Translations under genes and position numbers: made by a program
The notes under the pieces: model-generated
Seen by the model: the letters and a program-made list of their open reading frames with translations, nothing else
Databases searched by the model: none
Told to the model about the DNA's origin: nothing
Origin: Euglena gracilis
Taxonomy: Eukaryota
Length of the DNA stretch: 64,000 bases
Assembly (NCBI GenBank): GCA_039621445.1
Contig: CP154954.1
Coordinates: forward strand, 48,649,847 to 48,713,846
Direction: 5' to 3'
In this document: positions 1 through 64,000 of the stretch, in pieces
Layout: the number at the start of each line of letters is the position of its first letter
How positions within the stretch are numbered: position 1 is the first letter of the stretch

Positions 1-736
1 ACGGCAAAGCTGCATCTATATTACGCCTTATAGAGAGCAAATAATAACAGCCGGACAAAATGTGCTGCCAGGTATTTAAGAAAGACATAACCAAGCATTT
101 TTCCCCCTGCTGCTCATCCCATAGTTCTATTTCCTGGTTCTGGGTGACTGGGTATGTCGGCTTCAGGACATAAATTGTTTTACGGTACAGTAACTAACCC
201 AAGAAATGGTCAGTCGTTTCAGGAGGCTCCCTCCTGAAATGACCTCCAGGTCGGAATTTTTTCATTTCCCCACCGAGTGCAAAGCAATGACCCCCGGTGT
301 GCCCTCGGTTTATGCCCTCGCTGTACAGCCAACCAGCTGGATCTCATCAATTCCCACGTTTCCGGAGTGGAGGGAGTGGGGCAGCAACCAGCCCAAGCCT
401 CGGCAACCCCTGAACCCTGCCTGACCTTTTGTTGCCCGGCGGTTGGTCGGACCGCGTCCGGCCGGCTGCTGACTGGCAGTTGTAGGGTGCGGGGGGCGCG
501 CGCCCCTCGGAAACCGATGCGCACGCTGACCTTTGGATAACCGCTCCGCGGCGTTCTTTCCCGTGTCCAGGTGTGTGTGTGGCGTTGCCTGACCTGGTGA
601 CTAACTCAGCAGAGACACACCAGGGGTGGATTCCGCCCCCTTCGTCACACGCCTTTTGCCCGCCAGATGCCAAAGCTGTCTTTGCCACCCTCAAACACAC
701 ATGCCTACACTGCCACACACTCACGCTCACCACACC

Positions 737-1125
<389 letters not shown>

Positions 1126-2387
1126 AGAGCGATCTGTCAGGGACAGGATTTCGGTTTTTTTTCCCTGCCCCTCAAGGACCGCCATTTTTTGACTGCTATT
1201 TGGCCAAAAGGCGGGCTGAGACCGCTATGAGGCTGGAATCGGTCCCGAAATTCAGAAGGAAAAATTTCCACTTTAGCCACTCAGGCCGAATGGCTGGACA
1301 TCAAAACTGGCCAATTCTTCAAAATTTTTCTGTCAGAGCATCTGAAAATTTGCCCATCTGACAGGAAATCCACAATATTTCGGTGAAGCACAAGAGAGAA
1401 AAACCAGTAAATAAATCCAATGTTTTTGGACCATCCCCCATCCTCCCAAAACATGAAAGGGAAAACCCCCTGGTAGGCGTCTGAAAAGTGATTGAGTTTC
1501 TTTGAAAGTTGAAAATGACCTCCCCTGGAGGTCGGCAAGCAAATGGTCCAGTGTTCTTCCTGGCCAAGAAAGCATTGCTGCTGGTGGCACCTAAACACCC
1601 TTGCAGAACAGCCGTGCAGACCCACTGTGATTGTGGCTGGAGTCTGCCTTTCGACTTGCATTATGTTTTGTGCAAGCCAGCAGGCTATAACAAGCACAAA
1701 CACATCAGACAACATGCATGATTCAACACAGAACTATTTTGCATACATTATTTGATACCTTCGTAACCTGTTGGCTGCACATATCCCATATTATACAAAC
1801 CAGTACAGAATCCAGATCTCTTGGATAAAGCCACACATGCAACCATTCAAGGAGCTTTGAGGCGACCACCTTCCTTCGGCTGTGGAGGCACGGTTGGGGG
1901 GGGGTACAGTTGGAAACATCCGTGTGCAATAGGAATGGTGCATGCACTCTTTCCCAGAACCTTTTCTCTAAGTACTGTGAAATATACAATAATGATGAAG
2001 CCCATTTTAGTTGCCTCCTGTTATCAGTCAAGTCCCGTAGCATTCTTAGCCCTTTTTTTAAGAATCGACCACCATGGGAGGAGAAACTGCATTCTTTGAC
2101 ATTTGGACTCTGGAAAGAGGATCTTTAGTGGGAGAGGGATGTCCTCCCTTCACATCAGAAGTTGCCGTGTGGTGCTGCAGAAAGCCTTTCTCAACCCCGT
2201 GTGAGAAGATTCTTTCGAGCCTCCTCAAACAACGTCGACAGCTCGACGGACATTCGAGCAGACTCTCAAGCTTCCTCGAGCAACCTAGAACGAACGTTCA
2301 AGGAGGCTCGCGAGCCTCCTCCTACATATATTTTATTTTATTTTGGGACCCTACGAACAGTTGCGTGCGAAAAGGCAAAAGGAAGTT

Positions 2388-2434
<47 letters not shown>

Positions 2435-2949
2435 ACGCAAGAATTTTGTTGATTGTGTTTGGCCCCTGCGAACAGTTAAGCACATGCATTGAGGTCGTGC
2501 TTTGCCCCTGTGGATTGTTTCTGCCTGATGCACACACAGGAGTGAGCTCGATTTTCGCAGTGCCATCCCTTGATAAGCGCACTCATGGGCGTTCGAGGTC
2601 GTCCGAAGAGGCCCAAGAGCCTCCTCCTGCCATGACCTGTTCCCACCTCTCCAGCCCCCTCCTCTGCTCAGCGTTCTCTGTTTCCACATGGCCTCTCTGG
2701 TGGCTGCTTTCACTCCTGCTCCCCACCAAGCAAGAGGTATTGGGCGCATCAGCACCAAAGACATTAACGAGTGGAAAAAGGAATGTGTGAGTTGGAATAT
2801 GGGTAGCTACGGTCAGCTGACAGCCGCAGTTGCAGCCATGGCACACATGTGCAATGCAATGGCCAAGAAAGCAATTCCGTCTGCCAAACACAAAATTTCT
2901 CTGATGTTCTTGATACCCATTCAATTGGCTGTGTTTTGGTCAGGGAAAG

Positions 2950-3295
2950 CAAGCACCTATAAAATGACTGGGCGTGGGTGGGAGTGACTGGAAATTGTGG
3001 CCACACCTGGCCATTGTTGATCACATTCGGCTTTTTTTGTCCTTTTTGTCTGTTTTTTTTGTCTGTCTTTTAGCCATTGTTGGCCATTGTGGATATCTGT
3101 GGATATTTTTGAGTATTTTTGGGCAGTTCGGCCACTTTTGGTCATTTTCGGCCATTTTGGCAACCTTTAGCCACTTTTGGCCATTTTTGGCTTTTTCTGG
3201 CACTGAGCGTGGCTGAGTGTGACAGAGCATGAGGCGTGACTGGGAATGGCTGGGCGTGACTGGGCGTGACTGGACGTGACTGGGCGTGAATGGGT
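2950..3295. mobile_element. Truncated relative of the CAAGCACCTAT family with (GTGACTGGGC)n
   Basis: CAAGCACCTATA at 2950; GTGACTGGGC units at ~2965-2990 and ~3233-3295; no right TIR found. Confidence 0.55.
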
Positions 3296-3394
3296 TTGGG
3301 ATCCTGGCCCGTCAGCTGATTATCGCTGGCAAAACAAAGCGCATTTTATCTGCGGTGGTGTCCAGTGGCAGTTAGCTTTGGGGCCCCTGGTTCC

Positions 3395-6300
3395 GTCCCC
3401 CAAACCCAGCCAACGCTCAACGTCCCCTCTCAGCCATACCTCTTGGCCCCCAAGTCTCGCCTGCCACCGCTCCAGACGGCGAGAAGGGACACGGGCGCCG
3501 ACCGCCAAAGGCGAAGAGTGCGAAGGCCACCGTGTGCCTGGACTACCTGAAGGGGAAGTGCACGCGAGAGCGGCGCGCACTTGACTCACCCCCCCCCTAC
3601 CTCTCCGCCCTGGAGGGGTGAGTCCCAAAGATTACCGGCTTGTCAGTTCGAAAGATCTCCGGTTGATCACGGTGCAAATGCCAATTTGTATCCGAACCTG
3701 AACGCATTCTCTCTTGGCCGCTGATGGTTTTGACCTTTTGGTGCCTCCGGGCTCAAGGCTGCCTCGTCCACCCAAATGTGCGGGCAAGGAGCGTTTTAAG
3801 ACAATTCCGAAAGAATGTGTCGTTCTCAAATGCAACATGTGTTGTTGTTTTTCCCAACAAATATGGACCCTCTGCTGCATTCCAGGAATGCTGAACTTTA
3901 GCTAATTTATATTTACCATCGCCAATGTTTTTTTAATTTTGTTTCGCTTCAAAAGGTTTGGTGACAGCAGAGGTTGTTCTGTTTTTTAATATAAAAAAAT
4001 TGAGGGCTTTTGTGCCACAGTCCTGCAGATTGCCCTGTTGCTGATATTGGTAGACACCTGGAGTGTGTATTTTTAGTTAAAAAATACTGCATTCATTTTC
4101 CAAAAAAAAGCACCACAGACCTTCCGTCTTGTTTTTCTATTGTCGCCTACGCTTCGCCATTTTTTGAAGAGGATGGGGACAGTGGCATCTCCTTTTCTGG
4201 AGTTTGCCTGGACAGCGTCAATGTCACTGCTACGTGTCTCTACCTCCCCCCCCCTGGGGGAGCAACTGCCATGGCTGAGACCCTGCCAGCGTCCCACCCA
4301 AAAAAAATGATGACCATGAAAAATTCCTAATTTTGGCTCCGATTTTCCCCCAAAACCAAAAAAATGGTCAGTTTGTTGTCTTTGTTACCCCCGGGCCGGC
4401 CCTCCAGACAAAGGCACACCTTTCGACGACGCGGGGGGGGGGGGCAGGTGACCATGCACAGACCAGTCAAAACGGGGAACCACCCCCGCCGCCTTGAGTC
4501 AGGCGCGCCGGCCAGTGCCGCTACCCCCACCCCGACCTGACCCTGTTCCAGCGCCTGAGCGACACCGCCGGCGAGCAGGTGTGCGAGGTGTGGGCCGCCA
4601 CCGGCCTGTGCAAGTTCGGGGCGAAGTGCAACCGCCTGCACCCCGCCCAGTGGGGGCCATAGCCAGGTTCCATGCAAGAGGGTGCGTAGGGGGGTTGAGG
4701 AGGGGTGTCCCCCCTCCAACCCCCCCCCTGGACCAGAGGGGGGTCCAGACCATACCATTGCTTACAGTGCGTCCGACCCCCCCAGGGGGGTTGACTGACT
4801 GGTTTTTTCGGAGTGACTGACTGGTTTTTGGCTCCAGACCACCCCCCGTGGGTGGGGACGGCCAGGAATGGCTGAAAGGAGTGCCCACCCGGTGGCGAAG
4901 GCGCCGGAATTTTTGGGGGGGATTTTGGGCCAGAATCCATTGGTTTTAGGGCATTTTGAGGGATGCTATGGATAAGACAGGCTTCGTATTTTCGCAATAA
5001 TCCGAAAAGGAACCCCCCCCCAAATTGTGTGAAGTCCCCAGGAATGGAGGAATGGTATTTTTTGTTTATTTTTTTCAATTTATTTCATGTGTCGAAATTT
5101 TTCCAGAATTTTTATTAGCATTCAAAAATCGCATTTTTTGTGCTCTTTTTGCACGGGCAAGAAGTTTTTCAGCCAGACTTTTCAGCAGAAGTCAAAAACG
5201 CCCCCCCCCCCCAATGGGCATTTCAGCAACCAACCCAAAAAAGGCAGGCTCAGGGGCGTACACTGGGGACAGTGGTCCGTGCCGTGCCCCGAGCACCCCC
5301 ACTGGCCCCGTCTTTGAGCCGACCCCCAGCGACCCGGTCGGCGCCGCCCAGCCCGCCCCCGCCCTTGCCTCGCCGGCCGACCCCACGCCGCCGGCCGACC
5401 CCCAGGTGGAGTTCGAGACCTTCGCGCAGTCCCTGCTGAAGTCGGTGGACGAGGCCGGGTGGCGGCCAGCGCTGCCCCGGCCCCGGCCTCCCCGCAGAGG
5501 CTGGCGGTGGGGTGGGGGGTGGCGTCCGACCCCCGAGGGAGAGGCGCTCAATGGCCCCCGGGGCGGAAGAGAGCGTTGCCCCCCAGAGGGGGGGGGGTTG
5601 ACCCCCGGGTTTGCTCCTCCCCCGGCCAGGGAGACCCCCCAAGTGGGAAACCGGGGTGAGGGCCACTCACCGAGCGGCACAGCGGAGGGGAACCGAAGTC
5701 GATGCCGCCAACCCAAGGCGCTTTCGCTCAGTGGAGTGTCCCAAAGGTGGTCAGGGCAGGGGATAAAATGTGGTTTGCATTTTTGTGCATTTTTTTTGCA
5801 CTTTTTTCAAATTTTCCAAAACGCGCATTTTTTTTTCGCATTTTCGATTTTTCCAACACATTTTTGCTTTTTGGCACATTTTTTTTTGTGATGGACCCAA
5901 TTTTAAGCATTTTTGATCATTTTTGCAATTTTCTGAAATTTTCAAATTTTTTAACATTTTCCTCAGAATTCTATGTGATTTTTTATAATAAAAATTGGTG
6001 CCTTTTTTGCATGTTTTGGGGGGTAATTTTTGCATTTTCGTGATTTTTGTGCTGTTTCTCTCTGATTTTGCACATTTTTGGCATTTTCCCCAAAATGCGC
6101 ATTTTTTGCAAGGCCGGGCTGGCGCTCCCCCCCCCCTGTTCAGGGTTAAAGGGGTTCCTCAGGTGTGCAAGAGGTTTTCTGAAGCTGGAGGGGATCTGAC
6201 CCCCGGACGGGAGGGTTCCACACCAACCATTTAAGGTAAGCGTATGTCCCTACACCGCTGGAATTACACCAGAGTTGTTCACCTGGCCAGGCGGAGCTAC

Positions 6301-7349
6301 AAAAGAGCACTGTAATTGGTACCTGGCGACTCACCACACAGCAAACTGGGCCTGAAGCGAAGCTAGCGCCGGCCATAAACAGACAAGAAGCTGTTGCGCA
6401 ACTAGGGGAGGGGGTCCACACACAGACAAAATGGGCCAGAGGCGAAAAACAGCGCCAGGCCAGAGGAATGGATATCAGCACCAAACAAACAGCCACAGTG
6501 CACACAGTGGAGGGAGGTCCAGCCACCCAGCACCTTTTTTCCACCCACCAGCTCCAGTACCCCTCAGGGGGCCGCTGAAATGAAGTCTTGACCAGCCCAG
6601 CAGAGCAGGGCAGAATTTGGTGCAAAGCGCCGAAGATTTGTTGAACCTGCGTTCCAGCCAGGTCCTACCTGGCAGCCAGCTGGACCTCCCTCCCCTTGGA
6701 CCCTCCCCCCCCCCCAGGGGGAGGGTCCTACCTTGTTTACCCAGCTGGCCGTCTGGACCCCATCCCCCCCCCCTCACACCTCCAAGTCTCGGTTTACCAT
6801 TGGTGGGCCGAAGGTTGCTGCCCTCCCGTAGTGGTCGGAATGGGGTGGGGCAGCGCTGGCACCAGTCGGATGGTGAGAGGCTGCCCGTGGGCAAGGACCT
6901 CAGCGAGAAGCCACTGGGGCCCCCATCCGTGCAGTCGCTCTGTGGAGCCGAGGGCAATGTGTCATTTTCCGCTTTTGAGAATGCAACCCCGGAACCCCAT
7001 TGTCCACCCACAAGAAATTCCAAACCAAACCCAGCAAAAGAATCTCACGAACACCGCATTAACAACAGTTTGCAAAAGCTGCCGGCCAGTCCGGTGGGGC
7101 TGGAGGTAATTCGGGGAGGGGGGGGCAATTTATCAATTTATCGCCCGCAGGTGCTTTCTTTTGCTCTTGCCCGTATTTATTTCCTCCCATGCCACACCCC
7201 CGCCGTGCGAGTGGAACAGGTCGGGGGGGGGGGCTCCCAGCGGTTGCGTCGCCCCGACCTTCCTGGCCACCCGGGCCTTTCCCGCCGTGCTGCGGTTCGA
7301 TACCATCTTCCTCGACATCCTGAACGACCTCCACCTGGTGGCGTGCTGA
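3395..7349 (+). CDS. Tandem CCCH zinc-finger (MBNL/muscleblind-type spacing) putative RNA-binding protein, multi-exon, 5' end unresolved
   Basis: Exons ~3395-3570, 4513-4644, 5310-5463, 6864-~6940 and ~7175/7245-7349 (TGA). Spliced translation: ...KATVCLDYLKGKCTRE|QCRYPHPDLTLFQRLSDTAGEQVCEVWAATGLCKFGAKCNRLHP|VFEPTPSDP...KSVDEAGW|QSDGERLPVGKDLSEK...VAPTFLATRAFPAVLRFDTIFLDILNDLHLVAC*. This gives C-x7-C-x4-C-x3-H plus C-x8-C-x5-C-x3-H, with GC-rich third codon positions. Start codon and last junction uncertain. Confidence 0.85.
3571..4512 (+). other. Nonconventional intron (paired ends, non-CAG variant) splitting zinc finger 1
   Basis: 5' CGGCGCGCACTTGACTCA pairs with 3' TGAGTCAGGCGCGCCG. Applying the +4/-6 register gives GAG|CAG TGC and restores C-x4-C. 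No GT-AG solution keeps the frame. Confidence 0.75.
4645..5309 (+). other. Nonconventional intron
   Basis: gcc-CAGTGGGGG ... CCCCCACTG-gcccc; removal joins LHP|VFEP in frame. Confidence 0.85.
5464..6863 (+). other. Nonconventional intron
   Basis: ggc-CAGCGCTGCCCC ... GGGGCAGCGCTG-gcacc (12-bp perfect stem from CAG); removal gives in-frame W-Q-S-D. Confidence 0.85.
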
Positions 7350-10300
7350 CCCCCGCCAGGCAACCTGCGTCCAGGGGTTGCTGACGGCAGCCGCACAACG
7401 AAAAGAAAGGTTTGGCCCTTCTTTTTGAACTGCATGCGCCCCAACACTACATAGATGCCCCCCCCTTGTTCTTGGTTGAGCTTGTCCATGACACCACAGG
7501 GGGGGGGGTACCAGCTCAGACATTAGATACGTAAATGTGCAAGGGTGCAACATTTGCTTGACGAGGTTGGAAAAAGGTATTTTATTTTTTCAACCGGATT
7601 GTGTGAGCCACGCTTCTCCATTTCCTTTTTTATCATTTTTGCATCTGTGTTTCAGGATTTGCCCTTGTTTACAAGAACAATAGCTCTTCACTTTGGGTCT
7701 GTGCCATTTAACTGAGCTTAAAATTTCTGCCATCATTCATTCAGATGCTCGTTCAGCTGACAGGGTTTGTTTGACAGCATCAAAATCTGACCCAGGTGAA
7801 CCCAGGGAACGCATGGGCATTTAAAGCATCTGACAGGAAAAAGCCGTAAAAAATAAGGCAACAAAGAGAAAAAAAAACACAACAGCAAAATGCAAAGAAA
7901 AGGGTGGAAACCCGCGGAAATAAAGAAATACCGAAATGCCCCCCGACAGCATGATTTTTGATAAAGTTCGGGAAATATGTTATTTGGGACACCAAGAATT
8001 AACAAAAAAATTTCTAGGTTTGGCAGCCACAAAATTCTCCAACTTTTATTCCCGGGCAGCAGTGCACCGCCGGATGCGCAAGGTCTTCTGCTTAGGGTCT
8101 GTTGGAATTTTCATTGAAACGTTCCAGAAATTCTGTGCAGAAGTCGGTTTTGGATTCTGTTCGCATGCTCCCTCCCCCCCCCTCCTTCTCCAATGCCCTG
8201 GCCAACGTATGTGGCAGTGTTGCTGCCCACTTCCCCCCTGCCTCTCCCTGCTCTCCCTCGCTGTGAGGACGAGCAAGCTTTTAAAAAAAGAAACGGTGTA
8301 CCGCCTATGATTCACTTGGGACATGCTTTACTGCCAAACTTTTTTACCATCAGCCCTATGTGTTATGAAAACATGCAGAGGCTTATTATTCACTCAACGC
8401 GACGTTGGCAGTCACAAAACAACCCCAAAAAAATGGTGTTTGGAGTTGTCCCCTGGCTTGTTCTGATTACGTCTTCAGGGAACTGTCATCCTGTCCATAT
8501 TTTTGTATATTTTCGCGTTTTTCAATTCTTTTTTATGAGGTGTGGTGTCGTGAAAATTGCATCACTTATTCATCAACCTCGCCGGCCCCAATACACCCGC
8601 CCACACCCTTCAAACACCCACCCCCCCCCTGGGGGTGGGGTCACGCAGGCGTCATGTGAATCTATAATGACCCCCAAATGGCGTTTCAGGTCTTCCGAAA
8701 CATCATTGACCCCCTGTCCTTTGATTTGGGGGGGAGTTCATTGAACAAGGGCTATGGGTCTGGTTTTTTCCCAGGTGAAGGCCGGGGCCAGAAAATTTTT
8801 TCAGCGGTTCTGGGCCGATTTTGGCTGGATTTTGGGTGGTTGACCACCAAGGGGGGGGGGGGTGAGTGGGTTTTCGAAAAGTGGCTGGGTGGGTTTGGGG
8901 CTGGGAAAAAATGACCTCCAAGGGGTCCCTAAGTGAATCGATGTTTGGGGTTTTTTCTTTTAACTCATGTCATCAGGTTTGTCTGCATCTGCGAGTTAGT
9001 CCGGAGACATTCGTTTGTCAGGTGGGGAGGAGGAAGTGGCTTGCCCGGCTTGATGGCTCCTCACTGAGTGTGGTTCAGGCTTGGCAACGTGTCCCTCCCG
9101 CAGCCCTCCCTTCCCGCCAAACCAATCAAAATTTTCTGTGCCCCGCAGTCCGGCTGGGCCCTGCAACCCTCGCTTGTGCTGCCCTGTGGTGGTTGCCAGG
9201 CACGGGGAGGGGCTACGTTTTCCACAGCGCATATGGGCATCGCACACACGTTAGAGTGTCCCAGACCAGGTTTATTTTTAACAACGCGAGGAGGGGGCGC
9301 CTTGTGCGATGGGATGGTTGACGTATGGCACCCCTTCCCTGGGGGTGGGTTGGTTTTGGGCCGACCCAACCATTTTCACTTTAAAAATGGCCAATCTCGA
9401 GCCCAGTCAATCACGTAGTCACTGACCGACCCCCCCCCCCCGGCCCCGTGGGGGCTGACTGGTTTTTTCAGAGTGACTGACTGGTTTTTGGCCCGGACCC
9501 CCTCCCCGGGCCGGGGGGGAGTCGGCAAAAAAACCACTAAAGTGACCCGGCGCCGAAGGCGCCGGAAAATTTTTTTGGCTTTTTTTCATGTTTTTTGCTC
9601 AAATTTCTTTTGGATTCCAGAGTGGCCGACCCCCTGGGGGGGGGGGCAGTGACTGACTGGTTTCCCGAAACAGTGACTGACTGGAGTCCCCCCCCCGGAG
9701 GTCGGTAAAAAATTGTGTGCTCGAGCCCACCGCACCTTCGCCATTGGGGTAGCACGAGCCACCCCAAAACCCGACCACCCCGGAGGGGCCCACCCCCCTA
9801 CCTCCCTATTGCGCTCTCCCAAGGAGTGGACCTTTAAAAGAAGCCTGTACCTGGGCCATGATTGAAGATAAGGAAAAAGGCCAACCTTATGCAGGGGCCA
9901 AATTTGCATGTTAAAAATGTGCGAACGGCCTAAGGCCAACTTTAGGGGGCCAAGTTTGCATGTCAGGAGGAGGGGTGCCAAGCACCCTGGGGGGTACCAC
10001 TCCCAGGTCAGTCTTAACCCCTTGGAAGGTTGGCGGGTGGACTGCCCCTAGTCGGGGGGGGTGGGGCACCCCATCTGAATACTGTGACTTTTTACATTGA
10101 ACCCTGCCACCCCGCAGCCCTCTGGCTCTCTCGCAGTCATCCGCTTGGTTCCCACGGTCCCGCGTGTTCTGTCTGGTGGCCCCCCATAATATGATTTGAA
10201 TCCATTGGTGGGGGTCGGCAGTCCGACCCTCTGACCCCACGTCGAATGACCCGGACTTGTTTCGTGGCCTCCTCTCTTTGAAGAAATCTCCCTTTTCCTT

Positions 10301-12580
10301 GCGCCCAGGAATTTTTTTATTATTATTTTAATCAATTTTTGATTTTTTTGATTTTTTTTGATTTTTTTGATTTTGGCCGCACGCAACCCCTCACCCCCCC
10401 CCCTGGCCCGTCGAAAGGACGTCCGGCCGGTGACTCCTCAGGGCACCGGGCCATGGACTTCGACTTCGCTGGCCGGGTCAGCCCCTCAGCGCCCTCCGCC
10501 TGGCGCATCCCTGCGGAGGCGCAGCAGAGGTCGTGGCAGAGAGGGGGTGGTGCTGGCTTGCCCCTGCAGTCCATTTGGTGGACACAGTGGCTGTACCAAA
10601 CCCCAACCCAGGAAATTCTCCTCTGGTTTTGTGCTCGCCAACGTGGCCTTTGGGATACCCCCCCAGGAAGGAGGCGGGACCCTGTCAGGGTCCCGCCCGG
10701 GAAACTGTCAGGGTCCCCGGTTACAGGGTAAGAAATTTTCAGGGTCCCTGGTACCGCCGGCCAACCTGTCAGGTGACAGTTTCCCGGGGGGAGGTATGGC
10801 CTCCCCCTGCCAACCTTGATTTTGGCTTTTTTTTTGACAAAAAAACAACAAAAAAATGGCCGAAGGTTGCCTGAAAATTTTGGTGCCTTTTTGTTTGGAT
10901 TTTTTTTATGTTATTGGTGTTTTATTTTGTTATATTTATATTTATACATTGTTATATATATTTATTTTATTTTGTTGTATTTATTGTCATTTATGTTACT
11001 ATTATTTTTTTCAATTTTTATTGCTGAAAAATACCACTTTTTGGGCGGTGGGTCTGGTTAATTTCCATCTGCCCAGGGAGTCAACTTGAAGGATACATGA
11101 TCTTGCCCAACCCCAGGGCAGGGGGTACCTGGGAAGGACCCCAAAGTTCAATATTCTGCTAACTGCATTTTGCCCGAAAATTTCCAGCAATTTTGAAGAA
11201 AAAGAAAATTGCCCAAAATTGCCCAGAATCCAGCTAGAAATTACCAGTGCAAAGCACCAGAAATTTTTGAGAATATGCCTAGAATGATGGGAAGATGGTT
11301 TTTTTTTGAGGCGGCTTGGACAAATTCAGAAATTTGTCTCAAAAATCTGCAATGTTTTTTTTTGGAAACACTATGATGGGAAATGGGGGTTTTGAGTTTT
11401 TCCTGATGGGTTCCCCCTCAGTGGTCCATCGCCGACCTAGGGGTAGCCCCCAGATTTTAAAAAAAGCCTGATATGATCACATAGGGCATTTGAGCGTGCT
11501 TTGCATCTCTGCTGAGTCTTTTGGACACCATCCCTCCTTCAGAGGACAGAATTGGGAGGTTTCCCATAGTGTCGAGGTTTTGAATCGGGTGTGTGAAGGT
11601 TGATGGCTGGACATTTGGGGGAGAAGGCAAACCCGCCATTCACAACAATGATTGTCTCGAAAAAACGATTTGACAGGCTCGGTCTTATTGTTGTTTTTGG
11701 CAACGCATTTCTGGACCCAAAATCACACATGGACTCAACGGTCATCGGGATAAACATCGAATTTGGAACTGTGACAAATTCCGGATTCCAGCCAAACGGC
11801 ACTGTGGGCATGAGCACGGCCCCTCCGCTGTTCTAGGGCCCCGAGCTCTATGAGCCCCACTGATGCGCCGCCTGCCACACACCCCCCCCCCCGCCGCCAC
11901 CGCCCGGTGCCCGTCTACCTAGCTTCCCCTGCCGAGGGTGACCTGAGGCCACAGCTGCACCACTGCACTCGCACAGGCAACACATACGCTCTTGCCGCGG
12001 ACGGGCGGGACTGGGGGCAGCCCAACTGACCCCGGTCAGCCGCCGCCTGCTCCCATTCAGACTGTCACTGTGGCTTCTGGTTTTGGTGGTTCATTATCCC
12101 CCCAAAATGGCGTCCACGTGGTTTTGTTAACAGTCTGCTGTGGCGCAATCGCTTGCCACTGGGGGTGGTCCTCGCAGGAGGAGGAGGCAGCTGCCAGTCC
12201 TCCTTTCCACCTGCCGCCCTGCTGGCGCCATCCTTGTGGGCGTCGTCTCCAAGCACCTTTTCACCCCGAGTTCTTTTCCATTCGGCATGGCTATATTTTA
12301 TCAAACTCCACCAAAAGGCGTGCATCGATCTCAAAATTTTCTTTTCCAGTGTGAAACAAAGTTTGATCAATCAATTGATCAACTCAGGCAAGCAGGAACG
12401 CAAAAAGGGTTGTGAGTGGTTCACAATTTTCTGGACTTTTTTAAAAAAGGAAAGTTGCGCCGACGGGGTGCTGGGTGCCTTGGGCCCAGGGGTTGTTAAA
12501 AAGAGCTAGTATGGTGTCAGCGAAGACCTACCCCACAGGGGGAGGGGGCACCAACCAGCCAGCCGGGGGGGGGGGTGATC

Positions 12581-12787
12581 GTAGGAGGAGGCTCGAGCTT
12601 GAACGTTCGAGGTCGAGCCTCCTCAAACATTTTTTTTCAGCTCCACTTCAGGGGGCTTAACCAGCCTCGGCATTCGACGAGGCTCCAGAGCCTCTTCGAA
12701 CAAGCTCGAACAGCATTCGAGGAGGATCTCAAGCCTCCTCGAATGTCGTTTGAGCACGTTCGAGGAGGCTCTAAAACCTCCTCCTAC
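12581..12787. mobile_element. TCGA-rich MITE, TIR GTAGGAGG(AGGCTC)
   Basis: GTAGGAGG...CCTCCTAC termini; partial copies at ~2215-2324, ~2590-2630 and ~16063-16128. Confidence 0.7.
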
Positions 12788-13224
12788 ATATCTCCCCCCC
12801 CCGGGCAATTGACGCCCCCAGGCAATTGACGCCCCCGGGCAATTGTCACCCCTGGCTGTGCCGGCCAATTTGTCACCCCGGGAAATTGTCACACCCCTCC
12901 GTGCTGCCCAATTTGTCACCCCCCCCCCCACAGAGGATGTCTGTGAACTTTCTTTTCGCCGACACGACTCAATTGGTCTTCTATTTTTTTTGCTACAACG
13001 TGCTAAGAACTGTCACATACCAAATGATCTGCACAATATCACAACCATAGTTGCATTTTTGCGTGTTCACTTGTGTTTCAGATGGTGTTATTGGTCATTT
13101 GGTTTTAATGTGGCCTAAATGGGTGGGCAATTGACGCCCCTGGGTAATTGACGCCCCCGGGCAATTGTCACCCCCCTCCGTGCTGCCCAATTTGTCACGC
13201 AACAATTGCCCGGGGGGGCGGGTA
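12788..13224. mobile_element. MITE with GGGCAATTGACGCCCC internal repeats
   Basis: ATATCTCCCCCCCCGGGCAATTG vs CAATTGCCCGGGGGGGCGGGTAT; internal ~17-18-bp units repeated in two blocks; directly abuts the preceding MITE. Confidence 0.75.
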
Positions 13225-13320
13225 TGGGGGTGTTTTGGGATCCTCTGTGAAAAGGTTGCCTCCAACGAGGACTTGCACAACTAAACTTAGGCAGCGCATC
13301 TCGCACTTAAGCTTTTTTGG

Positions 13321-13879
13321 GGTCGATATGCGCATTTTCGCACATCGACCATTTTTGATTTGGGCTCCGGTGATGCAAGGGGTGAGAGAGAGGGGCAACA
13401 GGATTGGTAAAAATACGGGCGATTTCTCTTTTTGGGCACCGGCTCTCCTGGGAATTACGTGTTTTTTTACTGGGTTTTTTTTTTGAGGTCGGAATGACAC
13501 GAACACCCCCGGACCTACCCCCCCCAAAGTGAAAAAAGAACACCGACAAAAACAATCAGAGGTCAAACAAAGGTACATTTACAAGCCGCCGTTCTTTGTC
13601 ACACAAAGAACGGTACCCATTCAAAATCCTTGTTCCAACCTTTACTTCTAGATCCAAGAAAAGGCAGGTTTTGTGTTTTATGTGGTAATATAAAAATGTG
13701 GAGTATATTTCCCAAATTTCAAATGGTTGGTGTGCGCAAATGCGCACACCAACCATTCATTCAATTCTGCACAACAACCACACATGTGTTTTGTGTAGGT
13801 GGTTGGTCTGCGCATTTGCGCACATCGACCACTTATTTATTTGTAGATGGTCGGTGTGCGCATTTGCGCACATCGACCA
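13321..13879. repeat. Cluster of 32-bp palindromes TGGTCGRTGTGCGCA(A/T)(A/T)TGCGCACAYCRACCA
   Basis: Copies at 13321-13350, 13724-13755, 13800-13831 and 13848-13879; degenerate cluster at ~47610-47920 and a copy at ~49200. Confidence 0.8.
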
Positions 13880-14105
13880 TCTACAAATACACAATTACAC
13901 AAATGCACATATACACAAGTGATGCAGGATGCGGGGATGCGGCTATTGGAGCGGGATGCAGCGATGCAGGTGCAGCCACTGATGCAGGGATGCGGGTTCG
14001 GCTTTCGGAGCGGATGCGGAGGTGCAAGTGTGTGGTTATTGGAGCAGATGCGGGGATGCAGCACGCTGTTGTGTGGCAGTGGATGTGGCTGCTGGAGCGG
14101 ATGTG

Positions 14106-14528
14106 AGTAACCCCCCCCCAAATATAAAAACCCCCCAAATACAAACCCCCCCCAAATATAAAACCCCCCCTGAGGACCTTGAAATCCCGCCCAAATATAA
14201 CCCCCCCCCCTCCGGCGCGAAGCGCCGGAAGGAAAAATTTTCGACAAAATATCTCCCAAAATTGTCATTTTTGGCAGATTTGGGAACAATTTTTACCAAA
14301 AACATGTGAAAATTGCTCCTTCGCCCGAAAAATGAAGTTTTTGGACCCCCAAGGGTGGGCGTATTTGTTATTTTGGACCAAAAAAAGTGACTACTGGATC
14401 CTGCCAGGAAGTTGATTTTTCCGACCGAATATAAAACCCCTCCCAAATATAAAACCCCCCTCGGGGTCTTGAAATTTCCGCCCAATTATAAAACCGGGGG
14501 GGGTTTATATTTGGGGGGGGGGGTTACT
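14106..14528. mobile_element. MITE with AGTAACCCCCCCCCAAATATAAA TIR (Tc2/pogo-like terminus)
   Basis: Terminal inverted repeat plus repeated CCCCCCAAATATAA units. Related elements at ~34534-34896, ~40472-40958, ~43070-43438, ~54123-54520 and ~58521-58979; lone end at 48877. Confidence 0.75.
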
Positions 14529-16519
14529 GGAGCAGATGTGGGTGCTGGAGTGGAATGCAGGAACGGGGGTGTAGGAACACCAAAAAAAATTACCAAAAAT
14601 TGGATGAAGTCGCAAAAAGAGTGGCCAGAAGAAGCCAAAAGTGGTCAAGGAGCAGCCAAAAGTGACCAAAAGTGAACAAAAAGTGGCTAAAAGTGATCAA
14701 AGTTGGCCAAGAGCAGCATAAAGGACCAAAAGTTTTGGTTGTTTTAGTGCTTTATCAGGGTTTTGGTTGGACCCATCCTCCCTTGGGAGGGTATTTTTTC
14801 TGACCAAAAAACCCATATGGTTGGTGTTCCCACTTCCAATGGCATGGGTGCAGATCGACCACCCACGCACCAATTTTTTCCACCTGCTCATTCCGTTCCA
14901 TGTCTAACTGTCATCTCAGCTGATAGTTGTGATAATGGAAAAGAGTTGCAGTAATGCAGTGCAAGATTTCTTGGTTTTTCCATTTCTTTGTTCGCATACA
15001 CAAAAATTACAGAAGTTTGCAAAACAAAGCATACCACATCAAAAAAAATCAGAAAAATGGCAGACCACAGTGAAGTTTGAAGCACAAATTAAAAAATTCG
15101 TACACCACGTCTACATGATGAACCTCCCCTCCTTTCCCCTGTTCCGTCAGAAATAAAGAGAGGGCATTTGACTCTTTCGTTTTTCCAGTCACAATTCATA
15201 TTTATTCGTGATAATATGATTGACAACTGGCCCCAAATTGACAAAAACGGACGAAAAGTGCCCAAAGTTGCGACATTTAAGCCAAAAAAAAGGGAAAAAG
15301 TGGCCAACGATTCCAGCAGAGATTGATGATGTGCCATTCACCCGTGGTACGCCTCGTTATAAACATTTAACCTTTTGATAGCATTTGCCAGGAATTAACA
15401 CTGTGACATGTGACAACGAACCCTCTCTGAGGTCTTAGGTGCTTGGGCATCATCCCATATGGCGGACCGCAGTGGACTGCACACAACCGCTGACCGACGC
15501 CCCCCACCCCCCAGCCCCCCCCCCCAAACCCAAAACCAGGGCTGTGAGGGAATCCCCGAAACCCTTTTGGTGGTGGAAGGGGTCCAACCCCCTCCCACCA
15601 CGCTCTTCCGTATTTCCGGGGGCGCCGATTTTGGCCAAAGTTGTCTTTCGGCGCTGAAGATTGTTTTCTCTATTTCAACCCAATTTCAACTCTCTTTGTG
15701 TGCGTGTTGACCATCCCTCCAATTAACTCCATCCCTCTAATTAACAGCATAACTCCCCTTTTATTTTCCAGCGCTTTTTCTTTGTAATGTCTTTTTGTGT
15801 GCATGTTGACCTCACCTTATTTCTTCAATTAGCATCATATATAAAATGCATGCAAAAGGAGTTGGCAGAAAGATGGAGTGAATTGAATATTGCCACGTGT
15901 ATGACAGAAAGAAAAACTCACGGGATGATCTCTTCTTGCTTTATTTGTGTTGCGCAGGACCACTGCATTACATCACACAGAGGGGTCTTGTGCCAAACAA
16001 TTCGGTTGCCTCCAGTTGCCTAATTCCTGTCCCAGATTCTCGTGATACATCTCTGCACATGCGGAGGAGGAGGCTCTCGAGTCTCCTCGAACTTCCTTGA
16101 ACGATGTTCGAGGAGAGCCTCCTCCTACGGAGCCTCTACCACAAACCACCTGGGGGGGTCGACCCCCCCCACCAAGGCTTCCCACACAGCCCTGACCCCA
16201 CCCCAACCCCCTCCCCCCCCCAACCCGCTGCGGCTCTCTCCGACGGATGCCTGTCCCCTCCCTCCGTCCGTCCGCCATCCGCCAGGCCGACAGGCAACAC
16301 CCCAGGGGCCTTACAGCGGAAGACCCACTGGCTTGCTGCCCGCCGGTGCCCCGGCCAAAACCATAGCAACCCCAGACACCGTCATTGCCTTGGAGTGTGC
16401 TCCCTCGGTGCGGTGATTGCTTCCTCAGTGCCGTGCCCCAGGGAGAGTTTGCCACGCTGATAAAGGAGAAATGGACTCAAATAATCAAACCCAGTGGGAA
16501 TTCCCGGATCAGGAACAGG

Positions 16520-16863
16520 CAATTGCTTAAGCATTGACCGACCCCCCCCCCCCCCGGGGGGTGGGTGACTGGTTTTTTCAGAGTGACTGACTGGTTTTTG
16601 GCCCGGACCCCCTCCCCCCCCCCGGGGGGGGTTGGCCAGGAGTGGGCAAAAGTGGCTTGAGTGACCCCGGCGCCGAAGGCGCCGGAAAATTTTTTGGGCC
16701 TAAAATGGCTTAAAGTGACTGGAAAGTGGCCGTTTTTCTGAGTGGCCGACCCTCCGGGGGGGGGGGGTAGTGACTGGCTGGTTTTTTGAAAATGAGTGAC
16801 TGACTGGTTTTTAAAAAAGTGGAGTGCCCCCCCCTCCCCCCCCCGGGGGTCGGTAAGCAATTG
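16520..16863. mobile_element. MITE family with GTGACTGACTGGTTTT repeats and a central GGCGCCGAAGGCGCC hairpin
   Basis: CAATTGCTTA...ACCGACCCCC / GGGGGTCGGTAAGCAATTG termini. Other copies: 9425-9706, ~4755-4925, ~38500-39060 (reverse), ~42305-42500, ~55185-55390. Confidence 0.75.
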
Positions 16864-17812
16864 TATGATCAGGAAGTTGAAGGAGGTGGGGGTGGGGGGT
16901 AAGACACATTTCCACCCTCTCGCGGAAAGCGTCACCTCGACAAGTTCCCGCTGAAATGGTATGTTGGAAAATTTTGGGTGTTTTGCTGACAGATTTTGCT
17001 GTTTGCAGAAATTTGTTGTGCACTACAAAATAAACCGTTTGCGGGGCAGGATCGATGTTTTTTTTAGTCGGGTGCCTACCCCACCCCGGGGGGGATACTA
17101 GGGCAGGCACCCCATAACACCCCTGCCGACCCCCGGGGTGGGGGGGTGGGGTTTCGGGGGTGGGTTGGGGCACCCCTGTCCGGCTACCGATCCTGTTTTC
17201 TTTACCCTTTTGGCAAGGACCCACCCGACCCTGGGTTCCCCGGGCTGCCCTGCCCCCCCCCCCCCCCGAGCGGGGTGTGCCTGCAATGGGCAGGCAGGCA
17301 CCCTATGGCACCCACCCACCCCCCTCTCCCCCGGTTGGTAAAAAAAACCTGGGCTGGATTTCCAAGAGGGGAAAAGAGAGGCCATCACCGCCCCCCCCCC
17401 AATGAGGACGTCACCTTCCGGACTGGGAATTTGTCACCCCGGCTTGCATTCATTGAATGATTATGTTGGAAAGGTGTCAATTTCCCTGTGGGGGTACCAT
17501 CAAACTTTCCACGCCAATCTTTTTGGTGGTGAGACACCATTCTTTTTTGACAAACCTGCGGTGCCGACCCCCCCCCCAACAGAGAAGTATGGCTCGCTTG
17601 GGCAACTGCAAGGCCTCTTTTGCCTCCCCAGCATCGGTGGTGCAATTTCCAAATATTTTTGACAGATCTCTTGCAGCAATGAGGGGAAGGGGCAGGCAAT
17701 CGAGATGCTTCTTCCCTCTTCTGATCAAAGTCCTGACAAAATGACAGAAAACAAAAACGATGGGGCTTAATTTGTCCCATCATTTGCCCGCCTCAAATTT
17801 CTAGCACTCCTT

Positions 17813-17997
17813 CACAGGGTTCTCCCTCTTATATCAAAAGGGGGGGACGCCAGTTCTGTCGTGAACCCGGCGTCCCCGGACGCCGGGTTCACGACAGAAC
17901 CGGCGTCCCCCCCCCCTTGTTTAAAGCGGCGTTTTTGGGACGCCGGGTTCAGGACAGAACCGGCGTTCTCCCCCTTTAGGCAAGGGAGCACAACCGT
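17813..17997. mobile_element. Small MITE with an internal ~36-bp near-perfect hairpin
   Basis: GGACGCCAGTTCTGTCGTGAACCCGGCGTCC-cc-GGACGCCGGGTTCACGACAGAACCGGCGTCC (hairpin 17840-17913); a third arm copy at ~17938-17966; imperfect terminal IR. Confidence 0.65.
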
Positions 17998-18396
17998 ATC
18001 CAAAACCCTAACTCTAACCCTGACCGTATCCCTGACCCTAACCCTAACCATATCCCTAACCCCAACCCTAACCCTAACTGTATCCCAACCCTAACCCTGA
18101 CTGTATCCCACTATGTCCCAAACCCCGTGTCCCTAACCCTAACTGTAACCATATCCCTAACCCTAACCCTAAACCCTAACTGCATCTCTGACCCTAACCC
18201 TAACCCTAACCTTCACCCTAACCTTAGCCTTAAACGTATCCCTAACCCTAACCTGAACCCTAACCGTATCCCTAACCCTAATCCAACCCCTAATCCTAAC
18301 CCTAGCTGCGTCCCTGACCCTATCCTTATCTCGAACTGTAACCGTGTCCCTAACCCTAACCCAAACCCTAACTCTAACCGTATCCTGAACCCTAAC
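17998..18396 (+). repeat. Degenerate interstitial telomere-like (CCCTAA)n array, left part
   Basis: CCCTAA units interspersed with CCGTAT/CTGTAT/CCGTGT. Confidence 0.9.
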
Positions 18397-19858
18397 CAAG
18401 CACCTATAGCTAAAATGGCCTAAAATGGCCTAAAATGGCCTAAAATGGCCTAAAATGACTTTTTGACCCCCTATAGGTGGGGGTCCCTAAAATGGCCTAA
18501 AATGGCCTAAAATGGCCTAAAATGGCCTAAAATCGGAAAATTTTTGTTGCACAACAATTTTTTTTGTGAACAATTGTAGCCATTCAGGTAATGACTTTTG
18601 GTGTCTTTTGTCAATGTGGACGGCGAACAGTGGATTTGGTGGAGGAGCACAGCCCCACAAGACCCATTTTTTTTATCTCAACTAATAATAGTATCAGTTC
18701 CCAAATCCACGTTCCCCAGCCTTCTTTTGGTAGCTGAATTTTGGGGGATTTTCCAAAACCACAAATAATCACGCCGAATGATCAAATGACCTAAACAACT
18801 ACAAACAATTATGAATGAGATTCTCTCTTATTTATGAACGTCTTCAGAGGGTTTTCTTTTTAGTGTTAAGTTTCTCCAAGGGGGAAACAAAACACGGAGA
18901 AGAGGAATTGTTTTCAGCTTTGCCCTTTGATCTCTGCAATCGCCAAAAAAGGCCCAAATGGCTAAAACAATGCCAAAATCAAATTGAATTTCACCAGGCA
19001 ACAGCATCAAATTTGGCGTTGGACCGAAAATCCCCAAATGCCGTCTAAGGTTGGGGGTGTCTTATGGCGTGGGTGGGGTCTCTTATATTTGGGGGGAGGT
19101 TAAGGCTTGGGAGTCAATCTGCAGGTACCAACTTTGTATGCATAACCCCTTTTTTTGTGCAAAGCCTGCTGGAAGTTTGACACTCGTGCAAACTTGCTCT
19201 CTCATCATCACGTCATAGTGGCCTGTGAATACCCAACAAAAAAAGTCTCCACTCATTACGCTCAATTCCCCCACCTTCTCGAGTTAAACCCCTCAAAATT
19301 GCTCCGCACACAACACACAACCTAAAATTTTGGGAAACATATATTTTGGACCAGATGGGAAAAATATAAGCCACGTGCAGACAATGAAGATGAATTATTC
19401 CCCCAGAAAAGTCAGAAACTTCTTTTTGCGAAATCCCTTAAAATGGTATAGATTTCACAAAATACAAAAAACTGGACGCTTTTTTGGCAGCGCAAATAAA
19501 ATCTTTTATATTTGCCCAACGTTTTTTTCCCTGAAAATTTTTCACTGCCAAAAATTCTTACTGTTCAGAATTCCTCTATGGGCATGAATTAAGATTTGTT
19601 GAGCTTCCCATGGTTTTGATCCAGTGTTCATGAATTTTGCATGCTTTTTTGGATGTACATTACTCATTACTGAATAAGAGAAGGTTCGCACACGTTATCA
19701 TGCAGTTTTCGGGCAAAAATGACGCAAAATTATGATTTTCAGAACCCCCACCTATACCTTAAAATGGCCTAAAATGGCCTAAAATGGCCTAAAATGGCCT
19801 AAAATGGCCTACAATGGCCAAAAATGGGGGAATTTTTGGGCTTGACTATAGGTGCTTG
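18397..19858. mobile_element. hAT-type non-autonomous element with (AAAATGGCCT)n subterminal arrays
   Basis: TIR CAAGCACCTATAG...CTATAGGTGCTTG; 8-bp TSD ACCCTAAC (18389-18396 / 19859-19866). Confidence 0.9.
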
Positions 19859-20132
19859 ACCCTAACCCTAACTCTAACTGTATCCCGAACCCTAACCCTA
19901 ACTCTAACCGTGTCCCTAACTCTAACACTGACCGTATCCCTAACCCTAACCCTGACCCTGACTGTATCCCTAGCCCTAACCCTAACCGTGTCCTTAACCT
20001 TGACACTAACCGTGTCCCTAACCCCAACCCTGACCGCATCCCGCATGTCCCATAACCCTCTCCCTAAATGTGTCCCTAACCCAAGCCCTAACCCCACCCT
20101 ATCCCTAACCCCAACCCTAACCCCAACCCTAA
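19859..20132 (+). repeat. Degenerate interstitial telomere-like (CCCTAA)n array, right part
   Basis: Continues the left array after the hAT insertion. Confidence 0.9.
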
Positions 20133-20781
20133 TTCCCCCAGGACAGAACGGGAATCGACCAAAAAGCCAGGGTGGTGGGTGGGGGGGGGGTCGACCCCCC
20201 CCACCACCTCTTCCCGTATTTCCGGGAGCACCACTTTCTGGACCCGAAAATTTTTTACGGTGCCTTCGGCGCCAGGTGTATTTTGGACCCATTTTGGGAC
20301 CCTTATCGGAGGTCCCCCCAAAACCGCCCCAAAACCCCATTTTTTCACACCTTCCAAAAATTCAACGTTTTCTCAAAATTTTGATTTTGAGAGGTTTTTG
20401 AAGCAAAAATTGCCATTGAGAATCCAAAAAAAATCCAAGAGAAAATTCTCAGTAAAATTGATTGTACCAAAATTTCGCACAATTTTTTGTCGTTCGTTTT
20501 TTTCACCCCCCCCAAAACTACCCATTTTTAAACCTGAAATTTTTGAGATTTTCTTGTTAAAAAAAATGTGGTTTTCCATCAAAAAAATCATGTATTTTGT
20601 GTTCATTTTTCAAAAAAAATTCAAAAATTTTCCCCAGCAAACGTCCCCGTTTTCCCAAATTTGGTGAAAATGCTGTGGTGGGTGGGGGGGGTCGACTCCC
20701 CCCACCAGGCCTTCCTGTTCTGCCCTGAGATACGTTGTTGAACTTCACAAACAAAGGGACGGAGTGATAGAAGATGGGGAG

Positions 20782-21975
20782 CAGGCACCTATGCCGACCG
20801 CAGCCGACCGCAGCCGACCGCAGCCGACCGCAGCCGACCGCGGGTTTCAGGACTGTCATAGGTGGGGTGCCGACCGCAGCCGACTGCAGCCGACCGCGCA
20901 ACTTTTTTCTAATTGATGTCAATTTTTCAGTGAGAATGAGGAATTAGGCTCATTTTTATCCCAGATGTTGAGATTTTTCTGGCTCATCTGGCTTATGTTG
21001 TCACCTTTGGCCACTTTTGGCCATTTTTGGCCATTTTTGGTCGCTTTCGGCCCATTTGTCACCGTAATTCACCCATTTTGACCTATTTTGACAATTTTTG
21101 GCCACTTTTTGCCCACTTCTTGTGATTTTGGGCCATTTTGTCCTGCTCTTGGGCCATTTTGGGCCATTTTTTGACCATTTAAAGCCATTTTCGACCTTTT
21201 CTTTTGTTATTTTTGCCCATTTTTTGGTCTCTTTTTGGTCCAATTTAACCATTTTGAGCATTTTGCGCCAGTTTGTTGCCAAAAGTGAACAAAAGCTGCT
21301 AAAGTGACCCAAATTGGCCAAAAGCAGGGTCATTTTGGGTCATTTTTGGCTTTTTTGGACCACTTTGGGCATTTTTATTTTTATTATTTTTTGCTGCTTT
21401 TGGAACTTTTGGCCATTTTAACCATTTTTTGCCATTTTTAGGCCATTTTTAGGTCACGTTTGACTGCTCTTGATGTCAAAAGCAACAAAAAGACGTTTAA
21501 AGTGGCCTGAAAGTGGCCAGAAGTGGGTGAAAATGGCCAAAAGCAGAGAAAAGTGGTCAAAAGTGGGCAAAAGAGGCCAAAAGTGGTTAAAAGAGGTCAA
21601 AGCAAAGCAAAAGCTGGCCAAAAGCAGCCAAAGCACAGCAAAAAGTGACCAAAGCAACAAAAGTGACCAAAAGAAAGCAAAAGGCAGGAAATAATGGGCA
21701 AAGGCAGCAAAAATCGACCAAAAGTCGGCAACAGTGGCCAAAAGCAGTCCAAAAGCATCAAAAATTGGCCAAAAGCAGCGAAAAGTGGCCAAAAGTCGGC
21801 AACAGTGGATTGTGTGATTGTGATATGCACTCATTTTTTGTTGGCCTGCCCCCCACCTACAGCCAACTACTTTGCCGACCGCTGCCGACCACAGCCGACC
21901 GCAGCCGACCGCAGCCAACCGCAGCCGACCGCAGCCGACCGCGGGCTAAAATTTGGAATCTGTCATAGATGCTTG
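20782..21975. mobile_element. hAT-type non-autonomous element with (GCCGACCGCA)n subterminal arrays
   Basis: TIR CAGGCACCTATG...CATAGATGCTTG; perfect 8-bp TSD ATGGGGAG (20774-20781 / 21976-21983). Confidence 0.9.
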
Positions 21976-24085
21976 ATGGGGAGGAAATCTGAGCAAAAGA
22001 CAGACGAGGAGTGTTTCACTGCTTTTTTTTCAACCAGAAATTTCATTCCCAGGAATGTTTTCTATCATTTTCGTTTCTTGTCATTGTTGTCCAGGCACCA
22101 TGTGTGGTGCTGCTCCCCATTGTTGGCCCCAAGTGAATGCCAGAGGGAGGGAGCAGCATCTCATCCCATCAGCGACTCACAGAGTGGTCTATGCTGCTTT
22201 TTTGGTTGATTCAACGACTTGAAACACTTGGAACCTCCCCTGCAGGCATGCTTCGTTTCCCCCTTGGGACGTCCGTCATTGAGATGTGATCCGTGCCTGC
22301 CCTGATGATGCCAAGCCACCCGGAGTATTTTGTCCAGGCTTTGGCCACAGGCTCGTCGCGCAGACGTCCTGGCCCATTGATGGCAGATTTTCTTTCCACC
22401 TTCCGGGTATCCACCCCCTTCCCGGGACTCTGTCACTTTGAGGTTGCCATTTTCCATCTCAGAAGGTTGTTGAATTTTTTCATTTTTCTGTCTGTGGTTT
22501 CACCGCTTGAGGTTGATGCTTTTTCATCCAAAGCACATTCGTGCTCACCGCCACATTGGTCGCAGCACTCCAACGCTTTGATACATTTTGGGGTGTCACG
22601 GTGTTATGGATGCATCCTCCCCAAAAAATTGTTGAAAATAACGTCGAGAAAATTCTTCGGGATGAAGCCCGAGGGTCCATTCCCATTCCCTGTCGTTCTG
22701 GATGCGGAATGGTTTCCACACATTTTTTGATCGGTTAATTTGTGTGATCATACAAAGATCAGCATGTCTTCTTTTTCATCAGACGATCTATGGGGAGTCT
22801 GGGATCGGTGTGCGCTGAGCCACCCCCCCCCACCATCACAGATTTTCACCTGGGAGTCTGGGCAGGGGTCGACCGAGGGCTCTACGGGAACCCCCGAAGC
22901 CCTGTACTGTGGGTGGGACGTGGGGGCGTGGGTCGACCCCCCCCCAACCCACCAGGGCACCCCGCAAGGAAAAAATCCCTTCGGTGCCGAAGGCGGCAAA
23001 GGAAGCATTTGACCTAAAAACCACGACCCCCCACCAGGATTGGGGTGGGGTGGGGGTGGTCGACCAACCCCACCCTGTGCCTGGCCCGCCGCTGGCCCGA
23101 ACGTGCATTGGCTCCCGGACCCGCCCTGCGACGTTCGCCCGGGGGCTGCCACCCCCACCTCTTTGGCGGCCGGGGCCTGGGGGCCTCGTTGGCGACCAGG
23201 CCGAGGCAGGCCGCCCGGTGGGCCGTGGCTGGCGGGGCGCGGCGGCCGCGGCGTGCGCGGTCTGCGGTGCCTGCGGTGTGCTGCTGGAACGCGGGGTCCG
23301 GGGGGGGGGGGGTGCGCCCCAGAGCGTGCCTGTGCTCTTTTGGGGTCTTCGGACAACCTCCGAAACCCCCGGGGGGTCGTTGGACACATGGTGTCATTGG
23401 ACTCATTCATGAATGAGTCGTTGGACTCATGCATTGCAACATTCAGTTATAATTATACTTAGGCGGCCTAACTTGCATTTAAGGTTTTGATTTTTAGCTT
23501 GCGCTTTGGCGCAAATTTTCAACCTTTCTGAGACCCGGCGGTAGAACCCACCCTTTTGACCCTCTAGTTCTGCGGAGACCCTCCACGGTGGCGTGTGCAT
23601 CATTTGCCGATGTTGGGACCTGGGGAACAGGCCCAATTTTGGTGTTTTTCAGCCTGTGCACCATTTTGAAAACGGTTCAAAACCCCGGGTTTGACCGCCG
23701 GGACACGTGAATTTTCCCAAAAAATTGCCAAACCCCCATTGTGAGTCCCTCGTTTTTGAAGCCTTGACTGTGTTCCCCAGATGGTGCTACACAGGCGGGG
23801 TGTAATTTGGCCTTTTTTGTTGCTTTTTTAGGCTCTGTCATGTGTCCGTGAAGGGTTGCCTGCTGAGGCATCCAGAGGGTGGACTCTATATACACGTTGT
23901 GAAAAGTTGGAAAAAACGGCATGTCACAGAGTTGTGATCCCTGGGTGCTTGAAGTGCAAGGAGCGGTACAGGGGGAACCACCCAGGTGGGGGGGGTTGGG
24001 GGTATTGAGGGCAAGCCCATGGACCTGTCCCAACGTCTGAGCAACTCCAGGCCCCACACTGCCGGGCACAGAAGGCAATGGTTAT

Positions 24086-24555
24086 GGACATTGCGCTTAA
24101 GCGCAAATTTTTAACTTGCACTTAAGCGCAATGTAAAAATTTGCACTTAAGCGCAAGTTAAAACAGAAGCCCCTGAGCTTATGGGAGTCCCTCTGATGTG
24201 TTACGGTGTGTCGGGGGCCCTTCTCTGCACGGCCAGTGTGCGGGCTTGGTGAGGAAATACATTGCACCAAAGCGCAAGGGACATGCCTACATAATGCACT
24301 GCTTGTTCATTCAGATTACACGTCAGCCGCCTGTTTGCACTTCTCAGTTTTTTGTATGATGTTTTGCGCTTCGGCGCAATGTATTTCCTCACCAAGCCCG
24401 CACACTGGCGTGCAGAGAGAAGCCCCCGACACACCGTAACACATCAGAGGGACTCACATAAGCTCAGGGGCTTCTGTTTTAACTTGCGCTTAAGCGCAAA
24501 TTTTTTACATTGCGCTTAAGCGTAAGTTAAAAATTTGCGCTTAAGCGCAATGTCC
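24086..24555. mobile_element. Foldback element with ~190-bp inverted arms
   Basis: 24086-24277 is the near-perfect reverse complement of 24364-24555; arms contain repeated TTGCGCTTAAGCGCAA palindromes. Confidence 0.9.
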
Positions 24556-26218
24556 TTTTAAATGGCAGATTCATTTGAATGTGTTCGTGCTGTGTGAGAA
24601 GGTGGACGATAGAGGAGAATGATGAGGGGGGTTTGAGCGCTGCTGCCTGAAGCTCAGTTGGGGCAACAGTTATCAATTTTGAATTTCTCATTTTTATCAC
24701 TGCGGGTGGAGAGAGCAGTCCTGGAAGGATCTCATTACCAGAGCGAACAGGGCTAAGGTGGAAGGAAGCCTTGCCTGGGACAGGAAGCCAACCCCCTGGT
24801 GTGTGCAAGCAACCACCAACTTCTTCATATCCAGACGTGTCTTGTCCTATGCGTTGCAAACCCAACTTCCAGTGCCAGAGGTTCCTCCCACTTGCCTCGC
24901 AGTTAAGCATGCCTGAGGGGCCCTTCTTTTTGGCCGACTTTTGAAAGTTGGAAAGCTTCTGTTTGGAAAAGAACAGGTACCAGATAAACCCTGGGAATCA
25001 CTACCGAGGAAACAGTTTTAGGCGCCGAAAGGGTGTTTAAAAGAAGCTCGTCACCCCCCTTTCCTCGCCCAGGATTTGAAGCACACAACTTTGGGGATGA
25101 GCGAATGCAATTGAGAAATGGAGAGGGTTCATCGACAACGGCGGAGAAGGGAAGAGATGCTGACACACCGTTTTTCGGTAATTTGCAACCCACCAGACAG
25201 CCACATCACACCGGGCAGATGGAGGGCATTGTTCAGCCGAAAAAGGTCTTTCTGTCAACATCCCAAAAAACCCCACTTTGTGCACTGAGGGCAAGGTCAG
25301 TGAGGCTCCACAACCCCACCGCCCACGATTCATCTGATTGTAACGGCCACTCCCTCCCCAGTGCCTGAATAGTTCAAAGGCAAGCGCAATGGGTAGATTT
25401 ATGAAATTTATGACTTACATTGTGCCAAAGCGCAATAGAAATGCGCTTTTTAAAATCGCAAAACAGCGTGGCTCTTGCGCCAACGCGCAATGTTGACCAA
25501 TTTTAAGGCAACGCGACTGAGAGTAGGCTTCCATCCCCCTATCCTGCATTTTTGTGCTCTATCACCTCCGGTGTTCATACTCTGCCATGGCTGTTCTCTC
25601 CCTCCATTGTGAGATAAGTTTTAAACAGTTATATTTGCGCTTCGGCGCAAGCCATGTTGCTTTTGCAATTTTGAAAATTGTATTTTTATTGCGCTTTGGC
25701 ACAATATAACTCTTAAATCTCCGTTCTTCATGAGCCTGCCCATTGCGCTTTGGCGCAATGGAAACACACGTTGACACAAAAGTCGTTATCATTGTGCAAG
25801 TGCGGCAATGGTCACCCACATGTTGAAATACAAAAAAGTTAAAAATTTGCGCCAAAGCGCAAATGGTTTTATTTTTTGTAATGAAAAAGAATTGTGCCAA
25901 AGCGCAAATGCACAATGGAGTCCGCTTGTTTCATCGCCCGGCGCTTTGTGTTCATGCACACTGGCCCCCGGGAGCGCTGTGCCCGTAGACCGTGGAGTTC
26001 CAAGTCGTTTGTTTCGTCCCCAGGCCCTGGGGTGCAGGGAGACACTATTTTCAGACTTCCCTGAGTCTCAGGCCTCGGTGTTCAAAAACAGAAAAAAAAT
26101 TTTGGATTTGCGCGTCGGCGCAAATTTACAGTCACTTTCAAAGCTAAGTGAGAGTTAGGCCACAGGAGGGCTGCCGTTGGCGGTTGTCTCGATTCCCCTC
26201 CGTACTTGTGTTTGGTTG

Positions 26219-27021
26219 TCAATGATTGGTTTCCAACGTTGACACGTCAAGTGCCGGGGAGCGCGTCCGTGTCCCCCACCCCTCTGTGGCGACCGCGCTC
26301 CTCGGCCCCGGCAGCCAGAGTTCGGTGGCCAGCATCTCCGCTCCTCCCCCGCAGGCTTCTTGGCGGCCTCCACCCGGGGCCTCGGCCGGGAGGTCCGGCA
26401 CAACGGTCTGCCGGCGGTCTTTTATCGGAGCCAGGTGGCTTTCTGCCCCTCCCCCCTCCGTGTCCCCCTGGATGGCGGTTTGGGTCCAGGCAGTGGGCTT
26501 CTTGGCTGGCCGCTTGGTTTGCGGTGCTCAAGCAACGACCTGTCCGAATCCAGTTGCCACCTCCTACCCTGTCCCATGACCTCCCTTACATATCCATCCC
26601 GATTAATAAAAAATTGGAATGTCAATCCGCCGAACAACAGCGCACAATTTTTCGCTATTCTCAGAGGTTGTATTTCACCTTGACATTGAATTTCACGGTG
26701 CCAAGCTTTTCACATGAACTTCAAGAAGCGAGCACAAGTTCTGGAGGAGAATTCCAGGGTTCATGCCTGGCTCGCTTTTTCGAGAATGCCGAAGGGAGGA
26801 GGCAATTTGTCGGCCGAATTTTGAAGAATTGCGACCGCCGTTGACACAACACTGAAAAAAATCTGGAGGGAAAATTCACAAAGTTACAAATTCTGCAAGA
26901 ACAATCCCATTTTTTTTCAAAGATCTTCTCTGCGATATTTTTATTTCATTTTCATATTCCATTTTTTCCCCCATTGTCCCTTTTTTTATCCACATTCAAC
27001 AAATTATGTTTTGCCACACGC

Positions 27022-27108
<87 letters not shown>

Positions 27109-30100
27109 GCCTTCTTGGCACTGCACCCAGTCGAGCCGAAGTCGGACGGTGCCCCGATATTCACAGGTATATTTGATTTATATGCAATTTATTTATAATG
27201 CAGTTCCCCATGCACCCCATGCCGCATCCCACACTCCATCGATGTCATTTGGGGAAGGTCATACATTTGCCAATTTAGTTTCATGAAATCCATTTTGCCG
27301 GGGAATCACTTTGGATGCTGTCCCCTGACGAAAAGGGGGGATGGGTGGATATGGTGGACAATATGGATATGGGGGACATGTGGTGGACGCGCCGGGTGGC
27401 AGGGTGCAAATTGGTATCCCACCTCATGCAAATAATTATTTTGCAGATAATTCTTCTTTTCCGGACGCCTTTGTTTGCGGTGGGGTATGGGCGTCGCTGA
27501 AGCTGGAGGGGGGGACCCAGCCAGCCAACCGGTTTTCAGTCCCCCCATGTGGAAATTTTAATTGTTCTCCGGCCCTTTGAAGAGCGGTTGGATGGTCACA
27601 AATTCTCAGCCTTGGAACTGAAATGTGACGAAAGCAGGTAAACCCCCAGAAATAACCCAAGTTTCTGGAACCATCTTTTTCACCTCCCCCCCCCCTGCCA
27701 GGTTATTTGGGCCATGTTGCCATGAAGGGGGTTTGCCTTAAAAATGGGGGTGCCAAATTACCACCTTTTTGGCTTGGGGGCTTAGGGGCAAGGGCCCTCC
27801 AGGTTTTTTTGGGGGGGGGTTAATATGGGTCGAAAATTGACTGCGCAGTTCAAAATTTTGTTTTTGGAACTCATGTCGTTGCATAACTAGCTATTCTTGG
27901 GCTAGTAATTTGGCTCTTTTGGCTTTTGGGGTATTTTTTTTTGCCGTTTGGCGTCACGTCCAGCTGGGAGACCCCCAGCCCCGGAAGAGGGGGAGGGTCA
28001 GCCAGCAGCCTGTTTTCCCGCCAGCCCAAAAGCTGTTTTCCTGCCACGGAGCTGACCCGGAGGCGACGCCCGGGTGGGGTCACCCCGGGGTCACACGGGG
28101 GTCACACCCGGGTCATTTGGGGTCGGCAGCCGCCATCGCGTCGTGCATTCACCGCCGCCTGGCTCTCCGCAGCTCCCGGAGGGCCAGCGGACAGCCACGG
28201 GGGGCCAGCGCCGTCCGCCGCAGCCGCCCCACCCCCGGCGAGGCGGAGGGGCCCGACACGGAGGCGGAAGACCAGGCCCGTGGCACTGCTCGCGTTGGAT
28301 GCGTCGATTTTTCCCGGCTGTGGTGGAAAGTTGCTTTTCAAAGTCATCTTTTTTCCCACAAGAAAACAGCCTCGAAGCAGGGGGAGATACGCAAGTTGCA
28401 CAACCCAAACCAGAAACCCAAATCTTGAGAATTTGCATTTTTTGCCTGAGTTTGTGTTTTTTCATAATGAAAATTTGACAATAAGTCATATCTGTGCATT
28501 TTTGTGTATTTTGCCTTACTGGTTTTTTCCCGGGCAATCTCAGTCATGTTCCTCAACCGTCAGACAACTGGAAGTTGCATTTCTCACATTTTGGACCAAT
28601 TTGACATTGACAGGAGTTGCACAATTAAATGCAAGGGCTGAAACTGGGCAAATCAACCATGCCAAGTTCGCAAGTTTGCAACCCAGGGGAGCTCCCAAAA
28701 GGAATGTTAATGCAGCTTTTGTTTTGCATTTTTTATAGTTCTTTGCATTTTTTTGCATTTTTTTTGCATTGCATATTTTGACGGGCTTTGTTGCATAATC
28801 CCCACCTGCTCGAAGTTTACCATCCCACAACCCCTTTCTGTGACCACTGGTGTTGTGCTGCCACCCCTAACTCCCTCGCCATGTGGTCGCCATGCGGCTC
28901 TCTGCGTCGTTGCGTTGACGTCTTATAATTGAATTCTTCCTCGGCGTTTGTCCGCTGGGTCGGTTGTCGGGCAGAAACACCACCGCAAACCACCTGCTCG
29001 GGAAACGTATTTCACTCCTGTCCCGTTCCCGGGCGTACTGGGCCCCTACGGCCCAGCCCGGGGAAGGTCACTGAGGGGGACTCAGGAGCGGGGTTCTCGG
29101 CGGCAACCCACGGCCCGCCCCTCTCCTTCTCCCGCAGGCGAGGGAGGGCCCCGGCGCGCTGCCCGATGAGGGGTTCCCGGCGGACCTGCCCCAGCCCCAG
29201 GTGTGTCCCGGGGTGACTCAGCCGCGCCTTAAACACCCCGGGCAGGGCTGTACCCCCCCCCTGTCGCGGACACACATCCCACCCCCGTGTCACCGGCATT
29301 TTCCTGGAACAATGGTGTGTCAACGACAAGGGGGGAGGTATGGGAATCCCTGCAACCCTATGGGTGGTGGGTGGTGGGGGGGGGGTCGACCACCCCCACC
29401 CACATTCCGGTGGTGAGGGAGGGGTTCGACCAACCCCCCCAGGCCTTCCCATATTTCTGGGCGCCGATTTTTAGGTCAAAAAATTCATTCGGCGTCGAAG
29501 GATTTTTCTTTGAGCGGGTGCCATAGTGGGTGGAGGGGGTCGACCACCCCCCACCAGGCCTTCCCGTACCGCCCTGGTCCCCGGAGGGGGTCCTTGGGAT
29601 GGGGGGGCCCCCTTCGCGCACTGCCAGACCCCCAACAGGAAACGAACCCCCGCTGGCAGAGTGCCACCGCTCCCCCGATCAACGCCCACCCTTCGCTGCA
29701 GTTGACGGATGCGGACGGCAAAGTCGTGCCTGAGGTGTGCCTGAGGTGTGAGTGTGCGATGGCGGCTGGTATGCCTTCGGTTCCGCAGGCACACCAAGGC
29801 TGTTCAGGAACCCCCAAATCCCATCCCATGGGTGGGGGGGCCCAACCCCCACCCACCCCTTCCTCTTCCTGGAGGCGCCGACTTTTGGGTTAAAATCTGC
29901 CTTCGGCGCCAAAGTTTATTCCTTGCGATGTGCTGTGGCAGAAGGGTCAAACCCCACCTCGGGTGGGGTGGGGGGCCTCAACCCCCCACCAGGCCTTTGG
30001 GGAAGGGGGGCATGGACGCATCGGGATGCAAGTTGCATCCCCTGAAGCACCCAGCAGGCGGGGGGGGGGCACGCCTCCCTGAGAGAACGGGGTGGGCTGC

Positions 30101-33100
30101 TTGTCGCCGGGGGAGGGATGGGGTCGTTCCGCTGCGGCCGCCCCCCCTCCCCCCCCCACCCCTCCCCCTGCCCAGGAACGGTCCAACTATCCGCTGTGGG
30201 CGTTTCGCAATGTGATGGGCCTCCTCGGCCTTCCCCAGGCCAGAGCCTTCCCAGCCTCCCCCTCCCATCTCTGTGGTCAGCGGGATCTCCCAAAGCGGAG
30301 GGCAGTTGGGTTCAGTCCGGGTAGCAGTCTGGTGTAAAGCCCCACAACTCGGGGGAATGTGGTTGAGAAAAGCAATGCAGGGTTCAAGTTGTTCCCAGAA
30401 TTGCGTCCCAACCCCCCAACACTGAATGCTGCTTCGACCGGGTTCATGTTCCAGTCTTCTCTTCCAGGCCCTGGTTGGTTCATGCTCGTGAGCAGCCAAC
30501 TGAACCACCCACCCTCCTCGGAAGCTTCATATTTTTGCAGAATTCTCGATCTGTCCATTTCTACCTGGAAAAGAGATTCCTTTGTGACCGACTTCAAATA
30601 CACTGCGGGGTGCTGCAAGGTGTCAGAAAGCAAACAAAAGGGGAGATCTGTTCCTCCAGAATGACACCGGGTACTGGCAGATGCCACACGCCGGGCACGC
30701 CCAGGGTTCTCCTGCAGTTTTGGCTGGTTTTGTATTCCCAGAGGTCAAGTCTGGGGGAATCAAAACTTGGTGCCCTCCACTTGGTTGCACTCCGGAAATG
30801 GTGGTGATACACATACAGGGCAGGGCTATGTAGGAATGCCTGGGGGGGGGGTCGGACCCCCACGCAGAGGTTGAGGGGATTGACCCCACCCATCACAGAA
30901 CCTTGCAAGAGAACTCCTTCGCACAATTGGTACTGAACAGAATTTTGACTAAAAAATCGGAGACCCCGTATTGGAGGGGATGGGGGGTCAGATACCCTCC
31001 ACACGGCGACCCTCCCCACAATAGTCTTCTGGGGATTCCCTAAGAGCGTAAACAGCCGCAGCGACCGGAACCCCAGAAGTGGACCGGAAGCGTAAGAGGA
31101 GGGATTTGAGCGGGATGTCCGAAGACATGAATAGGGTTCTGAAGCGTTTCTTTTTTACGTCCCTCGGAAGCTGTAGCGGGTTCTGAAAAGCGTTGCAGGA
31201 AAAATGGTCTCTTCACATTTTGCACCCATCCAGCCAATATTTTTCTGACCCTATTTTCTTGCCAGACTTTAGCGTAAGGTCTTCTCTCAAAAATGTTCCC
31301 GTGTCACGCGGCTTCCGAAGCCACTGTGGCCACTCCTCCTGACGCAAAATAAATCATATTATCGGGGGGGGGGGGGGTCAGGATCGGGCGGCAGGCGGGA
31401 GGCGAAGAATGGCGGTTGTAGCTGTGCAGCGTGCTGACGAACACGTCCCACCCGTCGTCTCCGCAGGCGGCCACCTGGCGCCGCCCTCACCGCCACGGCA
31501 CGTCCCACGGCACGGCACCGCTTCTGTTGTCCTGTCCACAATGTAGCGGTGGTCCTCTCTACGGGCACACTTCTTTTCCCATTCCTCCTGCCACTTCTGC
31601 ATGCGTTGTCCTCTTTTCGAAGCACGGACATGTGAGCAAACAGATATATTCTTTCCTCTGCCACCATGCTGCCCGAAGTGAAATCGGATGCAGGGGGGAT
31701 GCGGAAAGCCCTGGCAGTGGGGGATGCGGACTCCCAACAGATGAGACCTTAATACCGGGAGATGGGGAGCCGTAGTGTCCACAGGAGGGACCCCTCCCCC
31801 ACCGAGGGTGTGCGTGGAGGACGTTTTTGATCAGGCGAAACCGCTCTTACAGGATTTCGATTGCTCAGGCCCTCTTTGGCTTCGGCATCTTCTCCTTGGA
31901 AGATTCTGAAAACGATTGCTTCAGCCTCCTCTTCGTCCTTAGCTTCTCCTCCTTCGCGACCCAGCTTTCTCGTCTTTCAGGGTCAGTCCACTTACGACCC
32001 CCCCTCAATCAATACTTATTAATACTTATAAAAACAGATCATAAAATGACAAGAAAACCCTGAAAAATCTTCTTCCTGCCACTTATGTCCTTAGGCTATT
32101 TCCCTCCGGCATTTGTTCCCCTAAATTACCAGTGAATTAATGCCCCTCGTTCCCTTCTTCTTATTCCCAGAAAATGTATGTTCTCTTCCTTATATATATG
32201 GATACATCGGCTATATATGGTAGTCATACCTTTCCGGAGGATGTAACAGCTCGAATTAGAGGAGGAATTTAACTCCTTTTGGTGTTGAGGGTGACGACAA
32301 GAGCACAGGGGCAAATGCCATACGTGGACGGTCCAGAAGGCAGCATTGTCTTGTCTTAGCATTCATTAACAGCCCACTTCTGATCATCATCAAAAGGCCA
32401 TTCATGGAGAACGGGTGGCCAACATTTCGGTGATTCGGGACTTGGCTGTGTCATCTCATGATGATCCGGATGGCCAGCTGCATCGAACCTTCTGCCCACC
32501 AATATGTTCTGGGGATTCCCATATGGCCTTGCAGAGCGTAAACCAGCCGCACTCTCTGGAGGGCGGACCCCCAGAAGTAGAAGAGCGTGAAATTTGAGCA
32601 GATATGAAGACATGAATAGCTTGTGCGAGTTTTTGTCCCCGTCCCCTCGGAAGCTGTAGCGGGTTCTGAAGCGTTAAAAAAAAAAAATCCCCAAAATATC
32701 CCATTAAAAAATGCACCCCACCACATCAATGAAAAATCCGCAGGAAAAATGGCTGAAAAATGTTTTGACCCTTTTTGACGCCAGATCCTTATACCTAAGG
32801 AGCGGTTCTCTGCAAAAAAGTTCCACGTGCACCGCCCTTCCGAAGCCACTGTGGCCACTGCGCGGTGGTGCGTCCAGCGTGGCGCAAAGGCGAGCCCCCC
32901 CCCCCCCCCCCTCATCGGCCTGCTCTGGAGGCGGGGGGGGGGGGGGGCAGGATCGGGCTGGGGCACGGCGGAGACCCGGGGAGACGGCGGCCTGGCCGGT
33001 GTAGCTGTGCAGCGTGCTGACGAACACGTCCGCCACCAGCTCGTCGTCGTCCAGCAGGGCGGTCACCTGGCGCCGCACCCCGCCGCGCAGCCGGGCCACG

Positions 33101-33450
33101 GCGGGGGCGTCCAGCACCGCCGGCAGGCGGCCGCCCTCCTGCGGGCGGACACCGGCGGAGACGAGGCTGAGTAGGAGTAGGAGCCACAATGGGGCGGTGG
33201 GTCCCTACGGGCACACTTCTTCCCCTGCCCCGGCATCTGACTGCCAGCATCACCGGCACTGCATATCTGCACGCCATGGATGCCAGCCTGTTTTGTCCCA
33301 AGCACGGGACATGTGAGCAAACATTGGATTTCTTTCCTCTGCCAACATGCAGCCCCTCCCCACGATTTAAGTGAAATCCAACCGTTGCTGCTGCCCCGCC
33401 GCGGCAAAGCTGGGAAATCCTTGGCAGGGGGGATCGTCGGACTCCCAACG
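26219..33450 (-). CDS. Hypothetical protein, multi-exon (Arg/Pro/Ala-rich); may continue from the upstream minus-strand gene and/or extend below 26290
   Basis: In-frame chain: ~33450-33364 (SPTIPPAKDFPALPRRG...LKS), GT-AG, 33166-32998 (LVSAGVRPQEGG...DDDELVADVFVSTLHSYT), nonconventional, 30230-30085, nonconventional, 29780-29690 (...HDFAVRIRQLQRR), GT-AG, 29185-29044 (VRREPLIGQRAG...), nonconventional, 28267-28165 (ASVSGP...LRELRR), nonconventional, 26426-26219 (IKDRRQTVVPDLPAE...ETNH*). GC3-rich exons. No recognisable domain. Confidence 0.6.
26427..28164 (-). other. Nonconventional intron
   Basis: Minus strand agc-CAGGCGGC ... GCCACCTG-gctcc; joins RELR-R|IKDRRQ in frame. Confidence 0.7.
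28268..29043 (-). other. Nonconventional intron
   Basis: Minus strand gcc-CAG(tac)GCCCG ... CGGGCCTG-gtctt; phase-1 junction keeps the GC3-rich frame. Confidence 0.55.
31070..32600 (-). pseudogene. Degenerate tandem duplicate of ~32560-34460 (exon-bearing segment), or an assembly artefact
   Basis: Colinear matches, e.g. GTAGCTGTGCAGCGTGCTGACGAACACGTCC (~31418/33001) and GGCCAACATTTCGGTGATTCGGGACTTGGCTGTG (~32417/34304), with many deletions. Confidence 0.7.
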
Positions 33451-33674
33451 ACCCACCAGCAGGAGGGGAGGGGGGCCCCCACCTGCACGGGTGGACCCCC
33501 TCCCCCACCTGCCCCTCCCCCAAAACCGGGAATTTTTTGATCACCACGCCGACCCAGGAGGGAAGTGTTGCTGGGCCCAGCCGACGGGTTTGGCCAGGAC
33601 ACGTTTCCTTTGGAAGGAGTTGGCGAAACTGAAAACGATGCTTCAGAGGCCTCTCTGGGGTTCCTTTGCAGCTT

Positions 33675-36600
33675 AGGCCACCTTTCGCGATTTCTCCGCT
33701 GGGTTTAGGGTCCAGTCCTGGCAGGTGGTCGGGACGACCCCTCCCCAAGCAAATTCCACAAACTGACGCATATAATTTGCAGGTGCTGGAATCCACAAGA
33801 CTGTTATTCGAAGCATCATAACCCGTGCAGAAATGAGTCCGCAGAATTAAACCCCTGAAAACTGGGATGTCCCCTGCAGAAAAAAAATAAAATGTAATGG
33901 GTGGCTGCCCCTCCAGGCATTGTTTGTAGAGACGTCAAAACAATTTAAATCCCAGTGAATTAATGCCCCTCGGAAAAAAGTCCCTTCGTTATATTCCCAG
34001 AAAATGTGGCTGTATTCATGGTACAGTTTGTTATATCCATTAATATGGATACATCGGCTATATATGGTAGACATACCTTCCAGACATACTTTCCAGTTAG
34101 GATGTAACAGCTCTAATTGACAAGAGGAATTTCAAATATTCACTTCTTTTTGTTGTTGAGGGTGAGACAAAAGAGCACATGGGCAAATGCCATACGTCTT
34201 TGCAAAGGTCCAGAAGGGCAGCTATTGTCTTGTCATTAGCATTCATAAACAGCCCACTTCTGGACATCATCAACCAAAGGCCATTCCATGGCAGAAACGG
34301 GCTGGCCAACATTTCGGTGATTCGGGACTTGGCTGTGGTCATTTCATTGATGATCCGGATGGCCAGCTGCATCAGCACGTCCTTCTCCTCACCATCGCTC
34401 GTCAGAGGAAGCCCCATCACGCTTGCTTGCTATGGAAAACACGGCGAACCTTAGAGGGCGACTTGCAGTACACACAAAAAAAGAGACAAAAGGCAGACAT
34501 CCAGTTTAAATATTCTCCCTCAAGACACCATGCCATACCCCCGCACAATATAAAGCCCCCTCCCCAGGGGTTTGGTTTGCAAACCAAAAATAAAGCCCCC
34601 CAATATGTAATGCTCACCAATACATCATTCAGGAAAAAGAAGAAACATTTTGGTGGATTTTACAATTTTCTAGAAGAATTCCGGAATTTTGGACAGAAAT
34701 TTCATATATTTGTGGGGGTGCACAACCAAATTTTGGTATGCAATTGGTATTTGAAGGCTGCCAAAATTTGTATAGGCCGCCCAGAAAAGTTTGAGGCCCC
34801 AAATTGAAAAACCCCCCCAATTATAAAGCCCCCCTGAGGGTATTGAAATCCTGCCCAAATACGAAGCCGGGTGGGCTTTATATTTGGAGGGGGTAAAATT
34901 AGGAGAGGGTTGGTTTTATAAAAGCAATGTCGTGGCATTCTTGAGGCTGAAAGACTGGTCCTGGGATTAATTCACGTGGTGAGAAAAAGAAACCCTGGCC
35001 GTAAATACACCCTGCCCCCCCCCCATCCCTGCGACCGTCCTTGCAAAGAGTCGAAATTCAAAATGTACAATATGGTACAGGAATTGTCTCTGGTCCAGGA
35101 AGGTCCCCGCCCAGGGGGTGTTGACTGAAAACTGAAACCCACCAAACCACATTTGAAACCCCACCCACAACCTCCCAGGCGGTCAATCCCACCCGCCCGA
35201 CCCCCCCCCCAACCCCACAAAAAATGGTTCAAAAATCCCTGAAAAATATCGGGGGGGGGATGTCCAGCTGCCCAAACCCACCAGGATCCCCCAGAAGATC
35301 AGGAGATCATGCCAAGCTTAAAAAAAACGTCTTGTATCACAATTGGTAATATGCCTTGGACGGTGTTGATGGATGAGGCTGGAATGGAGTGCAGAGCAAA
35401 TAAAAAACAACACAGGTCGTTTTTGACATATTATGGAACGCCAGGGCTCCGCAGGCTGGCTTCAAAACTGGTCCCCATTTCTCAATGTATTTGGGTCCTT
35501 TGAAGAAAAATCGATGGCGTAAATGTTGTGTAAAACTCAGGGGAGTTGACTTTCTGGTCGCACCTCAAACCGTATCCATTGTGTGAGAAACAAAAAAAAT
35601 GCTATAAAAAACCCAGGGAATGCATCGAGGGCACATAATTCGACTGAGTCTCAATGGAGGTTCAAACAACACGTATGAGGACAAAGTGCGCATGGTGCAT
35701 TGGGGCCTGGCGCCATTCGCCTCTCCTGCAGCCGACCGAAAAATCCTGGTGTCAGATGGACGATGTGCCGTGCCACCAAAGAAGGGAACTGGGCCGTTGG
35801 CAGAGTTTGGCACAAGATAGGCAATGTGCCAATCTCTGGCCTCGGAGCACTCCAGAAATTCTTCCAAAAGCTCATCATAAGATACACCTGGAAAGAGAGG
35901 AGGGAGTTTGGACAGCAAAAAAAGTTGGTCAGCTGCAGGCCTATTCTGAAAAATTTTCGGTGAGTTTCGGGTTTAAACGTGGAATTTAAAAAACAACTTT
36001 CGGGTGGGGTTGAGGGGTTTGAAAGCATTTGGGGGTGGGGGACATCCGCAAGCAGGGTTTTCTGGGCCTCCTTGTCAGTCAGTCAGAAAAACACTTTACC
36101 AGGTACTCACCGGGGAGGCCAACCCTCCAAAATGATCCAATACTCTTGTTGCACTGTCATTTTGATGTATCAAAGAGATATTTGAATGCCACTCCAGACT
36201 GGAGCTTCTGGGGTGCTTTTGCTGTGTGGAATTAAATATTGTTGCGGTCAGACAAAACTCTGAAAATGGCTGTGTGCGTTGAGCTTCCAAAAAAACAAAA
36301 ATCCTAAGGGGGGGGGTCGCTGAGCTCATATCTCTTCAGATTTATTCAAAAATATAATATATTTTATAATATGCAAAATATGTATATTAAATACATAAAT
36401 AAATAATATGTAAAATATCTACATTACTTCCGAAAGTGTCTGTCAGACGAAATTGGCCCGTCAGACAAAATGTACCCCTGGAGACCCTCTATTATCCCCC
36501 AGACGCCGTTTTGGCTGCCGACACGCCTGCCAGCATTCCAGCTCGCTTTTATGGCCCAAGACAGCCATTTTGGGGTGTCTTTTTGGCTGATTTTGGTCAA

Positions 36601-39600
36601 AAAATCGATTTTAAAAAAATTGCTTGACAATGAAGCAAAACCAAAGGAAATGTCCGGAGACCAAAAATGAAGCCCTTGGAATATCCTAACAACTTTTTTC
36701 CCACTTCATGTGGCCCAACTTACGGCCAGTTTTCGGCCATTTTGGCTCATTTCTGGGACCATTTTGGGCTGTTTTCGAGGTGAAAAAAAAGGGATGTTTC
36801 CAAAAAAAAATGTTTGAAGCAAAATCAAAGGAAATGTCCGCAGACCTAAAATTAAGTCCTTGGAACGCCCCATCCAACGGTATTTTGATTTCTCTATAAC
36901 TCCACAGCTAGCCGGAGTTATGGGTCACTTTAAGGGCGCTTCGCTCCAAATATTGGGCGTTTTGGCTTGTTCTGACATTTTTTTAGCCGTCTTTGGCCAT
37001 TTCGGGGTTAAAAAAAAAACACGAAAATTTCAATATATAGCCAAAATGACGACCAATCAAAAGAAATCAGCAGGGACCTAAAAAAAAATCCCCAGGGGCC
37101 CTCTATTACCGTGACCAGGCCTCCAGGGCTAGTTGCCCTCCTGGCCCCAAATACAGCCCGTTTTGGCCATTTTTGATGGTCAGAAAATTGAAAATTTAAA
37201 AAAAATATTCAAAACGGTGGGTAATGGAAAGGAATTTGCCTGGGACCTTAAAAAAAGCCATGGGACCGTTCACGTGCCGCCGGCCAGACAGGGCCGGCCG
37301 GGTACCTTGGCAGGTATGGTAGATATTCTCACGTATATGCGGGTGCGTGTTGTATGTGTGATCTATTTATGTGAGTATGTGTGTGTGTGTCTCATTTTAG
37401 GAGCCATTTTGGGGGGGAGGTATGTCATGGGGGGCGACCTCAAGGGGTGGTTTAGGCATTTTTTTGTGAAAAGGTGGTATGCCTTTGGGGCGCTGGTGGC
37501 CAGGTATCTAAAAAAAAATGATTTAAAAAATCTTCTGGTTTTTGCTAAAATTTTTGGGGGTGGGGGCAATTTGGGGGGGCATGAGCACACATATCTATGT
37601 ATGCATACACACGCGCACATATATGACATATAAAATTTTTTACATATGCACACATACATTGTTTCCCAGGGGTTAAACTTGCCATATGTGTCTGTGTGTG
37701 TGTGTTTGTGTGTGTGCAACGTGACACCCCTCTCCATTGTCTACCCTTTGGTCCTACAGAACTCCTTGGTGACGGTAAGAGTGGGTCCTCCAAGGGGTCC
37801 AAGATCCTGCCCCATTCCAAAATATTCTTGAAAATAAGGGGGGGCTGCGATATGACTGCACCTTATCCCCAAAACTGGCAAAAAGGGCGTGGGGTTCCAA
37901 ATGAAAAGGGGCCAAAGGAAAAAAAAAGTGACAATAGGAGGGATCGGCACCCACCACTAATTGCCCACCCCCCGAGTCCTGAGGGGCTCAGGAATCAATT
38001 TTTTTAAATTAGAGGAAAATCACAAATAGAGGGGGGTCGCAATACACAGATTTTTACAGACATGAAGGATGCCCATGTGAAAACACATTAGTAGTTAATC
38101 ACACATGTGTAAATAATTTTCTTCGAGGTATCCCCCTTCTGGCGAGGGGGGGATGCCTTAGTTGGGATGCCTCAGTTGGTCCTTTGCTGAAGACATGGAG
38201 CCACCAAAACCACAGGGCTGGGGTCACTATGTCATGCTGTTGCCGCACTAATCTTATTTGTTTGATTAACCCCAAATATTATGGCCCTGGGCAGGGTTCG
38301 ATGAAAGGCAGGTGGGGGTCGGGGGGGGGTGGAGGACACCCCTTTCCCCGCAGGCCTGGAACACCCAAAAGGTCAACTTTTTTTCTCCACCAAAGCTTTG
38401 GATTTTGACAAAGGTTTTTCCAAAAATTGCCCAAAATGGCATTTTTGGTCGATTTAGGGGGAGCCCCGCCCCTGGGGGGGTTCATCCGGGAGGAGGGGGG
38501 TCACTTTCCACTTTCAAAAAACCAGTCAATCACTTGTTGAAACTTCCAACTTCCTACCCCTTGGGGGGGGGGTCACTCTGGCCACTGAGGAAGAATTTTG
38601 GGCAAAAACCAAAAAAATCCGGCATCTTCGGCGATGGGTGGCCACTTTCAGCCATATCTGGCTGACCCCACCCTTGAGGGGTGGGGGGTCTGGAGCCAAA
38701 AAAAAAAAAGAACCAGTCGATCACTCCAAAAAAACCACTCAGTCACCTGGGGGGTTCAGATACACCTTAAACAATGGCATGGTCTGGACCACACAGTTGC
38801 CTACCAAACCCCCGGGGAGGCAGGTTACTTTCAACTTCAAGAAAGCCTAGTCGGTCACTTTCAAAACCTCCCAGTCACCCATTTCCGACTCCCCTGGGGC
38901 CCTTGGGCCAAAATGGCTCAAAATCAATGCATTTTTTTTTGCCAAAAATCCCAAAAAAAATTCCGGCACCTGAGGCACCAGGTGTGGAGCCAAAACCAGT
39001 CAGCCACTCCGAAAAAAACCAGTAAGTCATCCGGGGGGGGTCGGACATGCCTGAAGCAATGTGTGGTCTGCACAATAGATTCACTAAGTGACCCGAGGGG
39101 GGGGGGCACTTTTCCCAAGGCCCAAACCCACCCAACCACTTTTTTTGAAAACCTACCCACCCACAACCCCCCAGGGGGGGCACCCATCCACCCAAAACAT
39201 AACCAAAATCGGCCAAAAAAGCTTAAAAAAGTTCCCGCCCGATCTTTGGCCTGGACAAAATCTGACCACGAGGAGGGGAAATGCACCAGCCTGGCCACCA
39301 AAAAAAAAATGCACAAAAATGTTCAAAATCTTAGAGAAAAGGCACAAAAATCAAGAAAATGCAAAAAAAATGCCCAAAACCCTGAAAAAAAAGCGGCACC
39401 AATTAACAGCAATTATGACAAATTTCAAAAAAAATTGAAATTTTGAAGGAAAAAAAATCCAAAAATTTCAAAAAAAATGGTCAAAAATGCAAAAAATTAG
39501 GGTAACTCATGAAAAAAATGCGAAAAAAAATGTCCTAAAAAGCGGAAAATCGCACAAAAATGCAAGAAACGTATTCCCCCCTTCATCTGACCCATGGCAT

Positions 39601-40396
39601 CCCCAGGGGTTTTTTTTTTAGCACCCGGGGGTCCAGACCCACCCACCCACTCACCCCCTGGGGGGGGGCTCCCCAGGGGGGGGGGCCACTTTTGGGGGGG
39701 GCACTTTTGGGGGGTCTATTTTGGGGACAAAAAAACTTTTGTTGCTGTGCACTGAAAATAGAGGGAAACCCCGCCTCGGCGGCCCGCCCCCCCCCCCCGG
39801 GGGGGGGCTTGGCAGGGACCCCCAGGGGTTTACGAAACTGAAAAAAATCTCTGAACCCCCCCCGTTTGGGGGGTCCAGAGCCCCCAACCCACCCACCCGC
39901 TCTCAGCAGGGGGTGTGGGCATACAGGTGTTAAATGACTCTGTGGTTTGTTCCCCCCCTCAGTTTAGGAGGGGGGAACACTCCACCCCGTACACCCTCCT
40001 TGTATCGAACCCTGCCCCTCGGCTGAGAGAACCCAATGGAGGTGACATAAAAAAGTACAAAAGCAGAGAAATGGGCATAGCAATGTAAAAACGCATACTT
40101 TAGACATTCTGCTGAGTCCAAGAGGAACCTCTTTGCAATATTGCCAAAAGCAGCACACCAATTTCCTCTGGTGGATGTTCAACATCAGGCAGCTCGCCCT
40201 CCTCCAGAGCTGCCTCACCAGCCGCCTCACATTTCACCTCATGGCCCTTCGCCACTGCATCCTCGGTCAGGAAATCACTTTCCAGAGCGGCCATCAGATA
40301 GGCTCGGGATGCATTGGGGCGGTTTCTTTGCATCAAAACCCCAAAGAGGGCGATGGCAGCAGCAATCAAGGCGGCTGGCATTGCGAGGGCAGTCAC
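33675..40396 (-). CDS. Probable plastid-targeted helical hypothetical protein, multi-exon, partial model
   Basis: Exon 40396-40159 (AG acceptor, GT donor) encodes VTALAMPAALIAAAIALFGVLMQRNRPNASRAYLMAALE..., a hydrophobic anchor followed by basic residues. Exons 35887-35842, 35795-35712, 34403-34308 and 34244-34196 splice to VSYDELLEEFLECSE|AQFPSLVARHIVHLTPGFFGRLQERRMA|TSDGEEKDVLMQLAIRIINEMTTAKSRITEML|NANDKTIAALLDLCKD. Exons at 36.05-36.25 kb and 33.6-34.1 kb are unresolved. A possible signal-peptide exon lies at ~43955-43800. Confidence 0.6.
34245..34307 (-). other. Short (63 nt) nonconventional intron, in frame and stop-free
   Basis: Minus strand ggc-CAGCCCGTTTCTG ... CAGAAGTGGGCTG-tttat: 13-bp stem with two G-U pairs in the +4/-6 register. 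Confidence 0.8.
35796..35841 (-). other. Short (46 nt) nonconventional intron
   Basis: Minus strand ggc-CAGAGATTGGCAC ... GTGCCAAACTCTG-ccaac (12/13 paired). Removal links the protein-like parts of two ORFs that are in different frames. Confidence 0.85.
37787..37982. repeat. ~195-bp repeat, inverted partner of 44551-44747
   Basis: Near-identical reverse complement; the ORF track shows matching MVGADPSYCH... translations on opposite strands. Confidence 0.9.
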
Positions 40397-43300
40397 CTGT
40401 GGCGGAATGAAATCTTTGCCACTGTATTTTCATTTGCATGATGCATTTTACCAACATCTACATCTACATCTGCATAACCCCCCAAAAATAAGACCCCTCT
40501 GGACGTTCCGAGCAAAAATCCATGAAATGGACCCCCATGAATAAGACCCACCCCTGGCCCTTCCGAGAAAGGCCCTAAAGGCCCCGAGAAAGCCCTTCCA
40601 TGAAATGGGCCCCTCCATAAAAGTGGGAAAGGAATGGCCGGAGGCCTGAAGGAAGGCATGACAAGAAGAGGTGAAAGGAAAACATTTTTTAATGATCATG
40701 CATCAGTAGCACAGCTTCATTGCATGCATGGCCCCTGGGGTCAGGGTGTTGGCCTCTTTTTCTTGTGGACAATCTCGGATATATCTTTAAAATGACGTGA
40801 GAATCAGTGCTCAAAAGGGAATCATGCAATAATTTTCAAAAACAAAAAAATTCCTGAAAAAATCCATGCAATGGACCCCCCCCATGAATAAGACCCCCCT
40901 CAGGCTTTCCAGCAACAGACCCATGAAATGGACCCAGGTTATTATTTTTGGGGGGGTTCTCCCTCAAATGACCTATAAATGCTGGTTAAGGACCACCTGA
41001 AGGTTCATTTTGGGGGTTCATTCGGGGGGGGGGGGGTCGCTGAGCACTTGTCCCTTAATGAACTCAGATACCTTTGTGCTCTTTAGAGCCCTTTCATAAC
41101 CCTTTATGGAGAAGAGAAAATCTCACCACCAGATAAACCCACCTCGTTCCAAAATTATTCAACAGAAGGGGCCCAAACTGGTCAAGATCCCATTTTGATG
41201 ACGAAACCAACCCGACCAAAGTCAGCCCAATACTGACAATATTTGGGACAAGTTTGGCCAATGTTTGGCCATTTTTCGGTTTGTCCAGATGCCAACCACC
41301 CCAAAATATGTCCCCCAAAAAACCTATTTTGGACCCATTTTGGGAACTCCCATTTTGACCCTAGGGACCGATTTTCCTTTGGCGATTGGATATGGGGGGG
41401 GATGGGGAGGGGGCTCGGAACCCCTCCACAAAAATGACATTTTTCAGCTACCAGTGTCACACAGATACCCCTCGAACATGGGTCATGGGTCGGCTTAACA
41501 AAGAAAACTTGAAACCAAGCACCTCCAGAAACTTGGGTATTTTGGTGCTGTTGCCAGGATTTGTTCAGCCAGATCATTTGGGTGATTTGATCCAAAGCAA
41601 ACAACGTGTGGCCCACCTTACAGTTAATTTATGGGATTGGTGTTTGTCTCCGACCAGGGGGGGGGTCACAAAAACAGCCAACGTTTTGTCTCCGACAAGC
41701 AATTTCTACTGTTTGTCGCAACCTGACACAAATTTTCAACACTCTTTGAATGGAAAAGATCGCATCTGACAGGGGGGGTCGTTGGGCCAAGTTGTTGGAC
41801 AAGGGGGGGGGAGGAAAATCATTTCGAAACGATCACAACCAGCTGCTGGGGAATGAGTTGTTGAAAAATCAAAAGAATCCAACCACCCCAAAAAAGCAGG
41901 GAAATTAGCATCTATGGTCAAACATATAACAATAGTTGTTGTTGTGGCAAAAAAAAAAGGTGCACACACTGGAGATAATGCTATCCTGCAACTGACCAGG
42001 ATTACTTCTTTCAATTCCAACAGCAAAGAGCTCTCCTTTTCAAAACAGCCATTCACCAAAAACAAAAGCAAAAAAAAGCTGGAAAGGTGTTTTGCAAACC
42101 ACTGTCCAAATCAAAACATTCCTCTTTGAGGCAACGTCATTTCTCGTTGCAAAAAAACTGGTGTTCTCGGGATTTGTCATTTGTCAGGATTTGTCGGAAT
42201 TTGTCAGAAATCCGTACCCCAGAGGACCCAAAAACTGTTGTCAGGATTTCAATTGAACTGGAAAAACATCCATCAAGAACATGTGTTGGTGATTCCATTG
42301 CTTGCTGACCCCCCCTCAGTTGCACTGAGGCTTCTTGGGGGCGCTAAAGCCCCCCCCGGGGGGTTCCACTTTCAAAAAACCAATCACTCACTTTCAAAAA
42401 CCAGTCACCCACTTTCTAACCCCCTCCAAATCACAATGGAAACTCGTTGGCCAAAACCCCAAAAAACTTCGGCACCAGGTGGGCTACTTTCGGTCGATCC
42501 CCCCCCAACTCTTTGGAAAAAAAAGTCAACACACCGCTTCTTGGTTTCTGGCCTTCGTTCCGTGTGTGGTTGTTGAAGATTGGATTAGCATTGTTTGCTC
42601 ATGAAAATATCGAGATGGGATTGCAACATCGCTTCCAAAAAGGAGTCACACAGAACTGGTAGCATTTGAAAACTTTTATCAAAATGGAATGCAAAAATTG
42701 TGTCACAGCATTTTGGGGCGAGTTGCCTAATTGACGGCAAAGACCAGGTTGCACAATGTCAAAGCCACAAAGAGAGGTAATGGGGTTCTGGGTTGATGCT
42801 GTCAAATTGAATGAAGCGGTGTCCCAAGCAATGCAGGTGCATTGGACAACAGAATAGCACCATCTTGCAAACGTTGAGGAATAGACGTTGGCTTTCCCAG
42901 ATGCAAATTGCTGCTGTTCACAATTTGCTGGGCATTGTGATTGCTAGCAGCCATTGAACCCACTTCAGGATGGGGGTGGGAGGGGATATCCATGTGGAAG
43001 GGGAGTCTTCATCATGGTGCAAAGCATTTCTTGACCTCATCTTAACGTGCGAGGTTGTTTCTTGAAAAATAAACACCCCATAATATCCCCCCGGAACACT
43101 ATTTGGCCAGCCGAAATCACCCTCAGGGGGGAACATGATTTGGGAGGAGCATAATTTGGCACTTTTTTTGTATTTTCAAATGCATTTCATCCATGTTGAG
43201 CACCATCAAAATACATGGGGGGTGGAATTTATATTTCAAAAAAATACAATTTGGTATTTTCCATTCGTTTTCAATCCAAACATGGTAGAATTCATGCAAA

Positions 43301-44550
43301 AGTTGCAAAAAAATATAGTTGCAGGAAAACTCAGTTTTTTCTGTGGCGGTCCGTGAAAAATGGGGGAATATTATTTGGGCGGCCGAAGTCAGGTCCCGGG
43401 GGGAACACTATTGGGGGGATATTATTGGGGGGGGGGTTGTGTTCTTGCGGAGAACATAGAAACTGGTGTGTGGGGGAATACTTTTTTGTTGTTTTTCTAA
43501 AAACAGGCATGTCATTACTTTTTTCCTTCAAAAATGCGGACTTTTTGGGGGAAAAACCACTCCCCTCTCAAAAGGAACAATAGCCATATGCAGTCTTCAG
43601 AGGCATCTGAGAAATCACCATTTGTATCATTGGGCCACACACTTCGACTGTAAACAGGCACGAAGACATCTCTTCTTCTTATCGCTCATTTTGTAGAATC
43701 CAAGTTTCGGTATCCGACATCAGTAAATTTTCATCAATTCAAAATAAAAATAAAAACAGTCCAAGAGCCCATAAAAAGATTCACTTCCAGCAGGACAACT
43801 GTGCGCAAGACAATGCCCAGGATGGAGTGGCATCTGAAGAAAGTGAAGATGAGGACAATGGCCAAAACCGCAATGGGTGTTGCTCGGTTGCAGCTCATTA
43901 AACTTCCTCCTGATTGCTGACTCCCATCATTGAAAACGCCATGTTGTGGTTGCATACAAAAGCCAAAAAGAGAGAAAAGAAAAACCAATGATCTCCTCGG
44001 TGATGTTCACTTGCCCCCTCCCTCACTCCTCCCGAGCAAAAATCCGCCCCACTCAGGGTGTCGTTGGTGTCTCCTGATATCCTCGTTCTTTCTCTTTTTT
44101 TTTCTCAATGTTTTGACACGGCAGAACGTGGAGGTTCATTGGCACAGTTCGGCATGCCTTTGCAGAGGGGGTCGGCCAAACCGGGAGGGTCCATGGGGGG
44201 GGGTATGCCAAATCTCCTTTGAACAGTAGGGGAACTAAATAGTGGGACAACTGAGAATTTTCTGGGTTCATACCCAACCCCGAGCTCCAAAGCCTCTGCC
44301 AGCCCATGGGATGTGGTGATGGTGTGTGCACATTGGCATGGCCCCTGCCCCACGCAGCAGTGCCCCAGCCAGCTCTGCTGCAGCACGCTGTGCAAAATTC
44401 AGGCCAATCCTATGCGAGCAGGTTTTTTCCATTTTCTGACCCCTTTTGAACTGCGAAGCAAACCCAGCCTCAGGTGAGGGACGAGGCGGCTCAAACTGCA
44501 GTGAGTGGCATTGGACCGCACCTTTGAACAATGCAAATTAACAACCCCTG

Positions 44551-44747
44551 TCAGGACTCGGGGGGGGGGGGCAATTAGTGGTGGGTGCTGATCCCTCCTA
44601 TTGTCACCTTTTTTCCCCTTGGCCCCTTTTCATTTGGAACCCCACACCCTTTTTGCCAGTTTTGGTGATAAGGTGCAGTCATATCGCAGCCCCCCCTTAT
44701 TTTCAAGAATATTTTGGAATGGGGCAGGATCTAGGACCCCTTGGAGG
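44551..44747. repeat. ~195-bp repeat, inverted partner of 37787-37982
   Basis: Reverse complement of 37787-37982; the outer end runs into degenerate (AG)n sequence. Confidence 0.9.
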
Positions 44748-44754
44748 CGAGGCC

Positions 44755-45311
44755 AGGATACAGAGGAGAAGCGCTAGAGCGAGAGATAGAGAGAGATCTA
44801 GAGAGAGAGGAGCGAGAAGAGATAGATATTAGACGATATTAGAGAGAGAGCGAGAGAAGATGAGATAGAGAGAGAGGATAGAGAGCGATAGAGGATAGAT
44901 AGATATATCTATGAGAGCGATAGAGAGATAGCTGAGAGATGATAGATAGTAGAGAGATAGATAGAGATAGGCGATAGAGAGATACTGGGATATAGATATA
45001 TATAGATAGAGATATATATCTAGCTAATCTATCATTATATATATATTATATATATATATATATATATTATTATATGCTCAAACATATCTACATAAATTAC
45101 ATATATATATATATATATACATATATATACACATATACATATATATACATATATATAAATATATATACATACATATATATATATACATATATACATATAC
45201 ATATATACATATATGTGTGTGTGTATTATATACACACACACATATATATACATATATACACATACATATATACGTATATGTGTATATATGTATATAAATT
45301 TGTATATATAC
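44755..45311. repeat. Degenerate (AG)n/(AT)n microsatellite
   Basis: Direct inspection. Confidence 0.9.
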
Positions 45312-45654
45312 GTTGACACGAACAATTTTTGCCGATAAACTGGGTGGTTCTGGACGATTACGAACAATGCATCTTAGGTTTTCCTATCATTATGACATTA
45401 TGATGAGGGGTTGGGACCTACAGCTAACCTTGAAGCTTGGGGTGCAATGGGGTGGGTGGGTAAGCACCTTTAATTCCCGTCATCTGGCAGTGTTCACCTT
45501 TTCCACATTTTTGGGCTTTCCCTCTCTTTTTCAACCAAACTCTGCAGACAGAAAGCCAGGGTCGAAGTTTTTTTCCAACCTATGCACTGCAGGAAAAAGT
45601 GCCAAAAATCACGATGGAAGTCAACATAGCCTGAGTTCCCACCAATATATACAC

Positions 45655-45659
45655 ATATA

Positions 45660-45695
<36 letters not shown>

Positions 45696-45929
45696 TGTAT
45701 GTATGTATGTATGTATGTATGTATGTATGTATGCATGTATGTATGTATGTATGTATGTATGTATGTATGCATGTATGTATGTATGTATGTATGTATGTAT
45801 GTATGTATGTATGTATGTATGTATGTATGTATGTATGTATGTATGTATGTATGTATGTATGTATGTATGTATGTATGTATGTATGTATGTATGTATGTAT
45901 GTATGTATGTATGTATAGATATAGATATT
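45655..45929. repeat. (ATGT)n microsatellite
   Basis: Direct inspection. Confidence 0.95.
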
Positions 45930-45991
45930 ACACAAAATCGTCCATGTCACCCGGACACACGGTGTGTCCGGGTTACAATGGACGATTTTTG

Positions 45992-47067
45992 TCTATATCC
46001 GTTGACTAAGAGGCCCAAGACACACACTGTGTCTCGTGGAACTTAGCCACGCAATGTCTACCCCGTATTTTTTTTGCGATTTTTTGTCAAATTTTCAGTT
46101 CACGAGGACACACGCTGTGTCTCGTGGACTGCCAGTCCACGAGACACAGTGTGTGTCCCAGTCCACGGGGACACACACTGTGTCTCGTGGACTGCCAGTC
46201 CACGAGACACAGTGTGTGTCCTCGTGAACTGAAAAAAATCAAGAATTCCCACTGGTCCGACCAACAAGTGCCCCCCAATAACTTGGCCTTTCGGCAACTT
46301 TTGGCTTAGAGCATAAAGGTTTCTCGTGGACAAGTTTTACCACATTCCACTACCTGTCCTTGCAGTTTTTTCTTTCGGAAAATGAAGAAGACCGCAAACA
46401 GTGTGGACCGCATGCTCCCCCGACCCCCGAAACCAGATGAATTTGTTGCTACACTGGAAAAGTATTTGGTCGATTTGCAGAAGGGCCCTGCTGTTCACCC
46501 AATACACAGTACGTTGTTGACCAACGTGTTGGAAGAGAAGCCAAAAGGGACCGCAAAGGCTGAGCGTGTAGCTGTTACACGCCTGTTGGAGTTCCAGATG
46601 CGTGTGGGCTGTCGTACCACTGGAAGTGTGCTAACCTGGTGCGTCCCCCAAAGCATGGGTCCTGGATTTGTGAGTCGTGTGTTGGTCAGTAAGGCGTAAC
46701 GCTGGGCTCCTCGTTACGTCTCCTCGTTGTCTGTTATGCCGTTCCGTGTCCCGACGACCATTGTTCCAAATTCGCGCCAACTGTCTCTCAGCTGTTACAG
46801 CTCACGGTTGTCCGGTGACCATCTTTCCACTGCCCTGCTGCATTGCATTAGATGTAGAACACCTCGCATTTCTGGCAAACACCTTTTATTTTTCAGTCCA
46901 CGAGACACAGTGTGTGTCCCAGTCCACGGGGACACACACTGTGTCTCGTGGACTGCCAGTCCACGAGACACAGTGTGTGTCCCAGTCCACGGGGACACAC
47001 ACTGTGTCTCGTGGACTCAGTCCACGAGACACAGTGTGTGTCTTGGGCCTCAGTCCACGGATATAGA
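45992..47067. mobile_element. TIR element with palindromic GACACACACTGTGTCTCGTGGACT repeats and an internal ORF
   Basis: ~48-bp TIR TCTATATCCGT(T/G)GACT..GAGGCCCAAGACACACACTGTGTCTCGTGGA; inserted in a TA-rich microsatellite; internal ORF 46382-46699. Confidence 0.85.
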
Positions 47068-49936
47068 TATATTTATATACTGATATTGATATATATATAT
47101 ATATGTATATATCTATATTTCTATATATATAGCTTTTTTGAAGCAGGAGTGTCGCAAAAGCCCCCGGACTTATCCCCTCAAAGTGGAAAATCACCAAAAC
47201 CCCGGTGCTGCCTCCCCCCATTTGTGTAATGCAGCTCTCCTCACTGGTTGCTGACGGCCCTGGCTGGCTCCCTTCAGGGGTTTTGACGCAATTTATTATT
47301 TTTTTTCGGCCTCGGATTTGTGTTTTTGGACGTTTGTTGGAGCACGGAAACAAGGATGGGGGGGTTAGGGTGGGTCCAGTTGCGTCGCTGGACAGGGACG
47401 CAGGAAGGAGGGCGTGCCCGGGGTTTTTGTGAAGGCCCGTGCAGGGTGAAGGGAAAGTGGTCTGAAGGGGAGGGAAGGGTCAGGAGTCGCCACCGAACCT
47501 GCAGCGGGGATGCGTCCGGCCATATTTTATCGCGATGAAACAGGTGAGGGGATCACACAAATTTCATTGGAATGATGTATTGCAGCCACGGTTTGAGCAA
47601 AGAAAGAATGTCGATGTGCGCAATTTTGCACATCGACCACTCCAGGGTGCCCAACAACGGCCATAAATACCCCAGCATTCGCACTGAAAACAGTGCGACA
47701 AACACTGTGTGTTTGGGAGAGAAGATGAGGTCCGTTTGCGCAAATGCGCACACCATTAATGCGCATTTGCGCCAACCGACCTGGTGCGGAGTAAGTAAAG
47801 GTCAGTTTGCAAGTTGCGCATGTGGTTGGCATGACACATTTGTGCACACCAACCATGTGTGTAAAGATGCACGCCGTCGAAGTTCGAAATATGCGCACCA
47901 TTATGATGTGTGCATTTGCGTCCACAATAACAAAATTTCAGACAGAACACATCAAACATGACCCCAAACACCACCTTCAATGGCTCCTTGGGAAGTACAA
48001 CTTCATCTACCACACGTCCATGTGGAGATTGTAGATTGTGGGCCTTTAGTAGATGGCCCACCACAGACACATCGCGGCACATGTGCAACGACGGTAATGG
48101 GTGGACCTCGAAAACCCCCGCCGCTTGCCCCCCTGGCTTGAGTTTTGCTGCAACAGTCACATCAGGTGACGACAGGTGATTGTGCTTCAGCAACCACCAA
48201 GGGGTGCTATGTTATCCCGCACAACCAGGACGGCAGACTTGGGGGGGGGGGCATGCTGCGAGTCCATGGAAACAATTGAAAATAGCAGCATCAGAAGTGT
48301 GGCCACAAATCTCACTGTTTTGGAGGCAGAGACCATTTAATTATTACATGTGGTGGGGTTGCGTGAAAGCACTGGGACTTAACTCCCAGATATTGTGCAA
48401 CGCCCTGGTGCATTGCATGTTTTCCGAGGAAACAATGAGACCGTGATAAAAACAGAATAACGATTCCCGGCCGCAGGACGATTAAACATGCAGAAAATCC
48501 CAGAAGTCGTCATTTTTGAAGAAAAATGCCCAACAATCACGGGGGGTTACACGTCATCAATTCCTCCCGGCAATTTCCAAACCAATGATGCGAAAACGAT
48601 CGATCGGGGGTTGGAGATGAGATGTACAAAGTTGCACACAGAGCAGAGACAAATTTTCTCTTGTCATAGGGTGTGTTCTCCTGCACATTTCGCATTACAT
48701 GAAACTGGAATTTTTTTCACCACACAATAGTTTCAAACGTTTTGCACCACAATGATCAGTGTGCGCATGTGCACACGCCAACTGTTATCGCGCAGGTGTG
48801 GTCCAAATAGAAGTGCACCCCGTCGACGGAGGCGGCGGTCCGCTATAAGCGCACCTGTGCTTCTATTCGGGGGTTACATATTTTGTGTTAGCGGTTGGTG
48901 TGTGTTTTTTTCTCTGATTTAGCTGCACATCACATCGTCCAAATGGTGGAAAGTTGGTCTCCATCAAACAAATGTGCGGCACCCGGCAGTTACAAGCAGC
49001 AGGGACGTTCCAAGGCCCATAGTCGTAACAGCCAGGGTGCACAGCCCACCGAATCTGTCGCTCAGATACATCAGAAAGCTCGTTAGGATGATAAACTGGA
49101 ATCTTCGTGTTTCCTAATGTGTTTCATGAGGTGTGCATCCTACATGTTTCTGTTTCACCAAGTGCAGTTGACGGTTCAAGGATTTTTTTTAAAAAAAATT
49201 GTCAATTTGCGCAATTGCGCACATCGACAAAGAAAAAATGTGCGAGATTGCATGTTTTGTGGACAATTTGCCTTTCTCTTGGCCAAAAGCACATATTTTT
49301 GCATATTTTTTGTTTGTTCTGCACATCTTTTGAGGCTGTTTGTTTCAAGGAGTTTCCAGCCGCATGTTTGCCCTTTCACACAAGTTCTTCCTGTCCCTTC
49401 TCGCGATCAGATCCCAGTACTCTATAAAAGGTGGCATTTTCGCCCCCCCCCCGGGGGAGGTCGGATTTTGGGGTAGCAGTGCTATAGCACACTCCCTGGC
49501 ACCGAAGATGCTGGGGCCTAAAAAATGGCCATTATCAAGGGAAATTTGCTTGGGCATCCCCCCCGGACCGGGGGGGGGGGGTCCGGACCCCCTTCACCTG
49601 ACAAGGGGGTCCAGACCACCCCTGGGGGGTTCCCGGGACCCCCAAAGGGCATTTTTTTCCCCTTCTGGCACTTTGCACCGAGATTTTTTTGACAAATTTT
49701 GCCCAAAAGTGCCCATAATGGCACTTTTGGCTGTTTTGGGGTGTCAAAGTTTTCGGTCCGGCGCTTTGCACCGGGCTGGAAGTCAGTCACCCGGACCGCG
49801 TCACTGTTCAAGCGGGGGGCCGTGTCCCCCCCCCTTTTAGCCAACCCCGAGGGGGGGAGGTGCCTTGTGCGTCTTTTGGTCAATTTTTGGTTCTGGTTCA
49901 ATTCCCAAGGTTTGCGATTGAGATGATACAAGGGAA

Positions 49937-52900
49937 ATGATGAAGGACGTGAACAGGGTGTTTTGAAAAGCTTTTTTTTTCTCTCCCATTATCATTCCAT
50001 TCCTGTGCAGCTTGCTGATGATTTGGTGGAGCTGTCACCAGAGGAGTTACGGATGAGGGCTATTCGTGAGTTTGGCCACCATTTTAGCCCAGATGTCTCC
50101 ATTCCAGAAATGGTTCAGTGGTTCTGCATGAGAGAGACGGAACGTCTAGAATGGGTGTGCAGAAATCTTTGCCGTGTGGTGTTCCCCGGTTCTTAAACCC
50201 TCAATCTCAACCTCAATCAAGAGACAATTTTTTTGGATTTTTATCCCGAATTGCTAACTCCCTCCCTCCCTCCCCAACCCCGACACCAGGGGTGTGGTTG
50301 CCGGATTGCCAACCGGTTGCCTGACTGCGCCCAGTTGATTCCTGAAAACTGGAAAAAGCCCAAATCCAACTGGGTTGAAAATAATCGCCCAAAATTTCGA
50401 GGAAAAAGCCCAAAGATAAAAAAAACTCAAATGCCGTTTTTGGCCAATCCGAACCCTTTATCGGTCCAGCCTGGCGAACCCGGGTGTGGGGTCACCTCTG
50501 GCTGATCAGTTAACAGATTCATGTGATTATTTTTTGCCTCTCCCGCCAGAATAAAATATCACTCATCTGCATGACCTTCTCGGAAATTTCAAAAATAAAT
50601 ATGAAAATGAAATTTAAATATGAATGTTTTTGCTCTTTTTGTGCCAAAATTTGGCTTTTTTTTCTGTTGAAAATTCTACATGTCTTTGGTGAGCATGGGA
50701 AGGTAACGTTCCTTTCAGAGGTTTTTTTTTGGACCCAGGGGAGGGCAGGGGGTTGACACCCACTGACCCTCTTCCCACACAGCCCTGGCAGGGGTTGACC
50801 CCAGATGTGTATGTATGTGTGTATCAAAATGTCTCTGTTTTTGTCACAAATTCAAAAATCTGTCTTTTACGCGACTGGCCTCGAATTTCCATGGATCTCT
50901 GCCCCAAAGCCCGAAGTTGAAAAGAACCATTGTTTACTCCCTCCCAGAAATTTCTGTTTTCGGCACGTTTTGGTAATTTCTGATTCACGAATACAAATAC
51001 AAATCCTGTTGCATTCAGTATTGGGGCAGACGCCTGGTTGCATTTGCGGTGGTTTGGAGCAGAGGAATCTGTCAGTCATTGTTTACTCTTTTGCGGGACC
51101 TTTTGTTCAGGTGCCCCCCAGCACCGCAGCCCCAACGATACCACGCTCCCCCCCTCCTCTGCCAAGCCATTTGCTCTCCCAAGGGACGCCCACCTTTTCC
51201 CCTCCATTCGCCACCCCCACCCCCTTCCCACCCCCTGTCAGGCCTGCCCCCATCCCCAGGCCCGCCGGCGAACTGTGCTCATTGCCCCCCTTTTTTTCCA
51301 GTGCGCGGGTTCAGAATGTCGTTGGGCACAGGCCACTCCCCGTCCCCCTCCCCCCTCACCGACCTTCGGATTTCGGCTCTTTTCAGCCACACGCCCTATT
51401 CCCAGTCCCGCAGGCCTCCTATGCCCCTCCTGTGGCTCCTCCCCAAACTGGATACTCTGCAGGTTTGTTTGTATCACGCAATGCTGTGAGGGAAGGGGAG
51501 GGGTTGCGCCCGTTGTCCCAGGGGTTCACTGGATCTATGATTTAAATGGCAGCCCCATGCCACTGCCGGGGGTTGCCACGTTGTTGGAAAAGCGCCAGTG
51601 GACCCCAATGCTCATGAAGATGGAGATATTATGAAGATTAATGACGATTATCATGAAGATGGGGCCGACCCCCAAATCCCAAGGGACCATCATATGGCTG
51701 TTCTGACATTGGGTTATGTGCCAAGTTGTGTTTGATGTTAGCTGTAGTGAGTCTGGAGCAGTGACCATATGTCTCTTGAAGGTTTTGCAGACCCCTGGCT
51801 GCAGCAGCTGCGAGTCAGCCCCAATTTCAGCCCAACCCAGCCGCTTACCTCCCTCCAAGTTGCTGCCAAAAAATTTCGGCACAAAGCGCCAAAAATTAGA
51901 GAAAGTGGTCGAAAATGGTGAAGGGGATGGTGTTTTTGAGAGTTTGAAGGGGAAACTGTGCCTTGCAGGTAATTTTTTTGGAGTTATCCAATTTCAGCCC
52001 AGCCCCACTCACTGGCCAGTCCAACTTTCTAGCCCGAGCCCAGCAAATCCCCCCCCGGGTCTTTAAAGAGATGTTTGGGTGCAACCCCTCCCGTAAAGAG
52101 ATGTATGGGGTGGTTTAAGAGTGGGTGGTGGGTGGGTTGGGGCTGCTGGACCCCCCCCCCCCAAGGTGTCCCACAGGTCAGTCTGGCCTGGCCAAAGGGG
52201 ATGCCGACACACGGTGTGCGGCACACCGTGCACACCGTGTGTCTTTCAGCGCCAAAATATTTTTGAGAAAAAAAATTGGCACTGATTTTTGGGCGAAAAT
52301 CAATCCGAAGCGCAAGAAAAATTGCAATTTTGAACTGCTCACAAAAAAAGGCATTGGGCTGCTGTTTTTGCCGTCTTCGGTGTTGGTCTTTGTTGCCGTG
52401 AAGGTTGTCAGAAAATTGTTGATAATTATTTTTCATTTTGGGACAAATTTCATCGAAAGACGCACGGTGTGCAGGGTGTTTACGGTGTCCCACACGTTGT
52501 GCCGCACACCGTGCTTCGGCATCCCCAAAGGCCGTGCCAGAAACTCTTTTCGAGGGTTTTGGCCGATTCTGGGCATTTTTCAGCGGGTGGGTGGGTTTTT
52601 GAATAAAAAGCAGGTGGGTGGGCTTGGATGGGCATTGCTTTTTTTAACTCAAAAAAAATCCAAAAATTTAAGGCATTTGAAAGTGCCTTTTCTAGGGCAG
52701 TCCGAAGGCTGTCTGGGCATTGAACCAACGTTTTTGATTGTGCACGGGGATCAAAATAATAAAACAAGTCCAAAGACACATTTTTTTGCGTTTTGGCTGG
52801 ATGGAAATGTGCCAGAAATAATTTTTAGGCCATCGAAATGCGGTCTAAAATAGGCCTAAAGTTGGCAGAAACTGGCCCAGAATCGTAATGCAACTCCAGC

Positions 52901-55900
52901 GCATTGGTGGACCACCCAAGTCCAACAGTGAAACGTATGCTTTGCTAAGCCCAGGTGTATTTCTCGCAGCAAAATATGTTGTGTTTCTGCTTTTGGCGTG
53001 AGACAAATCTTTGGACCACATCGAGCTGTTTGTTTGTTTGTTTGTTTTTCGACGCATAAATTGAAGCATATGGTCCAGTCTCTGAGTTATGGTTGCCGGT
53101 TTAGTCGTAGTCCCTTCACTGTCCCTTCCCTCACCACACAGGTCCATCACCACTGGATACTTCAAGGTTGCCCAGTGTCGTGCACGCCCTTTTGGCCAAG
53201 ACCCGGTCCACACCCATGCTTACCCGAGCCCTGCTGCTGTGAAAGAAACGGGTGCCGTGTTTCATTTAAACTTGTTCGTCCGGCAAATCCCCCTTGCTGC
53301 GCAATGGTGTGCTGCCGTCAAGGGCTCCCGTCAGCCCTGCCGAGGCCCCGCTGGATTTCCAGTTTGTGAAGGATTACTTGCCAGGGTTCGCTTCAGGGAA
53401 CTATCTGTGGAGGCTTCTTCTTTTTTTTCCAACTCAGAAGACCCCCCCCCCCGGGTCTGAGGCCGGACCCCCCTTCCCAGGCCATAGGCCGGCTTTGGCA
53501 AGAAGTGCTGGAAAAATTTTGTGAACCAAGGACGGATATTGGATATCGGCCCATACGGGTTTATCGAAAACCTTGAATTTATCGGGTCCCGAAAAAAATA
53601 TCATGAAATATCGGCTTTATTTGGGGGGGGGGGTAACGCACTTTTCTTGTTTTTTGGGGGCGATTTTTGGATTCTCCAAATCATAAAAATGAGGCTATCG
53701 GGGCACAAAATGATCATATCAGTTTATTGACTTTTATCGAGATATTGGGGGTGCCAGTCTATCCAAATTTATCGGGACCCCCCCCCTAAAACCAATATCA
53801 ATATCCATCCTTGAGTGAATTGCTTTCAGATGGCCCGATTTTGTGGGGAGGGGCAGGCTGGGTGGGTGGGGGCAACCCCCGGGGCCAGAAAAAGACGCTT
53901 GGTCTGTGGAATCTTTGGCAGGTCTGGTGGTCTGAGCCAGTCGGGAGTGACCCCCTGCCCCCACTCCAGCTTGGAAAAGCTGACCCAGCCCGAGAAGTGG
54001 ACCATCGACACCCTGACCAGCATCGCCAAGGACGCCATGGATGATCATGCCAAGGAGATTGTGTATGCAATTGAAAGGTATGATGTGGATGTGAATATGT
54101 ATGAGAGATTTTAGCGTCGAATGCTAAACCCGCCCCCAAATGATAACCCCCCCAAATAACCCCCCCCCCCCCCCCAGGACCAACGTCAGCCACCCAAGTA
54201 ATAAACCCTCCTCTCTTGCAGCTGTGAAGGCGTTAAAAAAAGGGAAAAAGCAGCAGAGATGTTGCAAAAAGAATCACAAAAATGGATGAAATCGGTGCAG
54301 AAAATATGCAAAAAAGAACCAATTTTTTCAAAAAGGACCAACAATTCCGAAAATGTGACCATTGGAGCCTCTGGAGGGGTTTTTGGGTCGATTTTTGACT
54401 TCGAATTCCCCCCCAAATAATGGGCCCCCCAAATAATTACCCCCCCCCCTAGACCCACCCAGACTTCGAGTGTCCAAATAATAATTCACCAAGGGGGGGT
54501 TATATTTTGGGGCGGTTTACATGGCACCTGGTCTTTTCAATGTCGCTGCCTGTGTTGGGGGCCCGGGGGGGGGGGGAGGGAGTCCAGGCAAAAAATTGTC
54601 AGTCGCCCTGAAAAAACCAGTCACCCACCCCTCGGGGGGTCAGCCTGTGACTAAGCGCTTGTAAGCTCCCAACACAAATGTATGTTTTTTATTGCCGGAG
54701 TTGGATTGATCGACACAAAAAACACATAAACAGTAGTCAAAAGAATCTTAAATTTCAAAAACTGGCTGGTTTCAATAAAATTTTGAGGGAGGGTTTGGTG
54801 CATTAGGTGTATTATCAGATATGGTGAAACAGCACCAAAAGCTGTTGTCCATCTCCTTTCAGCTTCTTGGAAATATTTTATCACAAATCTATTTTCTTTT
54901 GATCTGAAGGTCCCTCTATCTCAGACGGCCTTTTCACCAAAGAAGTCCCTGGACCGTCAGCATTCCAGGAACTGGCGGTGCTCGGAGAAAAGAAACAAGC
55001 CCGGAACAACATGTACACACCGCACAACACGATCGCGCGCATATGCGCACTTCCTCGTGCCCACCCATGCACAATCTGACCCCCCCCAATCGCGCACATA
55101 TGCGCTTGATGTGACGAATCGCGCACATGTGCGCACAATCTGATCCCTCCAGTATGGTGTGTGTCTTGGTGCTGGGAAAGAGGGGGGGTCGGCAAAAGAC
55201 CACAAAAGTGACGTTGTGGTGAAGGACCCGGAAATTTTTTTTGACCTGTTTTTCACATTTGTGGTCAAAATTCCTTTGGATTCCAGAGTGACCCACGCCA
55301 CTTTTTTCGGAACACCAGTCAGTCACTACGATCAGCCACCTGGGAGGGCTGACTGGTTTTTGAAGCAGAAGTGATTCCCGGGGGTCAGAAATAATTGTAT
55401 GGTTGAGAGATGGCTGGTTTGCACTTTTTCTTGCCGTCAAGAACCTCTTTGTTGATCCGAACAGGAGGATCTACAGCGCAACTGGTGATGCTAAATTGGC
55501 CGCTTGGTATCTGTTGGATTCCATTGCAAAGAACGTTGGTGGAGTCTATGTGAACCGATTCGCTGAGCATTTACCCAAAATGGCCTGCCGGAATATGCAA
55601 ATCACTGGTGTCATTCCTCCCTTTCATCCTCCCTTGTTTGTGATACCACCCTCTTTCACCAGGGTGTCTTCCACTGATTCTTCCGAAAGAGCATTGCCAT
55701 TTATAATCCCCGTCTCTGAATTAAAGTGCTGGTGCATTGATGGCAGACCGCCGCTTTCAGCAGCGGGAGTTGTGTTTCTATTTTTTTGGACCTGTTTGAT
55801 ACCTTTTTTGGACCTGTTTGATTTCTGTTTATTTCTGGAGGCTTCCCATTAAAATTGGGGGTGCGCGTGCGGTGGACCGGACCGAGGGCGGACTTGTGGT

Positions 55901-58036
55901 GGTCCCACGCATCTATTGGTTCCACAATATTGGGAAATATCTTTTTTTAGGGAAGCAAACAGGGCACCAAGGTTTTCCACATTGCCAAAGAACAGGTACC
56001 AAGAGGGCCAGGGTCAGTAGGAGAGCTGTCCAGAGGTCTTTCCGGGGTGACATCTCTGTGCCACCGCAGGGTCCAATCAGCAGAAGTATGCAAAACTCCT
56101 GCGGACGTGGGCGGAGATGGCCGTCTTCCCTCCGGAGGTCTTCCAACGCATCAAGGAGGAGGCAGCTCGGGCAGCCCAGCAGGAGAAAGAGAAGAAAAGT
56201 CGGGAGCGTGGACGGCAAGGAAACGAAGAGGCCTTTTGCCAGACAGGTCCATCGTCGCTCCTCACACGCTTTGGGCACGCCACATCAAGCTGAATTCAGG
56301 GGGGAGTGTGCGGCAAAAATGCCACAAAAAGCGGAGTTTTTTTTTGCCAAGCCAACCTCACAAATGATTGAACAATTATCAAGGTGGGGTTGCAAGATTT
56401 TTTCTGCATGGTTGCCACAGAAAGACAGCAATGTCAGTTTCATATCCATGAATATCCATACTAGGGATACCAGGGATCCCCCATCTTCCCAAAGTCGGAC
56501 GAACGATTGGTGTGCAATGTCTTCATTTCCAAGTGGATAAACCCACCATTCATGAACCCCTGGGGTTGGTGGGATCTGGTTTGGTTTATCAGCCAAAGGG
56601 ACAAAGGGCCAAAGGGCCAACAGTTCTTTACATCAAGGAATTGTTGAAAGCAGATCTCCAAAATCAGATCCCCCAAAACGATCCAATACACCCTTCCAAA
56701 TCCCCATTTCCCCCAAAATTTCAAGAATGGGGGGGGGTGTAGACACACACCACACACACAAATATATAGATATAGACACACACACAGACACCACACACCA
56801 CACACACACAGGAGACATAGAGAAGAAGAGAGAGCAATAGAGATAGATATAGAGGAGCGAGAGAGAGAAGTCGATAGAGAGAGACAGAGATGAAAGAGAG
56901 AGATAGCGAGAGAGAGTGAGAGAGAGAGAGAGAGAGATACTGAGAGAGAGGCGTAGATAGGGAGAGAGAGAAGAGGGATATATCAGTTATATATAGATGA
57001 GAGATATATATTATGATTCTATATTTATATATAGATATATATAGCTGATATATTCTATATTATATATATATATAGATATATAAATATATATATATATATC
57101 TATATTCTATATATATATATTATATATATATATATAATATATATATATATATCTATGGCAGGCGGGTAGCAGGGAGGCCCCCCCGGGGGGGCCTTGCTAC
57201 CCACGACCCTGCACTGGGGTGTGGGGTTACTGAAGGAGTGGGGTTTGGGTCCCGGCTGGCCGGCCTCTCCAGGACGCACATCCCCTCCCCACAATGTTTG
57301 GCCTCTGCCACGCGTGGCCCCCCAGGACTGAACATTGCCACTGTTGGGGGTCACCACACAGGGATGGGCAAATCCCTGTGGGGGCCGACCGTTGGCGGCT
57401 TTATATTTCTTCCCTGCGGTCTGCCGCCTTTGGGAATCGCAACATGCACAAGGGGAGGCAGCTCGGGCAGCCGGGGGGGGGGGGGGCAAGGACGGAGAGG
57501 CCGGCCAGCCGGGACCCACCGCTCCTCACGCGCTTGGGCACACACCAATTCAGGGTGTGGGTAGCAGGGCACAAATGCCCCCTGCTAAGCCACATATATC
57601 AAGGTGGTGTGTGTGTGTGTTTTGTGTGTGTGTGTGTGTGTTGGTGTGTGTCATGTGTGTGTATGTGTGTGTGTGTGTGTGTTGGTCTTGGTGTGTGTGT
57701 GTGTGTGTGTGTGTGTGTGGTGTGTTGTGGGTGTGTGTGTGTGTGGTATGTTTGGTTGTGTGTGTGTGTGTGTGTGTGTGGTGTGTATTATTTGTGTGTT
57801 GTTGTTGTGTGTGTCTTGTGTGTTGTGTTGTGTGTTGTGTTGTGTGTGTGTGTATATATATGTGTGTGTTGTGTGTGTGTGGGTGGGGGGTGGGTGGGGG
57901 GGGGGAGTGTGTGTGTGTGTGGGGGTGTGTGAGTGTGTGTTTGTGTGGGTGTGTGTGTGTGGGTGTGTGTGTGTGTGGGTGTGTGTGTGTGTGTGTGTGT
58001 GTGTTGGGTTGGTGGGGTTTTTTGTGTGTGTTTTTG

Positions 58037-58067
<31 letters not shown>

Positions 58068-58112
58068 GTGTGTGGGGGGTGTGGGGGGGTGTGTTTTTGT
58101 GTTGTGTGTGTG

Positions 58113-58172
<60 letters not shown>

Positions 58173-61100
58173 ATGTATGTATGTATGTATGTATGTATGT
58201 ATGTATGTATGTATGTATGTATGTATGGCATCTGTGATTCAGGATCCGTGCTTATCCTGAATTGGATAACTCTGGATAACTACAGATAAGAACGGAGATG
58301 TGCGAAACCCGAAATACGGATGACCACGGATTAACTACGGATAAATATGGATATGTATGGATAAATGTGGATAATTATGGATATGGGGTCTGGCATAACT
58401 GAGGAGGGCTTTTGACTGAGAGGACGGGAGGTGTTTCATGTATCGTGCACATCAGCATTTGGATGCCAGTCAAATTCTTTTGATTGGTATTTGGACGTCT
58501 CAGAAGTTGCATTTAATCCGCCTTTTCTCATTGCATTTCATTGCAGTTTTTTTGGGGTGTTTGGCCCAGTCAATAACCTCCCCCCTAAAAAGTGCACGGG
58601 TGCGCGTATTTTTAGGACATAGTTTCGTACCCTGCAGGGGTGCGTGCACTCATTGGGGCACTGCTCACGGCAAGGCACAAAATACTAAATTTTCCACCAC
58701 TCTTTTTCAGTTTTTCCTATTCTTGTGATGTCAAGCAATGAGTCAGGTGATTATGTGTCAAATTTGGGCTCAGATGATAGAAGTATTTGGTCTGAGGAAG
58801 ACAGTATTGAGAAAAAACGTAAAGTCAGCATAATTGTGTGTGCTCTGACCTGATGTGGCAACAGTTTCTCCTTGGGGGGCATGCACTTTTTAGGGAGGTA
58901 GTTTGGGACCCTTTGGTGGTGCGCATTAATTGGGGCACTGCGCATAATTAGGGCACTGTGCACTTATCAGGGGGGTTACAAGCGCTTTTGCAATTACAAA
59001 TAATTACAGATAATTATGGACAACTATGGATGATTATGGATGAGGATTTGACCCCCAACGATGGATAAGCACCAACCCCTGTGTGTGTGTGTGTGTTATT
59101 TTCACAAAGTCTCAAAATGCTGTTATATGTTTCATATATGATTAGCAGGGCTCAGCTTGTTGAATGTGGGGCGGGTGTTTCATAGGACCGGGCTTGCTGC
59201 AAAAATTTCTTTTTGACGTACCCCCTCCCCCTAAATGAACCCCCTGCCCCACTGTTTCTCTGATTTGAGATTCATTGTTGCTCGTTCATGTTTCAGTTGT
59301 CTTCCAATAATGGCAGATCTGTGAAGGTTTTGAATTGCAGATTACATCTTTCAATGTAACATTCTGCTTTTTTTTTATGCGACCTTCAGAGCATGCAGCT
59401 CATGACACTGAGCCAGTTGGAGCAGCTCGCATGCAGCATTCTCCTCCACGAGATCGTATGTTCTTTTGCTTTCCAGTTGAAGTTTTTATCCATTTTCCCT
59501 TGTTTTGGAGGTTTTCCAGTTGCATTGGTGGCAACTAAAGATGAGAATGCATGCTTTGAAGAAAATGTCCTTGTCTCATACTGTATGTGATGATTTGACT
59601 AAAAGGTTCAAAAGTGGTCTTCTGTTTTTTTTTTATTGGGGCAACCGGATGACCCAAAATGTTATCTCGTGATTTTGATGTGTGTCACAGAATACTCTTT
59701 TGCAAATGATTTCTGAATGGATACCGCCCTTTTTTGTTACGTATGTCAGCTAGAACCAGGCCCGACCAGGGTCCAACCGGATCTACAAAATTAGCTTTGC
59801 AAAAAGGCCATCTCCCAAAACCCTTTATGCTTCTGTTCATCAATGCCGTAAATATGTTAACAGACAGGGTTGAATCACATAACTCTTGCCCCGGGACAGG
59901 CGCCTTTTCGCTGAATGGGGCAACTCTTTTCAGGGCCCCAACCCCACCCTCCCGACGACCTCGTCAGTCTGGCGTCGACGTTGCCGAAACCCCCAGAGGA
60001 CCTTGTGGCCTGGCTGTGGCACAGGATTCTCTGCCAGAAACCTGCCACCGCCTTGCTGTGTATGAGGTCCGACACGTCATCGTTGGAATGACCAACTTCC
60101 AATTGCATCTTCGCCTTTGAGAGAGGCCATCAATTCTCCCAACTGATGTGTGATCGCTGGGTGCAATGCACGTGGAGGATTTGGCCGCCGTTGACATTGC
60201 TGGGCCGCATTGCCAGTGCCAAACCTCCGGCGAGTCAGAGCACAGAACGTTCCGAACGCTGTTGCATTCCGGGTCGCCCACTCCGTTTGGTGTGCCCCGG
60301 CTTGCCCCGGCCCTGGTGGACGAGGGCGCGCCCACCCTTGGCACGGCCCCACCGCTGCCCCCCATGCCACCCCCACCCGCCGCCTTCCGGAGCGAGGGCC
60401 TGGGGCCCACCCCGCCCCGCCCAGCCTGGCCTCTGGTGGCAAACAGGAAGCCTTGGCTGCGACCGGCCGCTGCCTCCCCCCAGCCTGCAAGACTACGGAG
60501 CACCACTCCCACCGACGCCTCCCCCCCTGCCCCCGGGTCCCCCAGTGCACCTCTCAGTGCAGCACCGTTCAGGCAATCTGGGCCAATCTGGGTTGGTGGG
60601 TTCCCAGTCAAAAAACAGTGTTTTCCAGTTCAACGCATGGCAAGCCAAGCTGTGGTGGCACCGCCATCCAATGGACAAGAATTACGGCTTTTGCTCAGAA
60701 AGTGGACGTTCGTTTGCTGCGAGGGAGAAAGTCCGCATCTTTCCCTATTCTCAACCTCCCCCCCCCACATCTGGCTTCTCCTGTGCCTTGTGCCTCCCTC
60801 CGACCCCGGCGGCCTGCGACGCCCCTCGCCATTTGCTGTCGGGGACGGGGCCCTCCCGCTCCCCCCGGTTCCGCCCCCCTCCTCCTCCCTGCTGGCGGTT
60901 GACCCCGAGCTGGCCCTGCTGCAGGAGCGGCACCGCCCGGGACATTGCCAAAGGGGACGCCGTGTACCCAGTGGTGGGTGGGCTCCCAACGGACTCTGGA
61001 GGAACCCTCCTTCGCCCTGAACTGCTTGTTTTTCCCCCCCAAAATGCACCACCGACGCAGTGTGCCTCAGACACCCCTGGGTTTTTTGCAGAAATGGCAT

Positions 61101-63530
61101 TGGTTGATGTTTGCCCGCAGGCGGGCAAACATCATTGCCGAGGGCGCACGTTACCGGGACTCAGAGACGTTGCAGGGACTTGGGGGCTGGCCCTTTTTTT
61201 TTGGCTTGTAAGACCCCCTCCCCTGTGCGCGCGCATGTTCACTCACCACACGGAACACACCCGGCCAGATGCGAAGACCGCACTGGCATTAAAAAAATGA
61301 ACAAACATGAAACCTTTTTTGCATCAAAAGGGGGTCCGGAGCCAGGCTGGGTGGGGAACCCCTGGGGAAGGCTTCAAAAGAAGCCTGCTGGGGGGTACGG
61401 GTTGTGGTGGAACGCGACGCCCTGGCGCCGCCTACAGCTTCTCCAGCTGGAGAGGGAGAGGGACGAGCTGCAGCGCCGCGTGGCGGACGCCGAAATGCGG
61501 CGGAGTGGCGTGCGGCGGCTGACCGAAGACCGCAGACCCGCCCCCAAGGCCGCCAACCCTCCTCCGCGCGAAGAAGAGGTGTGGCGGCATGGGCCAGCCA
61601 GGCATGTTGCCCACCGCACATCCATGCCATGTGAACATTGGGGTTGGGGGAAGGGCAAAGCCCACTGTTTCATGTCCTCTGTATTTGAGAGGGGCTAACA
61701 GCCCAAGTAGATTACCAGTCTTCGTTCTGAAAGGGGTGGAAAGTGTTTTGATTTTATCTCAATGGTGAGGTTAGCAATGTGGATTGGTGTGGATTGGGAT
61801 GGATTAGTTTGGATTGAGTTTGCATCGGTGATGGGCATCTCTTTTGAATTTATCATTTTCATTTTTTATCATATTCATATTTATCATTATTATTGTTTGT
61901 TTTTATTACAGTTTTTTTTTGTAGCTTTTGAATTTTTTTGTTTTTTTGTTGTATGAACTGTATGAATTGTATTCGCTTTCTCCCAGACTGTGGACCGCAT
62001 CATGGCTGCGCCTTTGGAAGAAATGCAGCCACCTCTACCACCAGTGCCTCCTTGCCAGGCTTTTCCTCCTGTTCTCTTTGGTGTCAAACTCCATGCCAAA
62101 ACCCGGCAATGTGTTCACCCCCCCAGAGCTGACCCTGAGCCCCTTGGGTGGTGTATGAAGGGGGTTGTCCATTGAATATCCATTAGTGGGTGGGGTGGGT
62201 TGGACTCCCCCCACACCAGGTTTTCTTTTTTCTTTTCAAAGCTTTCAACGGGTATCCTTCAGATGCCTTCAGTACCGAAGGAATTTGTCCTTGCGAGCTG
62301 GCATACCCACCATGTGGCCCTGCCCCCCTGCCTGCCCACCAGTTGGAGGGCAGGCACAACACTTAGGGTATCCCGGTCCACTGGCTGACACGCGGCAGGG
62401 CAACCCCCCCTTTCTTTTCCAGGAATTCCTGGCTGGGTGGGCCCCACGGCCGCAACCAAACCGCAGTGCCCAGTTTTCTGCACGTTCGGGTTCTCCCGCG
62501 CCGAATTCGCATCAAAGTCCCCCCCCCCTGATGGTGTCGGAGTGCTGTTTCACAAACAAAAGCCTGCCCTCGGCCCGCCCCCACTGCCCGCCACCGCCCC
62601 GCCCAGCAGCGGCGGCATGCAGATCCGGCTGAAGACCGAGGACTTGACGCAGCTACACACCGAAGAACGCGCAGCGGCGGTGGAGGTGGAGATGCGCGTC
62701 ATCCCCAGCATTGAAGGTGCTGGCCCATGAGTTCCACTCCGCACTCCCTCTGTCTGGTTTGAGCAATCTTTGTCCAACAATCCAGTTCAAGGCAAATTCT
62801 CCAATTTGACATAGTTTCGATCAAAATTTGTTTTTTCTGATTTTTGTGAACACTCATCCAAAATTTTGGGGAAAAATTACCGCCCCTGCCAAGAGCTGGC
62901 TCCCCTCTTCTGTGGAGTCAGGGTTTTTTTTTAGTCTTGGACCCTGGGGGGGGGGGCAGGGGGGGTGGGTCTGGCTGAGCCCCCTCCCCCCCGGGGGGGG
63001 GGTCCCCCCAGGGGGTGGGATATACTTTTCGGCGCCAAAGGCACCGAAATTTTTTGAAAGAGGTGCCTTTTTTTAGCATTTTTGTTATTTTTTTGGCCTT
63101 TTCAGGGAAAAGTGGGTTGGGTCCCCCAACCCCCCCCCCCGGCCAGGGGGTGGGCGGGTGGGGGGGGGACCCCCCCTCCCCCCAGTCTTAAAAAAAACCC
63201 CTGGGTGGAGTGATCATGGTTGACAAAAGCAAACAGGGCATTTAGCCATTGTGCATGTATTATGTGCCCATCACATCCCTCTGTTACGGCTTACACCGAA
63301 AGGTGGCTGCCGTTTTCCCTGGGGAAAAAGACAGACTACGTGGCGATGCACACGCGGTCCCTTCTCTCTCAGTGGGCAATCCCCGGCCCGTTGCCTGGCC
63401 ATTCGCGGAGGGGGCTGGGGCCAGTGCCCCCCAGCCAGCCCCGCCCCCGCCGCCCCCGCCCCCGCCTGCCGCCCCGGCGCTGTTCAGCGGGCCACCCCCG
63501 GACACCCCAGACCAGCAGCAGTGCCACCTT
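49937..63530 (+). CDS. PCF11: Pcf11-like CTD-interacting-domain (CID) protein, multi-exon, 3' end unresolved
   Basis: Exons ...-53378, 53963-54077, 55465-55607 and 56070-56246 splice to DFQFVKDY|YSSLEKLTQPEKWTIDTLTSIAKDAMDDHAKEIVYAIER|RIYSATGDAKLAAWYLLDSIAKNVGGVYVNRFAEHLPKMACRNMQITG|SNQQKYAKLLRTWAEMAVFPPEVFQRIKEE. This matches the Pcf11 CID pattern (SSLE.LT; KL..WYLLDSI.KNVG; L..TW...F). Upstream in-frame GT-AG exons: 49937-49957, 50011-50154, 51111-51462, 51522-~51592 (link to the CID inferred). Downstream exons: ~59390-59455, 59934-~59990, ~60315-60440, 60897-60934, 61430-61578 (coiled coil), 61987-62100, 62458-62716, ~63300-63530. Confidence 0.75.
52197..52526. mobile_element. MITE with GGGGATGCCGA TIR and 3-bp TSD (AAA); PIF/Harbinger-like geometry
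   Basis: GGGGATGCCGACACACGGTGTGCGGCACA vs TGTGCCGCACACCGTGCTTCGGCATCCCC; AAA on both sides. Confidence 0.75.
53379..53962 (+). other. Nonconventional intron within the CID
   Basis: tgc-CAGGGTTCGCTTC ... GGAGTGACCCCCTG-ccccc; removal yields GAT TAC T|AC TCC AGC TTG GAA (DYYSSLE), the conserved CID start. Confidence 0.85.
53527..53813. mobile_element. MITE (TIR CAAGGA.GGATATTG) nested in the nonconventional intron 53379-53962
   Basis: CAAGGACGGATATTGGATATCGG vs CCAATATCAATATCCATCCTTG; internal TATCGG repeats. Confidence 0.7.
54078..55464 (+). other. Conventional GT-AG intron within the CID
   Basis: GAAAG|GTATGA ... GAACAG|GAGGATC gives IER-RIYS in frame. Confidence 0.85.
56743..57152. repeat. 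Compound degenerate (CA)n/(AG)n/(TA)n microsatellite
   Basis: Direct inspection. Confidence 0.9.
57606..58227. repeat. Degenerate (TG)n plus (TATG)n microsatellite
   Basis: Direct inspection. Confidence 0.95.
58240..59081. mobile_element. MITE with CAGG...GTGCTTATCC TIRs and degenerate GGATAA(C/T)TA(C/T) 10-mer arrays; carries a nested MITE (~58521-58979)
   Basis: CAGGATCCGTGCTTATCC vs GGATAAGCACCAACCCCTG; 10-mers near both ends; no clear TSD. Confidence 0.6.
60935..61429 (+). other. Nonconventional intron
   Basis: gcc-CGGG ... CCCTG-gcgcc; joins LALLQERH|RLQLLQLERERDELQRR, a continuous coiled coil. The exact position slides within a CCGCC direct repeat. Confidence 0.75.
62101..62457 (+). 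other. Nonconventional intron (CGG/CCG variant)
   Basis: acc-CGGCAATGTG ... CACGGCCG-caacc; phase-0 junction LHAK|KPQCP. Confidence 0.55.
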
Positions 63531-63874
63531 CAGGTGCCAGAGCTCTCCAAATTCCCTTTGCACTGTTCAGGGAATCAACGTAATAGAAATGATCACTTGC
63601 GTTGGGAGGGGTTGGTGAGTCGCCCAGCCAGTTGGTCTGACGGGTGGGGGTTTCTGGTGATAAAACCACTCATATGTGTACAACTCATATTGCATGTGGA
63701 TGTCGTTGTTCAACAACAAAACAAACAAAACTCTTTAATTGGCTTACAAAGCCTTCCAAAACAAGCTCAAATGGTGCCAAAGCCTTCAAAAAATCACTCC
63801 AAATGAAGAGAAAAATAGGTAAAGCTTGTGGATGGCGTCGGGGCAGAGGTTTTTTTGTTTTTGGGGGTCGGGAT

Positions 63875-64000
63875 CAAGCACCTATAGTCAAAATGGCCGA
63901 AAATGGCCGAAAATGGCCGAAAATGGCCGAAAATGGCCGAAAATGAAATTTTGGGCTCTATAGGTGGGGGTCCCGAAAATGGCCGAAAATGGCCGAAAAT
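63875..64000. mobile_element. Left end of the same hAT-type family with an (AAAATGGCCG)n array; runs off the window
   Basis: CAAGCACCTATAG followed by a 10-mer array and internal CTATAGGTGGGGGTCCC, as at 18397. Confidence 0.85.

Follow-up and report, generated by a model that had tools for sequence, protein, structure and literature searches.

Nonconventional introns with paired ends and GT–AG introns in nuclear genes of Euglena gracilis

Introduction

Euglenid nonconventional introns are reportedly the subject of studies by Milanowski et al. from 2014 and 2016. The noncanonical splicing code of Euglena has been given as 5′-N3CDG-/-CH′GN5-6|R, and both the code and the requirement for adjoining pairing have been proven by knock-in mutagenesis; the knock-in cells made functional protein from genes interrupted by nonconventional introns (Nomura et al. 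2025, PMC12501133). According to the same study the code is present in only 61.2% of the nonconventional introns, 38.8% being off-code genome-wide in E. agilis, and introns combining the two kinds of motif (hybrid introns) amount to 0.8% of all introns. CGG-CTG, CGG-CCG, and CTG-CAG are published derivative motifs. Genome-wide catalogues of these introns are presented by Gao et al. (2024, PMC11170887), where, as in PMC12501133, the splicing machinery is described as unidentified. PMC6221363 states that the spliceosomal introns leave the transcript before the nonconventional ones, and that the conformation of the latter is unlike that of tRNA or self-splicing introns. Full-length intron circles, not lariats, are mentioned in PMC11282704 with reference to a J Mol Biol article of 2021, and an origin from MITEs has been proposed there as well as in PMC12501133.

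The introns described below come from the same organism, likewise have non-GT–AG borders and paired ends, and share with the euglenid nonconventional introns the coexistence with GT–AG introns in one gene and, in part of them, CAG at +4..6, CTG at −8..−6, the spacers of 3 nt and 5–6 nt, and the purine that follows. Their lengths of 46–1400 nt are within the published range of 30–5931 nt. There is no difference in kind, although 5 of 10 are outside the strict code. In archaeal and eukaryotic tRNA introns, which have a bulge–helix–bulge and are cut by the tRNA splicing endonuclease, a helix around the junctions, rather than end dinucleotides, likewise sets the cuts, and excision can yield a circular intron, as the literature reports for Euglena. 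However, the arrangement of 3-nt bulge, 4-bp helix, and 3-nt bulge is not evident here and the Euglena offsets are asymmetric (3 versus 5–8). Introners, the MITE-like elements of other protists, share the terminal inverted repeats with a variable interior and the TSD-like direct repeats seen at some junctions here, but elsewhere they are spliced by the spliceosome at GT–AG, unlike the introns here (PMC11282704). Diplonemids, a different group of organisms, are also euglenozoans with abundant non-GT–AG introns (PMC12621601).

We analysed a window of 64,000 nt, meaning the whole stretch of DNA, in which a sequence-only reading had claimed 12 introns with complementary ends in place of GT–AG borders.

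Materials and methods

Since exon 4513–4644 is 100% identical to EukProt EG_transcript_12097, we assign the window by sequence identity to the nuclear DNA of Euglena gracilis; EG_transcript names are used for E. gracilis transcripts in PMC6366073. The protein P0001 is EukProt EG_transcript_12097, a transcript-derived protein of 199 aa. RNA evidence was taken from two raw-read runs of different studies, X12 and X16, the latter stranded, and from the contig run X1, while run X11, which holds introns, served for comparison. The runs were chosen by matching the species label, and the RNA carries variants at 33063 and 40231 which are absent from the DNA. Statements on RNA-read joints refer to the 15 of 377 joints listed. 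Duplex energies of intron ends were compared with 3000 random placements, the 5th percentile of which is −15.9 kcal/mol. The codon-usage score was trained on ∼650 codons and picked the right frame in 3/3 leave-one-gene-out tests; it is weak evidence and is used as a hint only. Rfam gave 0 matches at the gathering threshold over the whole window, and Pfam found 0 families in 40 long open reading frames (486–1361, 8–23 kb, 26–30 kb, 37–53 kb, and 60–64 kb), which thus yielded no names for additional genes.

Results

Gene A

P0001 could be mapped exon by exon onto the plus strand, yielding the following features.

2688–7349, plus strand: gene A, CCCH zinc-finger protein
2728–3451, plus strand: nonconventional intron, newly found, from protein mapping
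3571–4512, plus strand: nonconventional intron, claimed and confirmed, P0001 reading CTRE|QCRY across the junction
4645–5309, plus strand: nonconventional intron, claimed and confirmed, RLHP|VFEP
5464–6863, plus strand: nonconventional intron, claimed and confirmed, EAGW|Q|SDGE across a split codon
6926–7256, plus strand: nonconventional intron (TC..CG), newly found, LGPP|TFLA

The six coding exons (2688–2727, 3452–3570, 4513–4644, 5310–5463, 6864–6925, and 7257–7349) join to one open frame of 199 aa plus stop which differs from P0001 in 3 residues. As had been claimed, joining across 3571–4512 rebuilds a CCCH finger: Pfam zf-CCCH_10 (E 7.8e-13) matches residues 38–70 and spans this junction. 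All 5 introns of the coding sequence are nonconventional and none is GT–AG, and in gene B (see below) only a GT–AG intron is seen; the claim that both kinds are used in every gene is therefore overstated.

The intron 2728–3451 is slidable owing to a CCAA repeat; CAA/TTG closes its 10-bp stem, the 3′ spacer is 6 nt, and the duplex has −19.6 kcal/mol. Intron 3571–4512 is closed by CGC/GCG, not CAG/CTG, with a stem of 5 bp, a bulge, and 8 bp (duplex −29.2 kcal/mol), and C is the first letter of the next exon. Introns 4645–5309 (GCC-CAG...CTG-GCCCC|G, stem 9 bp) and 5464–6863 (GGC-CAG...CTG-GCACC|A, stem 13 bp, duplex −46.6 kcal/mol) have CAG/CTG, the latter being with 1400 nt the longest confirmed one. 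For 6926–7256 (stem 11 bp, 3′ spacer 7) the protein alone leaves an ambiguity of 1 nt, as CCA and CCG both code for Pro.

Gene D

RNA joints in X1, X12, and X16 define nine exons of a gene on the minus strand and the introns between them.

32998–44000, minus strand: gene D, 9 exons seen
42922–43823, minus strand: nonconventional intron, newly found (38 X12 reads, 19 X16 reads, 1 X1 contig)
42617–42829, minus strand: nonconventional intron, newly found (51 X12 reads, 78 X16 reads, 1 X1 contig)
40397–42534, minus strand: GT–AG intron, joint 40393>42532, CT..AC, cut +3 (20 X12 reads, 38 X16 reads)
35888–40158, minus strand: GT–AG intron, joint 35883>40155, CT..AC, cut +4 (29 X12 reads, 15 X16 reads)
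35796–35841, minus strand: nonconventional intron of 46 nt, claimed and confirmed, joint 35791>35838, slide 4 (36 X12 reads, 33 X16 reads, 1 X1 contig)
34404–35708, minus strand: nonconventional intron (AG..CT), newly found (5 X12 reads, 8 X16 reads, 1 X1 contig)
34245–34307, minus strand: nonconventional intron of 63 nt, claimed and confirmed, joint 34243>34307, slide 2 (12 X12 reads, 11 X16 reads, 1 X1 contig)
33139–34195, minus strand: GT–AG intron, joint 33137>34195, CT..AC, cut +1 (16 X12 reads, 8 X16 reads)

The exons are 43824–44000+, 42830–42921, 42532–42616, 40155–40393, 35838–35883, 35709–35791, 34307–34403, 34195–34243, and 32998–33137, and one reading frame is open through all nine; Pfam found no family in the two exons searched. 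Thus, five nonconventional introns are interleaved with three RNA-proven GT–AG introns, and a single transcript contig of 573 nt holds 3 nonconventional and 2 GT–AG joints, in agreement with the earlier proposal that the two kinds alternate on one mRNA. RNA depth is near zero in the introns and the exons are covered. In the intron-holding run X11 none of the 8 joints is present, and its contigs read across the 46-nt and the 213-nt introns without a break (pieces 35670–36197 and 42519–43296).

Three of the five nonconventional introns are not slidable: 42922–43823 (ATC-CTG...CAG-CAAATT|G, stem 11 bp), 34404–35708 (stem CCCCA/TGGGG, 3′ spacer 8), and the off-code 42617–42829 (GC..CC on the minus strand, interrupted stem, duplex −17.6 kcal/mol). 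The 46-nt intron (GGC-CAG...CTG-CCAAC|G) folds into a hairpin of −25.8 kcal/mol (z −3.57), and the 63-nt intron (GGC-CAG...CTG-TTTAT|G) has a stem of 13 bp including G–U pairs (fold z −1.79).

Altogether 5 nonconventional introns beyond those claimed were found in genes A and D. Of the 12 claimed junctions, transcripts confirm 5 (three in gene A, two in gene D); among the others, described below, one has support from homology, one is half right, for three the evidence speaks against the claim, and the two in gene F remain candidates.

End pairing and the splicing code

Ten nonconventional introns are supported by transcripts, five in gene A by protein and five in gene D by RNA joints; they are present in the DNA, absent from the mRNA, and have no GT/GC–AG borders at any allowed slide. 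All 12 claimed intervals indeed lack GT–AG and have ends of the form N3-C(A/G)G...C(T/C)G-N5 with the exception of 3571–4512, and GT/GC...AG ends occur in 0 of these 12 and the 5 additional introns. In contrast, 33139–34195, 35888–40158, 40397–42534, 23276–26354, and 54078–55464 have GT–AG ends.

As claimed, the intron ends can pair: the duplexes of all 10 transcript-supported introns have −15.5 to −46.6 kcal/mol, and 9/10 lie beyond the random 5th percentile versus 1/5 of the GT–AG introns. Relative to the helix, the exon junction is 3 nt upstream at the 5′ end of the intron and 5–8 nt downstream at its 3′ end. The published Euglena code is identical with the rule derived in the sequence-only reading, 3 nt before CAG and 5 nt after CTG. 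Five of the ten conform in full to N3-CDG/CH′G-N5-6, and a purine comes next in 9/10. The off-code introns have CGC/GCG, CAA/TTG, 3′ spacers of 7 and 8 (the latter with CCC/GGG), or, in one case, a weak stem. An all-against-all BLAST of the 17 introns gave one related pair, which stems from a duplication in gene D and not from an intron family. Back-spliced (circular) joints of confirmed introns were not among the 15 of 377 joints listed.

Stems of 9–13 contiguous pairs are nearly unique locally, whereas for the unverified junctions with stems of 3–4 bp there are 43–163 same-phase alternatives of equal quality within ±30 nt. The whole window contains 142,627 rule-conforming pairs with a stem ≥4 versus 122,415 in shuffled sequences. 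With short stems, terminal pairing alone does not discriminate.

The region 26.4–33 kb and gene B

Four of the claimed junctions had been placed on a minus-strand gene model in this region.

23276–26354, plus strand: GT–AG intron of the gene B transcript; 21 X16 reads starting at 26354 carry exactly the letters of 23245–23274
26427–30084, minus strand: three claimed introns (26427–28164, 28268–29043, and 29781–30084), not supported
30231–32997, minus strand: claimed intron of 2.8 kb, 5′ boundary real, 3′ end at 30231 unsupported
31363–32501, minus strand: decayed tandem copy of the gene D segment 32932–34394, inside the claimed 2.8-kb intron

We consider it probable that a permissive rule, applied to wrong gene models, produced several of the claimed junctions by chance, namely the first three, the 3′ end of 30231–32997, and possibly 60935–61429 and 62101–62457 of gene F; in that case gene D would not have its 3′ part in 26.4–33 kb. 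The minus-strand model finds no support in the stranded RNA: the X16 minus-strand depth is ≤0.12 across 26002–30670 as compared to 5–14 on the gene D exons, and the RNA there is from the plus strand with its GT–AG intron, the X16 reads near gene B being opposite in strand to those of gene D. The contiguous stems of the first three junctions are at chance level (4, 3, and 4 bp, with 52–163 equally good same-phase alternatives nearby), and over all these junctions stems of 3–4 bp (7 bp for 30231–32997) face 7–163 alternatives within ±30 nt, shuffled sequence being nearly as rich in conforming pairs. Their flanks are without coding signal: the score is below 0 in all frames for 29044–29780 and 30085–30230 and ambiguous for 28165–28267 (+0.13 plus, +0.19 minus), and Pfam found no family in the open reading frames of 26–30 kb. 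No joints at the three intervals are among the 15 of 377 listed, but weak joints may lie outside these. The RNA runs may also come from another strain or allele, given the RNA-only variants (33063 and 40231).

The intron starting at 32997 is half right as claimed. The exon ends at 32998, the intron opens with GGC-CAG, and 23 X16 reads have loose ends at 32997/32998; these reads run on into 30 letters which are found not at 30230 and nowhere in the window. On the other hand, the duplex of 30231–32997 is strong (−27.0 kcal/mol, with 0.1% of random placements as strong or stronger). The proposed size range thus holds at its lower end of 46 nt, and the upper end of ∼2.8 kb is contradicted by the reads. 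The decayed copy, a further point in favour of chance matches, has 77–84% identity, frame-breaking indels, and a change of CAG to CAC in the copied 63-nt intron.

A joint that 'goes back 2771' (32911>30141) and 'opposite strands' joints at 30141–30168 and 32894–32947 were considered as traces of an intron circle and rejected; they are low-complexity artefacts because they lie on poly-C/poly-G tracts with sides of 21–22 nt.

Genes E and F

53379–53962, plus strand: claimed nonconventional intron of gene E (CID-domain, Pcf11-like), from homology
54078–55464, plus strand: GT–AG intron of gene E, predicted by homology
60935–61429, plus strand: claimed intron of gene F, CGG/CTG motif, 4-bp stem, from the rule
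62101–62457, plus strand: claimed intron of gene F, CGG/CCG motif, 4-bp stem, from the rule

The claimed start of a CID domain, DYYSSLE, across 53379–53962 (TGC-CAG...CTG-CCCCC|A, stem 5 bp) is supported by homology. The spliced reading is colinear with and gapless at the junction against 4 CID homologues (P0007, P0009, P0010, and P0011), ..KDYYSSLEKLT.. aligning with ..RSYAEELEELT.., and later exons give two colinear CID matches below the Pfam threshold (profile positions 45–83 and 93–119). A search for longer homologous proteins with exon 53965–54084 gave nothing among 3 candidates. The sole match of a 40-aa gene E exon in a PDB sequence search, to an armadillo repeat, was discarded as spurious.

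The two gene F junctions fall outside the RNA-mapped stretch. They carry the published motifs CGG-CTG and CGG-CCG, and 3/4 flanks score as coding, which argues against chance matches: both flanks of 60935–61429 are positive in the frames claimed, as is the downstream flank of 62101–62457, the upstream flank of which is without coding signal. For 60935–61429 there are 64 equally good same-phase alternatives nearby. Protein and Pfam searches for the region of both junctions gave no match, none of 533 candidates for exon 62458–62727 was significant, and individual gene E and gene F exons gave nothing meaningful in Pfam.

Discussion

We put the probability at about 95% that the confirmed non-GT–AG intervals are euglenid nonconventional introns of E. 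gracilis nuclear genes, which is the best explanation: their terminal inverted repeats are able to pair, they lie between GT–AG introns of the same mRNA, and their removal leaves one open frame across the exons of genes A and D. The feature is real, and the core interpretation of the sequence-only reading is right and already known. The terminal helix would be recognised by a separate machinery, probably other than the ordinary spliceosome, which would cut at fixed offsets from the helix and join the exons; the spliceosome would remove the GT–AG introns of the same pre-mRNA.

There is a slight chance that an ordinary or modified spliceosome removes these introns at non-canonical sites, the helix only bringing the sites together. 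The machinery is described as unidentified (PMC12501133; PMC11170887) and hybrid introns exist (0.8% of all introns, PMC12501133). Nevertheless, the 10 confirmed introns have no GT, AG, or fixed end dinucleotide, the cuts follow the position of the helix, the 5′ spacer being 3 nt in every case where a stem starts at +4, and full-length circles rather than lariats are reported (J Mol Biol 2021, cited in PMC11282704). Within the reading as nonconventional introns, half of the transcript-proven ones lack the CAG/CTG code, and therefore helix geometry alone might set the cuts or a second off-code class might have its own recognition factor; we regard this as unlikely. Separately, RNA links the last exon of gene D seen, 32998–33137, to one missing from the 33 kb downstream; it is equally doubtful that an inter-locus join or an intron of very great length accounts for this, and not an assembly or allele difference.

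It is very improbable that the introns are artefacts of reverse-transcriptase jumps at hairpins or direct repeats or of transcript misassembly: the paired ends in all of them would favour skipping, and short direct repeats (slides 2–5 nt) occur at 2/5 nonconventional joints of gene D and at one in gene A, but 3/5 of the gene D joints have no shared letters, the same joints recur in two raw-read libraries of different studies and a contig set, every removal leaves an open frame, with gene A regaining a Pfam-significant CCCH finger, and knock-in cells yield functional protein from intron-interrupted genes (PMC12501133). Hardly conceivable, too, is an excision of MITE-like transposons from the DNA of some cells, the joined form being an allele; terminal inverted repeats, TSD-like direct repeats in some cases, and the proposed MITE origin (PMC12501133; PMC11282704) would fit, but X11 has 0/8 gene D joints with contigs unbroken through the 46-nt and 213-nt introns, and the RNA depth is near zero in introns as compared to the covered exons.

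For nonconventional introns it follows from the short-stem junctions that the rule is too permissive for sequence-only intron calling when the stem is below ∼8 bp. Published work already covers the existence of these introns and their dominance across the genome, the pairing of their ends, the exact 3-nt/5-nt rule, and their occurrence beside GT–AG introns; for this reason the window contributes no more than additional examples of what is a remarkable second eukaryotic splicing system.

Transcript-supported nonconventional introns

The sequence-only reading had proposed 12 introns that lack GT-AG and are delimited by paired ends, starting three nucleotides before a stem and ending five after it. 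The feature is real and its core identification is correct: GT-AG is absent from all 12 intervals, and their ends read N3-C(A/G)G...C(T/C)G-N5 in the proposed orientation, except for 3571-4512 (CGC/GCG). Five of the junctions are proven, one is supported by homology, one is half right, three are doubtful and two remain candidates.

In gene A, a CCCH zinc-finger gene, exon 4513-4644 translates into a sequence with 100% identity to the 199-aa protein eukprot:EG_transcript_12097 (P0001), a type of name given to the Euglena gracilis Z1 transcriptome (PMC6366073). The joined coding sequence yields 199 aa matching P0001 save three residues, followed by a stop. As P0001 reads continuously over 3571-4512 (CTRE/QCRY), 4645-5309 (RLHP/VFEP) and 5464-6863 (EAGW-Q-SDGE), these three nonconventional (NC) introns are confirmed at codon resolution, and the first junction is also crossed by a Pfam zf-CCCH_10 match (E 7.8e-13, residues 38-70). 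Exon-by-exon mapping of P0001 gave the following features:

2688-7349, + strand, gene A
2728-3451, + strand, additional non-GT-AG intron, slidable on CCAA
6926-7256, + strand, additional non-GT-AG intron, boundary uncertain by 1 nt when judged from the protein

Since the two additional introns also lack GT-AG, the coding sequence of gene A holds five NC introns and no GT-AG intron.

For gene D the region 24001-44000 was compared with the sequencing runs X1 (contigs, presumed RNA), X12 and X16 (both raw-read RNA) and X11, the run best covering the region (0.67 of its words, introns included), whose type is not on record. Eight joints, that is, read junctions skipping window sequence, are seen in X1, X12 and X16 and none of the eight in X11 (slide is the number of nucleotides by which a joint can shift owing to shared letters):

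32998 to beyond 44000, - strand, gene D, mapped through RNA joints
33139-34195, - strand, GT-AG intron
34245-34307, - strand, non-GT-AG intron, slide 2
34404-35708, - strand, non-GT-AG intron, newly added
35796-35841, - strand, non-GT-AG intron, slide 4
35888-40158, - strand, GT-AG intron
40397-42534, - strand, GT-AG intron
42617-42829, - strand, non-GT-AG intron, newly added
42922-43823, - strand, non-GT-AG intron, newly added

Support ranges from 5 reads (X12, 34404-35708) to 78 reads (X16, 42617-42829), and one frame is open throughout the nine exons. The joints bear out the proposed introns of 63 nt (34245-34307) and 46 nt (35796-35841); X11 contigs run uninterrupted through the 46-nt and the 213-nt introns. 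A single 573-nt X1 contig carries five successive joints in the order NC, NC, GT-AG, GT-AG, NC, and therefore both kinds of intron are removed from the same gene D mRNA.

At positions 33063, 40231 and 36875 the RNA reads mostly differ in letter from the window and the X11 DNA (at 33063, T>C in 15 of 24 X16 reads versus 0 of 49.6 depth in X11). An allelic, paralogous or strain difference, or editing, could account for these RNA-only letters.

The region from 26.4 to 33 kb

The four introns proposed here are not found among the 15 joints listed of 377. In the stranded run X16 the reads of gene D have the '+' orientation at a depth of 5-14; the same orientation reaches at most 0.12 in 26002-30670, where the opposite orientation has a depth of 0.3-3.3, meaning + strand RNA. 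The introns 26427-28164, 28268-29043 and 29781-30084 are thus doubtful. Codon usage scores the proposed exons 29044-29780 and 30085-30230 negatively in all frames and is ambiguous for 28165-28267, and long open reading frames of the block matched no Pfam family.

From 21 X16 reads that begin at 26354 and have letters identical to 23245-23274, a GT-AG intron of gene B can be placed:

23276-26354, + strand, GT-AG intron (gene B)

Its ends pair unusually strongly (-17.2 kcal/mol); this could mark an 'intermediate' intron or simply follow from G+C richness. For the protein, if any, of this transcript no Pfam family matched.

The proposed intron 30231-32997 stands in part: 23 X16 reads beginning at 32997/32998 confirm where the exon ends and the intron starts (GGC-CAG), but the reads do not continue at 30230. 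Their continuation of about 30 letters beyond exon 32998-33137, which read in frame by hand would extend the gene D protein, is absent from the entire window; the exon that follows thus lies over 33 kb off, belongs to another allele or a paralogue, or dropped out through misassembly around the poly-C/poly-G stretch 32894-32947. The proposed 2.8-kb intron encloses a decayed duplicate of the gene D 3' part: 31363-32501 repeats 32932-34394 in tandem at 77-84% identity. Indels break the frame in the exons of this copy, and its version of the 63-nt NC intron reads CAC in place of CAG.

At the C/G homopolymers 30141-30168 and 32894-32947, hundreds of X12 reads accumulate, with joints of the types 'goes back 2771' and 'opposite strands' and with loose ends of poly-C/G. 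The pattern mimics an intron circle, yet its appearance is that of a low-complexity artefact or of a repeat with many copies.

Genes E and F

No identical transcript protein was found for gene E, a Pcf11-like CID-domain gene on the + strand. Its exon 55466-55582 retrieved 10 proteins from a library of representative proteins, and four full CID-type homologues are colinear with the spliced reading. KDYYSSLEKLT aligns with RSYAEELEELT, SSYRAELEELT, QEYDYILADLT and DEFYEHLLELN, ungapped where 53378 is joined to 53963, so that homology argues for the proposed intron 53379-53962. Two colinear CID matches below the Pfam threshold (profile positions 45-83 and 93-119) lie in later exons, and the reading implies a further GT-AG intron at 54078-55464. 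The 73-aa database protein P0003 shares the CID exon and the read-through letters beyond it (..ACRNMQITG, 55583-55609), which suggests a paralogue or a related euglenid locus with conserved sequence just past the exon end.

Gene F gave no protein match and no Pfam match. Its two candidate introns, 60935-61429 and 62101-62457, have the motifs CGG-CTG and CGG-CCG, both published as functional derivatives (PMC12501133), and stems of only 4 bp; in the proposed frames, codon usage gives a coding score to three of their four flanks.

End pairing, chance and the published splicing code

Duplex energies between the first and last 22 nt range from -15.5 to -46.6 kcal/mol in 10 transcript-supported NC introns and from -2.3 to -17.2 kcal/mol in five GT-AG introns; random placements average -7.6 (SD 4.5, 5th percentile -15.9). 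The pairing rule is permissive: in the window, 142,627 N3-CDG/CH'G pairs have a stem of 4 or more, versus an average of 122,415 in five shuffles (block-wise, first-order, approximately dinucleotide-preserving), and a clear excess appears only from stems of about 12 bp upwards (309 versus 79, partly repeat-derived). Equally good same-phase alternatives within ±30 nt number 0-1 for stems of 9-13 bp and 43-163 for stems of 3-4 bp. Therefore sequence by itself backs only the strong-stem cases.

The window has a G+C content of about 45-58% over its 64 kb and no Rfam match at the gathering threshold. Microsatellites, long (TG/CA)n and related, at 57000-58300 and 27010-27113 produce spurious Cys/Val-rich reading frames of 200-300 aa.

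According to PMC12501133, CAG/CTG, spacers of 3 nt and 5(-6) nt, a purine opening the following exon and pairing next to the motif are all proven by knock-in mutagenesis, with CGG-CCG, CGG-CTG and CTG-CAG accepted as variants, and the code is present in 61.2% of NC introns. The strict code fits five of our 10 confirmed NC introns, nine of which precede a purine; the off-code half agrees with the published 38.8% (PMC12501133). NC introns are given as 71.8% of introns in E. agilis, with a comparable share in E. gracilis (PMC12501133), and 16,151 of 28,337 catalogued E. gracilis introns are NC, with terminal pairing and lengths of 30-5931 nt (PMC11170887). An account of 271 E. gracilis introns, 80.1% conventional and 8.5% non-conventional (PMC6366073), lies far below these later genome-wide catalogues in its NC share.

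Given the papers cited here, the rule and the alternation of two splicing systems put forward for this window are already in print, and the phenomenon is known. In PMC11282704 the +4..6/-8..-6 motif, TSD-like repeats and excision as circles are summarised, together with the proposal that these introns derive from MITEs. Both intron types are reported in many genes (PMC12501133), the conventional introns leaving first and the NC introns afterwards (PMC6221363).

Follow-up and report, generated by a model that had tools for sequence, protein, structure and literature searches.

Introduction

Euglenid nonconventional introns follow the code 5'-N3CDG-/-CH'GN5-6|R-3' (Nomura et al. 2025, PMC12501133; Milanowski et al. 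2014, 2016). Knock-in tests of the code showed that the 5' spacer is strictly 3 nt and that the 3' spacer has its optimum at 5 nt, with 6 nt tolerated, and according to its authors the code covers 61.2% of nonconventional introns (Nomura et al. 2025, PMC12501133). In the published knock-ins, synthetic introns splice even when their spacers are arbitrary, and repeats at the junctions are therefore not required by the splicing machinery. Published work also reports that the two junctions share a pyrimidine|purine preference and that the C at exon position 3 is conserved. In E. agilis, 71.8% of introns are nonconventional. Their origin and removal are still called unknown in published work; an endonuclease mechanism for removal has previously been proposed in print.

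An origin of these introns from MITEs, with "TSD-like" repeats, has been in print since 2014, when its authors regarded euglenid genomes as being without any identified transposable elements. In the literature on this origin we found no superfamily name, TSD length or actual elements. We also found no published report that these introns form sequence families, the outcome expected of recent MITE bursts. Intron 4 of gapC, present only in E. agilis ACOI 323, is a strain-specific nonconventional intron with eight-nucleotide direct repeats at its junctions (Milanowski 2016). Its discoverers favoured double-strand-break repair, by analogy with Daphnia.

Transposon-derived introns ('introners') were reportedly described by Huff et al. 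in 2016. The TIRs of hAT transposons start with the consensus YARNG, and TSDs of the Ac type follow nTnnnnAn. A review treats introners as introns of transposon origin whose splice junction is formed in part by the TSD (PMC11282704). An account of the hAT MITE Mar from Drosophila willistoni gives 5-27 bp as the length of hAT TIRs (PMC3517528). Our search of the literature on Euglena transposons found no report of hAT elements, and the only DNA transposons that we found reported in E. gracilis are the Merlin elements described in PMC8101967. Here we compare these systems with a 64-kb stretch of E. gracilis nuclear DNA, analysed as a whole and referred to as the window.

Results

Introns of a CCCH zinc-finger gene

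A tblastn search of the window with the transcriptome-derived Euglena protein EG_transcript_12097 (eukprot, 199 aa) located a gene for a CCCH zinc-finger protein (gene A). The match spans all five junctions. The exons are 91-100% identical to EG_transcript_12097, which may therefore be a paralogue or an allele of gene A. The exon boundaries given by tblastn were then refined. The gene, its introns and one further predicted intron (IB) are as follows.

2688..7349, + strand: gene A, CCCH zinc-finger protein
2688-2727, 3452-3570, 4513-4644, 5310-5463, 6864-6920 and 7252-7349, + strand: exons of gene A
2728..3451, + strand: intron I1, 10-bp stem CAAGAGGTAT/ATACCTCTTG at 2731-2740 and 3436-3445
2950..3290, + strand: family-A-like MITE fragment nested in I1, starting CAAGCACCTATAA, with subterminal tandem repeats
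3571..4512, + strand: intron I2, triplets CGC/GCG at +4..+6 and -8..-6, flank 8-mers 3/8
4645..5309, + strand: intron I3, N3-CAG...CTG-N5|G, 9-bp perfect stem
4746..5031, + strand: degenerate family-B-like MITE nested in I3
5464..6863, + strand: intron I4, N3-CAG...CTG-N5|A, 12-bp perfect stem CAGCGCTGCCCC
6921..7251, + strand: intron I5, CAT/TTG triplets in the 3/5 register, presumed stem with 6/7 pairs by eye
60935..61429, + strand: predicted intron IB, N3-CGG...CTG-N5|G, predicted from frame continuity only

GT-AG borders are absent from all five introns of gene A and from IB; the borders are nonconventional. End-to-end cofolds of I1-I4 gave -20 to -56 kcal/mol. An earlier reading of the window from its sequence alone (the sequence-only reading) had described an intron geometry of 3 nt + CAG...CTG + 5 nt. 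This geometry is real and equals the published, knock-in-tested code. The strict code N3-CDG...CH'G-N5-6|R fits I3, I4 and IB; I1 (CAA/TTG), I2 (CGC/GCG) and I5 (CAT/TTG) keep the register with triplets outside the strict code. In four of the five transcript-supported introns the two offsets add up to 8; in I1 the sum is 9. The downstream exon begins with a purine in I1 (with the N3/N6 placement), I3, I4 and IB.

In I1 the offsets are 3+6, the flanking 9-mers CCCACCAAG / GCCCCCAAG match at 7/9, the junction slides over CCAAG and the termini, CAAG...CTTG, resemble those of the family A transposons listed below. The 3' end of the fragment nested in this intron was not recognisable. The complementary 8-mer pair of I2, CGGCGCGC/GCGCGCCG, extends to +1/-3; the cofold picked a slightly different register within the GC repeat from the one read from the sequence. 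I3 reads gcc+CAGTGGGGG ... CCCCCACTG+gcccc, its junction slides over CCCCG, and its removal gives ...NRLHP|VFEPT..., which matches the transcriptome-derived Euglena protein. We looked for a TSD around the family-B-like MITE within I3 and found none. The junction of I5 slides over CCCC. The introns of gene A, and predicted IB with them, are best read as ordinary euglenid nonconventional introns.

IB reads gcc+CGGG ... CCTG+gcgcc. It has a weak stem of 4 pairs, one being G-U, and an alternative stem pair, 60916-61452, likewise leaves the frame open at this locus. Two further genes lie in the window.

60-63.6 kb: gene B
31.3-33.2 kb, minus strand: gene C

Word-based searches found no transcript homologue for either. 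An exhaustive protein search with both gave one match, P0002 (70% identical), which resembles a translated genomic ORF and is uninformative on splicing. Attempts to call introns from the pattern alone were dropped: a search for CAG...CTG stems of at least 7 bp returned 446 plus-strand pairs, and the pattern combined with open GC3-rich flanks gave 183 candidates in 3.9 kb, a chance-dominated set. The introns kept for the analysis of flanks were the five transcript-supported ones and IB.

Identity between intron flanks

The sequence-only reading had proposed that the 8 nt before the stem match the 8 nt after it, citing 6/8 for the intron at 4645-5309 and 7/8 for that at 60935-61429, with 0-4/8 elsewhere. 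We confirmed both best cases from the sequence (I3, ACCCCGCC / GCCCCGTC; IB, GCACCGCC / GCGCCGCC). The lower range also agrees with the 3-4/8 seen in the four remaining introns of gene A, among them I4, with 3/8 and hence no repeat, and I5, where 4/8 at offset 0 rises to 6/8 at +1.

Summed over the six introns, flank identity is 27/48, against 13.0 +/- 3.2 for a null of local composition, in which a fraction of 6e-5 of 200,000 draws reaches 27. The sum peaks at offset 0 (27), is 23 at +1 and lies between 12 and 20 at the remaining 15 offsets. When partners were shuffled, at least 27 was reached in 9/720 permutations and in 0/265 derangements. For the five transcript-supported introns the sum is 20/40, against 15.2 with shuffled partners, and 20 was reached in 5/120 permutations. 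With n=5 or 6 introns from one window, and with tests designed post hoc, the identity of the intron flanks is only moderately above chance.

Flanks of different introns are also alike. Non-cognate pairs share 3.2/8 on average, compared with 2.2/8 in local sequence, and the left flank of I3 matches the right flank of IB at 6/8, as does the left flank of IB the right flank of I3. These cross-intron scores equal or nearly equal the two best cognate ones, so that much of the flank identity is a shared junction consensus. On the proposed match the flanks point both ways: there is a peak at the predicted register and cognate flanks beat shuffled partners, but I2 and I4 carry no repeat and the consensus accounts for some of the signal. 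The same is true of the comparison with shuffled controls and other offsets that had been suggested as a check, made here with the window introns, where the offset-0 peak and the permutation counts stand against the 6/8 matches across introns.

These observations bear on an alternative in which the agreement of numbers is coincidental. The 3/5 offsets would then be the measure of an endonuclease counting from the helix, the flank similarity would be its cut-site preference (...CC|G.C), and the MITEs would be unrelated residents that accumulate in introns. The likeness of flanks between introns (up to 6/8), the shared Y|R preference and conserved exon-position-3 C already published, and the splicing of knock-ins with arbitrary spacers all favour it. 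Were the helix continued outward, the cut pattern would give the excised intron a 3' overhang of 2 nt, which is RNase III-like, and in I2 the complementary run to +1/-3 leaves 2 unpaired 3' nt; an endonuclease, moreover, is the mechanism that has been proposed in print. Against this, cognate flanks beat shuffled partners in both permutation tests, the identity peak is sharp at offset 0/+1, and a consensus could not produce the 8-nt repeat at the gapC intron found in one strain. The offset sum, the TSD length and the CAG/CTG termini would also have to be three simultaneous coincidences. Additionally, two copies of one target would be expected to give both junctions the same Y|R preference. Taken together, we regard coincidence as a serious alternative, although a somewhat improbable one.

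The gapC repeat has been read in another way by its own discoverers. If new introns were filler DNA from the repair of staggered double-strand breaks, their direct repeats would be repair footprints and not TSDs, as those authors preferred by the Daphnia analogy. Repair does not predict terminal inverted repeats, a fixed length of 8 nt flush with the helix or a peak at a single register, and it does not account for resident elements that share this length and these termini. We consider this origin very unlikely.

TIR elements in the window

The following TIR elements were found.

18397..19858, unstranded: MITE A1, TIR CAAGCACCTATAG at both ends, TSD ACCCTAAC at 18389-18396 and 19859-19866 (8/8)
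20782..21975, unstranded: MITE A2, TIR CAGGCACCTATG / CAAGCATCTATG, TSD ATGGGGAG at 20774-20781 and 21976-21983 (8/8)
63875..64000, + strand: family-A copy truncated by the window end, beginning with exact CAAGCACCTATAG
16516..16867, unstranded: MITE B1, ends CAGGCAATTGCTTA ... TAAGCAATTGTATG, TSD ATCAGGAA at 16508-16515 and 16868-16875 (8/8)
9404..9719, unstranded: MITE B2, ends CAGTCAAT ... ATTGTGTG, TSD CTCGAGCC at 9396-9403 and 9720-9727 (8/8)
62919..63203, unstranded: MITE C, TIR CAGGGTTTTTTTTTAG / CAGGGGTTTTTTTTAA, flanks TGTGGAGT / GGTGGAGT (7/8)
38292..40014, unstranded: candidate element D, 1.7 kb, TIR CAGGGTTCGATGAAAG / CAGGGTTCGATACAAG, flanks GCCCTGGG / CCCCTCGG (6/8)

MITE A1 is embedded in a degenerate (AACCCT)n satellite, B2 is ~75% identical to B1, and candidate element D contains nested family-B-like copies. 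The family A TIR begins CAAGCACC..., and MITE C and element D begin CAGGGTT.... A family-B 20-mer used in a metagenome scan returned 4 loci that share 21-22 nt only and are not Euglena-like; these were set aside. An Rfam search of the window gave 0 matches.

The six TIR elements represent at least four sequence types, all with CA(G/A) ends, and their flanking 8-nt repeats match at 8/8 in four cases, 7/8 in one and 6/8 in one; non-cognate flank pairs of elements in the window match at 1-5 of 8. Both perfect TSD pairs previously noted, those of the elements at 18397-19858 and 20782-21975, were verified. A loose census of TIRs (TIR at least 8/10, TSD at least 7/8) gave noise at every shift and was left out in favour of a strict one, in which 1,766 CA...TG inverted-repeat pairs carried exact flanking repeats of 6, 7, 8 and 9 nt in 0, 0, 3 and 0 cases, respectively. 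The 8-nt flanking repeats of the elements clearly exceed chance.

Some of these elements are compatible with the splicing code as they stand. MITE C and element D have the termini CAGGG...CCCTG, so that their exact CAG...CTG ends suit the published code, and MITE C satisfies N3-CAG...CTG-N5|R in whichever orientation. Position 6 of the TSD, the would-be first exon base, is a purine in all five well-preserved MITE TSDs, in agreement with the published |R rule. The 3' ends of families A and B, the two commonest families, are TTG, ATG and GTG and fail the strict CH'G rule.

The sequence-only reading had linked the elements to the hAT superfamily. In favour of this are the 8-bp TSDs and the CAGGG starts of MITE C and element D, which fit the YARNG consensus. 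The same consensus does not extend to families A and B, which start CAAGC, CAGGC or CAGTC and have the fifth base off. Other superfamilies share the TSD length, and a Pfam search of 10 long ORFs of the window gave 0 matches and no transposase. We infer a hAT affiliation; the hAT membership of the elements is putative.

A transposon origin could also be right with a different superfamily, whether Merlin-, P- or Zisupton-like or an undescribed group with 8-bp TSDs. An 8-bp TSD is not exclusive to hAT, and Merlin elements with 8-bp TSDs are documented in E. gracilis (PMC8101967). A 9-nt register suits I1 and perhaps I5, and Merlin TSDs are given there as 8-9 bp. The C at the fifth TIR base of families A and B and the failure to see a hAT transposase among the 10 long ORFs point the same way. 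Conversely, the Merlin TIRs of that account all start with GG (PMC8101967) and the six window elements all start with CA, hAT MITEs such as Mar typically start with CAG(G/A)G, and short TIRs with sizes <2 kb fit the published description of hAT (PMC3517528). A superfamily other than hAT seems unlikely, less so than break repair.

Discussion

We propose that many introns of this kind began as transposons with 8-bp TSDs. A helix opening with a CAG/CTG-type triplet pair joins the intron ends, and the RNA is cut 3 nt beyond this helix at its 5' side and 5, occasionally 6, nt beyond it at its 3' side. The TIR transposons in the same DNA are non-autonomous, have the termini CA(G/A)...(C/T)TG and create target duplications of 8 bp. 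If such an element inserted into an exon, cuts at 3 and 5 would take out the element and exactly one copy of the 8-bp duplication, and the message would thus be restored scar-free.

This is how the sequence-only reading had envisaged exonic hAT MITEs becoming introns. The geometry, the co-resident elements with 8-bp TSDs and the gapC repeats agree with it, whereas the two best flank matches are little above those between different introns. That reading had also looked to introns homologous end-to-end to a TIR element. Self-comparison of the 64-kb window found no whole-intron copy of a TIR element: the matches to I1, I3 and I4 are all internal and touch no intron terminus, those in I1 and I3 being nested MITE-like pieces. 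Homology within the window is thus that of nested insertions, and the nested rather than terminal position of these pieces is a further point for coincidence. The modest excess of cognate flank identity, the geometry and the elements with their TSDs are direct observations, and on these the transposon-origin model is plausible and, within this window, partly supported.

We infer from them that elements of this type gave rise to introns, and that it may be no coincidence that the offsets add up to 8. In our view the likeliest account, with a nearly even chance of being correct, is that many nonconventional introns arose when hAT-like TIR elements with 8-bp TSDs inserted into exons, and that the offset sum is tied to the TSD length. 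A wider version is somewhat improbable: euglenid nonconventional splicing would be an RNA-level scarless excision for one class of DNA transposon, cutting at 3+5 because the TSD is 8 bp; most of the several hundred thousand nonconventional introns per Euglena genome would be old exonic insertions of hAT-like MITEs; and the cutting enzyme may have co-evolved with, or even derive from, the transposon machinery.

The geometry and the MITE/TSD idea have already been published, so the only new step is that 3+5 = 8 = the hAT TSD length. If the model is true, the fixed offsets of the splicing code gain a reason. The window supplies concrete elements in Euglena DNA with 8-bp TSDs and CAG...CTG ends. 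Together with the 3+5=8 arithmetic, these turn a loose MITE idea into a quantitative prediction that is testable on existing genome annotations, such as the published one of E. agilis NIES-3945 with its 649,158 junctions, and the published 8-nt repeat of the newly gained gapC intron is open to a new reading.

Comparison with known systems

The hAT MITEs described as Mar in Drosophila willistoni (PMC3517528) resemble the window elements in having 8-bp TSDs and short TIRs and in being without coding capacity. MITE C and element D share their CAG(G/A)G TIR starts, and the window elements are 0.3-1.7 kb in size. In contrast with that account, the window elements have no linked transposase; in families A and B, TIR position 5 is C instead of G, and the third and fourth positions are imperfect. 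The window TSDs do not follow the hAT Buster consensus nnnTAnnn. They fit the Ac-type nTnnnnAn in just 3/5 cases at each of its two fixed positions.

The Merlin elements of E. gracilis come from the same organism and are likewise TIR elements with 8-bp TSDs (PMC8101967). As described there, they differ in having TIRs that start with GG and a DDE_Tnp_IS1595 transposase, compared with CA starts and nothing recognisable encoded in the window.

Introners, in the review cited above (PMC11282704), offer a parallel in mechanism: they have TIRs and TSDs, the RNA loses the element with one TSD copy, and exonic insertions are tolerated. They are spliceosomal and form clear sequence families, whereas removal in Euglena is probably non-spliceosomal, and the 64-kb window showed neither an intron family nor a MITE copy spanning a whole intron.

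The closest system is that of the euglenid nonconventional introns themselves. The window introns have the same non-GT/AG borders, the same start of the helix at +4/-6, the same offsets of 3 and 5-6 and the same slidable junctions. Apart from the triplets of I1, I2 and I5, which lie off the strict code, there is no essential difference between them.

Gene A and its introns

A 199-aa CCCH zinc-finger protein (eukprot:EG_transcript_12097) is 92% identical to the exon at 5310-5564, and tblastn with this protein delimits the gene that contains it (gene A). Its five introns are numbered I1 to I5. 'EG_transcript' names are presumably those of the Euglena gracilis transcriptome, and from this naming the window reads as E. 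gracilis-type nuclear DNA. Relative to the expressed copy, the gene in the window may be another allele or a close paralogue. The gene and the two introns whose flanks had appeared to match best are as follows.

2688-7349, plus strand: gene A, six exons, 91-100% identity per exon in the tblastn search
4645-5309, plus strand: intron I3, gcc-CAGTGGGGG...CCCCCACTG-gcccc
60935-61429, plus strand: predicted intron IB, gcc-CGGG...CCTG-gcgcc, with frame continuity as its sole basis

When re-read from the sequence, the coordinates and letters reported for both introns were correct. Excision of I3 gives ...NRLHP|VFEPT..., the same as the transcript-derived protein. The stem of IB is weak, and a rival stem pair close by likewise leaves the frame open. 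In gene A, the first paired triplets are, in order, CAA/TTG, CGC/GCG, CAG/CTG, CAG/CTG and CAT/TTG (for I5 we picked the stem by pairing from five slidable positions). They lie at +4/-6 in four of the five introns, giving offsets of 3 and 5; I1, which is transcript-supported and has the termini CAAG...CTTG, has 3+6, as the published code permits.

The geometry of 3 nt + CAG...CTG + 5 nt noticed in the sequence-only reading is real but not new: it matches the consensus already published for euglenid nonconventional introns, with CAG at +4 to +6 and CTG at -8 to -6 described in 2014. In Nomura et al., 2025 (PMC12501133), knock-ins define the code as 5'-N3CDG-/-CH'GN5-6|R-3', with a 5' spacer that is obligatorily 3 and a 3' spacer with an optimum of 5, 6 being tolerated. 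CGG-CTG variants are spliced, and the code accounts for 61.2% of nonconventional introns.

Two other coding-like regions were seen. The GC3-rich, exon-like segments 31363-31493 and 32932-33086 (minus strand), about 1.5 kb apart, are 79% identical and have the peptide ...DVFVSTLHSY... in common; they may represent part of a gene duplicated in tandem, and a search found no homologue. The entire open frame at 62389-62727, non-exon-like parts included, has a 70% identical match in the public protein P0002 (140 aa), which is probably a predicted ORF from a paralogous genomic contig.

TIR elements with 8-bp TSDs

The following elements were identified.

18397-19858: MITE A1, family A
20782-21975: MITE A2, family A
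from 63875: third family A copy, interrupted by the window end
16516-16867: MITE B1, TSD ATCAGGAA
9404-9719: MITE B2, TSD CTCGAGCC
62919-63203: MITE C, flanks 7/8
38292-40014: candidate element D, flanks 6/8

A1 and A2 do have the inverted termini and perfect 8-bp duplications ascribed to them. A census of the window covered all 1,766 pairs of inverted repeats of the form CA...TG that matched at 10 or more of 12 positions and were spaced by 80-5000 bp, low complexity excluded. Exact flanking repeats of 3 to 12 nt numbered 23, 8, 2, 0, 0, 3, 0, 1, 2 and 0, respectively; those of 10 and 11 nt lie within long palindromes and are trivial, because a palindromic flank is automatically a direct repeat. 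The cognate flanks of six elements score 8, 8, 8, 8, 7 and 6 of 8, against 1-5 for non-cognate pairs. The window thus contains genuine TIR elements with an 8-bp TSD and CA(G/A) termini, and they are frequent.

MITE C and element D have the termini CAGGG...CCCTG, and MITE C plus its flanks fits N3-CAG...CTG-N5|purine in either orientation. The 3' ends of families A and B (TTG, ATG, GTG) depart from the strict code, yet CAAG...CTTG termini are also those of the transcript-supported intron I1. TSD position 6, the would-be first exon base, is a purine in all five well-preserved TSDs, in agreement with the published rule; at n=5, this is only a hint.

In each family A end (18397-18520, 19740-19858, 20782-20900 and 21850-21975), the terminal repeat is followed by 10-nt tandem repeats and these by an inverted copy of the terminal motif (CTATAGGTGGGGG), which allows the end to form a foldback. 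The unit of the tandem repeats varies by copy (GGCCTAAAAT vs GCCGACCGCA). The satellite in which MITE A1 is inserted (17992-18397 and 19859-20135; (AACCCT)n / 78-bp period) is degenerate and telomere-like; it is contig-internal and looks like an interstitial telomeric array.

Other repeats include a near-perfect 470-bp palindrome (24086-24555; 86% self-complementary, with exact 20- and 32-bp inner arms) and a foldback-like arrangement at 46092-47042, which may be another mobile element: a 63-bp palindromic repeat (95% alike) occurs in two blocks, one on either side of about 670 bp of unique sequence. Short palindromic motifs of the type GGGGGGTCGACCCCCC occur in G/C runs in many copies (16154, 20187, 20687, 29384 and others), often at the ends of repeated segments. 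Long simple repeats are (CA)n at 714-1124 (~410 bp), (TATG)n at 45658-45916 (~260 bp) and (GT)n at 57607-58224 (~620 bp).

Flank repeats of the introns

If introns were excised elements, the 8-mers on either side of the stem should match. At the predicted register, identity for I1 to I5 and IB is 4, 3, 6, 3, 4 and 7, or 27/48; across offsets of -8 to +8 the sum is 27 at 0, 23 at +1 and 12-20 at the others. Nearby exon 8-mers give a null of 13.0 +/- 3.2, with 27 reached in 6e-5 of 200,000 draws for the six introns, but this null is too lenient because the flanks of different introns are alike. Non-cognate intron flank pairs average 3.2/8, and I3 and IB cross-match at 6/8 in both directions. When partners were shuffled among the six introns, 27 was reached in 9/720 permutations and 0/265 derangements. 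The five transcript-supported introns alone give 20/40 vs 15.2 (reached in 5/120 permutations), or 25 vs 17.4 if offset 0 or +1 is permitted (1/120).

The permutations thus show a modest cognate-specific signal at the right register, post hoc and from five or six introns. What had been observed is in part a common junction motif, roughly GC.CC|G.C. This motif could be an enzyme preference, which is conceivable because identical Y|R at both junctions of nonconventional introns is reported in print, or equally a preference of the inserting element for certain target sites.

Intron-element homology

I1 contains a family-A-like piece from 2950 and I3 a family-B-like piece at about 4746-5031; both are internal and therefore secondary insertions. 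No relatives of any intron terminus were found elsewhere within the 64 kb, and no intron in the window is homologous end-to-end to a TIR element, a negative outcome, over these 64 kb, for that half of the check set in the sequence-only reading.

Proposed mechanism

All sequence results come from one 64-kb window, set beside the literature. In the model, an exonic insertion of an element with an 8-bp TSD would be cut out together with one TSD copy and would persist as an intron. Elements with matching termini and such a TSD exist in the window. The model would determine the offset sum only, leaving the split of 3 and 5 without explanation. We suggest that the helix may continue outward, so that cuts at -3/+5 would leave a 2-nt 3' overhang. 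RNase III-type enzymes leave a 2-nt 3' overhang, and the complementary run of I2, which extends to +1/-3, is in line with the suggestion. Such a split is compatible with the transposon model, yet it is also central to the chief rival explanation, which treats the 8 as coincidental. In published work, the distance to the CAG/CTG helix determines where the cut falls. The window backs the transposon model in part: the elements do so strongly, the flank repeats weakly and whole-intron homology not at all. That many nonconventional introns descend from 8-bp-TSD TIR elements is a tentative proposal with slightly less than even prospects; that the splicing geometry exists owing to the TSD is rather unlikely.

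Comparison with known systems

A MITE-like origin of these introns was proposed in 2014 and restated in 2016, 2024 and 2025. The 2014 paper calls transposable elements in euglenids as yet unidentified, and the 2024 review (PMC11282704) labels intron ends 'TIR' and junction repeats 'TSD'. In the passages found on this origin, no TSD length, superfamily or actual element is named, and among the main texts searched we found none linking 3+5 to an 8-bp TSD in Euglena. The interpretation examined here is a sharper version of the published hypothesis, in which equating 3+5 with the TSD appears to be new and is testable. Milanowski et al., 2016 describe a gapC nonconventional intron exclusive to E. 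agilis strain ACOI 323, whose junction has 'eight nucleotide direct repeats', the longest among the introns they studied, and interpret them as a double-strand-break repair footprint. The transposon model predicts exactly such repeats for a fresh insertion.

The assignment to hAT fits TSD length and TIR starts, but TSD length fits Merlin as well. P, Zisupton and others also produce 8-bp TSDs. Since this length is common to other superfamilies and no transposase was found in the window, 'hAT-like' would be a label of resemblance and not established membership. The 8-bp TSD and short TIRs starting CAG(G/A)G agree with the hAT description and with a known hAT MITE, Mar (PMC3517528). Merlin, documented in E. 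gracilis (PMC8101967), also has an 8-bp TSD, but its TIRs are described as starting GG.
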